From a virus (taxonomy: Duplodnaviria > Caudoviricetes): DNA of 64,000 bases. Below are positions 1-64,000 of this stretch, piece by piece. Below the pieces are notes generated by a model. The model searched no databases, was not told where the DNA came from, and saw only the letters and a list, made by a program, of their open reading frames with translations. Location: positions 4,352 to 68,351 of IMG/VR virus record IMGVR_UViG_3300030333_002216; one strand, written 5' to 3'. Numbering within the stretch: the stretch's first letter is position 1; each line of letters opens with the position of its first letter. The position numbers and the translations under genes are program-made.

Positions 1-3000
1 GGCTTATTGAGAATCTTGGCATCCCCACTAGAGGCATTCCAATCAGATTGGACATTCACTTCTGCGCCAGTTGCAATGCCACTTAGTTTGGTTCTCTCAG
101 CAGAGGTGATTACAGAACCGCTACCTGCATCTGTAATCCCATCAATCTTAGCCATTGTAACTGCATCATCGGCAATCTTAGCCGTAGTCACATTCGCATC
201 TGTAATCTTGATTGTGGTTACTGCGTCATCAGCAAGTTTTGCAGTTATTACAGAACCCGTTCCTAGTTTTCCAGAAGTGACTGCATTACTGTTTATCTTA
301 CCAGTTGTCACACCAAGGTTTGCAATCATATCAGTAGCAACTGTTTGTGAATCCCCGGTAGTGACTACAGTTCCCGTGATGTCTGGGAGAGATATCACCC
401 TGTCAGCAGTTGGGTCAATGATACGAAGAATGGTTTCGTAGTCATCAGCAGTCTGCCCTTCAAACTTAATCGCATCTTGAACGTTAATCTCAGTCTGATT
501 TATTGTTGTAGTTGTCCCATCAACAAAGAAATTACCCCTGACCCTAACAGTAGTATCATTGCCAGCATCACCAAGGTAAAGAGTGTCACTCTCATTAAGA
601 AGTCCAAGAGAAGCCACCACATTTGCCTTATCGGTAACATCTGCTTGTGCTTCGATTCCTGCTAGTTTATCAAACTGGTCATCAGTCATTAGACCGTGAG
701 CATCTGTTGTGGAATCAGGAAGAGTAGCGGTTGTGGTGCTTCCATCATCGTGAGTTAGAGTTAGTAGCCCTTGATTGAAAGATGCACTCGCTACTGCACC
801 CTTTCCTGAATCTGAGATAGTCAGTCTCCCAGCATTTACACCCGTTGTTATTCTATCCCCACCAGTTACTTGAAGGGTGGATGAGCCTCCAAACTGGTCT
901 GATATTTTAATCAGGGGAATGCTACCTGAGAGTTCTACGCCAATCGTGTATGTGTGGTCTTCTACTTGTTGTGAAGTAATGTATTCCTTGACAGCCTTAG
1001 CCGTTGGCAATTGAGTATCAGTCGAATTGCTGTTAATACTTGTAGACAATGAATTGATGTCAGTTAAGTCGGAGACTGAAACTGAGGATAGTTTGGAGTT
1101 TAATTGAGTTTGAATGGAAGAAGTAACCCCATCTAGATAGCCTATCTCGGTTGCTGATACTCCGGAAACTCCATCGAGTATATTCAACTCTGCCGCAGAC
1201 GCAGTGATGCTTAAATCGCTTAGAGTCTCAACCTTATCAGAAAGATTGGAAACTAAGTTTGCTATCTTGCTTTGAGCAATATTAGCACCACTTGCTATTT
1301 GAGAGTCAGAAACTCCACCTGCCTTTATCACCACTGCTCCGGATGACACATCGAAGTTAGTGGATGAGAAAGACGCTATACCCTTGTTTGATGTCGTGGC
1401 ATCTTCTGCGGCTACAGTCAATGTTCCTGCACTATCATCGTATGTGGTGGTGATTCCCTCTCCATCGGTTATCAGAGTATTGACTCTATCATCTACTCTC
1501 TCATCAGTGTAGAACTTGTTGCTACCTTCTGCGAAATCGTCTGTGTCTAATGTGAGAGTCCCACCAAGATTCACTGAGTTACTGTTGATAGTAACTCCTG
1601 AGTTTGCTAGTTTGGAGTTTGCAATGCTTCCAGCGAGTTGTGCGTTAGTCACAGAAATATTAGAAACATTGCTACTCCAGTCAGCACCAACAGTAGCACT
1701 AGCGGCAATTCCATCAAGTTTGGTTTTCAGTGTAGCCGTAAATAGTTTGTTAGTCGTTCCATCAGCAATCTTATCTGCACTAATTGCCGCACTGTTCGAT
1801 ATGTCAGCATTGACAATAGCCGTTCCAGTAGCCCGATAGTTTGCAGATATGTCTGGTATATCCGAGGCAATGAGAAGCGCAAACAAGTTCGCTGGATTGA
1901 TTCTCCTCAACCCATTAGTTGCATCGTCATACATCAGATAATCAGCAGTTCTATCAATTCCGTTCTCGATAGTAAGACCATCAATGTCAACCTTCAATGT
2001 GGCACTGGTTCTATCCAGTCCATCACTTATGGTGAGGCTTGGTTCTTTACCACTTAGAGCGGATACTAATCCGTCTATCTTGCTCTGCGCTATTGCCGCA
2101 TTACTGGCAATGCTTGCGTTTACTACCGCATTAGACCCTAGTTGGTCAGCACCGACTGCATCGTCTGCTATCTTCGCTGATGTTATGGCATCGTCTGCTA
2201 TCATTGCCGTAGCGACTTGAACCTCTCCAATCGTTCCAGCAGTAGTCGCACCTAGCACTCTGTTGTTAGTGGAGGTGTCTTGCATCTTGGCATAGGTGAT
2301 TGCATCATCTGCAACGTTACCAGCGACTATTGTTCCATCTGCTATCTTAGCACTAGTTACTGCGTCATCTGCTATCTTAGCAGTGGCAACCGCATCATCC
2401 GCTAGTGTGGTTGATAGGGCTACGTTTGCCGCTCCGGTGAACCCAACGGCACTTGCGGTGACATCACCAGTGATACTGAAATTTCTAGAGTTCGCTAAGG
2501 CAGTTGCAGTAGAGGCATTACCAGTAACAGCCCCTTCCAAGTCGGCTACTATTGTTCCAGCAGTTCCAGAGAATACCTCACTGTTGTTGGTAGCATCAGG
2601 AATGAAGGTGAATTTCCCTGTATTGTCATCGAATCCGAAGAAGCCTACTTTTCCAGAGGAACCATTATGCCACTTGAATTCTATTCCTCTATCCTTGTTA
2701 TCATTGAGTCCTGTGCCATCCCCACCCAATGTGAATACTGGGTCATCAACTGTGACAACGGTTGAGTTGATTGTTTGTGTAGCACCATTGACTGTTAGAT
2801 TGCCTCCCACTGTCAAATGACCAGTGAAGATAGCCGTGTCATTAGACTGCGAACCTATAGTGAAATCGCTACCAAAGTCAGAATTTAGTTTGGTCTTTAG
2901 ATTGTCAACTGTTACATTTGTATCAGTATCAGTCTGATGAGTGTCAATCATGCTCTTGATATCAGCAGGTGCATATCTCTTGACAGTAGTAGAGTCACCA

Positions 3001-3899
3001 GCAGTCCTTTCTGCTGAGGATACTTGACTGACTCTATTATTGTAAGCAGTCTCAATCTCAGTATCAGTTTGGTCAGCAGTAGCACTTGCTTCTATACCAA
3101 GCATTGAAACTAAGTTTGCTGGGGTTATTTCCTCTACAACACCTGCCCCAGAACTATCTCTACCTAGAATTCTATTAGTGGCAGAAACATTCTGCATCTT
3201 CGCATATGTCACCGCATCATCGGCTATGTTTGCAGTTGCTACACCACCACTAGGAATCAGTCCAGAGTTCCCTTCTGAAATGGCAGATGTGTAAGTTATG
3301 TCAGAAGTGAGAGCAACGGTTCCTGTGGATGAGGGGAGCGTAAGTGTCGCGGAACCCTTAGTTAGAGTCCCATCGGCATTTATCCTCAGTGTCTCTGACC
3401 CACTGTTTATCGCACTGAATCCCTTTGTAGTCTGGTCATACCCCAAGAATTGGACTAGCCTATCAGTAGCATCGTGGTCACTCCCCGCCGGATACTTGAT
3501 TATAGCAACAGGGATGTCACCAGCAGTCAATGAGGATACAGAGGCAGTGCTTAACGAATTAGCACCAGTCCTAATCTGTATGACATTCGATGCGTCAACT
3601 ACAACAGTGGCATACCAATCATTACCTGCTCTTTCTCCTACACCGGGTTCTATATCATTCCTAGCGGAGATAGACACTAGAAGACCGTTTCTCATTATCT
3701 TACCAGATGCAACGTCATACTTCGTGTATGCACCACCGTCTTCTTGTGTGATGTTGAATCCACTGAGAACACTATTACCACCAGTGGCAACGTTCAGGGA
3801 GTTGATTATACCACTGTGTATGTTGTCTGTTCCGTCTACGATTCTAGTGCTTGGGCTAGCAGATAGAGTAGTCAAGAAGCCCGGATTGCTGTTAACCAT
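1..3899 (-). CDS. Tail fibre / adhesin protein, partial (runs off the window start; missing from the ORF track)
   Basis: ATG at 3899 overlaps the TGA of the upstream gene (TGATG). It reads MVNSNPGFLTTLSASPSTRIVDG..., contains repeated IADDAVTxAK units and GGNLTVNG...STVVTVDDPVFTLG fibre motifs, and is still in frame at base 3 (...QSDWNASSGDAKILNK). The middle was spot-checked, not fully translated. Confidence 0.85.
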   Translation of the reverse strand, partial: MVNSNPGFLTTLSASPSTRIVDGTDNIHSGIINSLNVATGGNSVLSGFNITQEDGGAYTKYDVASGKIMRNGLLVSISARNDIEPGVGERAGNDWYATVVVDASNVIQIRTGANSLSTASVSSLTAGDIPVAIIKYPAGSDHDATDRLVQFLGYDQTTKGFSAINSGSETLRINADGTLTKGSATLTLPSSTGTVALTSDITYTSAISEGNSGLIPSGGVATANIADDAVTYAKMQNVSATNRILGRDSSGAGVVEEITPANLVSMLGIEASATADQTDTEIETAYNNRVSQVSSAERTAGDSTTVKRYAPADIKSMIDTHQTDTDTNVTVDNLKTKLNSDFGSDFTIGSQSNDTAIFTGHLTVGGNLTVNGATQTINSTVVTVDDPVFTLGGDGTGLNDNKDRGIEFKWHNGSSGKVGFFGFDDNTGKFTFIPDATNNSEVFSGTAGTIVADLEGAVTGNASTATALANSRNFSITGDVTASAVGFTGAANVALSTTLADDAVATAKIADDAVTSAKIADGTIVAGNVADDAITYAKMQDTSTNNRVLGATTAGTIGEVQVATAMIADDAITSAKIADDAVGADQLGSNAVVNASIASNAAIAQSKIDGLVSALSGKEPSLTISDGLDRTSATLKVDIDGLTIENGIDRTADYLMYDDATNGLRRINPANLFALLIASDIPDISANYRATGTAIVNADISNSAAISADKIADGTTNKLFTATLKTKLDGIAASATVGADWSSNVSNISVTNAQLAGSIANSKLANSGVTINSNSVNLGGTLTLDTDDFAEGSNKFYTDERVDDRVNTLITDGEGITTTYDDSAGTLTVAAEDATTSNKGIASFSSTNFDVSSGAVVIKAGGVSDSQIASGANIAQSKIANLVSNLSDKVETLSDLSITASAAELNILDGVSGVSATEIGYLDGVTSSIQTQLNSKLSSVSVSDLTDINSLSTSINSNSTDTQLPTAKAVKEYITSQQVEDHTYTIGVELSGSIPLIKISDQFGGSSTLQVTGGDRITTGVNAGRLTISDSGKGAVASASFNQGLLTLTHDDGSTTTATLPDSTTDAHGLMTDDQFDKLAGIEAQADVTDKANVVASLGLLNESDTLYLGDAGNDTTVRVRGNFFVDGTTTTINQTEINVQDAIKFEGQTADDYETILRIIDPTADRVISLPDITGTVVTTGDSQTVATDMIANLGVTTGKINSNAVTSGKLGTGSVITAKLADDAVTTIKITDANVTTAKIADDAVTMAKIDGITDAGSGSVITSAERTKLSGIATGAEVNVQSDWNASSGDAKILNK

Positions 3900-4231
3900 C
3901 AGTCTACCTCCAATCTAATTGTGAATGTCACTGTATCTGCCGATGGCACTACTCCAGTGTTCGTGAAGGTAACTCGGCTCAATAGGGTATCGGCAGAATT
4001 GAATATTCCTAGTTCTGATACCCCTTGTGTTCCAATATCCGCACCAGTGAAAGAAGCAGTCCAAACTAACTGTGACCCTATTCTAGAAGGGGTCACTGTC
4101 TTCTCTGCTACGAAGGCATCCAAAGCAGTCTGCGAAGCCGCCGTGTCATCTCCGCCATTGCCTATTCTTACCTTCGTAAATGTGCTTGCCACTGTTGATG
4201 CTAATGCTTCCTTTCCGCTATCTACTATCAT
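3899..4231 (-). CDS. Small tail/baseplate protein (tail-collar-like)
   Basis: 110 aa; MIVDSGKEALA...RIGNG...SELGIFNS..LLSR pattern typical of tail-collar/fibre attachment domains; translationally coupled to both neighbours. Confidence 0.65.
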   Translation of the reverse strand: MIVDSGKEALASTVASTFTKVRIGNGGDDTAASQTALDAFVAEKTVTPSRIGSQLVWTASFTGADIGTQGVSELGIFNSADTLLSRVTFTNTGVVPSADTVTFTIRLEVD

Positions 4232-7200
4232 GCGTAATCCTCCTGTTGGTAGAACTTATCTTGGTAACTCTTCTTGGTAACTGTGCTATGCTCAAATCCT
4301 ACTTCCTCCGTGAACCCAACTAAGTCATCGAAACCCATGTTTGAGTTATATGATAGTGCATTCGATGACCCCGTTATCTTGTAGGAGAAACTGATATTCT
4401 TTAGTTTAATTGCATCAAACAGGAATTTTCCAGCCGAAAGAACTACAGCATCTCTACCCAATAGCACAGTGCTATCATCTGATTGTCTGGTGGATAATTC
4501 ACTAAGCCTCTCAGCAATCGTCTTGTCAAATGTCCCTACTTTCAATTTGAGTGTTCCAGCAAGCACATTCTCTATTTCAAAGACCATGTAATCATCAATT
4601 GGAATGTTATGGTTAGGGAAGTTCAATCGAACTATATCTCCGGCTTCAAGTAACTCTAAGCCTTGTTTTTGTAATTCAACATCTATTTTTCTTGTTCCTT
4701 CACTATAGATTTCCATTAACTCTACTGCCTTTGTTTCTGCATCTGTCCTAGTCTTTATTGTTGGGTCAATTACCTTCACTGCTCTTACTTGTTTCTTAGT
4801 AGGCTCTTCTAGTTCGTATTGGACTTTATCTCCGATAACGATTATCTTGTTCGCTTTATCGAACATGGATTTATTTGCCCCTACTTTGATTAGACGACCA
4901 GACTCCTTGTAAGACAAAGCATACTTACGCAGACTATCAGTGTCTTCTATGTTCCTTGTGATGAATTCTCCGTTCTTTATTCTGTAGTCTAAACCTCGTT
5001 TTATGATTAATGAGTTGAGTGCATTATACATATTGCTATTATCGAATTTCAAATTAGTAACAAACGTCTTCTTGTTTATCAATACGATTTCATCGTTCTG
5101 TGCTGGAGCGTAGTATTTTTTCGTGAGTGTTATCACCGCGCTTGACACGTTGCTTACCTCTCCAATCAAATGTCCATCATAAGTATAGATGACATCCCCA
5201 TTACTAATGCCTGTGACATTCTCGGTGCAAGTTATCGTAGTAGAAGAAGTAGTTCCACTACTAATGATATTGCCCGTTGGTTTGGAGAAACTTCTTGTTG
5301 CATTGTAGTCCAGACCAGCAAGTTTGACTATATTCTCCACTTCCTTTTCCAATTGAGAACCAATGGAGTATGTGGTTCCTATATGGCATTTCTTGATTTC
5401 CTTCAACTTAGGCTTCCTTCCTAGTGTGATATCAAAGACCTCTCCAAAAGACACTACTCCATTACCATTTAATTCTCCATCGAATTCTAGAGTCAACCCT
5501 GTTCTAGATGTGTCCTCATCAATCTCTATTGTTTTCTTAACAACTATTTTCCTTCTGTCATTGTGTTGCCCATCAGTGACATGCATATCTAACACATCAC
5601 CATCTGCTAAATCAGAAAATGGTGTGAGAGCCAATGCGGGCGTTCTTCGCTCTATCGTGCTATTGGCATTATCAATATCCAATAGGAGATACATATGATA
5701 CACGCTTTCTGAATAGGTGGGGTCATCTCCTTCTCTTGCACCACCAGTTCTCCAGTCCCTTCCCTTGCCATCATCCAGTAATGTATTGAATTTGATTTCC
5801 TTTTCTTGATTCTCAAAAGTGACTTCTGATGGGCGCATCAATCTCCATTTGTTCCCATGTGTAGTAGTGTTTATCACCGTGTCAAATACAATCTGTTGAA
5901 CTTCAGTCGCGCTTGTTGTTGGAGCCGTGGAAACAGTGTGAGAAGTGATTTTCATTATTGCTGATGGCAAGTTATTACCAATGGTGTTTCTAACAGTGGC
6001 TTTAGTGCTTCCATTTGGAATATCGTGGTTGTATTGTTCTGAAACCAAATAGTATCCTGTGAGGTCAGGCATGTAACTCAACCAAGCGTGTTTGGTGTTG
6101 GAGTCTAAGGTGAATGTCGCAGTCTGGGACGAGACACTAGCGTTACTGAAATCAAACACTGGCTTTACTAGCATCTGTGCTGAAAACACCCCTCCTTTGG
6201 TATGAGTCGTGTCAGTTCCACTAGTGCCACCTCCACCCATAGTGACGTTTCTAAGAGTAGCATTTGTTCCCCTGTATAGTCTAGGGGCTTCATCATCCAC
6301 ATCATAATCACTCAATGTTGGATTTAGCGCAAGAATGCTAGTTTTGGCTTTGGTTCCTGTCATTGCTAGGCTATCCCTAGATTGCTCTACTACCGTTCCC
6401 ACTGCATAATCAGCATTCAAATCAGGAACAGTCAGAGTCTTACTACCCTCGCTCCCCGAAGTCCAAGAGAAGGGAGTCCCGTTAATCCACCCGTTCCCTC
6501 CATTAAGACCAAAACCAGTAATATCCGCTAATACAAGGCTGGTTTGACCATCTGTGTATGCCGTGGCAACAGTGGTTTTCACTCTTGTATACTGTTGCAC
6601 CATTGTGTTTCTTGTAGTTTGTTCAAAATCGTGAGTGTTACTTGAAACGTAAGCAGAGTAATTTGCCTCGGTATCCAATGTCAATTCAGTGCTGAGTGTG
6701 ATATCATCCACACCTATGATGTCTGCTCCAAATTGGGGAAGATGAACGTCTGCTCCCTGTTTGAATCCTCTAAACACACCAATGCAACCATCATAGATAT
6801 GTGCTAATGACCCACTGTAATTGTTGCTTATACCAACACTGTATCTGAATGTCCTATTGGCCGTGGTATTACTCAAGTCCCTATGGTAAAGCCCAGCAAT
6901 GACTCTAGAGATATGCCTATGCCCATTGGCTGAAGTGAAGTGATTGAAGGCAGATATCCTCCTGTCTTTGAAATCTGGTTCTCTAAGGAAAAGGCCAGAA
7001 GAAACGTTACTGTCATCCCATGTTCCCTTGTATTCCTCAGAGATTAAAGGAATGATGATATCATGTCCATCAAAGCGTTTTGAAACATCTGAAGAATTGA
7101 CCAACCTTTTAGTCCAATTGAAATTAGTGCTTTGCACTGTGGGTGAGCAAATCCAAACATGGCTGAATCTGATATTGTTATTCCCCTTTGCCCTATCTTG

Positions 7201-10200
7201 CTTATATTCATCTGAACTGTTTGACCCACTGAGATTGTCAATATTGAAATCTGTTGTCCCAAACAATCGGAACGGTTGGACACCTGCGTATTCTGTGCTT
7301 CCTTCGTATCTCAAAAGCCCTGTTTGTGATGCACCTCCGGGGTTTAACACATCATAGAGAACGTTAGGAAGCCATTCGGTTCCTTGAGTGTCAGCACGAT
7401 GCGAAGCAACAAACCCATTGATGCCCCCAGCATATTGATTGTTGCTATACGCACTAGCGGGGTATGCACCTATCTTGTCTTTCTGGTAGAAAACATCCCC
7501 ATCTGACTCACCTACTGTATCAGAAACATACACACCATCATTGTCTATTGCAATCCCATTTGTCGAGGTTTCCACTGTTGGGGTGAGGTCTGCCTGAACA
7601 TAATCGAATGTCTTCACTGTAGGTATGTCTTCTGCTTTCTCAGGAAGCGACTCATAGTCTACTGGATTGAAATGCCAATCGAAGGTTGCTTCCACTAATC
7701 TCATGACTCCGAATCTTCGTGCTTGATTGGTTGTCTGCGTGGCAGAGGACATGGGTGCTTCTTCAAACATGTTAGGTGATTGAAGGGTTTGTTTGGTTTG
7801 ACCCGTATATTTCTGATGAGAGGTTTTTCCAGTGTTGAAGGATTCAGACTCTAGAACCATTGAGAAGTCCTCGTAGTTCTTGGTGTGATAACCTAGATTG
7901 TTATGTCTGAGTTTAGATGAGGGGAAGGAATCTCCCACGGCTAGGAGTTCATATGTCTCTGACTTCGGGTCAATTTGCTCAAAGGAGGAATATTGTATAT
8001 CCTGTTCAAAGCCATCTGTCTTGTATCCTGACCTACTAGCATATATTGAATCGTTTTGACTTTCTATGCTTGGATATGATTGTATTATTGGCGTATCATT
8101 TTGGTCACCACAGAAATTAGCAACATATGTCCAACCGTTTATCGTGTTACTACCAGCAAGTGGCTTGTTGTCTTGGGTGGCTGTAGGGGTGAATACAGTG
8201 CCATTGGTTCTCACCCCATAGCCCACACCGTATCCTTGTATTTTCTGGTTTCTTCTTCCACCATTGTAGATGCTACTATGCGTTTTACTTATTGTTCCGG
8301 CATCGAATTTCTGTAAATCCCAATAGCGTATTGTTTCCTTGGGGCCAAAATAACCAGAACCACTGAAGGTGTCTTGCAGTCTATGGATGAATCCACCAGT
8401 GTCTATGTTATTGTTCACTAGATATATATTGCAGTTTCCTCTATTATCAGAACTATTACCATCTAGCCTTCCTAGAACCACTGGGAATATCGGGGCAACA
8501 GACAGGGTTGTTTGCCCCTCATCCTTCTCATTAACCTGCACGACATTGAATGATTCCTTATTGATAGTTGCAATATCTAACTTATCAACAGTAACGCCAT
8601 TCTCATTTCCAGCATTGAATGCGAATATGGAGTCATTAGTGGATACTGCCTTGGGGCTTGAGATATCATATCCTAAAGTCCTGTCTTCCGTGTAGTTACC
8701 AGTGTTTGAGGTGGCTTTCAGTTCGTCATATGTGAATGCTGATGAATTCACACCGAAAGTTCCACCTAATGATAATCCACTATTGAAGCCCAGCCCCTTT
8801 TCACTGATAGATGTGAAACCATTGATACCTGAATCATGCAATTCGTTACTGGCTAATGCCTTCGTTCCTGTAATGTAATTGACCCATGTAGAATCATATG
8901 GGTGATAATACAACAAAGACGTTGTTGTAGTTGGCGTAGCATAGGTTGTATCATAGCAAGTTATCCTATCCGAGGTGCTACTGTAATTCTCCTCATATTG
9001 CTTGACTTCACCGATTAACTCCCCTGCTTGATTCATAATCAACCCGTGTCTCTTAGGGGTTAAATTGGGTGTTCCAGCCCATGTGATATAGGCATTTGAC
9101 CCAGAGATGCTAAGACTGCTTATCCCAGTTATCGCTGTAGCATTGAGGATTGGTGGAATTGAAGTGTGTATCACATCTTCCATGAAGGTAGTGTTCTTGG
9201 TGACTGTTTGTGAAAGCAATTTGGAGGTTTCATCCCTACCAACTACACTGTAAGTGGTCAATCCGTGTTCGGACTTGCTAGACACATCCTCGACAATCCC
9301 ATTGAATGCTGAGTCGCTTATGGCATACCCACCACGATAGTAGTAGAACCTGCTGGCATTCTCATTGCTTCTTTGGTAGAACACCCTATCAGAGTCTTGA
9401 ATCTTCAGGAACTTGTTATCCTTGTCTCCATAGTCAATCTTGTTGTCATGCCCATTATAGATACCATTGACTAATCTAGCATTATACAGTTTGGTATTCT
9501 TCTTCTCAATAGTAACATCCGACATGCTGAGTTTACTAGTCGTGTAATTATACTCCGTGTCTGGTTCAAGCGTTGTGTTAATCACACCAGTGTAGGGAGG
9601 TAGGAATAGTGTCTTCCCAGAGAAGTTCTCTGCTACCGCACTACCACTCCAAGTATTAGCAGTCTTGAGTTTCTTGTTCTTTATCGTGATATTCTGAGTT
9701 CCACCTGATTGAGCCGCTACAGACGCAACGGCATAATGATACCCATCAATCTCTATAATGTCATCATTGCCTAGTATATTCCTTAAGTCCGTTTGTTTCC
9801 TTATGTCGCTCATTACGATTATAGATGTATTAGAGGAATCTCTAGCCGCCTTTCCTTCAAATGCAATCAAAGCCAAATTATCATTGTGAATGTTTCTTTC
9901 AAGAACCAATGTGTCTTCTTCTTTGATTTTCATATGTTGTATGCCGCTATTGTCCAATATATTGAACTGGGCTAATTGGCTCATCTTATTTCTTGGTTGA
10001 TTTAGTATTGCCTCAGTTATGAGAGGAATCTTGTTATTTTTGAAATTCGCTTTTTCAAAGGTGATATATTTCCCCGGCCCAGTCATGTTCCCATCAAGGG
10101 TATTTGCTGTTACTGAGTCAGAGTTGGCTGTGTGTCTATGCATCTTAGGAAAAGCATTCTCCCATTTGTGGAAGTTACTAGAGTTACTATCATCAGAGGT

Positions 10201-11406
10201 TTTGTTAGCATCTACGAGAGTGGCCTCCATCCTGTCCTTACCTAGACTGTGAATAGTGTTTCCAAACTTACCTTCAGTTCGGAATGCCACATTGTGAGCA
10301 GTCTTCCCTATTTTAATGTCAAAATTGGTGGTAGTGCCACTTATTGCTATTCTAGCATAATCTATTCTAAATTTGTTTGTTAATGCTGTAACATTGGTGA
10401 TGTTGCCTAATAGCACATTACTAGCATTAAACACAGACATGCCTATGGAGAGTTTCAAGTCATCATTGGCATCGTTTAAAGTAAATTCCTTAGAACTACT
10501 ACCCGCTTCATATTGGGCATGAGCATCCACTGCCGTCACTACAAGGGTGGTAGGATAGTTCCACCACCTTAGATGGGTGAGGTTGTATTTGGTCATGTAG
10601 TCCAATTGGTCTTTTTCATCCAATCTATCATTGTAGAAATACCAAGTAGGACGACTGCAATGCGCTACTCTATCGTGCTTTGGCGTGGACGTTGACGTAT
10701 CACCCCTCAGTCCATAACTGACTGCTACTATATCCGTGGCAGTCTTGGCTGGCCCCTTGTAAATCTCAAACTTCGTGTTTATTGATACCTCTGTCGGGTA
10801 TGCTGGGGAGAACTCAAGACCATCTCCGAACTCATCGAATGATATTATCCTAGTTACCTTTGCAAAATGTGGTCGCAGTGTGTCTGTTCCCATCTGATAT
10901 GTATCAGGATTCAAGAGGATGAAATAGTCATAGTTCTCTATATCCAAACCTACTTCCTCTGTGGCTGGGTAATCAGAGGTAGAGTAAACGAACTTCCTGT
11001 TTGTCTCTGAATTAGCAAGTTGGGAATCAAACACCTTGACTTTGAATGAATGTGTCTCATCTCTATTAATAGCGTAATCTGTTAAAGTGTTATTACCCGG
11101 ATACAGCCTATTCCCAATCTTATCGCCATAGTCATTGCTGATTGCGCCGCCATGTGAGGTGTTTCTTATCTCCATGAAGTTAGCGGAATTAACTAGAGAA
11201 CTTCCACTGACTGAGTTCTCGTATTGTAGGTTGTTCTGGACAATGGTAGGATTGACAGAGACAGACAGATATGCTTCGGTGGTTCTAGCAAAGTGGCTAC
11301 CATAGTCATAGTCTGCTTGGTTTTGAGCCGTTGCTTCTAGAATATCAGTATCCCTCTTTCCCGCATTCAACGGGAACACTGCCTTACCGTATACACTCGT
11401 TCCCAT
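4228..11406 (-). CDS. Very large minor tail / baseplate-hub protein
   Basis: 2392 aa, T/S/N/G-rich and beta-rich; C-terminal hub-like segment (NKIIVIG...DPTIKT..AETKA..LEAGDIVRLNFP); tail-module position. Confidence 0.7.
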   Translation of the reverse strand: MGTSVYGKAVFPLNAGKRDTDILEATAQNQADYDYGSHFARTTEAYLSVSVNPTIVQNNLQYENSVSGSSLVNSANFMEIRNTSHGGAISNDYGDKIGNRLYPGNNTLTDYAINRDETHSFKVKVFDSQLANSETNRKFVYSTSDYPATEEVGLDIENYDYFILLNPDTYQMGTDTLRPHFAKVTRIISFDEFGDGLEFSPAYPTEVSINTKFEIYKGPAKTATDIVAVSYGLRGDTSTSTPKHDRVAHCSRPTWYFYNDRLDEKDQLDYMTKYNLTHLRWWNYPTTLVVTAVDAHAQYEAGSSSKEFTLNDANDDLKLSIGMSVFNASNVLLGNITNVTALTNKFRIDYARIAISGTTTNFDIKIGKTAHNVAFRTEGKFGNTIHSLGKDRMEATLVDANKTSDDSNSSNFHKWENAFPKMHRHTANSDSVTANTLDGNMTGPGKYITFEKANFKNNKIPLITEAILNQPRNKMSQLAQFNILDNSGIQHMKIKEEDTLVLERNIHNDNLALIAFEGKAARDSSNTSIIVMSDIRKQTDLRNILGNDDIIEIDGYHYAVASVAAQSGGTQNITIKNKKLKTANTWSGSAVAENFSGKTLFLPPYTGVINTTLEPDTEYNYTTSKLSMSDVTIEKKNTKLYNARLVNGIYNGHDNKIDYGDKDNKFLKIQDSDRVFYQRSNENASRFYYYRGGYAISDSAFNGIVEDVSSKSEHGLTTYSVVGRDETSKLLSQTVTKNTTFMEDVIHTSIPPILNATAITGISSLSISGSNAYITWAGTPNLTPKRHGLIMNQAGELIGEVKQYEENYSSTSDRITCYDTTYATPTTTTSLLYYHPYDSTWVNYITGTKALASNELHDSGINGFTSISEKGLGFNSGLSLGGTFGVNSSAFTYDELKATSNTGNYTEDRTLGYDISSPKAVSTNDSIFAFNAGNENGVTVDKLDIATINKESFNVVQVNEKDEGQTTLSVAPIFPVVLGRLDGNSSDNRGNCNIYLVNNNIDTGGFIHRLQDTFSGSGYFGPKETIRYWDLQKFDAGTISKTHSSIYNGGRRNQKIQGYGVGYGVRTNGTVFTPTATQDNKPLAGSNTINGWTYVANFCGDQNDTPIIQSYPSIESQNDSIYASRSGYKTDGFEQDIQYSSFEQIDPKSETYELLAVGDSFPSSKLRHNNLGYHTKNYEDFSMVLESESFNTGKTSHQKYTGQTKQTLQSPNMFEEAPMSSATQTTNQARRFGVMRLVEATFDWHFNPVDYESLPEKAEDIPTVKTFDYVQADLTPTVETSTNGIAIDNDGVYVSDTVGESDGDVFYQKDKIGAYPASAYSNNQYAGGINGFVASHRADTQGTEWLPNVLYDVLNPGGASQTGLLRYEGSTEYAGVQPFRLFGTTDFNIDNLSGSNSSDEYKQDRAKGNNNIRFSHVWICSPTVQSTNFNWTKRLVNSSDVSKRFDGHDIIIPLISEEYKGTWDDSNVSSGLFLREPDFKDRRISAFNHFTSANGHRHISRVIAGLYHRDLSNTTANRTFRYSVGISNNYSGSLAHIYDGCIGVFRGFKQGADVHLPQFGADIIGVDDITLSTELTLDTEANYSAYVSSNTHDFEQTTRNTMVQQYTRVKTTVATAYTDGQTSLVLADITGFGLNGGNGWINGTPFSWTSGSEGSKTLTVPDLNADYAVGTVVEQSRDSLAMTGTKAKTSILALNPTLSDYDVDDEAPRLYRGTNATLRNVTMGGGGTSGTDTTHTKGGVFSAQMLVKPVFDFSNASVSSQTATFTLDSNTKHAWLSYMPDLTGYYLVSEQYNHDIPNGSTKATVRNTIGNNLPSAIMKITSHTVSTAPTTSATEVQQIVFDTVINTTTHGNKWRLMRPSEVTFENQEKEIKFNTLLDDGKGRDWRTGGAREGDDPTYSESVYHMYLLLDIDNANSTIERRTPALALTPFSDLADGDVLDMHVTDGQHNDRRKIVVKKTIEIDEDTSRTGLTLEFDGELNGNGVVSFGEVFDITLGRKPKLKEIKKCHIGTTYSIGSQLEKEVENIVKLAGLDYNATRSFSKPTGNIISSGTTSSTTITCTENVTGISNGDVIYTYDGHLIGEVSNVSSAVITLTKKYYAPAQNDEIVLINKKTFVTNLKFDNSNMYNALNSLIIKRGLDYRIKNGEFITRNIEDTDSLRKYALSYKESGRLIKVGANKSMFDKANKIIVIGDKVQYELEEPTKKQVRAVKVIDPTIKTRTDAETKAVELMEIYSEGTRKIDVELQKQGLELLEAGDIVRLNFPNHNIPIDDYMVFEIENVLAGTLKLKVGTFDKTIAERLSELSTRQSDDSTVLLGRDAVVLSAGKFLFDAIKLKNISFSYKITGSSNALSYNSNMGFDDLVGFTEEVGFEHSTVTKKSYQDKFYQQEDYA

Positions 11407-14385
11407 TTAACCACCAAAAGTATAGTAAAACATGATATCCGAATAACCCGGAGTTAGAGTCTTTTGTGTGGCACTTGGCCTTTTTCCCTTATGCATCGCA
11501 ATCTCATAGAGTTCACCGAAGAACTGCTCTGCGTTATTTGCTCCCCTACCTATCTTGCAATCGCTAGGGTCAAGTTTGAATGATGTGATAGTGTGACTCT
11601 CTTTCTTAATTAACTCGTCATTGAGATACAATTCAAGGGTGTTATTGTTGTATACCAAGGACACCTTGTATACCTGCTCTAGATACAATGCCTCTCTCAG
11701 TTGATTGGTGTATATCGTTGACCCTACAGTGCTACTAGGTGCAGATGCCAGAGTAATTGTATCTCCTGATACGCTTGATACTGTTCCTAGTAGGTTAGCC
11801 GAAGAGTCGTATATCTTGCTACCTGCTCCTAATTCCTCCGCTTCTCCTGAACCTACATTGATTTGGTCACTATTGCCAGCAGAGAAATTCGTGGCAGTCA
11901 AGTCGGTTATGTTATCTGACATGGCGGCACTTCCCATTGCCGCTTGATTCAACTTGGCAGTCACTACGTTATTCGCCCTAGTTGTGATTATGGTTCCATT
12001 GTGACCATTAGCCCCATCGATGGCAGTCTCTAGATTAGTGGCAGTGGTGTCATTGTTAGTCTCTGCTCTGAAGAAGGTGTATGTCCCATCGGTTGTCCCA
12101 GTAACTTCTATTGTAGAAGCCTTGTATTTCTTCAGGGTTCCAGCCGCGTCTGTGATACTGATGAAATTGTCAGGCGTTGCCCCACCAGTGAAGTTAGATT
12201 TGGTAACATTGGAGGTGTTGCTCAGTGTGATAGTGGTGTTACCACCAGTTCCTACTGTTCCCTGTGTCAAGGAGACTGTCCCTGATGAGTTACTAGCGAC
12301 TATGCTACCGTTGTGACCATTGGAATGATTTATCGCAGTTGCCAAATTAGCACCAGTGGCATTAGCATTGGCTCCTTCTTGGAAGGCCACTGCACCTGAC
12401 ACATCCCCTATGGTCTGAGTAGCACTTGTTGCGATAGCATCTCCATTTGCCACTGGAACATACTTCTTCGTTACTGGTGTTCCAGCACTATCGATAATCT
12501 GTATGTATGGTGTGTTAGTGGCATTAGCCTCAGTCACACCACCAGTAAAACCAGCAATAGTAACATGAGTATTCGTGATGCCTGTCGTCCTAGTTATGGT
12601 ATTGTTCCCACCAGCACCAACCGTTGCTTGTGTCAATGTCCGTGTAGTCCCACTATTGGATACTGTTATCTTACCATTATGACCATTGGAGTGTAGTATT
12701 GCAGTTCTCAAAGATGCCGCAGTTTGTGTAGCATCAGCACCTATTTTGAATAGGACACATTGATTACTTGCAGAGTCAGTTATCACTTGTCCAGTAGTAT
12801 GTGCAGGGTCGGTAGATGCCTTGTATTTCTTTACTGTTGAACTTCCATCATTTGAGGTTATTGTGATGAACTCAATGTCCTCCACTTCATTGACAGCAGT
12901 GACTAAATCATTATCTCCGTTGTTGTTATTAGCCCAACCATAGGGAATGTAATGTGAGTTAGTCATATTACTTCCTCTAAGGTTTGTGTCATTGTTATGG
13001 TTCTCTGGTGTAGAAGCAGTTGAAGTCAGACTGACTGCCGAACCAGAACTAGTCGCAGAGCAATCCAAGGAATACTCACTGTTACCTGCCACTGCATTAA
13101 TCGCGGCGGCTAGATTTGTTGCGACATCAGTGGTGGTTGGCATTCCAACTCCTCCACCATCTACGAAACCAAATGCTAATGCGCCGTAAGTTCCACTGTC
13201 TAACACAGAACCATTGCTTACTTGACCACCGGAATTGAACTGGAAGAACTTGTATACATCACCGCCTGAGTTGAGGACACCTACCCAATCATACGCACCC
13301 GGATTCGTGTTGGGTTGTTGAACATACATCACTTTGATTTTAGCCGTGGCATATACAGGAGGAGTGTTACAAGGTATGCTATTCGCGTTGGCAATGGTGT
13401 ATGAACCAGTAGCGGCTACGGGTGAGACATAGTTCGCTATGTCATCTGCTCCTATAGCGACTTGACCAGTAGCCTTCGCGTTCACTTCCAAGTCATTGTA
13501 GTCTGATACGGTTATGGTTCCTTGTGGATTGCTACCAGTGGCACTAGAGGACACTAATTGATAGCCTGTTGTCATATCATCATAGTAGCCAGTAGCATCA
13601 TAGTATCCTTGTAGAGAATCTACTGCCTTGATTACCGTATCGCTTTGTATGGTCTTAGTGGTTCCACCCTTGGTCAGTTCAGCAACGACCTTGTATTCTG
13701 CTGGTTGGTTGTATGAACTTGATGTGGTATTCTGCAAGTATAGTTTCAGGTTCGTATTGTGGAATAACATCATCTTCTGCGTGAGATAAGCAGAAGTTCC
13801 GAGGTAATCTACGCTCTCATATGAAGTCCGACTACCCAAGGCATCTGTAGGATATGGAGGGGTCTTTTGTGAGTCAAGCACCCCATGCTTACCAGAAGCC
13901 CTAGAACCCGCTCCATTTACGTCATATGGGGTAATTATGGCCTCTATTACGAAGTTGCTATCATGCGCCCATATTCCCCTTTCCCTAAGTTCGGTTGTAG
14001 TGGTTATGTTCTTCTTTAGGTTCTCATTGTTGGCTAATTCCTCATCGTTGTTAGCGGCCAGTGTTATCTGTGTAGCAGTGACGGCACTAACAACACCAAC
14101 CAGAGCATTGTCTGCATCATACACGTTGTCTCCGACTTCAAACTTAGTAGTGGCATCTACGGTATCTACTGCTATGTTCGTGGTTGAGTTGTCATTGATA
14201 GCCCCATTAACTAGAACGCCAGTAGACTCTAAGGTAACAGGATGTTGTATTTCCCCAGAAGCCGCCAATGCTTGTTCCTCTAGTGTGACTACTGCTGGGT
14301 CATAATCCAGATTCAGATAGCCTTCGCAGAACAGGGGGAAAACCAGTTTGTAGGAGTTCTCGATGTAAGCATTGACCATATTCAC
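11407..14385 (-). CDS. Tail/virion protein with LamG (concanavalin-like) halves and internal repeats
   Basis: 992 aa; FVIEAIITP near the N-terminus and VSLVYNNNTLELYLND..KIGRG..FFGELYEIAM at the C-terminus are LamG-like; three to four TAxxLxTAIxxxNGHNG repeats lie between them. Confidence 0.65.
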   Translation of the reverse strand: MNMVNAYIENSYKLVFPLFCEGYLNLDYDPAVVTLEEQALAASGEIQHPVTLESTGVLVNGAINDNSTTNIAVDTVDATTKFEVGDNVYDADNALVGVVSAVTATQITLAANNDEELANNENLKKNITTTTELRERGIWAHDSNFVIEAIITPYDVNGAGSRASGKHGVLDSQKTPPYPTDALGSRTSYESVDYLGTSAYLTQKMMLFHNTNLKLYLQNTTSSSYNQPAEYKVVAELTKGGTTKTIQSDTVIKAVDSLQGYYDATGYYDDMTTGYQLVSSSATGSNPQGTITVSDYNDLEVNAKATGQVAIGADDIANYVSPVAATGSYTIANANSIPCNTPPVYATAKIKVMYVQQPNTNPGAYDWVGVLNSGGDVYKFFQFNSGGQVSNGSVLDSGTYGALAFGFVDGGGVGMPTTTDVATNLAAAINAVAGNSEYSLDCSATSSGSAVSLTSTASTPENHNNDTNLRGSNMTNSHYIPYGWANNNNGDNDLVTAVNEVEDIEFITITSNDGSSTVKKYKASTDPAHTTGQVITDSASNQCVLFKIGADATQTAASLRTAILHSNGHNGKITVSNSGTTRTLTQATVGAGGNNTITRTTGITNTHVTIAGFTGGVTEANATNTPYIQIIDSAGTPVTKKYVPVANGDAIATSATQTIGDVSGAVAFQEGANANATGANLATAINHSNGHNGSIVASNSSGTVSLTQGTVGTGGNTTITLSNTSNVTKSNFTGGATPDNFISITDAAGTLKKYKASTIEVTGTTDGTYTFFRAETNNDTTATNLETAIDGANGHNGTIITTRANNVVTAKLNQAAMGSAAMSDNITDLTATNFSAGNSDQINVGSGEAEELGAGSKIYDSSANLLGTVSSVSGDTITLASAPSSTVGSTIYTNQLREALYLEQVYKVSLVYNNNTLELYLNDELIKKESHTITSFKLDPSDCKIGRGANNAEQFFGELYEIAMHKGKRPSATQKTLTPGYSDIMFYYTFGG

Positions 14386-15077
14386 CCATCCAAGAAATTC
14401 TCCGCAAGGACATATGCCTCTTCAAAGTCCAATGTGAAACCTATTGCTGGAAACTCTGCTCCAGTTATCGTAGTGTTGAAAGAGCGGATGAATCCAGTCA
14501 TTCCCACAGTAACGTCTTCTGCTCCTGTATATGGGGTGAAATACTCTGAGTTAGACCCAGCACTTGCAAACAGATTGTCATATCCCCTGTTCTTCCATGA
14601 GAAGGGTATAGTCTGTAGTTCTGATACGTCCTTTGTGGCAAGTGCGTTGTCTCCTCCATGATAGGTAAAGGTGTGGTCAACCCTACTTGGCCCCAGCACT
14701 ATCAGTTTGTTGAAATTCTGGTCATCTTGAAAAGTAGATGCATCCACATATGAGTGTATTAGTTGAGCCATCTCAAATGAAGTTAGGTTGACTTCCTTGG
14801 CGGCTTCACCATCTCTCTGTTTCTTTATTTTCTGACCAAGCAACTGCCCACTGATATTGACAGTCTTCTGTGCCATGCCCACATCGAAGGCTAGGCTAAG
14901 TGACTCCCCTTGGATTGCTCCTGAAAATGGCACTCCCATGTTCATTACTGTCTTGGAAGTGTTAATGGTCACGCTATCAGCAAAGAGGGGAATACGATTT
15001 GTGGTTCCTCCACCATAGTCGTTCCTCCTTTGTAGTTCTAGGAAGACCTTGAAATTCGCAAAGTTCTCACCAGCCAT
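14382..15077 (-). CDS. Putative distal tail / tube-initiator protein
   Basis: 231 aa directly downstream of the tape measure; beta-rich end GFIRSFNTTITG..FTLDFEEA; call rests mainly on position. Confidence 0.5.
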   Translation of the reverse strand: MAGENFANFKVFLELQRRNDYGGGTTNRIPLFADSVTINTSKTVMNMGVPFSGAIQGESLSLAFDVGMAQKTVNISGQLLGQKIKKQRDGEAAKEVNLTSFEMAQLIHSYVDASTFQDDQNFNKLIVLGPSRVDHTFTYHGGDNALATKDVSELQTIPFSWKNRGYDNLFASAGSNSEYFTPYTGAEDVTVGMTGFIRSFNTTITGAEFPAIGFTLDFEEAYVLAENFLDG

Positions 15078-16336
15078 TAGAAACCAGCCCTCGCACTTGT
15101 TGTTCTATTCATCTGCAATCCAATCTCTCTGGCTACCTTTCTTGCGATATCCCTTATCTCAGCATCAGATGCACCGACTCTACCATTGACATGAACGTGT
15201 ATTGTATTCCCTCCCATAGCCTTACTCGCGGCATTTGATAGAACCCTTGCACCTTGTGGTAGTCCTACTAATTCTGGCCCTCTCTCCCCGACCAGTGCCA
15301 TCCCGCGTTCTAAGACTCTGCCTCCTCTCCACATACCGGGTATCTTACTCTTTAACCACCCACCAGCCTTCTTTAGTCCACCTCCTTTGATGAAATCAAC
15401 CATTCCCTTAACGGTGTCAATAATTGTGGCTACTAATGCTTTCAGAATTGCAAATATCAAATGAGGCAGTTTCTTTGCCGCGCTCCAAATAACCTTACCT
15501 ATTGGAATAAGAATCCGTTCAACGTATATCTTCAACGCTTCGACTACGTTTCCCTTGAATATCGCCTTGAATATATCAAATACCGCACTTAGTATGTCCT
15601 TTACAAACGTGAGTGCTTTCTTTATGTCATCCATTCCTAGACTCATACCCATGTCGGCTAATATGCCCTTGAAGTTCTTGAAGAATTTAATCGCTAGAGG
15701 CAAGAACAGGATTAGGAGTAACATTCCAAACATGGCTCCAACTAAGAACCTAGTTGCCATCTTGAAGAGATTCTTAGTGAACTTCCACATCTTCTGTGCT
15801 TTGAAATACGCCTTCTTGTCTAATCTCCATCCTAGTTTTGAATATCGCAAATCGTCTATGGCTTTGTTTTCTAACTCAGTAACCAATTCATTGTTTATTC
15901 CTAGTTGTTCCTTGATGTCTGCTAGAAGTATCTCTTGGTAATCATCCTCACCAAACGCCTTCTTGTATGTTGCTTCGGCATCTTGATACTCCTTCGTCTT
16001 CATAGTCTCAGCATTAGAGAAGGTAACACCACCATACTCGTCTGCTATCGGGGCTGGCATGTTGTCTCTTGCTTTCTTCAGTTTAGCCATAGTGTCAGCC
16101 ATCTCACTCTGGGCTTTTATGGACTCCTTCACGTTCTCGTTGTATGCTGAAACGGCATCGGCAACTGCACGGAATTTATTCTGCACCTTCCAGAACCCAC
16201 TACCAGAAGTCATTCTGCTAACTACGTTCCACGCCTTGGATTTACTGGCGGCTTCCGCCATTCCTCCTCCAAGTTGGCTGAAACTTTCAGAGAGTTCTTT
16301 GTTAGCGGCGGCTATGGAATAAATTTCATCTGCCAT
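15077..16336 (-). CDS. Tape measure protein (short)
   Basis: 419 aa, helical, with a hydrophobic TM-like stretch and C-terminal GGRV..GMALVGERGPELV motif; follows the tail chaperone. Confidence 0.75.
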   Translation of the reverse strand: MADEIYSIAAANKELSESFSQLGGGMAEAASKSKAWNVVSRMTSGSGFWKVQNKFRAVADAVSAYNENVKESIKAQSEMADTMAKLKKARDNMPAPIADEYGGVTFSNAETMKTKEYQDAEATYKKAFGEDDYQEILLADIKEQLGINNELVTELENKAIDDLRYSKLGWRLDKKAYFKAQKMWKFTKNLFKMATRFLVGAMFGMLLLILFLPLAIKFFKNFKGILADMGMSLGMDDIKKALTFVKDILSAVFDIFKAIFKGNVVEALKIYVERILIPIGKVIWSAAKKLPHLIFAILKALVATIIDTVKGMVDFIKGGGLKKAGGWLKSKIPGMWRGGRVLERGMALVGERGPELVGLPQGARVLSNAASKAMGGNTIHVHVNGRVGASDAEIRDIARKVAREIGLQMNRTTSARAGF

Positions 16337-16340
16337 TCAC

Positions 16341-16556
16341 TCACTTCTTTATCTGCTTCTGTATTTCTTCTGATTTGTATTTCTCTACTTCCCCATGAAT
16401 AAGTAACATTTCTACCATTGTCGAAATCGTTGTGTGTTTGGCCTCCATTGGATTTATGCTGAAAACTTTACAATAGGAATATAGCAATATCTTGTATGCT
16501 ATTTCCGGCTCTACCTCTCCTCCACTTATTGCTTTTCTAATTAATCGGCTTTTCCC
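16341..16556 (-). CDS. -1 frameshift extension of the tail chaperone (gpGT-like; fusion 16900-16341, about 186 aa)
   Basis: The -1 frame from GGGAAAA (16550-16556) is open for 69 codons (SRLIRKAISGGEVEPEIAYKILLYSYCKVFSINPMEA...QIKK*) and ends 4 nt before the tape measure ATG. Confidence 0.8.
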   Translation of the reverse strand, partial: GKSRLIRKAISGGEVEPEIAYKILLYSYCKVFSINPMEAKHTTISTMVEMLLIHGEVEKYKSEEIQKQIKK

Positions 16557-16900
16557 ATATCATCCCCCATCTCCATGAAGGGGTTTGGTAGGACTTCCTT
16601 TAGTTGCGCACCAATATATGGACTCAACCGTAGGATATCTAATGGCTCTAATGGGGGTTCTGTCTTCTCAACGAATTCTGTCACTAGGTATTTGTATAGT
16701 TTATTCATGTTTATTTCCATTTCTTGTGTTCTAGAATTAATATCCATTAACTGTGAGGTCGCCTTTTCCACTTGCAACCATGTAGGTTCCTTTACCCACA
16801 CTTTCATTATTTCATCTGAGTCAGGACTTACCTTCAACTCATGGCATTCTGTTTCTGTCCTTGCGAACAGCATACTCTTATCATTTACTACATTTGTCAT
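16541..16900 (-). CDS. Tail assembly chaperone (gpG-like)
   Basis: 119 aa between tail tube and tape measure; ends in slippery G GGA AAA three codons before TAA. Confidence 0.8.
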   Translation of the reverse strand: MTNVVNDKSMLFARTETECHELKVSPDSDEIMKVWVKEPTWLQVEKATSQLMDINSRTQEMEINMNKLYKYLVTEFVEKTEPPLEPLDILRLSPYIGAQLKEVLPNPFMEMGDDMGKAD

Positions 16901-16905
16901 TTCTT

Positions 16906-16985
16906 ATTCCACCTTTTCTAACCAACAAACAAACAGTGTTGGTGGAATTTTTTTTTGAGAGATATCGTTACTCTTGATATCCCTC
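16906..16985. other. Intergenic hairpins after the tail tube gene
   Basis: ATTCCACC/GGTGGAAT inverted pair (16906-16948) and GAGAGATATC/GATATCCCTC pair (16957-16985); possible mRNA-stabilising or processing site. Confidence 0.4.
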
Positions 16986-18563
16986 CTAATTCTGTGCCGC
17001 CGCATCTGCGTTCTGTATAACCCATCTTCCTTTGTAGTAGGTTCCTGTTGCTTGACCGGCATTTCCTTCTACTAGGGTTCTTGCGGATAGAGTCACGTTC
17101 ATTTCTATTGGCCCCTTGTCTTCAGGGAATGGGACATCTACTGATTGAACGATGTAATCTGTCAGTTCTATCTGTAGGACATCATTTGCGTTTCCTTCCT
17201 TCGTGAATTTCAATCGAAGAGTCTCATCTGTCCCAGAAGAAGTATGCTCTCCTTGCGCTCTTAGGTTATCCCAAACATCTGTATCTGTGACAAGCATGGT
17301 CAAAGACACCTCATATGTCCTCTGACCGGGAATGTGCGTTGTGGTTATGTCCCTACTGTATGACCCAACGAATCTCTGTGGAGTGATGTTATTGTTGATA
17401 GTAAGACTACCAGTCTTGACTCTAGCAACAGTCTGACCGAACACGTTTATCTGTCCTCCTGAAAACAGGTATGGTTGATTATCCGAATCGGTGCTACTGT
17501 AGTTCTGGAAGGAAGTGTGCGTTCTAACGTTGTTCTTTGGATGATATCCAAGTGGTGAATCGAATGCTCTTCTAGACACCAAGTCTAGACTTGCCTTGAC
17601 TTCTTGTCCCTCTTCAAAGTTCAACGTGAGGGTATTCAATTGGCATCCTGTGTAGATTCTTGAGTAAATGTCCTTGAATGGTCTAGCAGTAGCATCTGTG
17701 CTGGTTCCTTCTGAACCCACATAGTAGTGAGCATCAGCAATGTCTCCCTTCTCCATCGTAACGTCCAAGGCAAAGGATGGTAAGTGGTCAGCATTACTCT
17801 CCTTGAAGCCATAGGTGATGGCATTAGTCGCATGAACCACCTTCATATCCCCATAGGCCTTTACATCTGTAATGCTACTGTCTTCCATAGGTGGATACAG
17901 TTTACCAGAAATTGCTCTAACGAAGGTAGTCTGGTCATCACCAGTAGTGACGAATCCGCTTCCATCCGAAGCAAGGGTAGCACCAGCAGTGTGTGTTACA
18001 TTCTTTATCGAACCTAGAGCATAGTAAAGCCACATGCCATTACCAAGGGATATATCCATAGAACCACCGCTTACTGTCTCGTTCTTCTTGAATTGATAGC
18101 CAAAGTTTCTACCAGACAAGGCCAATGAGACTTGACCTAATTCTATGTCTACTGATGGAGGAGTAATTGTGTTGACCAGACCTAGCCAATTGTCTGCCAA
18201 TAGTTTTGGTTTATTATCAGCGACCTTTGGTGAGGGGATAGGTGCGCCAAATGCGTGAATCCTAACATGCAGAACATTGCCATCAGCCCCAACATCCCTG
18301 TCAAATGTAATGGTGTCAGCAGTATTAGCCGTAATCATGCAAACTGTCTTCGGGTCATTGGCAGTAGTATCGTTAGTGACAGTAGCCATGCATCCAACAT
18401 ACAGGCCGGGAACCAAATCCTGTAGTTCTGTTTCAAATCCATCTGCACCGTTTGTTCCGTTGCATTCGGCATTTACTAGGTATATGTCCATCTCTGGAAT
18501 CATTGTTGCCGATGCACCTGCACCTACCCATACTTGATTTGCTAGTGATGTTGTTGTTGCCAT
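16986..18563 (-). CDS. Major tail (tube) protein
   Basis: 525 aa; YTGCQLNTLTLNFEEG, SLTINNNI, GQRTYEVSLTM tail-tube motifs; immediately upstream of the chaperone. Confidence 0.8.
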   Translation of the reverse strand: MATTTSLANQVWVGAGASATMIPEMDIYLVNAECNGTNGADGFETELQDLVPGLYVGCMATVTNDTTANDPKTVCMITANTADTITFDRDVGADGNVLHVRIHAFGAPIPSPKVADNKPKLLADNWLGLVNTITPPSVDIELGQVSLALSGRNFGYQFKKNETVSGGSMDISLGNGMWLYYALGSIKNVTHTAGATLASDGSGFVTTGDDQTTFVRAISGKLYPPMEDSSITDVKAYGDMKVVHATNAITYGFKESNADHLPSFALDVTMEKGDIADAHYYVGSEGTSTDATARPFKDIYSRIYTGCQLNTLTLNFEEGQEVKASLDLVSRRAFDSPLGYHPKNNVRTHTSFQNYSSTDSDNQPYLFSGGQINVFGQTVARVKTGSLTINNNITPQRFVGSYSRDITTTHIPGQRTYEVSLTMLVTDTDVWDNLRAQGEHTSSGTDETLRLKFTKEGNANDVLQIELTDYIVQSVDVPFPEDKGPIEMNVTLSARTLVEGNAGQATGTYYKGRWVIQNADAAAQN

Positions 18564-18574
18564 TTTACTCTCAC

Positions 18575-19102
18575 CTATACGCTGATAGCCATCCTCTTCA
18601 TCTCTACCGTCAACTTGTAGCCCAATAACCTTTTGTTCCTATCGTTGGCTTCACTCCTACTCTGTAGTTTGATTAGTTGCGCACTGTCCTCTACGTTATT
18701 GCTACTATTACCGCCAACATATACCTTTGGTTGTAGGCTATTATTCTCAAGGATATATCTCGCTATCCTATAGAGTGCTTGAAGCCTATCTCTAGAGAAC
18801 GTGAGTTCGGAGAAATCCCTCCTATGCATAGTTCTAATGTGAACTGTGAAACCGAATGTCTCGTTTCTTACTGCATAATCAATTGTTGGATACTCAGTAG
18901 AGCCACTGTCCTCATAGACGATAACTACTGACTTTGAATCCATGTCGACTCTTCTTCCCTCATTAGGAGCAATGGAACGGACATCTATGAAATTAGGAGT
19001 CTCATTGTGGTTGGATGTTATATCACCGCTACTAACCAAAGCAGAAGCGGCTGATGCCCAATTATCACTTAGGAGTCTAATTAGGAAAGTTACCTCATCC
19101 AC
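18575..19102 (-). CDS. Putative tail terminator/completion protein
   Basis: 175 aa; position just upstream of the tail tube; LLSDNW...VHIRT...RIARYIL pattern. Confidence 0.55.
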   Translation of the reverse strand: MDEVTFLIRLLSDNWASAASALVSSGDITSNHNETPNFIDVRSIAPNEGRRVDMDSKSVVIVYEDSGSTEYPTIDYAVRNETFGFTVHIRTMHRRDFSELTFSRDRLQALYRIARYILENNSLQPKVYVGGNSSNNVEDSAQLIKLQSRSEANDRNKRLLGYKLTVEMKRMAISV

Positions 19103-19295
19103 CTTTCAACACTTCCTTAGTAGCCTTCTTTATTTCATCCATCATTCTTGCGTGGTATGCCTTCTGTGCCTCTTCTACAACACTCTCATCAGACAATGCG
19201 AACTCTGCATAAGCACTATCCTTGAGAAGCGCGTTCCTTTCTTTCTCCCGTTCTAATATCTCTTCAAGAATTTTAGTTGCATTTATGTTTTCCAT
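19095..19295 (-). CDS. Small helical hypothetical protein
   Basis: 66 aa, fills the operon gap and overlaps the next start. Confidence 0.6.
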   Translation of the reverse strand: MENINATKILEEILEREKERNALLKDSAYAEFALSDESVVEEAQKAYHARMMDEIKKATKEVLKGG

Positions 19296-19299
19296 ATTA

Positions 19300-20397
19300 T
19301 CACGAAATGAAGTATACCATATTTGCCTTGCCCTTCAAAGTCGCATTAGCCTCTTCTACTAGGATATCGTGCTTCGTCTTCAAGTCAATATTAGATTGCG
19401 TTTCTGCGATTAGGATTGAGTTGTCATCATGTCGTATGACTTCGGCGGCAACTAGTTTCGTAGCGGCATCATGAATGGTAGCGGGAACCCTGCCTTCACC
19501 TGCGACATATGTGACTCTTACTGAGTGTCTCTCCAAGTATGGATAATTCTGATGGAAGAATATCTTACCCTCATCTCCTATAGTCCAATAATCACCCATC
19601 CTACGCTGGTCTTGATTGTCAGTGAAGTTAGTGACTGACCCATATGTCGAGGAGATTGTGCAATTAGTTCCATCCTCTCCCATTAGCAAGGATGAGATGA
19701 CAACCGTAGTGCTATCCTCACTGTTAGTGGTGGCATAGAAGAAATCAGATATGTTGACTGAGTTTCCAGTATCCTGAAGCGATTTAGCGGCAGTCTCACC
19801 AGTGAACTTAGCCGTCTTCATTGGATATACCTCGTTGATTGCATCGACAATCTGACTAGCAGTCGTCTTAGCACCGAAGTTGTCATAGAAATCCCTGACA
19901 GAGTTATCAGCCAAATTCCTGATATTGAACGTGTATGTCGTAGGAGAACCAACGGTGAGGGCTATAGTCCAGTCGTTTGTAGTTGCAGTAGACGGAACCT
20001 TCAGAGTAGCAGTAGCAGAAGCCAAGTCTACCCATTCAGTTCCTTGCCATACCTCTAACCTAACTATTTTCTGCACTTTAGGATACGATAGTTGAACGAA
20101 TCCTACATAATCCTTGTATGTTCGTAATGGGTATTGTCCTTGTTGAAAACCCTCAAACGAATGGAACTCGTCTTTGTAGATAGTTGGTCGATAAGAGGTC
20201 TTCGTCTTGTCATCTATCTTCTCCTCGACTCTCTTGATTATCTTCCCTACCTCTGCAATAGTGGGAGTAGTTGAATTGGTAAACGAATTGATTTGAAGGA
20301 GATTGGAGACATCAGTATGTGTGGTGTAATACCCAGTCCCATTAGTGTAGTTGGGATTGATTGCTGTGAAATCACTAGGTGAGGATACCTTGCCCAT
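19300..20397 (-). CDS. Head-tail connector/adaptor with an inserted domain
   Basis: YTTHTDVSNLL...IKRVEEKID N-terminus and VRVTYVAG..VPATIHDAATKLVA C-terminus are typical of gp6/gp15-like adaptors. Confidence 0.75.
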   Translation of the reverse strand: MGKVSSPSDFTAINPNYTNGTGYYTTHTDVSNLLQINSFTNSTTPTIAEVGKIIKRVEEKIDDKTKTSYRPTIYKDEFHSFEGFQQGQYPLRTYKDYVGFVQLSYPKVQKIVRLEVWQGTEWVDLASATATLKVPSTATTNDWTIALTVGSPTTYTFNIRNLADNSVRDFYDNFGAKTTASQIVDAINEVYPMKTAKFTGETAAKSLQDTGNSVNISDFFYATTNSEDSTTVVISSLLMGEDGTNCTISSTYGSVTNFTDNQDQRRMGDYWTIGDEGKIFFHQNYPYLERHSVRVTYVAGEGRVPATIHDAATKLVAAEVIRHDDNSILIAETQSNIDLKTKHDILVEEANATLKGKANMVYFIS

Positions 20398-22391
20398 TAG
20401 TTCACCAGCCCCTTCAATCTATTGTATCCCAACTTCAACTCCATTAGGGTTTTGAAATCCTTCTCCTTATCTGATGCAACATCTCCACCTACGGCTCTAG
20501 CAGTTGTTGGCCCCTTTCCGCCAAGAGGCCCACGCTTGTCCTTTCCTGTTATTGGCTTACCTTCGTAGTCTTGACTTGGGGTGAACATCTCGTATTTCCT
20601 AGCACTGACTAGTTTGGTTGGGGTGAATGACACTCGTAGTTGAATCATGCCTTTCTTCTTTTTACCAGCATCCAATACGGGGAATGCATCTCCACCACCA
20701 GAATGTCCTCCTCCTCCACCTACTGAGCCTATTGACCTATCAGATGGCTTTTCCTCACCTCGTCTATCAGCCGTTGCTGGAACTTTCTTAGTTCTCCAAT
20801 GTGGCTCCATCCCTTCTTCCTCCTCTTTCTCCGTGGGTTCATACCAGACTCTCTGTTCGACTTCCTTCCTATATTTCTCTGCTTTTGGTTTGTCTGTAGG
20901 GGTTCCTTGGATGTCTTGTTTTGCTCTGCGACTCTTTATGTCTGCGTTTATTGATTCTAGGGCATTCTCGACACCAGAGGCAAATTGACCCTCACGATGA
21001 TATCCGATTTTTTTACCCTCATCTCCCCTAGCCATGTCTTTTTCCAATGCATGTCTCCAAATGGCATTAGCCAAATCATCAACTAAATGATAGTCACTAC
21101 CATCTGGCTTATCATTGTCCTCCCAGATATCATACAGGTCTTCTGTTGTCAAGTCCTCAAGAACCCCATCTTTCATTGATTGAACTTTCTGCATGTGTTT
21201 GGACTCATCAATACTACTGAATGTGCCATCTCTATTGAAAATAGGGAAAGCATAGTTTAGTAGGTTCTCTATCTTCGTTACTTCTGGATTCGTTTCAGAA
21301 ACCTTCCCCTCTAATGCTCTAACCCAATTCTTCCAACTCTTATTGCTAATTGGTTCCGTCTTACCAAAACCAACCCTACCCTTGTCACCCTGTGATAGTT
21401 GGTCAACGTGTATCACCAACTTGCCAACATCCAACATCCTGTCGTCTGGTTCTACGACTGAATATAGGATATCTGACAATGGGGATTTCTTCTGTGATAG
21501 AATGGTATCCTCTATGTGCTTTTCCAGTTTCTCAAGGTCAGTTGCATTTCGATATACGTCCCATGCTTCATCAATGTTATCAACTGTTCTAGTCTTGTCG
21601 AATCCCTCAATGCGATATCTACCATCATTGGTATTGCTAATGCTGAATATCTCTACGGTCTTCTCTATCTCGCTGGATTTCCTCGGACTAGCCACCACTA
21701 ACTCTGAATCATCCAACTTGCCAAAGCCTTCTGCTTCAGAGATTTCAGAGAGATATTTCTCTGTATCGAACTTAATTTCATGACCGTCTACTTTGATATG
21801 GCTTCTTATCTCCTCGTATAGTATTGGTCTTGATTCTAGGAATGCTCCCATTAATCCAGCAGATTTTCCCTCTTCTTTAGCACCATGAGGAAGACCGGGT
21901 TTGAAGCCCTGCTCTGTGGTCTTAGCATCGAACATTCTCTGTGTTTTGTTGTTATCCAACAAGTCATTCATAGTGAAGTCCATCTCTTTCATCTTGGATA
22001 GAATGTTTCTAGGAATCACCGATGCAGACAGTAAGTCCTCTTGTTCCAATGCCGCTATGACTTGTGGTATCGTAGTAGAACCAATGGTCTGAAAGAATGC
22101 TCTCTTGTATTCTCTGAACTCCGCTTCATCGAATTCATACTCCGTTTCTGCATATTCCTCATTGAACTCCTGTTGAGTTAAATCCAACAAGTCTCCCAAT
22201 CTACCTTGGATTAGTTCCAAGGCGTGTCTTGCCTTCGCCTTATGTGTCCTTTCTACCCAAGAGAAGGGATATGCTAACATCCATCGAAAGAGTTTGTTCT
22301 CCATCAGTTCTTGGAAATTGGCGTTTCTATCTCCCTCTAAAGTGAAGTCGTAATCATCGACTGAGTATTCTCTAGGTAGAAATATCGCCAT
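20397..22391 (-). CDS. Hypothetical protein, 664 aa, charged
   Basis: Long ORF coupled into the operon; no recognised motif. Confidence 0.7.
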   Translation of the reverse strand: MAIFLPREYSVDDYDFTLEGDRNANFQELMENKLFRWMLAYPFSWVERTHKAKARHALELIQGRLGDLLDLTQQEFNEEYAETEYEFDEAEFREYKRAFFQTIGSTTIPQVIAALEQEDLLSASVIPRNILSKMKEMDFTMNDLLDNNKTQRMFDAKTTEQGFKPGLPHGAKEEGKSAGLMGAFLESRPILYEEIRSHIKVDGHEIKFDTEKYLSEISEAEGFGKLDDSELVVASPRKSSEIEKTVEIFSISNTNDGRYRIEGFDKTRTVDNIDEAWDVYRNATDLEKLEKHIEDTILSQKKSPLSDILYSVVEPDDRMLDVGKLVIHVDQLSQGDKGRVGFGKTEPISNKSWKNWVRALEGKVSETNPEVTKIENLLNYAFPIFNRDGTFSSIDESKHMQKVQSMKDGVLEDLTTEDLYDIWEDNDKPDGSDYHLVDDLANAIWRHALEKDMARGDEGKKIGYHREGQFASGVENALESINADIKSRRAKQDIQGTPTDKPKAEKYRKEVEQRVWYEPTEKEEEEGMEPHWRTKKVPATADRRGEEKPSDRSIGSVGGGGGHSGGGDAFPVLDAGKKKKGMIQLRVSFTPTKLVSARKYEMFTPSQDYEGKPITGKDKRGPLGGKGPTTARAVGGDVASDKEKDFKTLMELKLGYNRLKGLVN

Positions 22392-22400
22392 TCAATTCAC

Positions 22401-23111
22401 CTATGCAAGCCACTTAGCCCAAGCAATGCCCTTACTTACGGCATTAGCAAGACCAAGACCACTTGCAGGTGGTGTATAGGACATCTGCCCTGTGTTAGGG
22501 TCAATCCAGTATGGGTTATTCATATTGTCATAGCCAGCAGGTGGGACTGGATATCCAGATTGGTTGTTGAACGCCATTTGTTGTTGCATCATGGCATTGT
22601 TCATTTGGACAGAAGCGTTGCCACCTTGTATCTGTGATGGGTCAACCCCACCCGGATTTATCTGTCCCATTCCTCCCATGTTGTTTGCTGGCATTTGTTC
22701 CCCTGCTGGCATAGCGAATCCTTGTGATTCTAGATACTGTGCTTTTGCCATTCTCCTTTGCATTATTACCTCTGAGTTTATTGCCGAGGCAAGGAGTGCT
22801 TGGAGGTCTAAGTTGATGTTAGCCTCAGTGATGTTTCCAAAGGCAGTTGTAGAATCAGAATGCATGTTCAGAATCCCAGCACTGTCTGTTTGGAATTTCA
22901 ATTGTGGTAGCATTTGTCCTAGAACCTTCTCCACGGTATCCTCAATCAATTGAGCCAATGCCGCTAGGAATGCTTCGCCGTGATACTGGAAGAAATCCTC
23001 AACGTGATTCTCTTGAAGAGTCAACAGGTTGTTCATTGTTTTGAACTGAGCCTGTTGATTGCTCTGCATCGTATTCATCAAATTTGCATTACTTGTCCCG
23101 AATAATCCCAT
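22401..23111 (-). CDS. Q/M/N/G-rich low-complexity protein with C-terminal amphipathic helix
   Basis: 236 aa; starts MGLFG; GYPVPPAGYD and WIDPNTGQ motifs; ends GLANAVSKGIAWAKWLA. Confidence 0.7.
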   Translation of the reverse strand: MGLFGTSNANLMNTMQSNQQAQFKTMNNLLTLQENHVEDFFQYHGEAFLAALAQLIEDTVEKVLGQMLPQLKFQTDSAGILNMHSDSTTAFGNITEANINLDLQALLASAINSEVIMQRRMAKAQYLESQGFAMPAGEQMPANNMGGMGQINPGGVDPSQIQGGNASVQMNNAMMQQQMAFNNQSGYPVPPAGYDNMNNPYWIDPNTGQMSYTPPASGLGLANAVSKGIAWAKWLA

Positions 23112-23785
23112 TACTGCTCACTCTCCTCCGGTGCTACCTTAGCCCCCTCAGTCAATAATGTTTTCACCCTTTCGTTGATTGTGCTGGATTCTATGACAAG
23201 TCGGAACAATTCTTCTTCTCTGCTCTCTGTTTCAGAGACAGGTGGTTTTATTGTCCACCCCAACGACCCCAATGAGGCAATGTCTGTTGCCTTGAGACTA
23301 GTCAAAGGCCCACTTGACAATGGATTGAGGGTTTGCATTGTTGGAGCCTTTGGAATGTATGCGCTAAAGGAAAGACCGTGTTCATCTGCTAGAATCTGTT
23401 GCTCTAGCATCTCATACTGTCTATGAATGCCAGCGTGTTTCTCACAGTAGGTTCCTCTCATAGGATATCCCTTGCGCACCTTGTGTAGGGGTAGTGGTGG
23501 CCTCAGATTATCACTTGCTTCCCAAACCTTGTGGGTTCCACAAACTACACATCTATCCTTGATGTTATACTTGAACTTGTATGGTATCTTCAGGAACGTC
23601 TTAGTCTCTGGTTTGAGAATCTTGATTATCTCCTTCAGTTGCTTCTTTGGCTTTGTGTGTTTATACTCATATTGAGTTACTGCACCTGCCGCTCTCGCCG
23701 CAGATTGTCTATCCATAAATGCATTATTAGTTACGTTTGTAGAATTAGCACCGATGAGGCTAGGTGGCTGAAACTGCATACTCAT
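23111..23785 (-). CDS. Zinc-finger-like protein
   Basis: 224 aa; CVVCG...YCEKH metal-binding pattern. Confidence 0.65.
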   Translation of the reverse strand: MSMQFQPPSLIGANSTNVTNNAFMDRQSAARAAGAVTQYEYKHTKPKKQLKEIIKILKPETKTFLKIPYKFKYNIKDRCVVCGTHKVWEASDNLRPPLPLHKVRKGYPMRGTYCEKHAGIHRQYEMLEQQILADEHGLSFSAYIPKAPTMQTLNPLSSGPLTSLKATDIASLGSLGWTIKPPVSETESREEELFRLVIESSTINERVKTLLTEGAKVAPEESEQ

Positions 23786-23797
23786 GAGACTTCACCT

Positions 23798-24469
23798 CTA
23801 GTAGTCCTTTATCATTGTTAGGACTCCTCTGTATACCATCTCTGAGTCAGATTTAGCACTTACTATGTATTTATGACATGGTATTCCCTTGTCATTCAAC
23901 TTCTGCATTCCTGTTCTGAATGCCTCAAATATGGGGTGGTTTTCTATAGGCCCATCATAGTCATACCTGTCTTTCCATAAGTCGTATTTGTTAGCCCAAA
24001 TGGAAACTGCAATAGGGTAGTCTATCTCTCGCTTTTTCTTCTTTCTCTTCCTGTTATGCCAGTATGGGTCGCATATGCTATCCACCAAGAATGTCCAGCA
24101 CAGTTGTTGCTCTATGTCATAGTGCTTATTCATGTGCCTATCATCTATCATGAAGATGATGTATTTCGGTCTTCTATTACGCATGTCCTCTATCCATTCA
24201 TGCCAATAGACAGTCTGTCCTCCTAAATCAGCAGTCTTCACGGTATGTGCATCACCGTCTAGTTTGACGTATTTCCTAGTAGCACGTTGCAGTCCTTCTG
24301 TCCTATGGCGTATATCAGGAACTTCTCCTCTTGTCCTGAGTTGGTGATTTAATGTCGTCTTCCCTGCTCTACTAGCACCATAGATGCCGAAGTTAATTGC
24401 GTGAACTCTTTGGTATATTTTGTTTAGTCCTTCGACTATCAGTATGGCAAACCCTGCCATTACTGACAT
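23798..24469 (-). CDS. Small GTPase of the Ras superfamily, Arf-like
   Basis: G1 GASRAGKTT, G2 RTEG, G3 DLGGQ, IIFMIDD strand, G4 NKYD, G5 SAK; N-terminal hydrophobic/amphipathic extension. Confidence 0.9.
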   Translation of the reverse strand: MSVMAGFAILIVEGLNKIYQRVHAINFGIYGASRAGKTTLNHQLRTRGEVPDIRHRTEGLQRATRKYVKLDGDAHTVKTADLGGQTVYWHEWIEDMRNRRPKYIIFMIDDRHMNKHYDIEQQLCWTFLVDSICDPYWHNRKRKKKKREIDYPIAVSIWANKYDLWKDRYDYDGPIENHPIFEAFRTGMQKLNDKGIPCHKYIVSAKSDSEMVYRGVLTMIKDY

Positions 24470-24473
24470 TCAA

Positions 24474-24698
24474 TCACCACAGATGATTCCAGAAATCCAC
24501 TAAACTGTTCCAAGCGATTGACAGGGTATTGACACCTGCAATTGCCATTGCTTGACCTAAGACAAAACTGCAAGCACAGGCCACTGCACCCCAAAACCAG
24601 AATCTAGCCCTGAGAAACCAGATGTCAGCAGAATGCGCTCTTTGTAGGTCATAGGCGAGAGTCGATTCATCCATTCCGAATAAAATTTCGCTGACCAT
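24474..24698 (-). CDS. Small membrane protein
   Basis: 74 aa; hydrophobic FWFWGAVACACSFVLGQAMAIAG segment; Trp-rich C-terminus. Confidence 0.7.
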   Translation of the reverse strand: MVSEILFGMDESTLAYDLQRAHSADIWFLRARFWFWGAVACACSFVLGQAMAIAGVNTLSIAWNSLVDFWNHLW

Positions 24699-24710
24699 TC
24701 ATATGCCTCA

Positions 24711-25148
24711 CTACTGCTCAGTCTCCAATGTTAGGAAAGAGCCTACTCCTTCCTTTGTTGGGTTTAGGTTAGGTAGGTTACTATCCCCATATATGTTAGT
24801 TGGGGAAGCGACAGTTGTGTTCCAATTCTGCTGGAATTGCCTGAAGGATTCTCTGACTCTCTTGCGGTTCTCCTCTTCCCTAGCCTTTCTAGCCCAATAA
24901 GCATCTATTCTTCGCTGTAGTAGGTATTCCTCAATCCAGTCATTAACGACCATATCGAACAATGCCTTCATTATCATTATCCCACCAATGGTGCTAATCC
25001 CGAAGAGCAATGAATGCTCAACCGCACCGTAAGGGAACGTTATTCCATATTGGGAATAAAAGTAGATGTTTATTCCACTGACTGCTCCTACGAACAGTAT
25101 TGTCATCACTAGTCTTGTGTCTGTATCTATACTTGGCATATTAATCAC
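24711..25148 (-). CDS. Two-TM membrane protein with charged coiled-coil tail
   Basis: 145 aa; two hydrophobic helices then RRIDAYWARKAREEENRKRVRESF. Confidence 0.75.
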   Translation of the reverse strand: MINMPSIDTDTRLVMTILFVGAVSGINIYFYSQYGITFPYGAVEHSLLFGISTIGGIMIMKALFDMVVNDWIEEYLLQRRIDAYWARKAREEENRKRVRESFRQFQQNWNTTVASPTNIYGDSNLPNLNPTKEGVGSFLTLETEQ

Positions 25149-25453
25149 GCATATTCTATTGAGTAAGCACCTGTTCCAGTGATATCAACAAAGATACCAT
25201 TTTGGCATACTACCCCATGCATGTCGTATTCCAATGAGTTCCCTCTGGTTGCACCAGTGGAGTGTATTTGCATTCGTGCTACTTCTACTTCACCTGCTGA
25301 ACTTGGGTCGTTATCTGCACTATCGTAGACCTTTACGGTGAATGTTCCATCTGTGACTGTAGATGCTCTAATTGAGATTAGTTTACACCTACCCTTGGTA
25401 ATAATTGCGTCAGCAGTTCTGACACCACTACTGAAGCATGTGCCACTACTCAT
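25145..25453 (-). CDS. Small beta-sandwich virion protein
   Basis: 102 aa; VKVYDS...GVVCQNGIFVDITG pattern seen in small phage structural proteins. Confidence 0.6.
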   Translation of the reverse strand: MSSGTCFSSGVRTADAIITKGRCKLISIRASTVTDGTFTVKVYDSADNDPSSAGEVEVARMQIHSTGATRGNSLEYDMHGVVCQNGIFVDITGTGAYSIEYA

Positions 25454-25936
25454 CTAAAGTCCACCCCTTCCTTCTGTTAATCTCTCGATGAGGTCTGCTT
25501 TTTTACCTTCTGTGGAAAGTTTCCTCTCTTCTAGGTGTTCCTTCAAGACCTTAACAGTGAGTTTGTTTAGGTCAGGAGGAAGAGGAGTTCCCTCTTTCTC
25601 TTCTTTCTTTGGTTCTTCCTTTACTTCTTCTTTGACTTCTGGAACCTTGGTTCTACCCATTATCTTCTCTTTTCTAGAACGAGGATATAGAGAATCCATA
25701 ACTCCCTTCGCATCAGGCCCACGCAATTTGAGGTGCTTGGCTAGGTGCTTCACCTTCTTAGGTGAGGTTTCCATTAGTCTTTGTATGGTTGCCTTATCAT
25801 CAGCAGTGAACTCTACCTTGACGTTTCTATCGCCGTATAGAGTGATTGCATCCCTAGTTGAAACTTTAGTTCCGTTACTGTCAAATCTATAGTTCTTCCA
25901 AGTCATCTTGCCAATCTTGCTTCTAACTACTGCCAT
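25454..25936 (-). CDS. Protein with C-terminal SAP/HeH nucleic-acid-binding domain
   Basis: LNKLTVKVLKEHLEERKLSTEGKKADLIERL fits the SAP consensus. Confidence 0.8.
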   Translation of the reverse strand: MAVVRSKIGKMTWKNYRFDSNGTKVSTRDAITLYGDRNVKVEFTADDKATIQRLMETSPKKVKHLAKHLKLRGPDAKGVMDSLYPRSRKEKIMGRTKVPEVKEEVKEEPKKEEKEGTPLPPDLNKLTVKVLKEHLEERKLSTEGKKADLIERLTEGRGGL

Positions 25937-25957
25937 AATTTCACCAATTATATTGGG

Positions 25958-25999
25958 GTAGTAACCCCTGTCCTGATGCTCTAGGACAGAGGCTACTAC
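25958..25999 (-). other. 17-bp RNA hairpin after the capsid/decoration genes (stabiliser or terminator)
   Basis: GTAGTAGCCTCTGTCCT-loop-AGGACAGGGGTTACTAC on the minus strand; both mismatches are G-U pairs only on this strand. Confidence 0.65.
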
Positions 26000-26011
26000 T
26001 TTATGTTTTAC

Positions 26012-26368
26012 TCAAATTAGCCCGTAGACTCTGACACGAACCATGCCTACATCATCATTCGCAGATGCGGCGGCATTTGTTCCATCGAAGTCCGTTGCAA
26101 CTATCTGAAAGGTCGAACTGCTCGCTAGGTCACCAGACGTATCTAGTTCGACTGTTGCGAGAAACCCGGAGGCTCCAACACCCTTCTCTTGTCCAGTAAT
26201 CATTACTGCGTTGACGGAAGACAGTCCTAGTGAACTAGCACTGATTACCTCTCCATTAGCAGTGTATGCTGTGATGTTAATCTTCGCATCAACATAATAC
26301 TCATCACCAGACACATGTGGGGCAGTGTAGCCCTTATGGTCAGCAAGGATGGTAACTGTGTGTGTCAC
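26012..26368 (-). CDS. Putative capsid decoration/cement protein
   Basis: 118 aa beta-rich protein right after the MCP; AYTANGEVISASSLGL...VRVRVYG. Confidence 0.6.
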   Translation of the reverse strand: MTHTVTILADHKGYTAPHVSGDEYYVDAKINITAYTANGEVISASSLGLSSVNAVMITGQEKGVGASGFLATVELDTSGDLASSSTFQIVATDFDGTNAAASANDDVGMVRVRVYGLI

Positions 26369-26380
26369 TCAATCACCCGC

Positions 26381-27751
26381 CTATGCACTCGTTAGGTTCG
26401 TTATCTTTCCTTGGCCCTTGAAGAAGGAGCAACCAGTCTCGCCCATTGTGCGATACATTCCCTGATTCCCTAGAGAACCAACGCCGAATGGGTCACCATT
26501 GGTAATACCGTTCTCAAAGTATTGAGTAGGCTTCATGACCGATAGCCACAGATGGTCTGTGTCTAGTAGCATGATGTCACTCAACTTGTTAGCCGTTGCG
26601 TTACCAGTCTGTTCCATGTCCTTTGCTGGGATAATTGGGATGTCGTAGTAAGTGGCGACCCTAAAGCCAACCTCTGCACCCTTCACTCCTCTTACACCGT
26701 TGTGCGTTGGGACAATCTCTTTCCTGTCCATGAACCTCTCTTGGCTCTGTAGCAGGTCTGAGATGTGCTGGATAGTATCGTATCCAGTTATCATAACCTT
26801 GGGGTTTCCACCGTTCTGCCTGATTCTCCTAATCATGTCGTTTAGAAGAGTCAGTGTTAGAACTCTTGCGTCACCAGCCGCGTATCCTGCACCGAAGTCA
26901 ACCTCAGCCGAAAGGAAGTTATCCGTTCCGGTGTAGTCCTCTCCGCTTCTGGTAACAGTCCTGTCATCTCCGAAAATCCTAACCAGTTGTGTTGGTAGGT
27001 CAGATGGCCCTGAACCTGCGGCAACCATATCTGCGTCACCCATTGCGGCTAGTTCACCAGCAGACGACACTATCTTGTATAGTGACGTATAGTTGTTCTC
27101 GATGTCAGCATAAGATGCGTGGTCGTAATGCTCAAGTGGCATTAGTAGCATCTTGTTCTGAACCTCTGCGTGGTGCTTACCCATGTCCTCTCTAACGATT
27201 GAGCGGATGTCTCCTACTCCATCGTCAATTGCGGCCATCTCCATTCCGAGTTCTGAGAACTCAAACAGATGTGCAACAGTCTTTGGACTGACGTATAGTT
27301 TGGTGTATTCTGGCGACAATGCTCTGAAAGAAGCATCTCCACCAAGTTCAGCGTTCTCTGCAACACCACCAATCATGTCGGCGGCTATTCCAGATAGGTC
27401 AGCCGTGTTTGCACCGGGGTCAGTTGTTCCAATACCGAATGCAGAACCACTACCACCAGCAGGTCGGCTCTTTAGAACTCTCCAACCACTGGAAGTGTAT
27501 GGCCTCTTGGAAATCATTGACAGTGCATTGACTTCCTGATTTAGCATCGACCAGACTTTCTGTCCGTATAGCAAGTTGTAAAGGTCACCTAGACCACTTG
27601 CCGCACTGAAGGCATTCGATGACGCATCGTGTGGCGTTCCGAATCCTCCAACTACTCCACTGCTCTTTAGCAGGGCGTTCCCTGTTCCTCCGACCATGCC
27701 GTAGGTTGCGGCTTCTAGGTCTGCCATTGTTCTAATATGTCCTGTTGTCAT
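26381..27751 (-). CDS. Major capsid protein (HK97 fold)
   Basis: 456 aa downstream of the protease; LTLTLLNDMIRRIRQNGGNPKVMITG, YYDIPII, LDTDHL, FKGQGKITNL elements; GGTGA RBS. Confidence 0.9.
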   Translation of the reverse strand: MTTGHIRTMADLEAATYGMVGGTGNALLKSSGVVGGFGTPHDASSNAFSAASGLGDLYNLLYGQKVWSMLNQEVNALSMISKRPYTSSGWRVLKSRPAGGSGSAFGIGTTDPGANTADLSGIAADMIGGVAENAELGGDASFRALSPEYTKLYVSPKTVAHLFEFSELGMEMAAIDDGVGDIRSIVREDMGKHHAEVQNKMLLMPLEHYDHASYADIENNYTSLYKIVSSAGELAAMGDADMVAAGSGPSDLPTQLVRIFGDDRTVTRSGEDYTGTDNFLSAEVDFGAGYAAGDARVLTLTLLNDMIRRIRQNGGNPKVMITGYDTIQHISDLLQSQERFMDRKEIVPTHNGVRGVKGAEVGFRVATYYDIPIIPAKDMEQTGNATANKLSDIMLLDTDHLWLSVMKPTQYFENGITNGDPFGVGSLGNQGMYRTMGETGCSFFKGQGKITNLTSA

Positions 27752-27762
27752 ACTTCATCACC

Positions 27763-28977
27763 TCACTGATACCTCTCCACAATACTGTGAATGTCACTCC
27801 AAGACATCTCGGATGCATCGGACGTATTGGTTGGAAGTCCCTCTGGAACCTCAAATGCAACTTCCTGTGCTTTCCTGATATCTTCGCGTTCTGCCGAAAG
27901 GGACTTGCGTAGTTCTGCGAACTCTTCCTTAAGTGCCGCTACGTCTGTGCGAGCATCATACTCTGCTCTCTCAGCCTCCGACTTCTTTACAGACAGTTCT
28001 GCATCTAGACGCGCACTGAACTCCTTGTTAAGGGAATCGTATGCCATTGCCTCTAACTTCTCGGCCTTGAATGCTTCATATGCCTTCTCGACATTCTCCG
28101 CACTTAGGTCAAGAGTAGAGAAATCAGCATTCTCTAATCCCTTAGAAACCTTCAGAGGTGCAGGGGTTGCAGTTGGGTTTCCGCCACTAACAACTTCCTC
28201 GCCAGCCTCATAGTCTCTTGTTGAGTCCTCATCAAGAGCCTTTTCCTCACTGTCGTCTGAAAGTTCTAGGTCGTCTTCGCCGCCTGTTTCTCCCAAATCC
28301 TCTTCGGGTTCGGTGTCCATATACTCGTCACCTTTCTCCATTATTTCTTCGCTTTCTTCTTCCTTTTGGAGCGAATTGACCTGCTTCATCAGGCTATTCA
28401 ACTCCTCAAGGGCTTTTTCCAGTTTTCCACTCATTTTCTTTTCCTCCATTTTTAAAATGTCGAATTTTGCTTCCGGGTTTATTCCTTTTTCACAGACAGT
28501 AACTTCATGCAACTCAAGTTTTTCTATCTCGTTGTATTCCCCAAACTCCTCAGATTTTCTCTGTTTCTTTGATATCGCCTGTCCACCTATGCTGAAAGAC
28601 CGTAATGTTCCTTTCCTAATACCTCTTGAGATTTCCTTAGCCTTCTCGATGTCATCGCGCATCTTGATTACTACATAGAACCCAACATCGTCTACAGCAG
28701 TTTTGTGTAGGACACCGTTGGAATCTCGGTATTTTTCTATTACCTCCCCGACTTGAACATTTGAATGATTTGACATTACATTTCTGTATTTTTCTTTCGT
28801 CATATATTTCTTGACTGCTTCTTCCAATGCTTCTAGTGTTATTAGGTCGTTTTGCTTGTCTACAATTTCTATAGATGCATACCCTCCAATTACTAAATTA
28901 TCTGATTTCAGAATGCTAAACTCAGCATTGTTTTCTGCCTTCAATAATACTCCTGTTGTTGCTAACACTCCAATCAC
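27763..28977 (-). CDS. Prohead protease (HK97 family) fused to an acidic scaffold region
   Basis: IGGYASIEIVDKQND, NHSN, RSFSIGG, LHEVTVCEKGINPEA catalytic motifs; acidic coiled-coil C-half; the true start may be GTG at 28968 after GGTGA. Confidence 0.9.
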   Translation of the reverse strand: MIGVLATTGVLLKAENNAEFSILKSDNLVIGGYASIEIVDKQNDLITLEALEEAVKKYMTKEKYRNVMSNHSNVQVGEVIEKYRDSNGVLHKTAVDDVGFYVVIKMRDDIEKAKEISRGIRKGTLRSFSIGGQAISKKQRKSEEFGEYNEIEKLELHEVTVCEKGINPEAKFDILKMEEKKMSGKLEKALEELNSLMKQVNSLQKEEESEEIMEKGDEYMDTEPEEDLGETGGEDDLELSDDSEEKALDEDSTRDYEAGEEVVSGGNPTATPAPLKVSKGLENADFSTLDLSAENVEKAYEAFKAEKLEAMAYDSLNKEFSARLDAELSVKKSEAERAEYDARTDVAALKEEFAELRKSLSAEREDIRKAQEVAFEVPEGLPTNTSDASEMSWSDIHSIVERYQ

Positions 28978-28998
28978 CTTTTTTTCTTACTATTTAAT

Positions 28999-31641
28999 CT
29001 ACTCGCTCTTTTCCTTGGGAAATGGCAAATTAGCCCATTTATCTTCGGTAATTTTCCATACTCCCTTATCCTCTTTCTTGTCTAGCATTTCTTGTTTCTT
29101 TCCTGTCCAAGCCAACCATGCCTTCTGCTCATCTAATGGCACTACGCGAAGATGCATTCTAGTCTGGAACTTGTCACCATCCAAACGATACTCATGATAG
29201 CCATCCTTCTGAACTCCTAGTTCTAATTCACCAGCGTCCAATAGTTTGTTCTCATTAACGGAATCAGCAACTATAGCGGGGAATTTACCTGATTTCCCAA
29301 ATAGATTGAATACGTCTTCCGTATCTTCTATGTCTATAGTCCAAACCATCTTCTCTTCGCCAGCAGAAATAACGAAGTCTATGTTTCCGTCTTCTCGTTG
29401 ATAGAGTTGAAATTCGCCATTTTTAGGAGTGTCTTTTTTTTTCACTTCTTCTATGTCCTTCTCTAGAACATCATCCATCGCTTGGAACTTGTTAGGATGG
29501 ACGTATTGGATATCTCCCTGCTTCTTCATCCAAGACATTAGCCTTTCTGGTTCACTCTCAAACAGTTCTTCAAAGACCTCACTGTAATATTTCCCTACGA
29601 ACTCAACTATCTTGTCGAAAGGTTTTGGCTTGTCTCCGTATTCGATAATGTCATTCCTGATTCCCATTCTGAGTTCAGACCTCTTGGTCTTCAATATCTT
29701 GCTGAGTTCTTCCTTCCACTCATCTATGTTGTAGAGGGCGTTCTTCTGCATCAACTCATCTCCCTCAAAACCGTAAATGGTAAATCCATCCAAGTCACTC
29801 TTCAGGATAATCTCAGCAGTTCCGTGTATACCATCAGTGATGTAGAAGCCCTTCTTCACCTTCTTCTTCTTTTTATCTCTGGCTATATCACCAGCAGTCT
29901 TTACCTTGGCCGCAGTTTGAACCCCGCTCATAACCTTGAACCTATCACCCATTGCCTTACCAGCAACATACTCTATTGCAGACTCAAGGGACTTCTTCGT
30001 CTTAGTAGAGAGTTGTTCTAGAGTATCCACCTTGTCGGATTCTGTTACTTCTGGTATCTCAATGACCTTGGCTGAATAGAGACTGAACCCATTCTTTGTC
30101 TTCTTAACCTCATCAACCTTGACTCTGACGATATCACCGACACTAACCTTCTCCTTGGTATTCAGAGCCTTCCCCACAGGGAGGTATGCCTTATCTCCCA
30201 TCTCAATAGTCTTGTAGTTCCTTGCGGTTTCAGCATTGACTGGCCCTATTCCCATGCTATAGGAATGTAGTCCCTTCTTCGTCTTCTTGTCATCCAATAC
30301 AACTACATCCAAGTCAACGAACTTCTTCCACTTAATCCACTTGGGGTTCTTCTGCTTACCCATGATATATGTCGATTCTATGTCCTTGATGACGACTCCT
30401 TCAGAAGCAGGTAGGGACATTATTTCCTTTGAATAGTCCTCTACCTCCTTGATTGAATCAGCAATCCTAGTGTCCTTCTTCGATGGAAAGGCTAGGTTCT
30501 CAGTGGAGTGGGAACTGTATTGGTAGAAGAGTATGTTGATTCTCTCCCTCAATGGCTCATCTGCAACCATCTTGCCCTCATGCTTCATTATGTCGAAAAC
30601 GTGAGCAGATAGCCTACCCTTGGTTTCCTTCTTGAATACATGAGATACGGTGTCTGCCCTATGTAATGGCTCATCATCAAGGAACAACGTCAATTCGGCA
30701 TCCAAGATGCAATCCCCGAAGTTCTTCTTCTCCATCTCCTTTACCTGCAAGGGACATTTCTCGGTAATGTCCTTCTTGTTGTAGGAGTAGATTTTGATGT
30801 CATCCTTGTCCTTGTGTATCTGAATCCTCATTCCATCATACTTCTCTTGAACTAGCCAATCACCGCTAAATCCCTTGAGTTGCTTCAAATCATCTGTTTC
30901 AAATATGCGATACATGGGCTTGTTAGGAACCAGAAAATCTACCTCTTGCTTCTCCTCTTCACTCTTCTCTGCCTTGACGACATCCAAATCCACCAATGCA
31001 TCCCATTTGTCTTCAGGATATGTATCATTATACATCTCCTTCAATCTAGCAAATGCTCCCTTGAATTTCGATTTCACCCTACGAGTGTCTTTACCCTCGG
31101 CCCCATAATGCTCTATGATGTATAGGGGAATATCCTCGACTTTCAAATCCAACCCCATTGTTCCTTGTGTAATCTCATCGGGTTTCAGGTCGTGCTTCTC
31201 CCAAATCTTGTCAGGTAGCGTATTAGGATGTGACCGCATAGCATAGTGAATGAATGATATGAATACGTCTGGTTTCTGCATGAAGGTATCAATCACATCA
31301 TCCCCTAGTAATTTTGAAAATGGGTCGCTTATCTTCTCTGACTTGAATCTCATCTCCTTCACTTGTGAGAACAGTGTCTCAGCAGTTCTGGACTTTGGGT
31401 CATAGACATCATCATCGAAGAGTTCCTTCTCTTGGACGTATTTCTTCAACTCTCTAGCGAAGTTGCTTATCTGGTCGAAGTCCTCTCTGAGTTTCTTGAT
31501 AATCTTCTTCCACTTAGGGCCATACTCAGATGGGTCTTCCCTAGCAGAAAGATAGGCGAATCTGGTTCGCTCAAAGAAATCTAGAACTCTTTTCGTGAGT
31601 CCGTCTTCTTCCTTCTCAAACGCTAGACCAGAGTGAGGCAT
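28999..31641 (-). CDS. lig: ATP-dependent DNA ligase with extra N- and C-terminal domains
   Basis: QEKYDGMRIQIH (motif I), ILDAEL, VFDIM, EGVVIK, WIKWKK, then an OB-fold-like segment. Confidence 0.9.
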   Translation of the reverse strand: MPHSGLAFEKEEDGLTKRVLDFFERTRFAYLSAREDPSEYGPKWKKIIKKLREDFDQISNFARELKKYVQEKELFDDDVYDPKSRTAETLFSQVKEMRFKSEKISDPFSKLLGDDVIDTFMQKPDVFISFIHYAMRSHPNTLPDKIWEKHDLKPDEITQGTMGLDLKVEDIPLYIIEHYGAEGKDTRRVKSKFKGAFARLKEMYNDTYPEDKWDALVDLDVVKAEKSEEEKQEVDFLVPNKPMYRIFETDDLKQLKGFSGDWLVQEKYDGMRIQIHKDKDDIKIYSYNKKDITEKCPLQVKEMEKKNFGDCILDAELTLFLDDEPLHRADTVSHVFKKETKGRLSAHVFDIMKHEGKMVADEPLRERINILFYQYSSHSTENLAFPSKKDTRIADSIKEVEDYSKEIMSLPASEGVVIKDIESTYIMGKQKNPKWIKWKKFVDLDVVVLDDKKTKKGLHSYSMGIGPVNAETARNYKTIEMGDKAYLPVGKALNTKEKVSVGDIVRVKVDEVKKTKNGFSLYSAKVIEIPEVTESDKVDTLEQLSTKTKKSLESAIEYVAGKAMGDRFKVMSGVQTAAKVKTAGDIARDKKKKKVKKGFYITDGIHGTAEIILKSDLDGFTIYGFEGDELMQKNALYNIDEWKEELSKILKTKRSELRMGIRNDIIEYGDKPKPFDKIVEFVGKYYSEVFEELFESEPERLMSWMKKQGDIQYVHPNKFQAMDDVLEKDIEEVKKKDTPKNGEFQLYQREDGNIDFVISAGEEKMVWTIDIEDTEDVFNLFGKSGKFPAIVADSVNENKLLDAGELELGVQKDGYHEYRLDGDKFQTRMHLRVVPLDEQKAWLAWTGKKQEMLDKKEDKGVWKITEDKWANLPFPKEKSE

Positions 31642-31653
31642 TCATCCCCACAC

Positions 31654-31896
31654 CTAATTATCCGTCTTACCAATGTAATGCTTGTCACCAACGTGACCAT
31701 AGCCAGATGACGTATCATCCTTGGCAGTAGGATTCTTTATCTTCTCCTCTGCTGGATTCTTCTTGGGCTTCTTGACCTTCACTTCCTCGCCCTTCAAGTC
31801 ATCCTTGTTCTCAATGATGCCTAGATGCTCGGCTTCTTGTAGGATTGCCTTGGCCTTTGCTATAGCCTTGTTTACATTCTGTAGATTCGTTGCCAT
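31654..31896 (-). CDS. Small hypothetical protein
   Basis: 80 aa, with RBS, in operon. Confidence 0.65.
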   Translation of the reverse strand: MATNLQNVNKAIAKAKAILQEAEHLGIIENKDDLKGEEVKVKKPKKNPAEEKIKNPTAKDDTSSGYGHVGDKHYIGKTDN

Positions 31897-31902
31897 TGTT
31901 CA

Positions 31903-32094
31903 TCACTGCTCTTTGTTTTGTTGATATTTATCCTTTGCATAATTAGCACCCATCTGTGCGCCTTGTGCTATTACTTTCTTTCCTGTAGGTGAAGAGGCGG
32001 CGGCTCTTGCTCCTGCCGCCACTGCGGGTAGTATCTTCTCAAGTTCTTCCTCTTCTTCATCGAGGTTTTTCTTCAGAAGTTCTCTCCATGCCAT
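31903..32094 (-). CDS. Small W-tag protein (MAWRELLKK)
   Basis: Start re-assigned to ATG 32094, just after the upstream TAG. Confidence 0.65.
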   Translation of the reverse strand: MAWRELLKKNLDEEEEELEKILPAVAAGARAAASSPTGKKVIAQGAQMGANYAKDKYQQNKEQ

Positions 32095-32095
32095 A

Positions 32096-32329
32096 CTATC
32101 CCTCAATTGTCTCTATTATCTGATTGATTTCTGACCAGTCCATCTTCGCTATTGTGTCTCCTGTTACTGCCGTTGCTTCACTGCTTATTGATGGGGTCGG
32201 ACTATCAACTACTACGAGTCCACTTTTCATCAGTAGATTATCTTTCTGATAGACAACCTCCTCAAGTGACTTCACTTTGTCGACCAATTCCTTCAGTAGT
32301 AATATCATCTCATTCTTTTCTTCACTCAT
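32096..32329 (-). CDS. Small coiled-coil protein ending in MDWSEINQII (scaffold-tail-like)
   Basis: 77 aa; C-terminus resembles the scaffold end MSWSDIHSIV. Confidence 0.65.
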   Translation of the reverse strand: MSEEKNEMILLLKELVDKVKSLEEVVYQKDNLLMKSGLVVVDSPTPSISSEATAVTGDTIAKMDWSEINQIIETIEG

Positions 32330-32742
32330 CTTAATTCCTCCAAATGTTCCTTTAGGGCCAGTAGTGCTTCTCTATCTTCCTCGCCCCAATCTTCCATTGC
32401 TATGTAATAGCCACTATCACCTGTATATGAACCTAGTCTAAGTTGATGTTTGTAGTCCCAGAAGTTCAAATCGAACTCGACTGTTACCTCATCATCCTCC
32501 TCATGTTCCATAGTTGGCTCTAATGAGATGTAGTCCGTGACATATGTTTCGCCACTGTCCCTGTATCCATCGAGCATGTCATCATAGTCACCATCAGGTG
32601 TCACACCCATAATGGCCTCGTTGTTGTCCAGCATGTCAGCAACCTCACCTGCTAGGTCGTTAATGTCTTGCTTGATGATACTGAACCACTTCTGCTTGCG
32701 AAGGTTGTCCTTTAGTATTCCTCTCATGTTCATTTCAATCAA
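32326..32742 (-). CDS. Highly acidic W-tag protein
   Basis: 138 aa; MRGILK and KWFSIIK near the N-terminus; D/E-rich body. Confidence 0.7.
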   Translation of the reverse strand: MIEMNMRGILKDNLRKQKWFSIIKQDINDLAGEVADMLDNNEAIMGVTPDGDYDDMLDGYRDSGETYVTDYISLEPTMEHEEDDEVTVEFDLNFWDYKHQLRLGSYTGDSGYYIAMEDWGEEDREALLALKEHLEELR

Positions 32743-32933
32743 TCCATTGGAGGAATCCCTTGTTCCTCATCTTCCTTTCTTCTTTCTTCCATTTCCCTTT
32801 CTATGTCTTCGGGTGTGATTTTAGTGCCGTATCTGCCTTCGGCAGTAGCAGGTTCTTTTCCTCTGTAATCACCTTCAGTTTCTTTAGGGATTGGAATCTT
32901 CTTCAATATATCTTGCCAATTCATTTCAATCAC
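32739..32933 (-). CDS. Small W-tag protein (MNWQDILKK)
   Basis: 64 aa; shares the TGATTGAAATGAA start context with the next gene. Confidence 0.65.
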   Translation of the reverse strand: MIEMNWQDILKKIPIPKETEGDYRGKEPATAEGRYGTKITPEDIEREMEERRKEDEEQGIPPMD

Positions 32934-33478
32934 TCTAAATCGTTTAGTAGTCCGGCTTCATTGAAGATAAGGTATGCTTCAGGGAAATCCCTTTCCAGAT
33001 TATCAGTATCGCCACGACTTACTGCCGCCATGAATGCAGACAATTCCCTGTTTGTTCGATAATCAGTCCATTCATTTTCATAATGCTGACCTTGGAAATC
33101 TTCTAAGGCTTCTACTGTTTTTTGGTTTTTATCACCATACTCAAGTTGAGGGGCTGGGTCTTCCTCGTCCTCTGCATCCCTGTTCCTAGTAAAGTATTCA
33201 CTTGTGATTGCTTCATATAAATCATCAAAGTGTTCACTGCCAGTTACATTCGTGTTCATAAACTTGTCAATGGCTTTCGTAGCCCAATCATCGAGATTAT
33301 CCTCCTGTGCTACCTTAGCCATTCGTTCTCCTAGTTGATATGTTTCCCAGTTGAGTTCTTCCATGAAGTTATCATATTTCCATTGTAGCGACTCGCTCTC
33401 CTCAAGTAACTCAAGCATTTCTTTAGGCATATACTCGTCTTCATTACCATACAACTTTAGTATGTTAAACCAACTCAT
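32930..33478 (-). CDS. Acidic W-tag protein (MSWFNILK)
   Basis: 182 aa; ATGA coupling. Confidence 0.75.
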   Translation of the reverse strand: MSWFNILKLYGNEDEYMPKEMLELLEESESLQWKYDNFMEELNWETYQLGERMAKVAQEDNLDDWATKAIDKFMNTNVTGSEHFDDLYEAITSEYFTRNRDAEDEEDPAPQLEYGDKNQKTVEALEDFQGQHYENEWTDYRTNRELSAFMAAVSRGDTDNLERDFPEAYLIFNEAGLLNDLE

Positions 33479-33798
33479 TTCTTCCTCTCCTTCTTAGGGT
33501 AAATCTCTTTTCTCAACTGATTGTAGAGTGTCTCGTAATCCTTCCGTAGTTCGGAGGCTGTGGCAACTAGGTCTAAGTTGTTTTCATCGAACTTCTCAAA
33601 CTTCTTCTGCATGTTCTTATCGTTCTTCACTAAGTCAAGACCCTTCATCTCTTCCAACAAATCAGACAATTGCGCTATCTCCTGACCCATGAACTCTGTT
33701 GGTTGAGCCGCCTGTAGGAGTTTCTTTATTCTCTTCTTCTGTTTAGGCTCTAGTTTCTCTACTAGACCATTGGCTTTGAGGATAGATTGCCAACTCAT
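33475..33798 (-). CDS. Helical W-tag protein (MSWQSILK)
   Basis: 107 aa; ATGA coupling. Confidence 0.75.
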   Translation of the reverse strand: MSWQSILKANGLVEKLEPKQKKRIKKLLQAAQPTEFMGQEIAQLSDLLEEMKGLDLVKNDKNMQKKFEKFDENNLDLVATASELRKDYETLYNQLRKEIYPKKERKK

Positions 33799-34973
33799 TC
33801 AGACTCCTCCTCTTTATCCCACACATCATGTGCGTCTATTATATTTCTGAATTCTCTATGATGTTGGAATGGTCTTGGACTCTCTATCTCTTCTAGTTCC
33901 TTCAATACTTTCTCATTAACCCAATCATCCGTCTTTGTTATCTCAAAGACATGCATCAGGAACTCTATTGCTGTTAGATACTTCTCGATGTTATCTTCTG
34001 TCTTCTCATCGGGTTCTTCAGCATCCAGATAGTCATCATGCATCTCCATGACATCTTCTATTAGAATGTAGAGCGCACTCTCTAACTCATCGAATGAGTC
34101 CTCTTCAAACAATACTGGGAATTTCTCTAGTAGGTTGTCCTCTGGTATCAAGTGGAAAATCTGGTCAAGGTTCTTCTCATCGAATTGTATGTGTTGTTCT
34201 AATCTTCCTCTAGAAATATCCTTATCAGAGCCACGCATTATTTCTAAGCCTAAGAAGTTCATCAAGTCCTCCCAGACCTCTTTGGAGGGTTTGCCATTAT
34301 ACTTCTTGTATGCTGGTTCCTCTCCTTCCATCCACTCAAAGGACTCCTTATCGAATCTAGAAGCATTCGGGGATTCAAGGAACATCTCTCTGACCGCACC
34401 TGCTACTGGCTCACCGTAATACAGGAAGGCATCTATCTTGTCCTTGTAGGAAGCGAAGTCAGTTCCCCAATCCTTGATGAACTTCTCTTTCTGTGGGAAC
34501 TTCTCCTCTAACATGGCTGGGTTATCGAACTTGGCCGTCATCCGGAGTATCTCTTCCATTGCGTCTACATCGAAGACCCGTTGTTTGAATTGCTCTTTTT
34601 GCTTGACTCTGCGTTCCATCTCCTTTACATAGCCTTCTTGCAAGCCTTCTAGGATTTCTTCTATCTCGCCTCTCAAGGAGTATTCTGCACTCATCATCTC
34701 TTCGGGAGTAGTAGCGGATGGCATTGCCTCTATTCTATCTAGAACCTTACTTGAATTAGCCATGAAGCCGGGATTGGTTTTCCAATCTCCATCCGCTCTC
34801 GCTCTTCTGTCTTTTAGCGGCGCAGGTTGTGCTAGTAGGTTAGGGCCGAATTGTTCCTCATCCCATTTGCTAGATGCAGTCCTCAATTGCTTTGGGGTGA
34901 GATTCCCCTTGATGTCATAGATGTCATCATGGACTTCCCCACCCTGCTTTCTGAGGATATCCATGAATGACAA
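33795..34973 (-). CDS. Acidic protein with variant tag (MSFMDILRK)
   Basis: 392 aa. Confidence 0.75.
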   Translation of the reverse strand: MSFMDILRKQGGEVHDDIYDIKGNLTPKQLRTASSKWDEEQFGPNLLAQPAPLKDRRARADGDWKTNPGFMANSSKVLDRIEAMPSATTPEEMMSAEYSLRGEIEEILEGLQEGYVKEMERRVKQKEQFKQRVFDVDAMEEILRMTAKFDNPAMLEEKFPQKEKFIKDWGTDFASYKDKIDAFLYYGEPVAGAVREMFLESPNASRFDKESFEWMEGEEPAYKKYNGKPSKEVWEDLMNFLGLEIMRGSDKDISRGRLEQHIQFDEKNLDQIFHLIPEDNLLEKFPVLFEEDSFDELESALYILIEDVMEMHDDYLDAEEPDEKTEDNIEKYLTAIEFLMHVFEITKTDDWVNEKVLKELEEIESPRPFQHHREFRNIIDAHDVWDKEEESE

Positions 34974-34985
34974 CTAATCAGCCCC

Positions 34986-35210
34986 CTAGAATGGTATGTT
35001 CTCTTTCCTTGGTTTCTTTTTCTTTGGTAGTAAGATTGCATTTGGGATGTCTGCTGAATCAGGCTTCTCCTTTTTCTTCGTGTTAGGGTCTACCCCGCCC
35101 ACAGAGAAGTCACGGGTTTTCGTGACCTTATTCTCATGCTCCGCTCTTTGTCTGTTCCTCGCGGCTTTCAGTTCTCGTTCCAATTGTCTTACTCCTTTTT
35201 CTTCGCTCAT
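34986..35210 (-). CDS. Small basic hypothetical protein
   Basis: 74 aa; GGAGGAG RBS. Confidence 0.65.
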   Translation of the reverse strand: MSEEKGVRQLERELKAARNRQRAEHENKVTKTRDFSVGGVDPNTKKKEKPDSADIPNAILLPKKKKPRKENIPF

Positions 35211-35314
35211 TTTTTCAACTCCTCCAAATTCTTTTTGATTCTTTCATCTGTTTCCGCATTTAACTTGTCAATTTCTTCTTTCCATCTTTTGGCTATCTCA
35301 AGCAAATCGCTCAA
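35207..35314 (-). CDS. Micro-ORF, 35 aa (MSDLLEIAKRWKEEIDKLNAETDERIKKNLEELKK)
   Basis: TTG overlaps the portal stop and its TGA overlaps the next ATG; fills the gap exactly; below the track cutoff. Confidence 0.6.
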   Translation of the reverse strand: MSDLLEIAKRWKEEIDKLNAETDERIKKNLEELKK

Positions 35315-36948
35315 CCGACTCGCCTCTCTGTTCGCTTATCCACGTTTTCATTACCTGCGTCTTTCGGCAATCCACTGAATCTCTTATCAGGCCCAACGCT
35401 CATACTAGGCTTATTCCTAGATTTTACCTCTGCTGGTTTACCCGCATCTGCCATTGAGGGTTTATTACCCGCTTCCATCATCTGCCCTAAATGACCAGCA
35501 TCGATATTGGTTCCAGCGTATGGGTCTAGTTCTATTTCTTCTTGTTCCTGTTGGTCTTCTGGTTGTGGTGGCTTCACATAGGTGAAACGTCCTTCGTCAT
35601 CCATATTGACCTCAAATCCAAGGTTCTTGATAGCGGATGCAACGTTGACTTCAATCTCCCTCTTACGGAGTTTGGCTATCTCATCCTCTTCCTCGGAAGG
35701 TGGGAGTTTCAGTTCCCAATCCAAGATTCCGAATTCCTTCGTGACGAATGGGAAGACGTAGTTGTTCCAGATTGTCTGAGCCATCTCAACCGCTCTGTTC
35801 GTAACTAGAATCTGCATACCCTCGTTGTTCAGACCACCACTTGCAGAGTTATCTGCCATGAAGACCTTGCTCACTCCATAGAAACCCGATATCCTATCTC
35901 TCAAGTCATCCTTGACAGAGATGTAATCCATCTCCTTGAGGCTATCCATGAACTTCACCCACTCAATCGAACCCTTACCGTTCTCTGCCTCGATTCCCAT
36001 TACAGGAATGAAGTGTGGGTCAGTCTCCATCTTCTCCTTGACGCTTCGCCAGAAGGACTTCATGGAGTCAATGTTTCTAGTCTGAACTGCGAGCAATCCC
36101 TTCGGCATTCTCGCTTTGGTGTATGATGAGTTAACGTAGTTCTCCATTGCGATTAGCGTAGTCACATGGTTCCATAGTGTGATTATTGGGGATAGCCCAT
36201 ACATCCTACCGGGAGAGTATTTGCTGAAATGCAACACCTCTCCCTTCGTGAAGTATTGCTCCTCTCCCTTCACTCTATTGACATAGTGAACTGGATGAAG
36301 TTCTGAGTTGCATTCCTCACAGAGTCCAGTCGCACTAGTTTCTATTCTATCTCTGTGCTTTACGCAGACATAGCCACCTTTGCCCCTCTCTCCTAGTTCG
36401 TTAGAGTAGATGTGCATAGTAACAGGGTCACCGCGATAGACCTCCTTGATTCTATGCATACGAATCTGATTGTTATTATCCATGAAGTATTCCTTGACTA
36501 GAACCAAATAAGCATCATCCATGATGTTCAAGTCATCTTCCAATTCCTTCAATACGTCAATGAACAGTTGTTCGGATTTGTTGACATAGCCCTCTAGGAA
36601 CTTCTGCGCATACTTCAATTGCTCAGGATTGGGCTTCTCTAGATTGGGGGATTCACACTCAGAACACTGCTCTACTGGTGATTGGTGTTCCTTACCGCAA
36701 TCCATGCACTTCTTGACGAACTTCTCTTCCCAGAGATACCCTCTTCGGAATACCTCGTTCTTCAATTGGGTTACACATGTCCTGACAATCACTGACTGTT
36801 GGGCAATGTGATAGATAACAGGTGAAGTCAATAGGTATGATGTGTCCTTCTCTTGAATCCCCGGATTGTATACAGTCCTATCTGCTGGCTTAGGGGTAGT
36901 TCTCCTAAACAAATTTCCAATGCTGAATCTCCTTTTCTCGTCTGCCAT
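35311..36948 (-). CDS. Portal protein with zinc-ribbon insertions
   Basis: EVLHFSKYSPGRMYGLSPI, DMDY..DDLRDRISGFYGV portal-like motifs; CMDC..CSEC and CVKH..CEEC insertions; near terminase. Confidence 0.88.
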   Translation of the reverse strand: MADEKRRFSIGNLFRRTTPKPADRTVYNPGIQEKDTSYLLTSPVIYHIAQQSVIVRTCVTQLKNEVFRRGYLWEEKFVKKCMDCGKEHQSPVEQCSECESPNLEKPNPEQLKYAQKFLEGYVNKSEQLFIDVLKELEDDLNIMDDAYLVLVKEYFMDNNNQIRMHRIKEVYRGDPVTMHIYSNELGERGKGGYVCVKHRDRIETSATGLCEECNSELHPVHYVNRVKGEEQYFTKGEVLHFSKYSPGRMYGLSPIITLWNHVTTLIAMENYVNSSYTKARMPKGLLAVQTRNIDSMKSFWRSVKEKMETDPHFIPVMGIEAENGKGSIEWVKFMDSLKEMDYISVKDDLRDRISGFYGVSKVFMADNSASGGLNNEGMQILVTNRAVEMAQTIWNNYVFPFVTKEFGILDWELKLPPSEEEDEIAKLRKREIEVNVASAIKNLGFEVNMDDEGRFTYVKPPQPEDQQEQEEIELDPYAGTNIDAGHLGQMMEAGNKPSMADAGKPAEVKSRNKPSMSVGPDKRFSGLPKDAGNENVDKRTERRVG

Positions 36949-36950
36949 GC

Positions 36951-38402
36951 CTATTCATCCTCCAATACCTTATGCTCAAAAAGATAGTCAGACGCATCAT
37001 CCACTGAACTCCACTCGTCTTCTGACAAATCGTGTTCCTCTGCAATTTCCTCTAAGTCATCAATGGCCTCATCTGCACCCTTGATGACTCCCTCGATTAC
37101 ATCCATCTCTGTCATCTTAGAGTTATCATGAAACTTGGAAACTGTCTCTATGTCTATCCCATATTTAGCGAAGTCATAATTCGTGTTATCCTTGTGGTTC
37201 TCATACTTCATCAGTTGGAAGAGTTCTTCTCTTCTAGGCTTATACCAATCGGCCTTCTTATGGGATTTCTTCATTCTCAGCAACTCAAGGAGAATGTCAG
37301 CATTAGTTCCCTTCATCTTGAGGAATGGTCGGCACTTGGTCAATATCTCATTAACATCTGCCGCAGAGTAAAAGTTCAGTCTATTCACAGGCTTCGTGTC
37401 TTGTGGGGATTTTTGGTCTAAGTGCAGTCTACCACAACCTAGCGACTTGTGCATCTCTAGCATGAATGCCTTCCCCCTATCGCCAGTGGCAACGAGTCCA
37501 ACTCTTGGATTAAAATTTTTGTCCATTGTAATGTATCCATCTGAGTCAATGAAAGCGGCAGTGTATGCATAGATGTCCTTCTTAATGTCATCACTGAACT
37601 TGTAGAACGCACCATCAACCGTGGTGATATTCTGAGTCCTAGCCATCTTAGAGATAATGCTAGGTGACGTTTTCTTGAAGAGGTTCTTCGGTAGTCTCTC
37701 ATGTATCTGCCTAGCAGATATTCCCGGTTCCTCACATACCGCATGTAGAATCTCTTGCTTGATGATATCCTTCGGGCCAATGCTTGGCATGTGTTCCTTG
37801 ATTATCTTCTTGAACTCCTTCTTGCTATTGGTCATCTCCTTGGTTAGTGAAGAGTATCTAGAGTTGTATGGGCTTTCCTCTCTATCCAATCTCGCTTCCC
37901 AATATTTGCAGAGGGAGTCCAATGCTTCTCTACGAGTGTTCTCATCGTGGATGTATGAGAGTTTGATTAGTTGCTCCTCGGAACAAACCATCTCCTTGAC
38001 CACAGGTTTGTATTTGGCAAGCCAGTATATCTTCTCTATTGTCTCATCCAAATGGGATGCATAGCCCTTGATGAGATTGTCAATGGATTGTGTAATCTTG
38101 ACTTTCTCCTCGCCCTTCAGAGTCCTACGGTAGTTCTTGAGTTCCTTGATTAACGATGGGATGTCTTTTCCCTCTACCTCGTATTTCTTGAAATCCTCAT
38201 TTAGTTGCTTCTTAGCATCGGATAGGGAAACCTTGTTCTCTACTGCGAATTTCTTCTCAATGTCAAAATGGTTTGATACGGGTTGGTCAGACAACCAAGA
38301 ACGTTTTAATTCCTCAGTTAGTCTCTGTTGCTCTTCTATGAGTGTTGCTTCTTCATCAGCAAGAGCGGCAACTTCCCTTAGTTTGTCTCCCTTCTCACTC
38401 AT
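36951..38402 (-). CDS. Helical/HTH protein with a C-terminal LAGLIDADG domain
   Basis: YAYTAAFIDSDGYI motif, then LGCGRL...VNEILTKCRPFLKMK; PGISARQIHERL wHTH-like segment upstream. Confidence 0.8.
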   Translation of the reverse strand: MSEKGDKLREVAALADEEATLIEEQQRLTEELKRSWLSDQPVSNHFDIEKKFAVENKVSLSDAKKQLNEDFKKYEVEGKDIPSLIKELKNYRRTLKGEEKVKITQSIDNLIKGYASHLDETIEKIYWLAKYKPVVKEMVCSEEQLIKLSYIHDENTRREALDSLCKYWEARLDREESPYNSRYSSLTKEMTNSKKEFKKIIKEHMPSIGPKDIIKQEILHAVCEEPGISARQIHERLPKNLFKKTSPSIISKMARTQNITTVDGAFYKFSDDIKKDIYAYTAAFIDSDGYITMDKNFNPRVGLVATGDRGKAFMLEMHKSLGCGRLHLDQKSPQDTKPVNRLNFYSAADVNEILTKCRPFLKMKGTNADILLELLRMKKSHKKADWYKPRREELFQLMKYENHKDNTNYDFAKYGIDIETVSKFHDNSKMTEMDVIEGVIKGADEAIDDLEEIAEEHDLSEDEWSSVDDASDYLFEHKVLEDE

Positions 38403-38410
38403 AGTATCAC

Positions 38411-39853
38411 CTAGATATTCAACCCCATTATTCCTCCGGGCATAACGTTGCCCATAGGCCTTACAGGAGTCGTATCAAACAAGTCCATATCATCTAGGAG
38501 GATAAAGTTCTCGCTTGGTGATTGGGTGGCGGCATTGGCTAGAGCGAGGCTCATAACCAAGTCGTCATGTGCGCCAACTCCTTCAAAGCGACCAGACTCC
38601 GTGATGCTGAACATGGATAGTTCCTCAATCAACAGGTTAGTCAACCTTCTGCTGGCATTATCGCCATAGGGGAAATTCAATTTTCCATTCTCTATGTTCA
38701 TTTGTAGGTTGAGTATTATCTCTTGCTTCTTCTTACGAGTGGTGTCGAAGTCCTTAATGTTCAAGTCAGAAATGCTTCTCAACTCCTGAGTGAATGCCTT
38801 GGCGAAAGTGTTAGTCTCATAGAGAACCACTTCCGGTTGGAATATCTTACCAATCAGTCTAATCTTCTCTATGTTCTCCCTGAACTCAACGTTCTTTGCT
38901 CGGTCTACATGGACAATGGTTTTGTTTGCCTCATCATCCACTTCCAAGACTGTTATCACATTGTAGTCACCATCAGTGGATATCGCTGGGTCAACCCCAA
39001 CGTAATACTTGTATCCCTTATCTTTCCTATTTCCTAGTTTCAAAACGTATTCCTTATTCTTACAATTCTGTATGAATTCTGGATTGAACAGTGAGGTTCC
39101 AGTTGATATGGGAACACACAGATACTCACGGGTAAACTTGAGGGAGCCAATCTCAGCCTTCCTCTGTAGCAGAGCATCGGCATCCCATCTCTCAGGCCAT
39201 AATGGTTCATTCAATGCATTGAAGCAAGGATACTTGGTTACGGTATATGCTGGGTTCTCCTCAAGTTGAGCGAATATGTCAGTGTATGTGAATGGAGTGC
39301 CAATCATTCGTAGGTTGGATGTATGGTGAAGAGTGGGTATCATGTCACCAAAGAACCAGTCAGTCACTCTTTGGATAGCGGCTAGGCTGAACTCCTTCAA
39401 CGGGTCGTCAATGATAATTTCCTGTGGGTGGAGTCCTCTAATCTGAGAGCCAACTGACCTCTCTAGGATTGCATTGCCATTGGTTAGTTGTATGTTACCA
39501 ATTGCCCAGTTCCTACTGGGGCGGAACTTCTTCAATGCCGGATGATTGAACATCCTGTCTATCTCACGCATGTGAACAAGAGTCTGCTTCTGGTTCGATG
39601 AGATGTATAGCATCTGAAACGGAGGCTCTTGGAAGATTAGATTCCAAACAACCCAACTGTGCATGAAGACGGACTTGCCGTGGTCACGACTACAGATGAT
39701 GACAGTCCTATCAGTTGTCTGCATTGACTCAAGCCATTCCTCCATGTATGGTGGGAACATCATACCGAGGACGTTCTGGAAGAAGTATGGGAAGGATGTC
39801 TTGGACATCTCCATGTCCATTGCAGAAACGAAGTCCATGTCATCTAGTTCCAT
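38411..39853 (-). CDS. terL: Terminase large subunit
   Basis: Walker A SRDHGKS, IRGLHP..IIIDDP Walker B, IGTP motif III, nuclease GVDPA and HDDLVMSLALA. Confidence 0.95.
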   Translation of the reverse strand: MELDDMDFVSAMDMEMSKTSFPYFFQNVLGMMFPPYMEEWLESMQTTDRTVIICSRDHGKSVFMHSWVVWNLIFQEPPFQMLYISSNQKQTLVHMREIDRMFNHPALKKFRPSRNWAIGNIQLTNGNAILERSVGSQIRGLHPQEIIIDDPLKEFSLAAIQRVTDWFFGDMIPTLHHTSNLRMIGTPFTYTDIFAQLEENPAYTVTKYPCFNALNEPLWPERWDADALLQRKAEIGSLKFTREYLCVPISTGTSLFNPEFIQNCKNKEYVLKLGNRKDKGYKYYVGVDPAISTDGDYNVITVLEVDDEANKTIVHVDRAKNVEFRENIEKIRLIGKIFQPEVVLYETNTFAKAFTQELRSISDLNIKDFDTTRKKKQEIILNLQMNIENGKLNFPYGDNASRRLTNLLIEELSMFSITESGRFEGVGAHDDLVMSLALANAATQSPSENFILLDDMDLFDTTPVRPMGNVMPGGIMGLNI

Positions 39854-40674
39854 CAGGTCTTACCTCCAAATGGATTAGGTGGCCCTCCTCCTCCTTTTCG
39901 CCTTCTCTTGTTATCGATTTGCTTCTTATCTCCACCCAGTGCCTTTGTTCTTTTCTGTTCTAGCCGTTCTATCTCAGTCCTTCGGAATTCATACTGACCA
40001 TCGCCTTTGTATTTGTTCCCTAACTCTCGTTTTTTCTTTTTGTATTTCCTTTGTTTCTTTTTATATGACTCCAAGTCTTCCTCATCTTGCTCTGTCCAAG
40101 TAACTTCAGGCTCTTCCTCTTCTTGTCCCTTGATGTTCTCCCATCTCTCGGTATCATTCGGCCAAAGAGGGAAAATATCAGTGACCTCATTAGCCTCCAT
40201 CTTTGCTTCTATGTTGCCTATTGGGTCATCATATGCATTAACGTCTGTGGGATATACACTATCGAAAACAACTATCCCTCTGGGTGCATCATTATGTCCG
40301 AATCCTGTAGGTTTAGGTCGCGCTTCTCCTCCTCTTACTTGAAAAAGGCCACTACCGGGTAATTCCCTGTTCAAGGGAACCCTTCTCCATGTGACGATAT
40401 AATCCTCGTTATCAGGAGCGGCGAATGAGAAATTCAAATCCCACTCCTCACCTTTGGCCCCTATTTGCCTCCTGACTACTTGGAGGTCATCCTTGTCTAG
40501 TGCGCCTACTGATTCTGATTTTCCCTCAAAATGCGGTCTGGTCATCGTGGTGTTTCTCACACTGTAGCCGTGGTCACTCTTTGGGGTCTGTTTGTCTTTG
40601 TAATGGGTATCGCTGAATTCTACAGCATTGAGCAGTTCCTTGCCACTGATTTTGAGAATATCGAACCAACTCAT
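39853..40674 (-). CDS. W-tag protein (MSWFDILK) with basic C-terminus
   Basis: 273 aa. Confidence 0.75.
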   Translation of the reverse strand: MSWFDILKISGKELLNAVEFSDTHYKDKQTPKSDHGYSVRNTTMTRPHFEGKSESVGALDKDDLQVVRRQIGAKGEEWDLNFSFAAPDNEDYIVTWRRVPLNRELPGSGLFQVRGGEARPKPTGFGHNDAPRGIVVFDSVYPTDVNAYDDPIGNIEAKMEANEVTDIFPLWPNDTERWENIKGQEEEEPEVTWTEQDEEDLESYKKKQRKYKKKKRELGNKYKGDGQYEFRRTEIERLEQKRTKALGGDKKQIDNKRRRKGGGGPPNPFGGKT

Positions 40675-40683
40675 ACTAACACC

Positions 40684-41247
40684 TCATGCCGACTTCTTGA
40701 TTTTGTAGAACCACTTGGCAACAGGCTTGTAGTAGAGTTTCCTAATTGCGGTTGTCTCACTTTCTTCGTTCTCCAACATTGTGAAGACCTCCCTTATGTC
40801 ATCAGGAATGTCATCTTGGTTAATGACGTTGTTATTTGAGTCGAATTGTATCGGCTGGAATCCTTGTCTCTCAAACACACCAAGACCTCTTTTTTTAGCC
40901 GCTCCTACTATTGGCCTGTTGCTGTGCATGTCAATGACTTTGTTTGATATCCAACTACCAGCACCTTTTGTCTCTTCCTCGCTAAGACCAGATTCCGCCG
41001 CGTGGCTTACCAGCCCAGTTAGAAGATAGATATCCTTGTATCCTCCGATGCCTTGAACAGCCAATGGCTTGCCCTCTTCCACTGTTGGATAATATGCTAT
41101 CCAATAGTTCGGGTTTATCGTAGCAAAAGGAGTGTTGTTGAGTTTCTCGTATCTCTCTGCTCTCGTTTTGTAATCTATGCCATGTTCTGCAAAACGTGCT
41201 TTGACTTCATCTTCTGATATTGGCCCTGCCATTTGGAATTCTGTCAT
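40684..41247 (-). CDS. Putative GNAT-fold acetyltransferase-like protein
   Basis: LTGLVSH...KGAGSWI (motif A-like) and VFERQGFQ (motif B-like); ends KWFYKIKKSA. Confidence 0.45.
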   Translation of the reverse strand: MTEFQMAGPISEDEVKARFAEHGIDYKTRAERYEKLNNTPFATINPNYWIAYYPTVEEGKPLAVQGIGGYKDIYLLTGLVSHAAESGLSEEETKGAGSWISNKVIDMHSNRPIVGAAKKRGLGVFERQGFQPIQFDSNNNVINQDDIPDDIREVFTMLENEESETTAIRKLYYKPVAKWFYKIKKSA

Positions 41248-41251
41248 TTAA

Positions 41252-44053
41252 TCACCTGAAAGTCGCCTTTAGGAAATAGACGCTTTCAGATGGAATGCCG
41301 TGTCTCTTGCTTAGACTTTCCATAGAGTCAACATCCTTGACTATGTTCTCTATCTCACTAGCCGTAACTTCAACGTTGTATTCCTTCTCCATGATATCTA
41401 TAGCAGATTCCATGTGGTTGAAGTTATCGAGTTTTGAAGTATTGTGATAGACAGGCTTGCCCATCATCTTACGAATGGTATCATGAACCTCTATCACTGG
41501 GACATCATTCGATTTGACTATGTTCATGTCATCTATTGCGGAATTGAATGCATTGACTTCATCACTCATACCAGCCTTATCATAGACTGATTGGCTTCTC
41601 TCCAAGTATAGTTGAACTGCTTCGATTGGGTATATCTCGCTCTTCTCCCATCTACCTGCCAACTCAGCCACGCTAGTCCCTCTAGGGAACTGCACATCTG
41701 GTTTGTTGTTTCGCTGGAGGAAGTCATGGAACCACTTCCCTATTTCAATGTCCAATGCGTCATTGAATGATTGACCACCGACTGCCATGATTTGATTAGT
41801 GACCTTCTTCAATTCTCTCAAGGCGGTTTTCAACCGCTCCATATCCTTGAACTTAGATGGGGTGCTTAGTTCCTTCAAAGCAGTAGTCATCCTCTGCAAT
41901 TGCTTTGGTGCTATTATTCCGCCTTGTCCTATGCTCTCAGCCCATAGTAGCATGAAGAAGGCATTTGCGTTTCGATTGTCTTGTGCAAGGGTCTTGAACA
42001 AATCAATAGCAGAGCCTAATTCCCCTCTGTCACCGAAGGCGATTGGGTCATCGAATGGCCTGTATCTGCTATTGACGGGCTTAACGTAATACTCAAAGAT
42101 AGCATCCAGCATCTTATTGAAGTCATCCTTTAGAGTGCCGAGTTCGTCTACGAATGATTCCGTTCTAGATGAGCCGAAATGAGTCGTTGATATGGTTGGG
42201 GCAATGGTTTTCCCATCCTTGTCCTTCTCACTGCTCACAGTAGTGCTAACCGGACTCGATAGTCTCTCCATTTCATTCTCACTACTGTCTATTATCCTAC
42301 CAACAGTCTCTAGGAAATCAGTGATGTTTTCGACATTGCTACTGTAGTCCTTCAGCATCTTCCTTGAGTCCTCATCGAGTTCGTTCCACAACTCCCTATC
42401 CTCAATCATCATAATCAGTTTGTTTGAGACAGGAAGATGATACTCCTTCCTAGTAGTAGCGGCCTGTTGCATTAGCCTATCAATGTGGTTCGACAACTCG
42501 GAACCTATGTCGACTGTGTATTTGGCTCCGGCAATTGCGAAGTTCCTTGTGAGCCTCCTCATCTCCTTCAGGAAAACAGGTGTGTCCAACCATGCCTCGT
42601 ATTTGTTCTCCTTGTTCTGTTGGGGTGCGAAGACATAGTAGAACAATGGGTCTACTTCGACATCTTGCATTAGGTTCTTGAGTTTCCTACCGAGTCTGCT
42701 TCTCTCTTGCATGTTGCTTCTTGCTTCTTCAGAAATCTTAGTGGGTGGCGAAATCTCAGTGTCATACTTCCCCTTCCCTTCTATGCCTCCCTCGTCAGCA
42801 ATTAACACATCTTCTGCCTCTTCCTCATCCATACCTAAATCGTCACTAGCATTGTCTCCTCGTATGGGGTTACCTTCCTCGTCTAGTCTGAAGGCCGCGC
42901 TTCCTACTCCAAGTGGCCCTAGTTCATCCTTTAATTCCTCTACCAGTTTCTTCTGTGAATACCTACCACTTCCGAGGTTCTGAGATATGGTCATCCAACG
43001 CTCAAAGAGTATGGTGTATTTGTCCCTCTTATCCACATGGTCTTGCATCTTGAATGGCTTCATCTGGAATGTGTATTGCATACTGTGTGGGAACTGGTCG
43101 AACTCCTTTGCATATTTCTGTATCTTCTTGATGAGGTTATTGAGTCTCTCGTTGTTAGAATCGAATCCTTCCAATGCGTCAGTAAAATCCTTGACTGCGG
43201 TTTGTAGTTCTCCGAATTCGTTCTCATGGATTCCCTGCCAGTAGTCGTATATCTCCTCTCTACGCGATAGGAATTTCAAGTCCAACTTACCGATTAACTT
43301 GTCAGCATCCAACTTATCAGCATCGTAATACGGCATCTCGCCCTGAATGTAATTAGACAAATAGGATACCAGAGGAGCCATGCGATTCCTCAACTTACTG
43401 TCCTTCTCAGACTCTAGGACTCTCTTGTATGTCTTCAGTTTGCTAGGGCTAGTATCACCGACAATCTGTAGGTTCCTCAGAGATGGGACTTCACCAGATA
43501 GGAACATGTGAAGATTGAGCCTCTTCCCCTCTGCCTTGAAGTTCCTCAGAACCTTCTCCGTCTTGGTGGTTGCTTCAGTGACGACTTCACTAGCCTTGCC
43601 CTTAGTAGAAAGTCTCTTCAATTTAGACAGAACGAACATGATGTATTTGTTTTCGTTTCTGAGTCTGCCTAATGATGGGTATTTCTCTCTGAGTTGTTGA
43701 GCCACTACATCCGCTTGAGCCTCTGTCTCTTGCTCCTTCTCGGAATCAGCGAGTAACTCAAACATCCATCCCTGTAGTGTGATGTCACCTTCTCTCATCA
43801 AGAACATCCTATTGGTAGACACCTCACTAGTTACTTGGTCATCCTCCACTATTTCCCAGAACTCTTCAGGTGTAATCTCCTTGCGGAATGCTCTCACGAT
43901 TTTACCAGAGGTTTCCCTAGTATGTTCGGCCTCCTTTTCCGGGTCAACCTGATTCAGGTAATCTACCACGTTATTCAGGAAGGTTGGCCTATCCTCTAAG
44001 AGGAACTTCCTAACCCATTTGGGCTTCTCCTTGAGTAGTAGTTCTAATGTCAT
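41252..44053 (-). CDS. Large helical hypothetical protein (about 933 aa)
   Basis: Likely start MTLELLLK at ATG 44053 (ATGA overlap). Confidence 0.75.
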   Translation of the reverse strand: MTLELLLKEKPKWVRKFLLEDRPTFLNNVVDYLNQVDPEKEAEHTRETSGKIVRAFRKEITPEEFWEIVEDDQVTSEVSTNRMFLMREGDITLQGWMFELLADSEKEQETEAQADVVAQQLREKYPSLGRLRNENKYIMFVLSKLKRLSTKGKASEVVTEATTKTEKVLRNFKAEGKRLNLHMFLSGEVPSLRNLQIVGDTSPSKLKTYKRVLESEKDSKLRNRMAPLVSYLSNYIQGEMPYYDADKLDADKLIGKLDLKFLSRREEIYDYWQGIHENEFGELQTAVKDFTDALEGFDSNNERLNNLIKKIQKYAKEFDQFPHSMQYTFQMKPFKMQDHVDKRDKYTILFERWMTISQNLGSGRYSQKKLVEELKDELGPLGVGSAAFRLDEEGNPIRGDNASDDLGMDEEEAEDVLIADEGGIEGKGKYDTEISPPTKISEEARSNMQERSRLGRKLKNLMQDVEVDPLFYYVFAPQQNKENKYEAWLDTPVFLKEMRRLTRNFAIAGAKYTVDIGSELSNHIDRLMQQAATTRKEYHLPVSNKLIMMIEDRELWNELDEDSRKMLKDYSSNVENITDFLETVGRIIDSSENEMERLSSPVSTTVSSEKDKDGKTIAPTISTTHFGSSRTESFVDELGTLKDDFNKMLDAIFEYYVKPVNSRYRPFDDPIAFGDRGELGSAIDLFKTLAQDNRNANAFFMLLWAESIGQGGIIAPKQLQRMTTALKELSTPSKFKDMERLKTALRELKKVTNQIMAVGGQSFNDALDIEIGKWFHDFLQRNNKPDVQFPRGTSVAELAGRWEKSEIYPIEAVQLYLERSQSVYDKAGMSDEVNAFNSAIDDMNIVKSNDVPVIEVHDTIRKMMGKPVYHNTSKLDNFNHMESAIDIMEKEYNVEVTASEIENIVKDVDSMESLSKRHGIPSESVYFLKATFR

Positions 44054-45696
44054 GTTCTCTCCCACAACCACTCCAACGGCTCTACCGTGTTCTTCTCATG
44101 TAGATAATTACTGTTGTAATCACTTAGCAACTCTGACATCTTTTTCTTTATCGCATCAAGGAAGGCAGTTCTAATGTTACCATACTGAGTAGAGGACAAT
44201 GCTTCGGTTAGTCTCTCTTTATTCTCTTCACTTTGCTCTACCGTGTATTGGTAAACTGCTTCCTTTACCTCACTGTCTCTATCCTCATACACTTGTTCTA
44301 TCCTAACCATGTATAAGACGAAATCTCCTATCATCACTTGGTTCTTATTTCCCTCTGCCGCTTCTAGGATTATCTTGTTCGGACTCTCCGCCTCTGCGAG
44401 GGTTTGCAGATATTGTGGGAATGCCTTACCGCTTGCCACGCTAGAAGATAATTCCTTCAAGCGTCCTTCAGAATCCCATAGTTCTATACCTTCATCTTTT
44501 AGGACTTCAGAATTCTCTAGCCTGTTCTTTGTTTCTCCGTCAACTGGCCTATAGAAACCAGACACCTTCTCCTTGAAACTAGCGAGGTCTTCCCTATGTT
44601 CATCCATCATCTCCTCAAGAGCATCCTTGGAATTAATGCCGTATACCTTCAATGAGTCATCATAATCTTCTGCCATCATCTTCTCATAGGCTTGTGCGGG
44701 AATGGAGAACTTAACCTCTGTAGTGATATCCTCTACTTTCATCTCACTTCCAAGGGCTTCCATTAGTTCTTTGAAGTCCTTAGTGAGATTCCTATCTGCG
44801 GCAACTGTGTTCTCAAACCCACTGAGTGTTTCGCTATTGTCCCATGCATCCTGTATGGCTCCACCTACTTTGCTACTTCTCAAGCGATTCAATATGATTT
44901 CTTTCTTCGTGCTTGTCTTAGTATCTGCAACTGCGAGGAACTGCTCAAGGTCTACATCCTCGTTCTTCAGGATGTATGCAGTAGCAGGTGGTAAATTCCC
45001 ACTTTGGTTAGAGGCTAGTCCATAGACCTTTATCGCAAGGTTTGGTTGTGAGTGGGTGATAGGCAAATAGGATGTTTTGCCTAGTCTAATCTCATCTCCT
45101 TTACTTGGTAACTTCAGGTCATTCACTACCATCTTCACATAGTCGTATACCAAGTCATCTCCGATGGCATCTGGTGATACCTGCTTCTTCTTCTCCTCTA
45201 TGGGTTCTAATCTCTTGAAGACCTGCTTGAATTTCTCAGCAAGGTCGGGCTTGTCCTTCAGATACTCGCGTAATTCATCCCCGTTTTTCTTATTCCATTG
45301 TTGAATCAGATGAGCCATTGCTCTATTCTTAGTATTCTCTACTAGTTCTAATAGAGCATCATGGTTACCATCCAAGAACGCTCTAATCTTATCAGCAATG
45401 TGAGGTTGAGTCTCCTTGGTTGGCTGGGACAACCCATCCCTTGTGTCCTTCAACAATTGTAGAATCTCTTCTCTATCAGATGCATCCCAACCCGTTTGTT
45501 GGAATTTCTCCTCAAACTCCTCACCCTCATACCTCTGTATCTTGTTGATTAGTCTAGTCAGTTGCTTCTTGCTCTTGATGCTATCTTCAATCTCCATTGG
45601 GATAGAAGCCATTTGAGCGGCTGTCGCCTGTCCAGCAAATTTAACCTCGTCTTCAGTCAAGAAGGGTCTTCCTTTGAGAACAGTATGCCATGTCAT
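44050..45696 (-). CDS. Helical W-tag protein (MTWHTVLK)
   Basis: 548 aa; GGTGA RBS. Confidence 0.75.
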   Translation of the reverse strand: MTWHTVLKGRPFLTEDEVKFAGQATAAQMASIPMEIEDSIKSKKQLTRLINKIQRYEGEEFEEKFQQTGWDASDREEILQLLKDTRDGLSQPTKETQPHIADKIRAFLDGNHDALLELVENTKNRAMAHLIQQWNKKNGDELREYLKDKPDLAEKFKQVFKRLEPIEEKKKQVSPDAIGDDLVYDYVKMVVNDLKLPSKGDEIRLGKTSYLPITHSQPNLAIKVYGLASNQSGNLPPATAYILKNEDVDLEQFLAVADTKTSTKKEIILNRLRSSKVGGAIQDAWDNSETLSGFENTVAADRNLTKDFKELMEALGSEMKVEDITTEVKFSIPAQAYEKMMAEDYDDSLKVYGINSKDALEEMMDEHREDLASFKEKVSGFYRPVDGETKNRLENSEVLKDEGIELWDSEGRLKELSSSVASGKAFPQYLQTLAEAESPNKIILEAAEGNKNQVMIGDFVLYMVRIEQVYEDRDSEVKEAVYQYTVEQSEENKERLTEALSSTQYGNIRTAFLDAIKKKMSELLSDYNSNYLHEKNTVEPLEWLWERT

Positions 45697-45700
45697 TGTA

Positions 45701-46573
45701 TCACCTCAATTTATCCTCAATGAATGCTATCACATCTGGTTCAGCATTGTTCTGTCTCAGGATGGCTAGGTTCTGTGCGCTGAACTTGAAGCCCTTGTTA
45801 TCGAAGGCTCTTACCTTGTTTCTTACTTGTTGAGTAACCCAATCCTTGTCTTGTGCCATTCTGTCGTTGAAGATTTGTCTCAGGTCTTTGCTCAGAGATA
45901 TAGCAGGGAATACCTTGTCCTTATTCTTACCCATCTCCAATGCACGAAGACGACCCATGACTCCTCTCAGCGTCTTCATGTCCTTTGCATTACTAGGGTC
46001 ATATCCTTCTAATCTAAGACCACCCTTCCCTACCTCATGTTTGTTAGTTGTAGCCCATACCCTGCGTTGCTTCATCTCTTCTGGAAGTTCGTTCTGTTCC
46101 CAATACGCATCCACTTGTTTCTTTGTCACTGGTTGTAGTTCATCATAGTAGTATCCCAATTTATTCTCCCAAGGCTTGGGGAATGGTGGTGGGCTTTTCA
46201 ACACACTAAACCAACCGTTTCTTTCTTTGTCTTCGCTTGCCAATTTGTAGCCTCCTTGATTTCTGAATCGACTTCTCATTTGTCCCTCAACACCAATGCC
46301 TGTTGCATTGCTTTCCAATGCATCTGCTAACTGTTGTCTCATCCAAGCCTTCCATTTGACTCTAGGACTGCTTGGCAGACTAATCTGATGTGGCTCGTTT
46401 GAAGGGTCATGTTGCTCGGATGGATTCGCTTCAGTATATCTGATTATACCCCCATGCGCTCTATCCGGTTCTGCGCTTACAACTTTCCATTTGGGGAGAT
46501 TCCTCTTGATGAACGCAACTGCTTGGGCAAGTTTACCCTGCTTCTTGTGTAGCGTTTCTCCCCAATTCATCAT
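45701..46573 (-). CDS. Two-part protein with N-terminal and internal W-tags
   Basis: MMNWGETLHK start; internal GWFSVLKS. Confidence 0.7.
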   Translation of the reverse strand: MMNWGETLHKKQGKLAQAVAFIKRNLPKWKVVSAEPDRAHGGIIRYTEANPSEQHDPSNEPHQISLPSSPRVKWKAWMRQQLADALESNATGIGVEGQMRSRFRNQGGYKLASEDKERNGWFSVLKSPPPFPKPWENKLGYYYDELQPVTKKQVDAYWEQNELPEEMKQRRVWATTNKHEVGKGGLRLEGYDPSNAKDMKTLRGVMGRLRALEMGKNKDKVFPAISLSKDLRQIFNDRMAQDKDWVTQQVRNKVRAFDNKGFKFSAQNLAILRQNNAEPDVIAFIEDKLR

Positions 46574-46574
46574 A

Positions 46575-46871
46575 TCACTTTCCATACATTAGAGTTTGAG
46601 CATCATCCTTGGCTTTCTCATGAAGTTTCTTTGGAACCCAAGGGGGATTCCATCCGAGTTTTGCCTCCTTGTGTTCCTTCGGTGGCTCCTTGTCGAACTT
46701 GAATCCCTTTGGTGGTGGAATCTGATAATCAAAGTTATCACCACACCATGCACAGTATTCTTGACCCTCTTCTACAGGCCTTATGCAGTTATTCCTACAA
46801 AGCAGATATCCTAACTTGTATTTCCTATCGGCATATACCTTCTTCGCTTTCACTATATCCTTCCAACTCAT
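46575..46871 (-). CDS. W-tag zinc-finger protein (MSWKDIVK)
   Basis: Start re-assigned to ATG 46871 (ATGA overlap); CRNNC...YCAWC. Confidence 0.7.
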   Translation of the reverse strand: MSWKDIVKAKKVYADRKYKLGYLLCRNNCIRPVEEGQEYCAWCGDNFDYQIPPPKGFKFDKEPPKEHKEAKLGWNPPWVPKKLHEKAKDDAQTLMYGK

Positions 46872-47524
46872 TGCATCTTCTCCTCCATTTGCTTTCTTAC
46901 ATCTAGCCACACTTCAGGGTGGTTCTGTGCTAGAACCTCCTTGATTACTTGCATTTGATGAACGATAATAGTGTCTTGTCTCTTGTGAACCAACTTGCCC
47001 TTGAACTCCATGAGATACTTCAGGCTCTCACGAATCTCCTTTGCCAACTTGGTTAGTGAATCGATATACTTGGGGTCAACACCATCCTGTGCAAACAACT
47101 CATCCACCTTTGTCTCAAGCCTACCGATGTTATTACTGAGGACTCCAATCTCGTCAACGTCCTTCTGTGCGATTAGTTGAGCGGCTGACTGTTGGACTAG
47201 TGGTTGCAGGTGGTGCTTCATGTGCCTCATTATCTGGTCTTCCGAACAACCGACAACCTCAGCCGCAACCGTTGGTGTCATCACCCCATCGTGAACCTGC
47301 TTCTCAATCTCGCTTCTGATTGGGTGTATGCAAATCTTGCATCGTGGGTTAGACGCATTGGTGTAGCCAGCCATGTGATTCCTCTGATGTCTTGAGGATG
47401 TGCCACTAGGCCAATTCATCCTATTGTCCAACTCATCGGGAGATATGGCAATGCTCTCCAAGTCATGCTCTAGTTGCTCACGGTCTTCGTGATTGCAAAG
47501 TGCGCATCTCTTTCTTGTAATCAT
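46868..47524 (-). CDS. Putative terminase small subunit / duplicated Zn-HTH DNA-binding protein
   Basis: Two CxxCxH-x2-R-x2-[IL]E...RHxxxH repeats followed by a coiled coil. Confidence 0.5.
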   Translation of the reverse strand: MITRKRCALCNHEDREQLEHDLESIAISPDELDNRMNWPSGTSSRHQRNHMAGYTNASNPRCKICIHPIRSEIEKQVHDGVMTPTVAAEVVGCSEDQIMRHMKHHLQPLVQQSAAQLIAQKDVDEIGVLSNNIGRLETKVDELFAQDGVDPKYIDSLTKLAKEIRESLKYLMEFKGKLVHKRQDTIIVHQMQVIKEVLAQNHPEVWLDVRKQMEEKMQ

Positions 47525-48909
47525 TATTTCACATCCAATGTTGTTTGCTCACCAGTTAGGTGTTCTTTCTCTTTCTTTCTTTTATTAGCAAGTTCTTCTC
47601 TGAATTGTTTTGTTCTCTCTAAGTTATTAACTGCGGCTACATTCTTCCTACCGCCATAACCCGGCAAAAACTGTCCTTTCACATCCCTACCTAGTTTAGT
47701 TTGAACGGTCTTGTCTTTAGGTTTCTTCGCGTTTTCCGCATCCTTCTTCTCCTTGGCTTCTCTCGCCGCTTTAGCGGCCCCAGATTCCTGTGAGCCATCT
47801 GACATTATATTACCAAACGTAGTCTGTCCGTCATCCTTCACTTCACCCATCCAACTACCCGCATCCCATTGCTCGGCACTGCTCAATTGGTCTTTCACAT
47901 TCTGTGATAGTCCTTCTTTTTCCTTTGGTGGTGCTTTCTCGTATGGGTGTAGTCTCTCTCTTTCGGCTTCAACTTCTGCACTTGTCGCAGTAGCGGTTCC
48001 AGTTATCTTCTTGCGATTCAGTTCTGCTAATGCGTTGTTCTTCTCACGTTGGATGTCTATTCTGTCCTCAGCACTAGCATCTCTTAGGCGAGTCTCAAAC
48101 TTCTCTTCTACCTCTTTTATTTGCCTATCAATTCCTTCTAATGTAGCAGGGTCAGTTACCTCTTGTGTTCTACTCATTCGCCACTGCGGATTACCAGTCT
48201 GCTCTTGCATATGTGCCTCGTATTCCGCTAGGTGTTCTTTCCTCTGTGATTCAGTGGGTTTCTTAGTTCCACCAAATCCAGTCCAGTCCCTTATGAAATT
48301 CTTTGCCTTTGCCTTCCCAGCAGTGTCAGCATATCCCTTCTCTCTAAGCCACTGCTGATAGTTGGCCCCTTCTTCGTTGAGTATTGGTTGATTTCTACCT
48401 TGCATTTGTGATACCCTCTCTTGAAATTGTTCCTCTGACTCACCAACGTTTCTAGTTGCCCCTCTTTTACTCTTGACGGGTGATGCGGATTGGTGATAAC
48501 TCGCAATGTTAGTAGGGGTCGGAGCCATACTCCTAGCACCTTGCACGATGTTTTGTGGTATATTCCGAACACCTCTGTCAATTTGACTTGCCGTTCCTCT
48601 GACCCCTGTTGTTACATCATGCAGGATGTTCTTACCAGTTTGCACTGCCGCATCTTTTCCTTGTTGCAAGGTCTGCCTAACATTCGCACTAAGCGGAGCC
48701 GTCTTGTCTGCAATATATTGCCCTGCTCTTTGCATTCTTCCCGGCACTTGGTTACCAACACTTGTAGTAGGAGGTGTATTGGCTTGAGCATAGGCCTGTT
48801 CGTCTGCTATTCTTGCATCTCTTATTGCGGCGGGATTACTTGTGTCTACTACTCTAGTGGCTTGCTCAAGGTCTTCCCTCATATCCTTGAGAATGTCAAA
48901 CCAACTCAT
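47524..48909 (-). CDS. W-tag protein (MSWFDILK), Q-rich and largely disordered
   Basis: About 461 aa; ATG at 48909 preferred over GTG 48918. Confidence 0.75.
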   Translation of the reverse strand: MSWFDILKDMREDLEQATRVVDTSNPAAIRDARIADEQAYAQANTPPTTSVGNQVPGRMQRAGQYIADKTAPLSANVRQTLQQGKDAAVQTGKNILHDVTTGVRGTASQIDRGVRNIPQNIVQGARSMAPTPTNIASYHQSASPVKSKRGATRNVGESEEQFQERVSQMQGRNQPILNEEGANYQQWLREKGYADTAGKAKAKNFIRDWTGFGGTKKPTESQRKEHLAEYEAHMQEQTGNPQWRMSRTQEVTDPATLEGIDRQIKEVEEKFETRLRDASAEDRIDIQREKNNALAELNRKKITGTATATSAEVEAERERLHPYEKAPPKEKEGLSQNVKDQLSSAEQWDAGSWMGEVKDDGQTTFGNIMSDGSQESGAAKAAREAKEKKDAENAKKPKDKTVQTKLGRDVKGQFLPGYGGRKNVAAVNNLERTKQFREELANKRKKEKEHLTGEQTTLDVK

Positions 48910-48918
48910 TTTATCCAC

Positions 48919-49545
48919 CTACTGTTGTAAATCTTGTTGCCATTGTGGTTGGGGGTCAGGATGCATTTCATCGAGTCTTCTATCCACCCCAGCATAACCA
49001 CCTTGTCTACCCCATGCACCTTCTAGCATAGCATGTCTACCTGCTTGCATTTCATTGCGGTGGTATTCATCTATCTCGGAGCCATCTGGAAATGAATCTG
49101 GGTTTGATGCCATCCATTCTTGGAACATCTCATCACTAGTCCCGTATCTGGCCTTCTCTCTCAAATCCTGAGCATCCATCAGTGCTTGGTTATGCTCTCT
49201 CTTTTTTCTCTCTTCGACTCTAGATGGCATCATCCTATCTGCGAAATCAGAGAGCCTACCCTTCTCGACCTCACTGAACCAATCCTCTTTATTGATTCTA
49301 AAACCAGTCTTCTGCTCCTCATCATCATCCTCTTCAGGGTCTACTGAAAACTCAGGCTCATCAGTGGGATTCACTGTTGGTGGCTCCGGTGGTGGAGCAG
49401 GTGGCATTCCCATTGGTGGTGGTGGCATTCCCATACCATCCATCGGTGGGGGCGGGGGCATAGGGCCACCCATAGGCGGAGCGGGTGGTGGCGGCGGTGG
49501 AGGCATCTCTTCAGGTGGTTGTTTCAATACATCTTCCCAACTCAT
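48919..49545 (-). CDS. W-tag protein (MSWEDVLK) with poly-proline tract
   Basis: PPPPPPPAPPMGGPMPPPPPMDGMGMPPPP; internal DWFSEVEK. Confidence 0.75.
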   Translation of the reverse strand: MSWEDVLKQPPEEMPPPPPPPAPPMGGPMPPPPPMDGMGMPPPPMGMPPAPPPEPPTVNPTDEPEFSVDPEEDDDEEQKTGFRINKEDWFSEVEKGRLSDFADRMMPSRVEERKKREHNQALMDAQDLREKARYGTSDEMFQEWMASNPDSFPDGSEIDEYHRNEMQAGRHAMLEGAWGRQGGYAGVDRRLDEMHPDPQPQWQQDLQQ

Positions 49546-49626
49546 CTAGTTCAACTCCTCAAAGCAATATGGACAACAGACTGTAATCGCAGTGTTAATT
49601 CCCAATTTCAAACAATCGCACTTCAT
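49546..49626 (-). CDS. Cys-rich micro-ORF, 26 aa (MKCDCLKLGINTAITVCCPYCFEELN)
   Basis: ATGA overlap with the upstream stop; TAG abuts the next ATG; fills the gap exactly. Confidence 0.55.
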   Translation of the reverse strand: MKCDCLKLGINTAITVCCPYCFEELN

Positions 49627-50789
49627 GCATTCACCTTCATTATGTTTCTCCAATCCCTGACTTCTACATCTGCACTTGTCTTCACTTCATCATCTCCCTC
49701 TTTCTTTTCTTGAGCCTCTGCTTGTTGGGCTTCTTCCTCTTCTCGCTTCTTCCTCTTCATGTAGACCGAATCCTCATGTGGTTTCCAACCTGCTAGTTTA
49801 GCCATATGAGCCATCTGCCTCCTTGACATTGTAATGTATATCTTCTCGATGTCATTGGGTATTCCACCTAAGTCCTTCTCTATTCGCTTAATCAGATTGA
49901 CTTCCCTCTGATTGCGAATCATGATTGGAACGTTCTTGATTTGACTTGCGGCTCTGGTGGTAGCGAAGTTACCGCTAGGTGTAGTGTATTCCTCATGGTC
50001 TACCATCAACTTGAACATCCTTGCAATCTCAGCAATCTCCAATGCCAGTTTAGCAGAACCCTGCCCATGAATGGGAATAGGGGTATCAGCATCTAGTTCA
50101 AAGTCAAGGCTCTCCAAGTCCTTAATCGCATTCTTGATTATCTGATGTAGGCTCAGAGAATTCCGACCAACGATGTTTCCCTCTCCATACATCGCTTGCC
50201 ACATAGGGGGCTTTGCCTCTCCCTTGCTATAGGAATACCACGAACTGTCAACTGGTTTCAAATCGGCATCCTTCCAAGAATTCCGATAACGACAATACTT
50301 CTCCGTCATGTAATGACCATAGACTTCCTGATAATCACCAATAGTCCCATCCTCGTCATCCCAATTCCTCGGCTCAGTGAATAGGATGTTAGCCGCATTG
50401 CCATTACCTGCTTCGGTGTTGACGCTCCACTCATCCATCTGCTTATCGAGTGCTTTCAATTTGTCAAGGTGGCTCTCCTCATAGTCCTGTGTCCTGAACA
50501 ATTCACCAATGTCATCCATCGCATCCATCGCCTCCCTAGACCAAGGTTCAGCATTAGGGCCACTGTTCTGTGCTTGCCGTCCCTTGAAGCCCTGATTCCG
50601 AACCATGTCATACAGGCTCTCACTCAGTTTGTAGTTACCAATAGTCGCACCCTTCAATCCCTTCGTGGCTCTCTTCCACTCAACCCAATCCTTGGTGAAC
50701 AGTTTGTAGTTACGCCGACTGTGCAACTTATACTTCCCCAGAGCCAATGTGACTCTATCCTTCTTGAGTTTCTTCTTAGCCATTAACAA
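49623..50789 (-). CDS. Hypothetical protein with C-terminal tag-like DWRNIMK
   Basis: 388 aa; start probably MAKKK at 50783. Confidence 0.75.
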   Translation of the reverse strand: MLMAKKKLKKDRVTLALGKYKLHSRRNYKLFTKDWVEWKRATKGLKGATIGNYKLSESLYDMVRNQGFKGRQAQNSGPNAEPWSREAMDAMDDIGELFRTQDYEESHLDKLKALDKQMDEWSVNTEAGNGNAANILFTEPRNWDDEDGTIGDYQEVYGHYMTEKYCRYRNSWKDADLKPVDSSWYSYSKGEAKPPMWQAMYGEGNIVGRNSLSLHQIIKNAIKDLESLDFELDADTPIPIHGQGSAKLALEIAEIARMFKLMVDHEEYTTPSGNFATTRAASQIKNVPIMIRNQREVNLIKRIEKDLGGIPNDIEKIYITMSRRQMAHMAKLAGWKPHEDSVYMKRKKREEEEAQQAEAQEKKEGDDEVKTSADVEVRDWRNIMKVNA

Positions 50790-51766
50790 TCACACCCATC
50801 GGAACACCCGCACTTCTTACACTTCGTCTTTCCATTGTCCCATAGAGTCCCTTCATCGAAGGGCTTCTTCTTGGGCTTGATTATGTGAATACCAAAACTA
50901 GTATTGAACAAATCACCCGTAGCACCACCAGAACTCATCACTGCCCCACTGCTTCTTAGAACCGTGAACCACCCATCTCCCTTGTCGCTCCTCTCAAGTT
51001 TGTCTTGCCAAGACTCGTCATGCAAATTCACATGCTCTGTCACATCCTCCTGTGGCTCTATCTCCTCCTCAGCCATCATCTCATCTACTCCACCCATTGA
51101 GAACAACTGCTCGGCATCCATAGCAGATAAGGTAGACAGGAACGCATGTGCGATATACGCCTTGCCGATGGGACTCTCCAACAGTTTCTTGTAAGTCGCT
51201 CTGAATGCGTTCTTCTCCTCTGGCTCTAGATTCTCTATCAACTCTTCTGGAATGTTTTCGGCGGCATTGTGAGCAACTGCATCAAACAAGTCCATCTCCT
51301 CCAATTGGCCCATAAGACCCGAATCGATGTTCTTGTTCTTAGGGTCATACTTGTTCAAGTCCAGATGGAAGTCCTCCTCCTCTTCTATCTCCTCCATATA
51401 TTCGTGAACCTGTTGCATTGCCAAACTAAGAGGCTCCTTGAGAATAGCATTGGTGGCAACCTCCTGTTCATCTATCGACATGCCTTGATGCTCTGTTGGG
51501 TCAAACTCGTCAGACTCCACATCTTCAGGAGCATGTGGGTTATCCGAATATGGCTTGGTCATCCTCTGACTCTTCGCCTTGATTTCCGACAACGCCGTGA
51601 TGTTCTCATGTGCGAAGTCAACGGCAGAATCCATCAAACCCTTATCGCCAATCTTGGAGAAGATATCGCTATACTTCGTCCCTTCGACAATCTGCAAGAT
51701 ATCTAAATTCCTAATAACATTAGGCATCTTGTCTTTAGAATCCTCTACCATCTCACCGACCTCCAA
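50783..51766 (-). CDS. Acidic protein with internal W-tags and C-terminal Cys cluster
   Basis: 327 aa; SWQDKLERS, GWFTVLRSS, CKKCGCSDGCDC. Confidence 0.75.
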   Translation of the reverse strand: MEVGEMVEDSKDKMPNVIRNLDILQIVEGTKYSDIFSKIGDKGLMDSAVDFAHENITALSEIKAKSQRMTKPYSDNPHAPEDVESDEFDPTEHQGMSIDEQEVATNAILKEPLSLAMQQVHEYMEEIEEEEDFHLDLNKYDPKNKNIDSGLMGQLEEMDLFDAVAHNAAENIPEELIENLEPEEKNAFRATYKKLLESPIGKAYIAHAFLSTLSAMDAEQLFSMGGVDEMMAEEEIEPQEDVTEHVNLHDESWQDKLERSDKGDGWFTVLRSSGAVMSSGGATGDLFNTSFGIHIIKPKKKPFDEGTLWDNGKTKCKKCGCSDGCDC

Positions 51767-51793
51767 TTACAGACAACACTTTATTCTTCTGAA

Positions 51794-52531
51794 TCATATC
51801 ATTGACCTCACCTTGTTGTTTATCTGTTGCCATGCTTCCTTCAACAATTTAACTAATTCAGCATCTACGTCACTAACATAGGCCTCGTCCACATCCGGAT
51901 ATCCTTGGAGATAATACGGGTCTAATTCAAACAAGTAACTCATCTCATACCAAGACTCGCCTATGTCGGTGGCAATCACTGTAAAACCAAACCGATTCAT
52001 CTGAGGGACATACCTAGTAAAACCAAGTAAGTCCCACCCCTCCAAGTCATTAACGACTTGTTCCCATGTTGCTTCTGTCTTACCAGATACAATGTTGAGT
52101 AGTTCTAGGAATTTACATGCGACTGGTTCTGGAACTTCCTCCATGAGTCTTTCTGTTTCACTGCCTTCAAACTGCGCACTACCAATTCTTTCATCTACAA
52201 TGTGACGATTAGTCAGGTTGATGTCAAAAACCCCTCCCCTGCCTTTGTGTTTTATCTTCTTCGGAATAGGCTTGCCCCCTGTCCCAGAATCCCATATTGT
52301 GATGTAACTATCTTCTATGGTAATTTTATCAGCCGGAAAGTCCCAAACCAACTTAGCCACATCCAGTGTTTCTGATGCAATGTCCTCCTTACCATTTCCC
52401 CATGTATCCAAGACACGCTTCATTTTCTCACGACAACCAGTCTTCTCCTCCTCTATCTTCTTGGGCTTCTTTATCCTAACCTTCTGCTTAGGGATGTTGA
52501 TTTGCAACTTTAGAACATCGAACCAATTCAT
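51794..52531 (-). CDS. Paralogue family member 1 (MNWFDVLK)
   Basis: Shared leader INIPKQKVRIKKPKKIE..C and later ACKFLE. Confidence 0.8.
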   Translation of the reverse strand: MNWFDVLKLQINIPKQKVRIKKPKKIEEEKTGCREKMKRVLDTWGNGKEDIASETLDVAKLVWDFPADKITIEDSYITIWDSGTGGKPIPKKIKHKGRGGVFDINLTNRHIVDERIGSAQFEGSETERLMEEVPEPVACKFLELLNIVSGKTEATWEQVVNDLEGWDLLGFTRYVPQMNRFGFTVIATDIGESWYEMSYLFELDPYYLQGYPDVDEAYVSDVDAELVKLLKEAWQQINNKVRSMI

Positions 52532-53097
52532 GCTGATTTCATCAACTCCAATAACTTCCGGGTATACTCATCCCTCATAGCGAAACTTTCTTTCTCAGGC
52601 CTACGTTTCCATGAGTCAGGTTCTACGTTTGGTTCGGGGATAGTGTGGAATCTAATGGTAAAGACTATTCCTTCTAAATCAGCCATAGCCACATGCCGAG
52701 GTTGTGGGGAAAACATAAATGACGGTAGATTTCGCATTACGAATGACATATCAGCACTACTATACGTCTTATCTGCCCAGACTTTAACAACATCATTTAC
52801 TGAATCACCTATTTTCTTTACTTCTATGGCTCTTATTTCTTCTAGAACTTTACAGGCATCCTCTTCTTCTAAGCCATCGACAGTTTCCTTCATATTGGCT
52901 ATCTCTGTATAGACGTTTGCCGATTCTACCAAAGCCACTTTCTCTGCCTCGTCACAAAAGACATCCAATCGGTTTAGAAATGCCTTGATTCTTTCCTTAC
53001 AATCCTCCCTAGTCTCTATCTTCTTAGGCTTCTTCATGCTAACTATGCTCTTAGGCACAGAGATAAGCGGCTCCTTCAGAATGTCAAACCAACTCAT
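52528..53097 (-). CDS. Paralogue family member 2 (MSWFDILK)
   Basis: EPLISVPK..KKPKKIE..CKERIKAFL, ACKVLEEIR. Confidence 0.8.
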   Translation of the reverse strand: MSWFDILKEPLISVPKSIVSMKKPKKIETREDCKERIKAFLNRLDVFCDEAEKVALVESANVYTEIANMKETVDGLEEEDACKVLEEIRAIEVKKIGDSVNDVVKVWADKTYSSADMSFVMRNLPSFMFSPQPRHVAMADLEGIVFTIRFHTIPEPNVEPDSWKRRPEKESFAMRDEYTRKLLELMKSA

Positions 53098-53645
53098 ACT
53101 GATTTCATCAACTCCGATATTTTCTGTGCATACTCAGTCCTCTGTTCCATTGTATCAAATATCAATGTGATGTCAAACGAAGTGCTGACCCAGTTCCCTT
53201 GTTCAGGCCATGTATGACTGTTGTAGTCCCAATGCTCAACCTTCATCAGTAAAGCCAGACGGGGCTGAGACTGGTATTCATCCAACCCCAGCATAACAAT
53301 ATTTCCTTCAGGACTCTCCCATCTCTCCTCCCTAGATTGGATTGCTTTTCTTATCTCTTCTAGAAGTTTACAGGCCGCTTCTTCCTCTATAGTATCAATA
53401 GCACCCTCCATGTCATCTATCTCCCACTCTACCCAGTAAATTTTGGCATAGCCCTCCGAATAGATAGGTTGCTGAAATTCATCCTTATTCGATGTCTCTT
53501 TACAAAAGTCTCTCAATCGACCTAGAAAGGCCTTGATTCTTTCCTTACATTCTTTCTTAGTCTCTATCTTCTTAGGCTTCTTGATTCTAACACTGCCTTT
53601 GGGAATAGATATCAACGGCTCCTTGATAATGTCAAACCAACTCAA
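53094..53645 (-). CDS. Paralogue family member 3 (MSWFDIIK)
   Basis: EPLISIPK..IKKPKKIE..CKERIKAFL, ACKLLEEIR; TTG start. Confidence 0.8.
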   Translation of the reverse strand: MSWFDIIKEPLISIPKGSVRIKKPKKIETKKECKERIKAFLGRLRDFCKETSNKDEFQQPIYSEGYAKIYWVEWEIDDMEGAIDTIEEEAACKLLEEIRKAIQSREERWESPEGNIVMLGLDEYQSQPRLALLMKVEHWDYNSHTWPEQGNWVSTSFDITLIFDTMEQRTEYAQKISELMKSV

Positions 53646-54334
53646 CCTACCGCCTCCTTGAACATCCTTTCACATTCCTTGAAGGCTCTATCGATTTCAT
53701 CACTCCAACCATCCCATGCAGTGTCAGAAGGGTGCATGTCTTCAGTCAAGTAAAACTTCAGAGAAATACCAATCGTCAGTTTTGACAGTATTGAGGAATA
53801 GTCAGCACTTGGTTTCTTGATGTAGACCTCCCTATTCCATAGATGGACTACAGGGTTTTTCCCACGACCTCGGAGTCCTGTTTTTATGACATGCGAGCCA
53901 ATCTGCAAACCATCGATTGTTTCCATCCAACGCTCTTCTCCATTAGAAACCGCCTTCAGATGCTCCAACGCCTTACAACATACCTTTTCTGACAACTCAT
54001 TGAAATGCTCATCGGAACGCGCCCCAGCAACATAGCCTATCGCACCAATACTTTTTCCTTCCAAGGCCCATATATCTTCATCCTTTTCTGGAAGCCATGT
54101 TGCTACCTTGTGAATACTCGGTTTTTCCGTTGCTGACATCTCTGATACCCAATCTGCACCGTTAATTTTGAATTTCATGTCAAATAATGGAGTATTATAC
54201 ATTCTCTGGGCGATTTCCACTAATTTCCTCTTACAATCGTCCTCTTGCTCTATTTTTTTCGGCTTTTTAATGCGAATCTTCTGTTTTGGGATGGAAATTA
54301 GCGGTTTCTTGAGAATTTCCGTCCAATCTGCCAT
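53642..54334 (-). CDS. Paralogue family member 4 (MADWTEILKK)
   Basis: PLISIPKQKIRIKKPKKIE..CKRKL, CCKALE. Confidence 0.8.
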   Translation of the reverse strand: MADWTEILKKPLISIPKQKIRIKKPKKIEQEDDCKRKLVEIAQRMYNTPLFDMKFKINGADWVSEMSATEKPSIHKVATWLPEKDEDIWALEGKSIGAIGYVAGARSDEHFNELSEKVCCKALEHLKAVSNGEERWMETIDGLQIGSHVIKTGLRGRGKNPVVHLWNREVYIKKPSADYSSILSKLTIGISLKFYLTEDMHPSDTAWDGWSDEIDRAFKECERMFKEAVG

Positions 54335-54342
54335 ATTCCCAC

Positions 54343-54543
54343 CTATTTTTCGGAATATTGGCTACATCCGCCCTTCGCATTGACGGTAATACTGTCCAAA
54401 GTGCAATTTCCGCCCACATTATGCTCACAATCCCTAGCAACACATAGCGAAACCTTGCATTTCCCCAACTTTGGCTTATCGGACTCATAGTCAAGCCACT
54501 CTTTGCCCTGTTTCTCAGTTTTCAACTTCTTCTGCCAATCCAT
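54343..54543 (-). CDS. Small W-tag protein with DUF1540-like Cys domain; first gene of the late operon
   Basis: MDWQKKLK; CVARDCEHNVGGNCTLDSITV...CSQY. Confidence 0.7.
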   Translation of the reverse strand: MDWQKKLKTEKQGKEWLDYESDKPKLGKCKVSLCVARDCEHNVGGNCTLDSITVNAKGGCSQYSEK

Positions 54544-54544
54544 C

Positions 54545-54820
54545 TAGAATACAACTCCTTGGTTAAACATATTTTACCACTCTTTTTCAGAAAATGTCAC
54601 GGAATTTTTTTAGCACTTGCGATTTTTTTTTTCGTTAATTTGTTCTATTCCCAGAATAAGAATGTAATAACATTTTATTCCATTTGTTTTAATCCGTGTT
54701 TAATCCTCCGTCTAATTATCATAGCGGATAACTATAAATCACATTATATTATTGTATGATAAGCCTTTTTTTCACAGTTTGAATGCAGTCTACATTCATC
54801 AAGGAAAAAAATTTCACATT
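54545..54820 (-). promoter_or_regulatory. AT-rich intergenic region; probable late-operon promoter and terminator of upstream genes
   Basis: Very AT-rich, several poly-T/A runs, lies upstream of the 54-kb operon; exact TATA box not resolved. Confidence 0.45.
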
Positions 54821-54866
54821 GCAAAGCCATATGGTTGTGAACTTTGTGGAAACCCCGTTGAGGTCG

Positions 54867-55067
54867 TCACTCCTCCTCGTCAACGAGTGGGTTCAACCAC
54901 TCCTTGATGAGTCTCTCGTCCCACTTCTTGGTTCGACTGTTTAGGAAGCGTTGCTTCCATAGGTCATACCTTCGCCAGTGGGCCTTTTGCATTCCGCTTC
55001 TGTCGATAGCGTCACCGTTAACCCCGGTGATGGTTGTCGCGTGTCTCTTGTTCCAACTCGTTCCCAT
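54867..55067 (-). CDS. Small hypothetical protein
   Basis: 66 aa; GAGG RBS; directly follows 55069-55251. Confidence 0.6.
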   Translation of the reverse strand: MGTSWNKRHATTITGVNGDAIDRSGMQKAHWRRYDLWKQRFLNSRTKKWDERLIKEWLNPLVDEEE

Positions 55068-55068
55068 T

Positions 55069-55251
55069 TTATATTCCTCTCATGTTCATCGCTTCACTCA
55101 ATGCGCTTCTAAATCGAGCCTCATTGAAATTGGCATTAGTCTCCGATAGCCTCTGTATCATCCAATCTGTTTGCACCCTTGTCAAGTCCATTTCTGCCAT
55201 AAGGCCAACGAACCAGTTGAAATGCCTCCTCTGAAATTCCACGTTCTTCAT
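55069..55251 (-). CDS. Small hypothetical protein (probably leaderless)
   Basis: 60 aa; ATG lies 23-28 nt downstream of the TCATAG box. Confidence 0.6.
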   Translation of the reverse strand: MKNVEFQRRHFNWFVGLMAEMDLTRVQTDWMIQRLSETNANFNEARFRSALSEAMNMRGI

Positions 55252-55511
55252 GATATATGCCAGACAGTCTCACCTATGAGGTGCGTGATTCAAAGTATCC
55301 TTACCATATGGTTGCACTTTGGGCTACCCTATAGTGTGACTATTCGCAGAAGGTAGGTAGTGGTGGAGTTAATGTGCGTTATCACATCATTGACCCTTAA
55401 CGGTAACGATTCTTGTCACTAATTTACTGGACTCCTCAAGTTCATTCTAGAAAATCTCTCCTGAGTCCTCACACTTCTGTCGAATAGTATGTGTCCCGAA
55501 AGGTCACTTAC

Positions 55512-56036
55512 TCAATTGTCCTCCTTGGGAGGAATCTGGCATACAAGTCCCTTGTCGGAACCGTCCCAGATATAATCGGCTTTGTCGTCACTCTTTAGGT
55601 GAGCATTGAATGCCGCATTCATACGAAGTCTCGCCGCGTCAACCATAGTCTGTGCGAAATCCGCACCATCGGTGAATAGACCGCCGCCACTTCTCTTGTT
55701 GCGCACTAGATACCTTGACATCTGCTCACAACTATCGAAGCAAGACTCTAGAGCCTTCTTGATAGCATCGAGTTCTCCGTCACGGAATGACTGAGTTTCG
55801 TCAGGCATTGCGCTCTTCTTTCCGGTAGTGAAAGGCTTGTCGGGTATGTCCGAGAAGCATGTTCGGATTGCACTGTATAGTGCAGTCCTCTTGCTAGGCT
55901 TTGCATCGCCAGCCTTCACCAGATTGGGAACTGATAGCAACTCAAGGTGCGTATCCTCCCAATCTTCGTGGTTAGTAAACCACAGTTCAACTTTCGTCTT
56001 TATTGCATTCCATTTGTCATCTGTCATTTCTGCCAT
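55512..56036 (-). CDS. Hypothetical protein, paralogue of 58062-58526
   Basis: 174 aa; AGGAG RBS; shared MAEM..WN, SAI.T, RS....F.DG, WDGS..LV. Confidence 0.8.
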   Translation of the reverse strand: MAEMTDDKWNAIKTKVELWFTNHEDWEDTHLELLSVPNLVKAGDAKPSKRTALYSAIRTCFSDIPDKPFTTGKKSAMPDETQSFRDGELDAIKKALESCFDSCEQMSRYLVRNKRSGGGLFTDGADFAQTMVDAARLRMNAAFNAHLKSDDKADYIWDGSDKGLVCQIPPKEDN

Positions 56037-56169
56037 ATGTCTCTCTCCTGTTAGAGTGTGTCTTTCGGGACAACTATTACTGACAAACCACCCTTATGAG
56101 GGTATGTTGACAAAGTATCCTACCATATGGTAAGCACAACTTTGTAGTGACACCTCATAAGTCATGTTG

Positions 56170-56580
56170 ACTACCATACTATTGTCCCCCTTGGCCGGGG
56201 GGACACGGTAGTGGCTGAATGTGACCTTCGCAAGGGGTCAAAGGCACTCAACCTCCCTGTAGTGGGGCAATCGCACCTAGAGATAGGAGCCGTTGAAAGT
56301 CGGGATAACTCCTGATAGGTTATGAGGTATCGGCGGGTTAAGATTTGCAATTACAAAACTGTGAACCTTGCGCCCATGCGGATTAGTGGCTCTGGGAAAC
56401 CAATCCACTCTACCACCTTCAATTCCATTGGAACTGATAGGAGTGCCAAGAAACTAGCAAGACGAATGCTCTGTAGACTGAGAAGTGCGCAATCAGACTA
56501 GGGTGAAGCCGGAATACATCCCTAGCAATGAGCCGGAACTAAGACTTAGCAACTTGCCATGATGCTTTCCTCTCCTCCTT
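56170..56580 (+). ncRNA. Candidate structured non-coding RNA of unknown class
   Basis: ORF-free for about 410 nt; GNRA-capped hairpins, long-range GGCACTC/GAGTGCC helix, plus-strand CACCTCATAAG promoter box just upstream. Confidence 0.55.
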
Positions 56581-56671
56581 GACGGTTCCAATCCAATTGA
56601 ATAAGGTGTCCACAAAGTTTACCACCATATGGTATGGCACTTTGTCGCCCATACCTTGAGAAGTGGAAGGA

Positions 56672-57037
56672 TTACTCCTCCTCACAACTCTTTTCGTATT
56701 TGTCTCGTTTCTCGTAGTCTCTAAGTTCAGTATCCCACAACTGTTTCTTCATTTTGTTCTTCCAAATCGTATGGGACTCTGTGGAGACATTACATGACCA
56801 ATCTGCTTCCTGTAGCCTACCACAGAATTCAACTGTGAACCAACTAGGTAGGAAGTTGAATATCCCCGTTACTTGGTTAGTCAGCCACATCCTCTTGTGG
56901 AACTCTTCTGGGTCATCTATTCTACCCACACAAGCCGCCATCGCTAGGACACCTATGCCGAAACTGTTGATGAAACTAATCTCCTCACTAGAGAACCCCT
57001 TGTCAGGCCCATTTACTATTCCAACTATCAGTGGCAT
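56672..57037 (-). CDS. Hypothetical protein
   Basis: 121 aa; TAATG coupling. Confidence 0.7.
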   Translation of the reverse strand: MPLIVGIVNGPDKGFSSEEISFINSFGIGVLAMAACVGRIDDPEEFHKRMWLTNQVTGIFNFLPSWFTVEFCGRLQEADWSCNVSTESHTIWKNKMKKQLWDTELRDYEKRDKYEKSCEEE

Positions 57038-57225
57038 TAGAGATTCATCTCCCTGAATGCTCGTAGAGCCGCTTTCAACTCAGCAAGTGATTCAGCCAAG
57101 TCATCGCCACGAACCTTTAGGCTCTTGATGACGATAACATGGTCTGAACCACTCTTAGAGTGTCCAACTTCCAGTTCATACTTGTATGGCTTCACTTCTT
57201 CCCTTGCTTCTTGTATCATATTCAC
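57037..57225 (-). CDS. Small hypothetical protein
   Basis: 62 aa; coupled. Confidence 0.65.
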   Translation of the reverse strand: MNMIQEAREEVKPYKYELEVGHSKSGSDHVIVIKSLKVRGDDLAESLAELKAALRAFREMNL

Positions 57226-57950
57226 TCTTCCTCCTCGTTTTTCCTCTTCTCGGCTCTAACTCTCTCGATAATATCAGGAGTGCATTCACTTCTGCTCTCA
57301 CTAATGACATCGAAGTGGCAACCAATCTCCGCATTGTCGAAAACTTCGGTTTCCCAATCATTGAGTTCCTTCAAAGCCTTCTCAACAACGTGTTGTATCT
57401 TCCCCATTATCGCTAGTGGGGCATCTACGCACTTCTGCTCAATCTTAGCCTTCCTTGCGACCTTCTCTGATTGCCATGTGATGACGAATTTGAGTTTTGT
57501 TTCATTGTAAGTGGTGTGTAGTTTGGTAACTACTTGCACATCCTCATCAACTGTCTGATTTGGATTGTAGTATTTCAGGCAGTAGTCATAATCCGTGTGG
57601 ATTAGGAATTCTCCTCTTGGCCCCATCTCTCTCTCACCACTCTTGACCTTGGATTCCTCATACATGTGAATATCCTCGTATGGGAATGCCTCCTGTAGTT
57701 GCTCCTCTGCTTTCCGAGCATCGCTCCTATACAGGAAATCCATGACACCTTCCTTACCCATCATGTCAATCATGTAGATAGTTTCCCTATCCTCGTATTC
57801 TTGCATTCCGTAGTGGTGGTCATCTATGTCACTGCTGTATTTGTTGGCAGTTCTGACACCATTGTTGAACAGTATAGTGTTCAATTGTGGCATCTTCTCA
57901 CTTGTCGTTCTGTCGTAGGTTATCTCGTATGTTCTGACGTATGTCAACAT
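57222..57950 (-). CDS. Hypothetical protein (probably leaderless, start MLTYV)
   Basis: Track start 57992 falls inside the promoter palindrome; ATG 57950 has the same spacing to the TCATAA box as 55251. Confidence 0.7.
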   Translation of the reverse strand: MLTYVRTYEITYDRTTSEKMPQLNTILFNNGVRTANKYSSDIDDHHYGMQEYEDRETIYMIDMMGKEGVMDFLYRSDARKAEEQLQEAFPYEDIHMYEESKVKSGEREMGPRGEFLIHTDYDYCLKYYNPNQTVDEDVQVVTKLHTTYNETKLKFVITWQSEKVARKAKIEQKCVDAPLAIMGKIQHVVEKALKELNDWETEVFDNAEIGCHFDVISESRSECTPDIIERVRAEKRKNEEEE

Positions 57951-58061
57951 GGTAGTAGTTACCCTTGCAGACTTATGAGGTATGCTGAGCAAAGTATCAT
58001 ACCATATGGTTCGGAACTTTGTGGGAACCTTGATGTGTCCGGAGGAGACAACATCACCGAC

Positions 58062-58526
58062 TCAGTTTCCCTCCTGTAGGAAGGACACTAGAGTGTCCGG
58101 TGAACCATCCCAGCCAGCCTTGCTTGCTGAGATAGCGTTTCGGCGCATCTGTGCGACTATGAAAGCCACCCATGCGTTACCGTCATCGAAGACGGCTTCC
58201 TTGCTCCTTCCGTGTGGAAGGATAAGTCCTCTAATCGAGGGGTGCGCATCGAAGATGTCAGCAATTGCCTCAATCTCCTTGCTTGCACCAGTGAAGGAAG
58301 TCAGCGCATCGCCAGTTAGAGCGGATGCCCTACCGACTGGTGCGCCATCGAAGTCCTCTAGCATGGTCTTGATTGCTGAGGACACCTTCGTCTGTGCCGT
58401 TACGTTGTTGTCTCCTTTTCCGAGCAGTGTCCTGCAAGTCGAGGCAGTCATCTTGTCGACTGACCCGGCATCCAAGAAACTGTTCACGGTTGTGCTGAAC
58501 TCATTCCAATTCTTCATTTCTGCCAT
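58062..58526 (-). CDS. Hypothetical protein, paralogue of 55512-56036
   Basis: 154 aa; AGGAG RBS. Confidence 0.8.
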   Translation of the reverse strand: MAEMKNWNEFSTTVNSFLDAGSVDKMTASTCRTLLGKGDNNVTAQTKVSSAIKTMLEDFDGAPVGRASALTGDALTSFTGASKEIEAIADIFDAHPSIRGLILPHGRSKEAVFDDGNAWVAFIVAQMRRNAISASKAGWDGSPDTLVSFLQEGN

Positions 58527-58639
58527 ATTATTTCTCTCCTGTGTGGTTGTGTCTCCTCCGAGACAGTAGTATGGGGGTTGCGAGTCTTATGAGGTGTGTC
58601 CTCAAAGTGTCCCTTACCATATGGTAGCATTCTTCGCAT

Positions 58640-59180
<541 letters not shown>

Positions 59181-59630
59181 GTGAGAAACATGGCATGGAA
59201 GAAAGTAGAAAAAGATGTGAAAAAGACAATTGACGAATATCATGAGATGGCGAAGGACAACCATCTTGAGCCGTATGTCCCTAACACTCTAGGGAACAAG
59301 GCTCATGTGGGTGACAACCCATTTGAGGGATTGGCAAAGAGCAGTAGGAAGTGGAAGAAAATGGCAAATAGTCAGGAAGAAATAGAAGCAGTATTAGAGG
59401 AAGTCAAGAAGTTGCTATTGGCGAAGAATGAGCAGTATGGAGACTCGGCTTTGAGTCCCAATCGTATCTTCTCCAAGGCATCTACGAATGAGCAAATCAA
59501 GGTCAGGATTGACGACAAGTTGAATCGCCTAATGTTGGGTAATGATTCAATGGAAAGTGACGATGATATCATCAAGGATTTGATTGGATATCTCGTATTA
59601 CTCCTAGTCTCCCAAGGGAGGCAGGACTAG
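59181..59630 (+). CDS. DUF1599-like (nucleotide-modification-associated) protein
   Basis: LLAKNEQYGDSAL...IKVRIDDKLNRL...DIIKDLIGYLVLL; start probably ATG 59190. Confidence 0.75.
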   Translation: MRNMAWKKVEKDVKKTIDEYHEMAKDNHLEPYVPNTLGNKAHVGDNPFEGLAKSSRKWKKMANSQEEIEAVLEEVKKLLLAKNEQYGDSALSPNRIFSKASTNEQIKVRIDDKLNRLMLGNDSMESDDDIIKDLIGYLVLLLVSQGRQD

Positions 59631-59970
59631 CACTTCGGTGCGACTCAGGCGAAAACGTGTTGACTAGAAGTGGCGATAAACCTTAGCGGGGGAAGTCATT
59701 TCTACACAAGTAGTCTGTTAAAACAGAGTTTGGTAAGATAAAAAACAAGAAGGGATAGAGTTCAACCCAACGCGCTAATGAATCGGAGGTAATCCGATAA
59801 CAAGTAGCGGTTGCGAACACATCTAACGGTTAGGTAAGCCGTTGGGCATTGCGCTATAAACCCCGAAAGGGAATGCAGGTTATGTGCGGTTGGTAAAAAT
59901 TATTTGTGAATCAGAAGGGGTAGTCATTCCCTTTCGCACCGAGTCATAGGGATTCGTTCCCCTCGCTACG
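59630..59970 (+). ncRNA. Candidate structured non-coding RNA / cis-element
   Basis: cUUCGg and GAAA tetraloop hairpins, nested stems and GACTC/GAGTC closing helix in an ORF-free gap. Confidence 0.5.
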
Positions 59971-60010
59971 CATCGGCATAGAACGATTGTTTCTCTGTAA
60001 AATAAAATAA

Positions 60011-60367
60011 GTGATTAAAATGAGAATGTGGATGATAGACCCAAAGATGATGTGTAACCAACATTTGTTAGGAGAGCATGGAGAACTGCATAAGTTCATT
60101 CCTAGTTTCCATAAGAAGTATAGCGTTACCAATAGAATAGAACCTGTGGTTCAGATAGAACTTTCCTCGTATCAGGAGAGGCATGATGAACTAGCAGAAG
60201 AGATGTTGCGTAGAGGCATGAACCATAAGTCACCTTTACCAACACTACCAGATTTCTCGTATTTGCCTGATGAGCATTTCAATGCCAAGGTGGATGTCGG
60301 GAACAGTATTAACGATTTGATAAATAGATGTCCTCAGTGTAAGTTTAGAATGGAGGCAGTAGTATGA
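60011..60367 (+). CDS. denV: Pyrimidine-dimer DNA glycosylase (T4 endonuclease V family)
   Basis: MRMW..DP..MCNQHLLGEHGELH and RHDELAEEMLRRGMNH signatures; start probably ATG 60020. Confidence 0.8.
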   Translation: MIKMRMWMIDPKMMCNQHLLGEHGELHKFIPSFHKKYSVTNRIEPVVQIELSSYQERHDELAEEMLRRGMNHKSPLPTLPDFSYLPDEHFNAKVDVGNSINDLINRCPQCKFRMEAVV

Positions 60368-60585
60368 CAGGAATAGCCGTAAGAAATGAAGGGGTCTTTG
60401 ACGAATATGATGAGGATGAAATGCTCATGGTTATGTCATTGGCTGAGTATTGGAAGATTATCAACCGACTCAAGGGGTTGGATGATAGGATGGAGACTAT
60501 GAGGAAAGTAATGGGGAACCTTGTGAATCAGGGATTCTTCATGGAAGCGAATGATGTAATGGAAGCAATAGAGGAGGAAGAGTAA
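60364..60585 (+). CDS. Small hypothetical protein
   Basis: 73 aa; ATGA coupling. Confidence 0.65.
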   Translation: MTGIAVRNEGVFDEYDEDEMLMVMSLAEYWKIINRLKGLDDRMETMRKVMGNLVNQGFFMEANDVMEAIEEEE

Positions 60586-61100
60586 TGGATTTAGAAGATG
60601 ATTTATTTTTAGAAAGCGATGCTATTGAGTTCATCAATAGTTTCAGGGGCCAGTATATACTAGGCCAAGCACTTAGATGTGCTATCGATGCGATGGAGAA
60701 GGTGCAACCTGTATGGAACAGGGAACCTAGTAACATCGCAGACATGAAGTGGATGCTTGAGAATGGCACAGTCGCAATGGGACTTGGTGGAGTAATGAAG
60801 AAGCATCCGCTCTACGACTCACACTTCTCTGTCAGAGTAGACGGAGAGGAAGTCGCGTCATTTGAGGACGAGAAGGATAACGGGAATATCGCTATTGAAC
60901 TTGCTAAGTTCTTAGACGATAAGGCGAATGGGTTCAATACCCAACCGAAGCAGATAACCTTTAGGAAGATTGACCCAAAGTCCATAGGCCATAAGGTTGA
61001 GGTTGTGTATGAGATGTGTCCAACAGAGAGACTTTCAGACACACCCAACGATGACGCACATTACCACTCACGAACTATTTACCCAATGGATGATAGTTAG
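60585..61100 (+). CDS. Hypothetical protein
   Basis: 171 aa; GAGGAG RBS, TAATG coupling. Confidence 0.7.
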   Translation: MDLEDDLFLESDAIEFINSFRGQYILGQALRCAIDAMEKVQPVWNREPSNIADMKWMLENGTVAMGLGGVMKKHPLYDSHFSVRVDGEEVASFEDEKDNGNIAIELAKFLDDKANGFNTQPKQITFRKIDPKSIGHKVEVVYEMCPTERLSDTPNDDAHYHSRTIYPMDDS

Positions 61101-61407
61101 TGATACTACGGGGTTTGCCAAATAATATCAGGAAAAGGTTATTGAATTTCTGTCGCCATCACGACAAATGGACTAGTGCCGTTCTTTCTCTTCTGTCAGC
61201 ATGAACCTGATTCCCCAACAAATAGCGATTTTTTTCTAGATTGTTTTCCTCGCGGAATGCAGTCTGGATTAGAAATAAATAACCTAGAATAGAAGATGAG
61301 GAAGCGCGAGGCGTTTCACCTGTGAAATTTCACAAGGGTCACGGGTGACCCCAAAATGAGGTCACAAGGGACGTATCGTTTTCCCCACAAAGAAGAGAAT
61401 AAAATGA

Positions 61408-61725
61408 ATGTATAATGAAGAGATGATTAAAATGAATAATATGATAATTAAATTAGTAGCGAGTGGATTAACTTCCACTCTATTGACTTCAATGGTTGCA
61501 ACGTGGTATGTGATTCAAGAATTCCTTGGAGAACAGATGGCAATGCAACTATTGATTCCGGCATATTGCTGGTCGTTGCTCACATTGTGGGGTGACGAAA
61601 TAAAGGACGCACTTCGTAGTGAGACAATCGATGAAGTGAAGGAAAGACTTGAGGAGTTCAATGAGAATCCGGTGGAGACATCGATTGAGTTCGCAAGCAG
61701 ACAACTACCAAAATATAACAAGTGA
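61408..61725 (+). CDS. Small two-TM membrane protein
   Basis: Two hydrophobic segments; exact start uncertain. Confidence 0.6.
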   Translation: MYNEEMIKMNNMIIKLVASGLTSTLLTSMVATWYVIQEFLGEQMAMQLLIPAYCWSLLTLWGDEIKDALRSETIDEVKERLEEFNENPVETSIEFASRQLPKYNK

Positions 61726-62087
61726 GAAAGATGTTAGCAGAAGAGAAACTATGGAAAGAAGAGGGAATAATATTGATGCGAGGAAGGAACTTCGCACCGA
61801 TATTCGTGAAGAAGACTAAACTATACACGTTTAGTAATAATGATTTGAAGTCATTGCTTCTGATAGCGTTAGATGAACTGGCTATCCTGAGATACAGGAG
61901 AGGAGTCAGTTGGCTACAGGATGATGACCTGTGTTGTTCACCATTCGTGGATGAGGACAACTACGATGAACTGATGAAGGAGACTTGGGACTACGAGGAT
62001 AAACCTCCCAAGAATATCACCTACACAGTTGACCAAGTTAAGCAAGATAGAACACCGAGAGGTGATGAGAGGATGGTGGGACAGTAA
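61722..62087 (+). CDS. Hypothetical protein
   Basis: 121 aa, coupled. Confidence 0.6.
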   Translation: MRKMLAEEKLWKEEGIILMRGRNFAPIFVKKTKLYTFSNNDLKSLLLIALDELAILRYRRGVSWLQDDDLCCSPFVDEDNYDELMKETWDYEDKPPKNITYTVDQVKQDRTPRGDERMVGQ

Positions 62088-62180
62088 ATAGCAAGAGAAA
62101 ATTACACTTTTGGCATCGAATGGAAGGAAGACCCTTGGAATCAGGTTAAGGATTGTGAGGCTTGTTTTGGCCCCATATTA

Positions 62181-63857
62181 TTGTCTGATTGGCTGAAGAC
62201 AGGGCCGAGGTCTGCTCGTTATTCTAAAATGTGGGACGCGAAAAGGGTCTGTCCTGAGTGTTTCAGAACTAATGCCTTGAGGTATCTTAAGGAGGAAGAA
62301 AAGAGAGAACGATTAGACATCAAACACATGAAGCGTCTACTCAGTAATGTTCGTGAGGCTCTAGGGTTTCAAAAGGCAGATACCGAGTCCACCTTTGATG
62401 GGTGGGAAGTATGTGCGGCTATTTCCGCAAACCAATCGAGCGGTCAAACTTATAATAGATTCAGATGTGATGAACTAACTGAGTTGTATGAGTATTGTCT
62501 TTCTCTAAAGAGAGATGAGGGTTTCTACGACACTAAATTAACTCAAAATAATAGGATGGGCATTGCTATGCTTATCATCATAATCAACAAGGTGTTCTCC
62601 CGCGAGATAATTGAAGAATGGCCCTTGTGGTGCTTACCACAACAAACGAAGTTAGCGTTAGAAAACGCAGGTCTGATGAGGGTTAATGAGATAAAACCCT
62701 CATTGCTATTCGATAGGATGGCGGAAGAGATTTACAATGGTAATCCTACATTTGACGACATGGTGAATCTCTGTAGGGTGCATTATTACAAATACACACT
62801 GAAACCCAAATACGCTTGGATGCCTTCATCTCATACTCTGATATATGGCGAGGGACACCAACTACCTGAGAGTCTATCTCTAAATTCTTTATGGGAACTT
62901 GCTGAAGCCTTTCAAAGGTATTTTTACGAGGGCGAACTTATCTTCACATATACAGACTACAAGTTGCAAGTAACCGACAACAAAGGGGTAAGAGGACTGA
63001 CTCTTGATGATTGTAGATGGTGGTTCTTCAACTATCTCTGCAAGGATTACAGTATCCAGTTGAATCAAGATACTTTTCCCTATGGGGCTACGAATGATGA
63101 ACTTCAACAAGTAATCAATCTCAGTATGCAAGACATATCGGCAGTAACAGGACATACCAAGGTTCAGGAGAAACTACACGGTAATATCAGGAAAAGGAGA
63201 GGAATCAGACGTATGGTTCAGGAATTGTGGCCTGATTATGAAATGGACAACAACCTTTGGAACAGAATGCTAGTTAGTGAAAAGAGAATGAGTGACCTGC
63301 TTGAAAAGGTGTTTTCCCATTTTGGGGTGGACTATCAATACAATGAGGCAGTCTACATACCGACAAGAACTGGAAGGGTAGCGAGATATGCACACTCAAA
63401 GAAGATGATGAGGGTAGATGGTATCTCTCACCAACTCAATTTAATTGTAGAAGGTCAGGGAGATTATCACTATATCGATAAGACTAATGTTAGGTCTGAA
63501 TGGTTCGATGGACGCACTTGGGGACACTACATACCCGATTCTTATACTGGTAAGGCTACCACTTGGTTAGAATATAGACAGGAACAGGATGCTAAGTGTA
63601 GAAGAGCAATAAAGAGGCATGGGTTCTCTCCTGTGTATGTTGTTCTCAGTAGGTTTGGTAGACCCGTAGAGCGAGTGCATGGTGATATACCTACATGGAA
63701 TAGAAAGTATGTAACTGGTATTAGAGATACTAAGTCGATAGGACTCGCAGAGACATTCGACATGCAAGGACGTAAAGACATTGGAGATATGATTAGAGAC
63801 TACTACTATAATGTTGTAAAGATGACTAAAGAAATGAAAAGGAAATTAGAGGAATGA
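62181..63857 (+). CDS. Protein with C-terminal Vsr/DUF559-like PD-(D/E)xK endonuclease domain
   Basis: SEKRMSDLL...MRVDG..HQLNLIVEGQGDYHY...QEQDAKCRRAIKRHGFSPVYV. Confidence 0.7.
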   Translation: MSDWLKTGPRSARYSKMWDAKRVCPECFRTNALRYLKEEEKRERLDIKHMKRLLSNVREALGFQKADTESTFDGWEVCAAISANQSSGQTYNRFRCDELTELYEYCLSLKRDEGFYDTKLTQNNRMGIAMLIIIINKVFSREIIEEWPLWCLPQQTKLALENAGLMRVNEIKPSLLFDRMAEEIYNGNPTFDDMVNLCRVHYYKYTLKPKYAWMPSSHTLIYGEGHQLPESLSLNSLWELAEAFQRYFYEGELIFTYTDYKLQVTDNKGVRGLTLDDCRWWFFNYLCKDYSIQLNQDTFPYGATNDELQQVINLSMQDISAVTGHTKVQEKLHGNIRKRRGIRRMVQELWPDYEMDNNLWNRMLVSEKRMSDLLEKVFSHFGVDYQYNEAVYIPTRTGRVARYAHSKKMMRVDGISHQLNLIVEGQGDYHYIDKTNVRSEWFDGRTWGHYIPDSYTGKATTWLEYRQEQDAKCRRAIKRHGFSPVYVVLSRFGRPVERVHGDIPTWNRKYVTGIRDTKSIGLAETFDMQGRKDIGDMIRDYYYNVVKMTKEMKRKLEE

Positions 63858-64000
63858 AAATGAAGAAAGAAATAAATGTAGAATTTAGGTTGGTTAACGA
63901 TGAGGAAATGCCACCTATTGTAATAACGATGAACGACAGAGATGAACCAAAGGTAGTTCTGAATTCGGAACACAAGATTTGGCTCTCGCTATATCGCAAG
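63854..64000 (+). CDS. Hypothetical protein, partial
   Basis: ATGA overlap with the previous stop; MKMKKEINVEFRLVNDEEMPP... open to the window end. Confidence 0.65.
   Translation, partial: MKMKKEINVEFRLVNDEEMPPIVITMNDRDEPKVVLNSEHKIWLSLYRK

Follow-up and report, generated by a model that had tools for sequence, protein, structure and literature searches.

A short N-terminal peptide shared by diverse genes beside the head genes of a magrovirus matches its scaffold tails and may direct proteins into the head

Results

We compared a 64,000-nt stretch of viral DNA (the window; positions 4,352 to 68,351 of IMG/VR record IMGVR_UViG_3300030333_002216) with 80 related loci and three complete relatives. 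Judged by gene content and genome size (93–103 kb in the relatives), the window belongs to a magrovirus of the group B type. We take magroviruses to be tailed viruses of Marine Group II archaea, with the host of this virus presumed from the class. The nearest cultured capsid and protease genes are those of HVTV-1 and HCTV-1/5, the window has an HNH-like gene in the terminase-portal interval, and the 98%-identical relative G001 carries a split PolB, a second ligase and an RFC-like ATPase. The account of group B magroviruses in PMC5434244 describes genomes of ~100 kb with head genes nearest those of haloviruses, a ligase and a homing nuclease within the head module, and a replication module with a second ligase and a split family-B polymerase.

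In the window, some fifteen genes next to those for head assembly, most of them unrelated to one another, begin with the same eight-residue peptide, here called the tag. These genes and their neighbours are as follows:

26381..27751, minus strand: major capsid protein
27763..28977, minus strand: prohead protease (Pfam S78) fused to scaffold
28999..31641, minus strand: 880-aa protein with an ATP-dependent DNA ligase domain, within the head module
31903..32094, minus strand: tagged gene, 63 aa, M-A-W-R-E-L-L-K-K
32096..32329, minus strand: 77-aa helical protein, N-terminus without tag
32326..32742, minus strand: 138-aa ORF, internal K-W-F-S-I-I-K ~19 residues from the start
32739..32924, minus strand: tagged gene, 61 aa, M-N-W-Q-D-I-L-K-K
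32930..33478, minus strand: tagged gene, 182 aa, M-S-W-F-N-I-L-K, acidic (net -31)
33475..33798, minus strand: tagged gene, 107 aa, M-S-W-Q-S-I-L-K
33795..34973, minus strand: post-portal gene, 392 aa, F variant S-F-M-D-I-L-R-K, TTG start
35311..36948, minus strand: portal protein
38411..39853, minus strand: large terminase subunit
39853..40674, minus strand: tagged gene, 273 aa, M-S-W-F-D-I-L-K, immediately upstream of the large terminase
44050..45696, minus strand: tagged gene, 548 aa, M-T-W-H-T-V-L-K, zero cysteine
45701..46570, minus strand: 289-aa gene, variant tag M-N-W-G-E-T-L-H-K
46575..46871, minus strand: tagged gene, 98 aa, M-S-W-K-D-I-V-K
47524..48909, minus strand: tagged gene, 461 aa, M-S-W-F-D-I-L-K, zero cysteine
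48919..49545, minus strand: tagged gene, 208 aa, M-S-W-E-D-V-L-K, proline-rich
51794..54334, minus strand: array of four paralogous tagged genes (51794-52531, 52528-53097, 53094-53645, 53642-54334)
54343..54543, minus strand: Cys-rich gene, 66 aa, weak variant tag M-D-W-Q-K-K-L-K

All 17 N-terminal peptides listed in a preliminary description of this DNA were found, on the minus strand and at the genes it named; they divide into 13 strict tags (pattern M-x(0-2)-W-x-x-[ILV]-[ILVM]-[KR]), three variants and one internal copy. Thirteen strict tags compare with 0.04 expected (Poisson P(>=13) = 1.3e-28), an expectation derived from 127 occurrences of the core in 532,226 non-N-terminal residues and applied to 57 window gene starts at three offsets. 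The consensus is M-[S/T/N]-W-x-[D/N/S/E]-[I/V]-[L/I/V]-K, with information falling to about zero beyond K8 across 133 families. An SD-like 4-mer precedes 298 of 347 tagged starts, as against 2289 of 11783 internal in-frame ATGs (19%). A second magrovirus group uses a different dialect, M-T-A-F-D-x-A-W-x-L-L-K, in which the W and L-L-K are kept. The tag is real, N-terminal and under selection as a peptide. Our literature search found no description of it, in agreement with the preliminary description, which knew of none.

Several less regular copies can be placed by comparison with relatives. The internal K-W-F-S-I-I-K of the ORF at 32326..32742 is an N-terminal tag in some of them; the gene at 45701..46570 has a second, internal W-F-S-V-L-K (~46196-46213), which in G001 forms the tag at the start of a separate gene; and the family of the gene at 33475..33798 has 84 members, with the tag scored in 50. 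The 392-aa post-portal protein is largely helical, with no known fold found for it, and the 66-aa product of 54343..54543 is DUF1540-like, scoring slightly under the Pfam cut-off. The 880-aa ligase-domain protein has a sequence resembling the tag, W-K-K-I-I-K, near residue 44. The bodies behind the tags had been called unrelated, and for most of them this stands: in BLAST comparisons with the first 10 residues removed, every pair outside the array at 51794..54334 gave E>0.01. It does not stand for the four array genes, which are paralogs (52528 vs 53094, E=7e-19; 51794 vs 52528, E=7e-5; 53094 vs 53642, E=0.007) and have an extended common N-terminus, W-F-D-I-L-K-E-P-L-I-S-I-P-K...R-I-K-K-P-K-K-I-E.

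Tagged genes are confined almost entirely to one part of the genome. Counting the window together with the three complete relatives, 50 of 144 structural-strand genes upstream of the capsid gene are tagged, compared with 1 of 314 elsewhere (Fisher p=3e-27). From the capsid gene downstream, all 20 genes of the window are untagged, as had been said of the tail genes.

The front part of the tag, hydrophobic-S-W-x-D/E-I, corresponds by motif comparison to the motif that ends both scaffold-type proteins of this virus. The scaffold tail quoted in the preliminary description, ...E-M-S-W-S-D-I-H-S-I-V-E-R-Y-Q, is indeed the C-terminus of the protease-scaffold (M-S-W-S-D-I-H-S-I-V-E-R-Y-Q at 27766-27807), and the 77-aa protein ends in a second scaffold-type tail, K-M-D-W-S-E-I-N-Q-I-I-E-T-I-E-G (32099-32143). 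A tail pattern defined as hydrophobic-[SDTN]-W-x-[DE]-[ILV] within the last 22 residues is present in 70 of 76 protease-scaffolds and, for the 77-aa protein, in 49 of 61 copies; inside proteins it occurs only twice, in 490,013 residues. The Ser codons of the scaffold tails vary, so selection at the tail acts on the peptide. In the second group the scaffold tail, ...D-G-W-R-A-A-E-M-L-A-Q-R-A-L-R-G-E, has no obvious match to that group's own tag, and therefore tail mimicry is not general.

Since the tag copies the virus's own scaffold tails, it probably serves to bring a fast-changing protein set into the head. In the reading that fits best, the tag is an address peptide for capsid loading, clipped by the protease once its cargo is in the head; we put the probability of this at roughly 55%. 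On this proposal, the tag would dock any protein bearing it to the site in the procapsid interior that holds the scaffold, a site most probably on the capsid protein, at its inner face or N-arm; the HK97-type protease would then cut after the tag lysine and release the cargo within the head. The cargo proteins, numerous and fast-changing, would be soluble, poor in cysteine and for the most part orphans, either travelling in the virion and entering the host with the DNA or serving as disposable core material. The capsid-targeting reading of the preliminary description is thereby supported in part, by upstream placement, the match to scaffold tails, low cysteine and the lack of membrane segments; the amphipathic helix it proposed for the tag appears as a low-confidence helix in one AlphaFold2 model.

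Discussion

The 80 related loci and three complete relatives hold 349 tagged genes in 147 sequence families, at 13–18 per genome. These 147 are among 456 BLAST families in all; most tagged families are singletons in this set, and there are 63 multi-member families in which at least half of the genes carry the tag. Of 144 family representatives, 141 have no Pfam hit exceeding the curated threshold, and the domains that do occur on some tagged proteins are enzyme-like or Zn-ribbon (PAP2, DUF1540, DUF6321). Such diversity is the basis for thinking that tagged proteins may be effectors. Early host-takeover genes are also typically small, overlapping, fast-changing orphans, an observation that counts against capsid loading. 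Our literature search found no virion proteome for these viruses.

The same proteins could instead be disposable core or scaffold helpers, degraded by the protease and gone before DNA is packaged, so that the host receives none of them. Small size and acidity are frequent among them (median 112 aa; 63% of families net negative), they have the scaffold's tail motif in common, and several of their genes lie between portal and protease, where the genes for the T4 small core proteins are also found. The T4 core proteins gp67 and gp68 are processed by the protease, according to PMC9958956. However, housekeeping assembly would not predict 147 families, mostly singletons, over ~80 loci; some tagged proteins are large (461, 548 and up to ~870 aa) or carry the domains named above; and tagged bodies are not enriched in motifs of the cut type. 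We therefore regard this alternative as unlikely, while it is the best placed of those considered here.

Another reading, which we find rather improbable, is that the tag docks late proteins to some hub apart from the capsid, be it a host factor, a membrane or a viral site of assembly, and that the scaffold uses this hub as well. The docking partner of the tag is putative, and W-x-x-[ILV] cores are common among short linear motifs; moreover, papers on frog dermaseptins, which are membrane-active helices, contain the string W-K-D-I-L-K. Against a membrane, the information in the tag stops after eight residues, too short for a stable membrane helix, and 0 of 131 tagged families have a membrane-like window. 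Against a host hub, the commonest DNA form of the tag has 36 scattered matches in 596 Gbp of prokaryote genomes, compared with ~26 expected by our own estimate from the information content of the DNA pattern, and none of them comes from the host order; use of the tag by a host system is therefore not indicated. Group 1 genomes have no match to a viral chaperonin (0/3), which also speaks against such a hub, as does cysteine content, which at its low level fits an extracellular fate. Tagged proteins hold 58 cysteines in 10,981 residues (0.53%) and are as poor in cysteine as those of the virion block (0.36%; Mann-Whitney p=0.71), whereas proteins of the replication strand reach 1.65% (p=1.4e-5). 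The gap between tagged and replication proteins is seen in both size classes (>200 aa, p=3e-6; 200 aa or shorter, p=0.015).

The end of the tag brings in the protease. The protease domain at 27763..28977 matches PF04586 at 40.2 bits (cut-off 21; E=5e-10; residues 28-178) and the PHROG head maturation protease, which assigns it to the HK97 type (Pfam Peptidase_S78). F-S-I-L-K lies at residues 20-24 (28906-28920) and F-D-I-L-K at residues 172-176 (28450-28464); across 64 protease-scaffolds F20, I22, L23, K24 and F172-D-I-L-K176 are invariant, and the two motifs stand at the two ends of the S78 match, adjoining a variable leader and a variable linker. Since the S78 domain that holds F-D-I-L-K is invariant almost throughout, the invariance of this motif is by itself no mark of a cut site. 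The tag end (F-D-I-L-K, or hydrophobic-hydrophobic-K) matches the motif of both borders, which are candidate cut sites, and it resembles a hydrophobic-x-K in the capsid N-arm: a conserved N-A-L-L-K occupies residues 25-29 of the capsid protein (27665-27679), and in 98 diverse capsid proteins the K29 column holds K in 81 and R in 8, with a hydrophobic residue two columns earlier in 78. The second group has F-[LI]-L-K and Y-T-[IL]-L-K at the matching protease borders and D-L-L-K in its capsid N-arm. HK97 gp4 cleaves gp5 after lysine. Were all such sites cut by a protease, cargo would be expected to avoid them; avoidance of hydrophobic-hydrophobic-K in tagged bodies is not clear (66 observed vs 77.8 expected, z=-1.46), and the figure for hydrophobic-x-K (z=-2.8) is not compelling given nine patterns tested. 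The AlphaFold2 model of the protease-scaffold is poor (mean pLDDT 47.9).

These resemblances could also mean that the tag is a substrate signal for the S78 protease and nothing more, serving activation or timed destruction of late proteins with no loading into the head. Among 133 families, position 8 holds K in 126 and R in 7; the motif stops sharply there, and its end equals the F-x-I-L-K of both domain borders. Yet the W and S positions are absent from the border motifs and present in the scaffold tails, and HK97-type proteases are active inside the closed prohead, so their substrates must be inside too. We consider a signal of this limited kind improbable.

Part of the tag is set at the level of DNA. 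Synonymous positions had been said to differ, which is true of Leu7, where all six codons are in use, and untrue of Ser2, which is AGT in 186 of 195 cases. ATGA overlaps with the upstream stop occur at 146 of 349 tagged but 189 of 1535 untagged starts, and AGCT is wholly avoided in the genome, so that AGC before TGG is forbidden; tag residue 2 is thus partly fixed by ATGA overlap and AGCT avoidance. Codons ending in A/T are also favoured at F, E, Q and I. ATGA coupling, which the preliminary description named as a possible refutation, accounts for position 2 and fails for W, I, L and K. We consider it very improbable that the likeness of these 5' ends reflects DNA or RNA alone (through translational coupling, the composition of start regions or a recombination cassette) or is a relic of ancestry encoding a functionless peptide, since Leu7 draws on all six codons, changes at positions 6 and 7 are conservative (I/V/T and L/I/V), GC3 of tag codons (0.32) is not below that of gene bodies (0.30), the peptide recurs at C-termini with varied Ser codons, and the second dialect retains its W and L-L-K.

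Comparison with known systems

In the related halovirus HVTV-1, the large minor head proteins gp113, the MuF-like gp114 and gp115 (annotated as a zeta toxin) occupy the same portal-protease interval as some tagged genes, but HVTV-1 lacks the tag, and its scaffold tail is unlike the magrovirus one; the 392-aa post-portal protein shows no BLAST similarity to gp114 (E=0.59). Encapsulin cargo-loading peptides are likewise short terminal peptides on unrelated cargo that bind the inside of an HK97-fold shell. Encapsulins, however, are genome-free and have no protease, portal or tail, and their peptides are usually C-terminal with another consensus; the magrovirus shell, with portal, terminase and tail genes, falls outside that class.

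Scaffold proteins and the HK97 gp4 protease have C-terminal tails that bind the capsid, and the herpesvirus protease-scaffold is cut at a domain border and near its tail. The magrovirus protein is similar in that, outside the protease, no part is as conserved as its short terminal peptide, and in that its candidate cut motifs lie at the protease domain borders. We know of no case in which an HK97 gp4 or herpesvirus scaffold tail has been copied onto many other proteins.

In phage P1, as described in PMC9024508 and PMC12810830, DarB, of the Dar anti-restriction system, has an N-terminal signal of which the first 30 residues suffice to load the protein and a foreign reporter, and Dar proteins are ejected together with the DNA. 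That signal is known for one protein, with stepwise loading via DarA/Hdf, whereas the magrovirus has an eight-residue motif on many families.

The T4 capsid-targeting sequence offers another parallel. According to PMC3012670 and PMC9958956, a peptide of ~10 N-terminal residues on IPII and IPIII, and also IPI and Alt, directs them to the prohead scaffolding core and is then removed by the prohead protease; the internal proteins themselves are diverse and fast-evolving, some with anti-restriction activity. We claim no likeness of sequence, the host here is presumably an archaeon, and the magrovirus protease is of the Pfam S78 (HK97) type while that of T4 is of the gp21 type. T4 has a handful of such proteins, compared with 13–18 genes per genome and 147 families here, and the magrovirus tag copies the scaffold's own tail, with loading and cutting predicted from sequence. 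In both cases, proteins of a single virus that are otherwise unrelated begin with a common short peptide.

Genomic context

The window makes up 64 kb of a 68-kb viral record, and its minus strand holds almost all of the genes between 57992 and 3. The main features are listed here, tagged genes being those whose products begin with a peptide whose strict form is M-x(0-2)-W-x-x-[ILV]-[ILVM]-[KR].

Features of the window in transcription order
First in transcription order, minus strand: small genes
54543-39853, minus strand: block rich in tagged genes
38411-39853, minus strand: large terminase
36951-38402, minus strand: HNH-like gene
35311-36948, minus strand: portal
34973-31903, minus strand: further small tagged genes
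28999-31641, minus strand: 880-aa protein with a DNA ligase domain
27763-28977, minus strand: Pfam S78 prohead protease fused to scaffold (protease-scaffold)
26381-27751, minus strand: major capsid protein
After the capsid gene, minus strand: genes for head completion and tail, with products of 2392 and over 1298 aa among them

Among cultured viruses, the haloviruses HVTV-1 and HCTV-1/5 have the capsid and protease genes closest to those of the window (23–31% identity). Portal relatives in IMG/VR number at least 126, of which the best 80 were kept (73–98% identity), and several of them sit on records of 93–103 kb rated complete. The portal of G001, a complete relative, is 98% identical to that of the window, and the other strand of G001 encodes a family-B polymerase in split form along with an RFC-like ATPase, a PD-(D/E)XK nuclease, a ribonucleotide reductase and a second ligase, which is of archaeal type; the two ORFs of the polymerase, 553 and 290 aa long, are separated by small ORFs (64891-68513, L085). 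Passages of PMC5434244 describe group B magroviruses as having two ligases and a split polymerase, with a ligase and a homing nuclease placed within the head module, and count magroviruses with the archaeal viruses that are most abundant in the surface ocean. In gene content, the window and G001 between them show the same ligase, homing nuclease and split polymerase features. The 880-aa ligase-domain protein carries a tag-like W-K-K-I-[IV]-K near residue 44, which is kept in close relatives, and this protein might itself be a head protein.

An N-terminal tag on many protein families

All 17 N-terminal peptides quoted in the preliminary description were found, 13 as strict tags, three as variants and one as an internal sequence. 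Outside N-termini, the core W-x-x-[ILV]-[ILVM]-[KR] was counted 127 times over 532,226 residues, and the 13 strict tags at the 57 gene starts of the window compare with 0.04 expected (P(≥13) = 1.3e-28). Of 472 core matches across the 80 related loci, which total 1.42 Mb, 333 lay no more than three codons from a start codon with at least 50 open codons behind.

Our gene set combines the window with three complete relatives and with 77 loci, leaving out L001, L057 and L073, which lie inside the three complete records, and L081, the window's own record. Calling with our own simple caller, which takes the longest ORFs that do not overlap, from 45 aa upward, and lets in some false ORFs and wrong starts, gave 1919 genes; 384 of them carry the tag, with W in 349 and F in 35. 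SD-like 4-mers are found ahead of 298 of 347 tagged starts as compared to 19% of internal ATGs, and the tagged start codons are therefore credible. Single-linkage clustering by BLAST on the bodies (first 14 residues cut, E<1e-5, at least half covered) yielded 456 families, 147 of which have a tagged member. A logo for 133 families, each represented by a single member, gives M; S84/T17/N16; W; F36/E32/Q24/K22; D68/N17/S13/E11; I88/V23/T12/L9; L77/I30/V23; K126/R7, where W and positions 6–8 are fixed by the search pattern while positions 2, 4 and 5 are free; from position 9 onward the information is at background. The bodies had been called unrelated, and by BLAST this holds for all pairs (E>0.01) except four genes at 51794-54334, which are paralogous and share a longer N-terminus.

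Several tagged or tag-like genes have further features. A second short motif, P-L-I-S-I-P-K or I-P-I-P-K, follows the tag at 51794-54334 and 32739-32924 (minus strand), and L-L-x-K-P-K follows it in four tandem paralogs of the complete relative G005 (11931-14546). A 939-aa cysteine-free protein (41252-44071, minus strand), with no match in Pfam or PHROGs, has a GTG start, five residues and then M-T-L-E-L-L-L-K-E-K, which may be a form of the tag with L in place of W. A single ORF of 289–294 aa at 45701-46585 (minus strand) corresponds to two genes in G001 (2671-3763), and its internal W-F-S-V-L-K to the N-terminal tag M-S-W-F-D-I-L-K of the second of these.

Selection on the peptide and constraints on the DNA

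Synonymous differences between copies had been taken as a sign of selection on the peptide. Such freedom is evident at Leu7, which uses all six codons, but is limited elsewhere: Ser2 is AGT in 186 of 195 cases, and F, E, Q and I favour codons ending in A or T. The start codon overlaps an upstream stop as ATGA in 146 of 349 tagged genes versus 189 of 1535 untagged ones, an arrangement in which A has to follow the ATG and in which position 2 is biased towards S (AGT), T, N and K. In addition, AGC is ruled out at Ser2 because the window is wholly without AGCT (0 versus 175 expected); in the whole gene set T follows AGC 3 times and AGT 1138 times. Position 2 of the tag is, in part, determined at the DNA level. 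On the other hand, the six codons of Leu7, the conservative variation at positions 6 and 7, a GC3 no lower in tag codons (0.32) than in gene bodies (0.30), and the varied Ser codons in C-terminal copies of the same peptide indicate that the core is selected as a peptide. A DNA or RNA element such as ATGA coupling, raised in the preliminary description as the competing explanation, accounts partly for position 2 and not for the core, and a wholly DNA-level origin of the core is excluded by the same four observations. Differences at codon positions 1, 2 and 3 numbered 20, 16 and 41 in only two equal-length pairs, too few for a test of purifying selection.

GATC (257 expected) and GTAC (162 expected) are also absent from the window. 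AGCT and GATC are absent from G001 and from the complete relatives G004 and G005, and GTAC is absent from two of these three, with 82 occurrences in G005. The total avoidance of AGCT, GATC and GTAC looks like escape from host restriction enzymes.

The commonest DNA form of the tag has at least 134 matches in IMG/VR, two exact copies lying 300 bases apart in L265, a record of 184,733 bases and so nearly double the length usual for magroviruses. Prokaryote genomes totalling 596 Gbp gave 36 scattered matches against about 26 expected from our own information-content estimate; with matches at chance level in this DNA-level search, a signal borrowed from the host is unsupported.

Nearly all tagged genes lie upstream of the capsid gene

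In the window, G001, G004 and G005, the tag is carried by 50 of the 144 structural-strand genes lying upstream of the capsid gene, compared with 1 of 314 genes elsewhere (Fisher p=3e-27). None of 190 genes on the other strand and none of the remaining 23 on the structural strand bear the tag, and from the capsid gene onward there is 1 in 101, a gene of G004 two genes past the capsid gene.

Likeness to scaffold tails, protease borders and the capsid N-arm

The protease-scaffold ends in [M/L/I/V]-S-W-x-[D/E]-[I/L]-H-x-[L/I/V] in 70 of 76 relatives, with S392 and W393 invariant in 64 aligned sequences. A 77-aa helical protein is encoded amid the tagged genes (32096-32329) and is itself untagged; 49 of 61 relatives have K-M-D-W-x-[D/E]-I-[H/N]-x-[I/M]-[V/I]-E at its C-terminus. 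Among 490,013 internal residues, hydrophobic-[SDTN]-W-x-[DE]-[ILV] is met just twice.

The Pfam S78 match of the protease (residues 28–178) has a motif at each of its two ends, both invariant in 64 sequences: F20-x-I22-L23-K24-S-D behind a variable leader, and P-E-A-K-F172-D-I-L-K176 ahead of a variable linker and coiled coil, although the invariance of F-D-I-L-K is unremarkable in a domain that is nearly all invariant. The commonest tag, M-S-W-F-D-I-L-K, equals the tail word M-S-W-x-D-I overlapping the border word F-D-I-L-K. The capsid N-arm has N-A-L-L-K-[S/A] in all close relatives; among 98 diverse homologues 81 have K and 8 have R in the K29 column, while the column two earlier is hydrophobic in 78. 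An AlphaFold2 model of the protease-scaffold (64 sequences) had a mean pLDDT of 47.9, too low to position the border motifs, and only the tail helix (393–403) reached about 57–72.

An IMG/VR search for A-F-D-x-A-W-x-L-L-K returned 101 stretches, many of them from records of about 95 kb, that together hold 129 distinct N-terminal tags. This second dialect, M-T-A-F-D-x-A-W-x-L-L-K, belongs to another, chaperonin-encoding magrovirus group (L098-L177; G006-G010). In the four full protease-scaffolds that could be read, G-S-[D/E]-F-[L/I]-L-K-[S/A] precedes the protease domain and Y-T-[I/L]-L-K-M follows it, so that a border motif at the protease edges recurs in both groups; the scaffold holds two G-N-x-x-V-I-K repeats, and the capsid N-arm has T-D-L-L-K-A in the two readable records. 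The scaffold tail of the second group (...D-G-W-R-A-A-E-M-L-A-Q-R-A-L-R-G-E) shows no clear match to its own tag, and, judged by sequence likeness, tail mimicry is clear in the window's group only. Co-variation of I-L-K and L-L-K between tags and protease borders is not crisp across the two groups.

Properties of the tagged proteins

Most magrovirus genes have no assigned function. Among 144 representatives of tagged families, nine had any Pfam match at E≤0.001 and three were above the curated cut-off (PAP2, DUF1540 and DUF6321), leaving 141 without such a match. A PAP2 phosphatase domain is seen in the tagged protein L079:10322-11122 (50.3 bits, cut-off 27.2). PHROGs matched 8 of 98 representatives (the 144 minus the window's own, which were scanned separately, and most of the shortest), six of them to families of unknown function; of the two matches with a named function, one is a portal fragment mis-scored as tagged and the other is weak, linking a tagged 174-aa protein right behind the portal (L058:7624-8148) to a head maturation protease family (E=2e-6).

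Membrane-like segments (a 19-residue window of mean hydropathy ≥1.6) were found in none of 131 tagged families as compared to 50 of 270 untagged ones, a control that includes some false ORFs. The ESM Atlas gave no usable matches for tagged proteins of 548 and 392 aa. AlphaFold2 modelled the 392-aa protein, encoded after the portal, as mostly helical (29 sequences; pLDDT 72.5); Foldseek of this model against PDB gave nothing at E≤0.001, and a BLAST comparison with gp114 of HVTV-1, which is MuF-like, had E=0.59. Metatranscriptome contigs from two samples of one study contain near-identical pieces of the capsid, protease and four tagged genes, and are silent on level, strand and transcription.

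A candidate cargo-loading code

The preliminary description had read the tag as a capsid-targeting signal. This is partly supported: the tag is real and resembles the scaffold tail, but avoidance of cut sites in the cargo (the tagged proteins) is not seen. A protease cutting every hydrophobic-hydrophobic-K should lead to avoidance of such sites in the cargo, and tagged bodies hold 66 against 77.8 expected (z=-1.46, no real avoidance), untagged bodies 179 against 179.9. Hydrophobic-x-K gave z=-2.8 in tagged bodies, as one of nine patterns tried, and avoidance is not taken as established. The most far-reaching reading that we put forward, tentatively and with a probability of roughly three in ten, is that magroviruses use a two-part peptide code to load a large, exchanged arsenal that is injected into Marine Group II archaea at infection. 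A docking word, hydrophobic-S-W-x-D-I, would be borrowed from scaffold tails and joined to a release word, hydrophobic-hydrophobic-K, that would be cut by the HK97-type head protease. Any gene gaining these 24 bases at its start could then become capsid cargo, and the arsenal carried and injected would comprise more than 140 protein families in our sample, 13–18 per genome, rapidly exchanged.

Proteins that spend time outside the cell are expected to be low in cysteine, and cysteine makes up 0.53% of tagged proteins (58/10,981 residues), 0.36% of the virion block formed by the capsid gene and those downstream (150/41,872) and 1.65% of the replication proteins on the other strand (541/32,880), with the same ranking in each of four genomes. 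Per protein (G004, G005 and window), tagged proteins differ from replication proteins (p=1.4e-5), a difference kept in both length classes, and not from virion proteins (p=0.71). Low cysteine argues against the tagged proteins being ordinary intracellular early genes.

It is also conceivable, if unlikely, that the tagged proteins are disposable core proteins. Somewhat less credible is docking of the tagged proteins to a hub other than the capsid; a viral chaperonin is ruled out as the tag's partner, being encoded in none of three genomes of the window's group (group 1). We give still less weight to a tag that marks protease substrates without loading them.

Were the tag indeed a loading signal, roughly one in three genes upstream of the capsid gene would gain an assigned place, the head interior, and an assigned time, namely assembly and after it the first seconds of infection. 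It would reveal a natural plug-in cargo system far exceeding those of T4 or P1, with loading tied mechanistically to the scaffold tail and protease specificity, and would offer a simple 8-residue handle, testable in heterologously produced procapsids though virus and host are both uncultured. On the two-part reading, no tailed virus would be known with a larger natural repertoire for protein delivery, and the code would provide a ready-made tag to load foreign proteins into HK97-fold shells.

Comparison with known systems

We found no description of the tag in the main texts of magrovirus papers searched and no magrovirus paper mentioning a targeting sequence; titles and abstracts yielded no magrovirus virion proteome. 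W-F-D-I-L-K, W-Q-D-I-L-K, W-E-D-I-L-K and W-F-N-I-L-K occurred in no paper found by the literature search. W-K-D-I-L-K appears in papers on frog dermaseptins, membrane-active antimicrobial helices, which is probably a coincidence. HVTV-1 has no tag, and work on its virion is therefore no test of it.

Scaffolds and the HK97 protease, with their terminal capsid-binding tails, are among the closest known systems, as are encapsulin cargo peptides. The T4 capsid-targeting sequence (PMC3012670, PMC9958956) and the P1 DarB signal (PMC9024508) both resemble the tag system in its predicted working, and differ from it in sequence, protease family, host domain and scale. Unlike the T4 and P1 signals, the tag described here appears, from its sequence, to be composed of the scaffold's own tail and a protease border motif.
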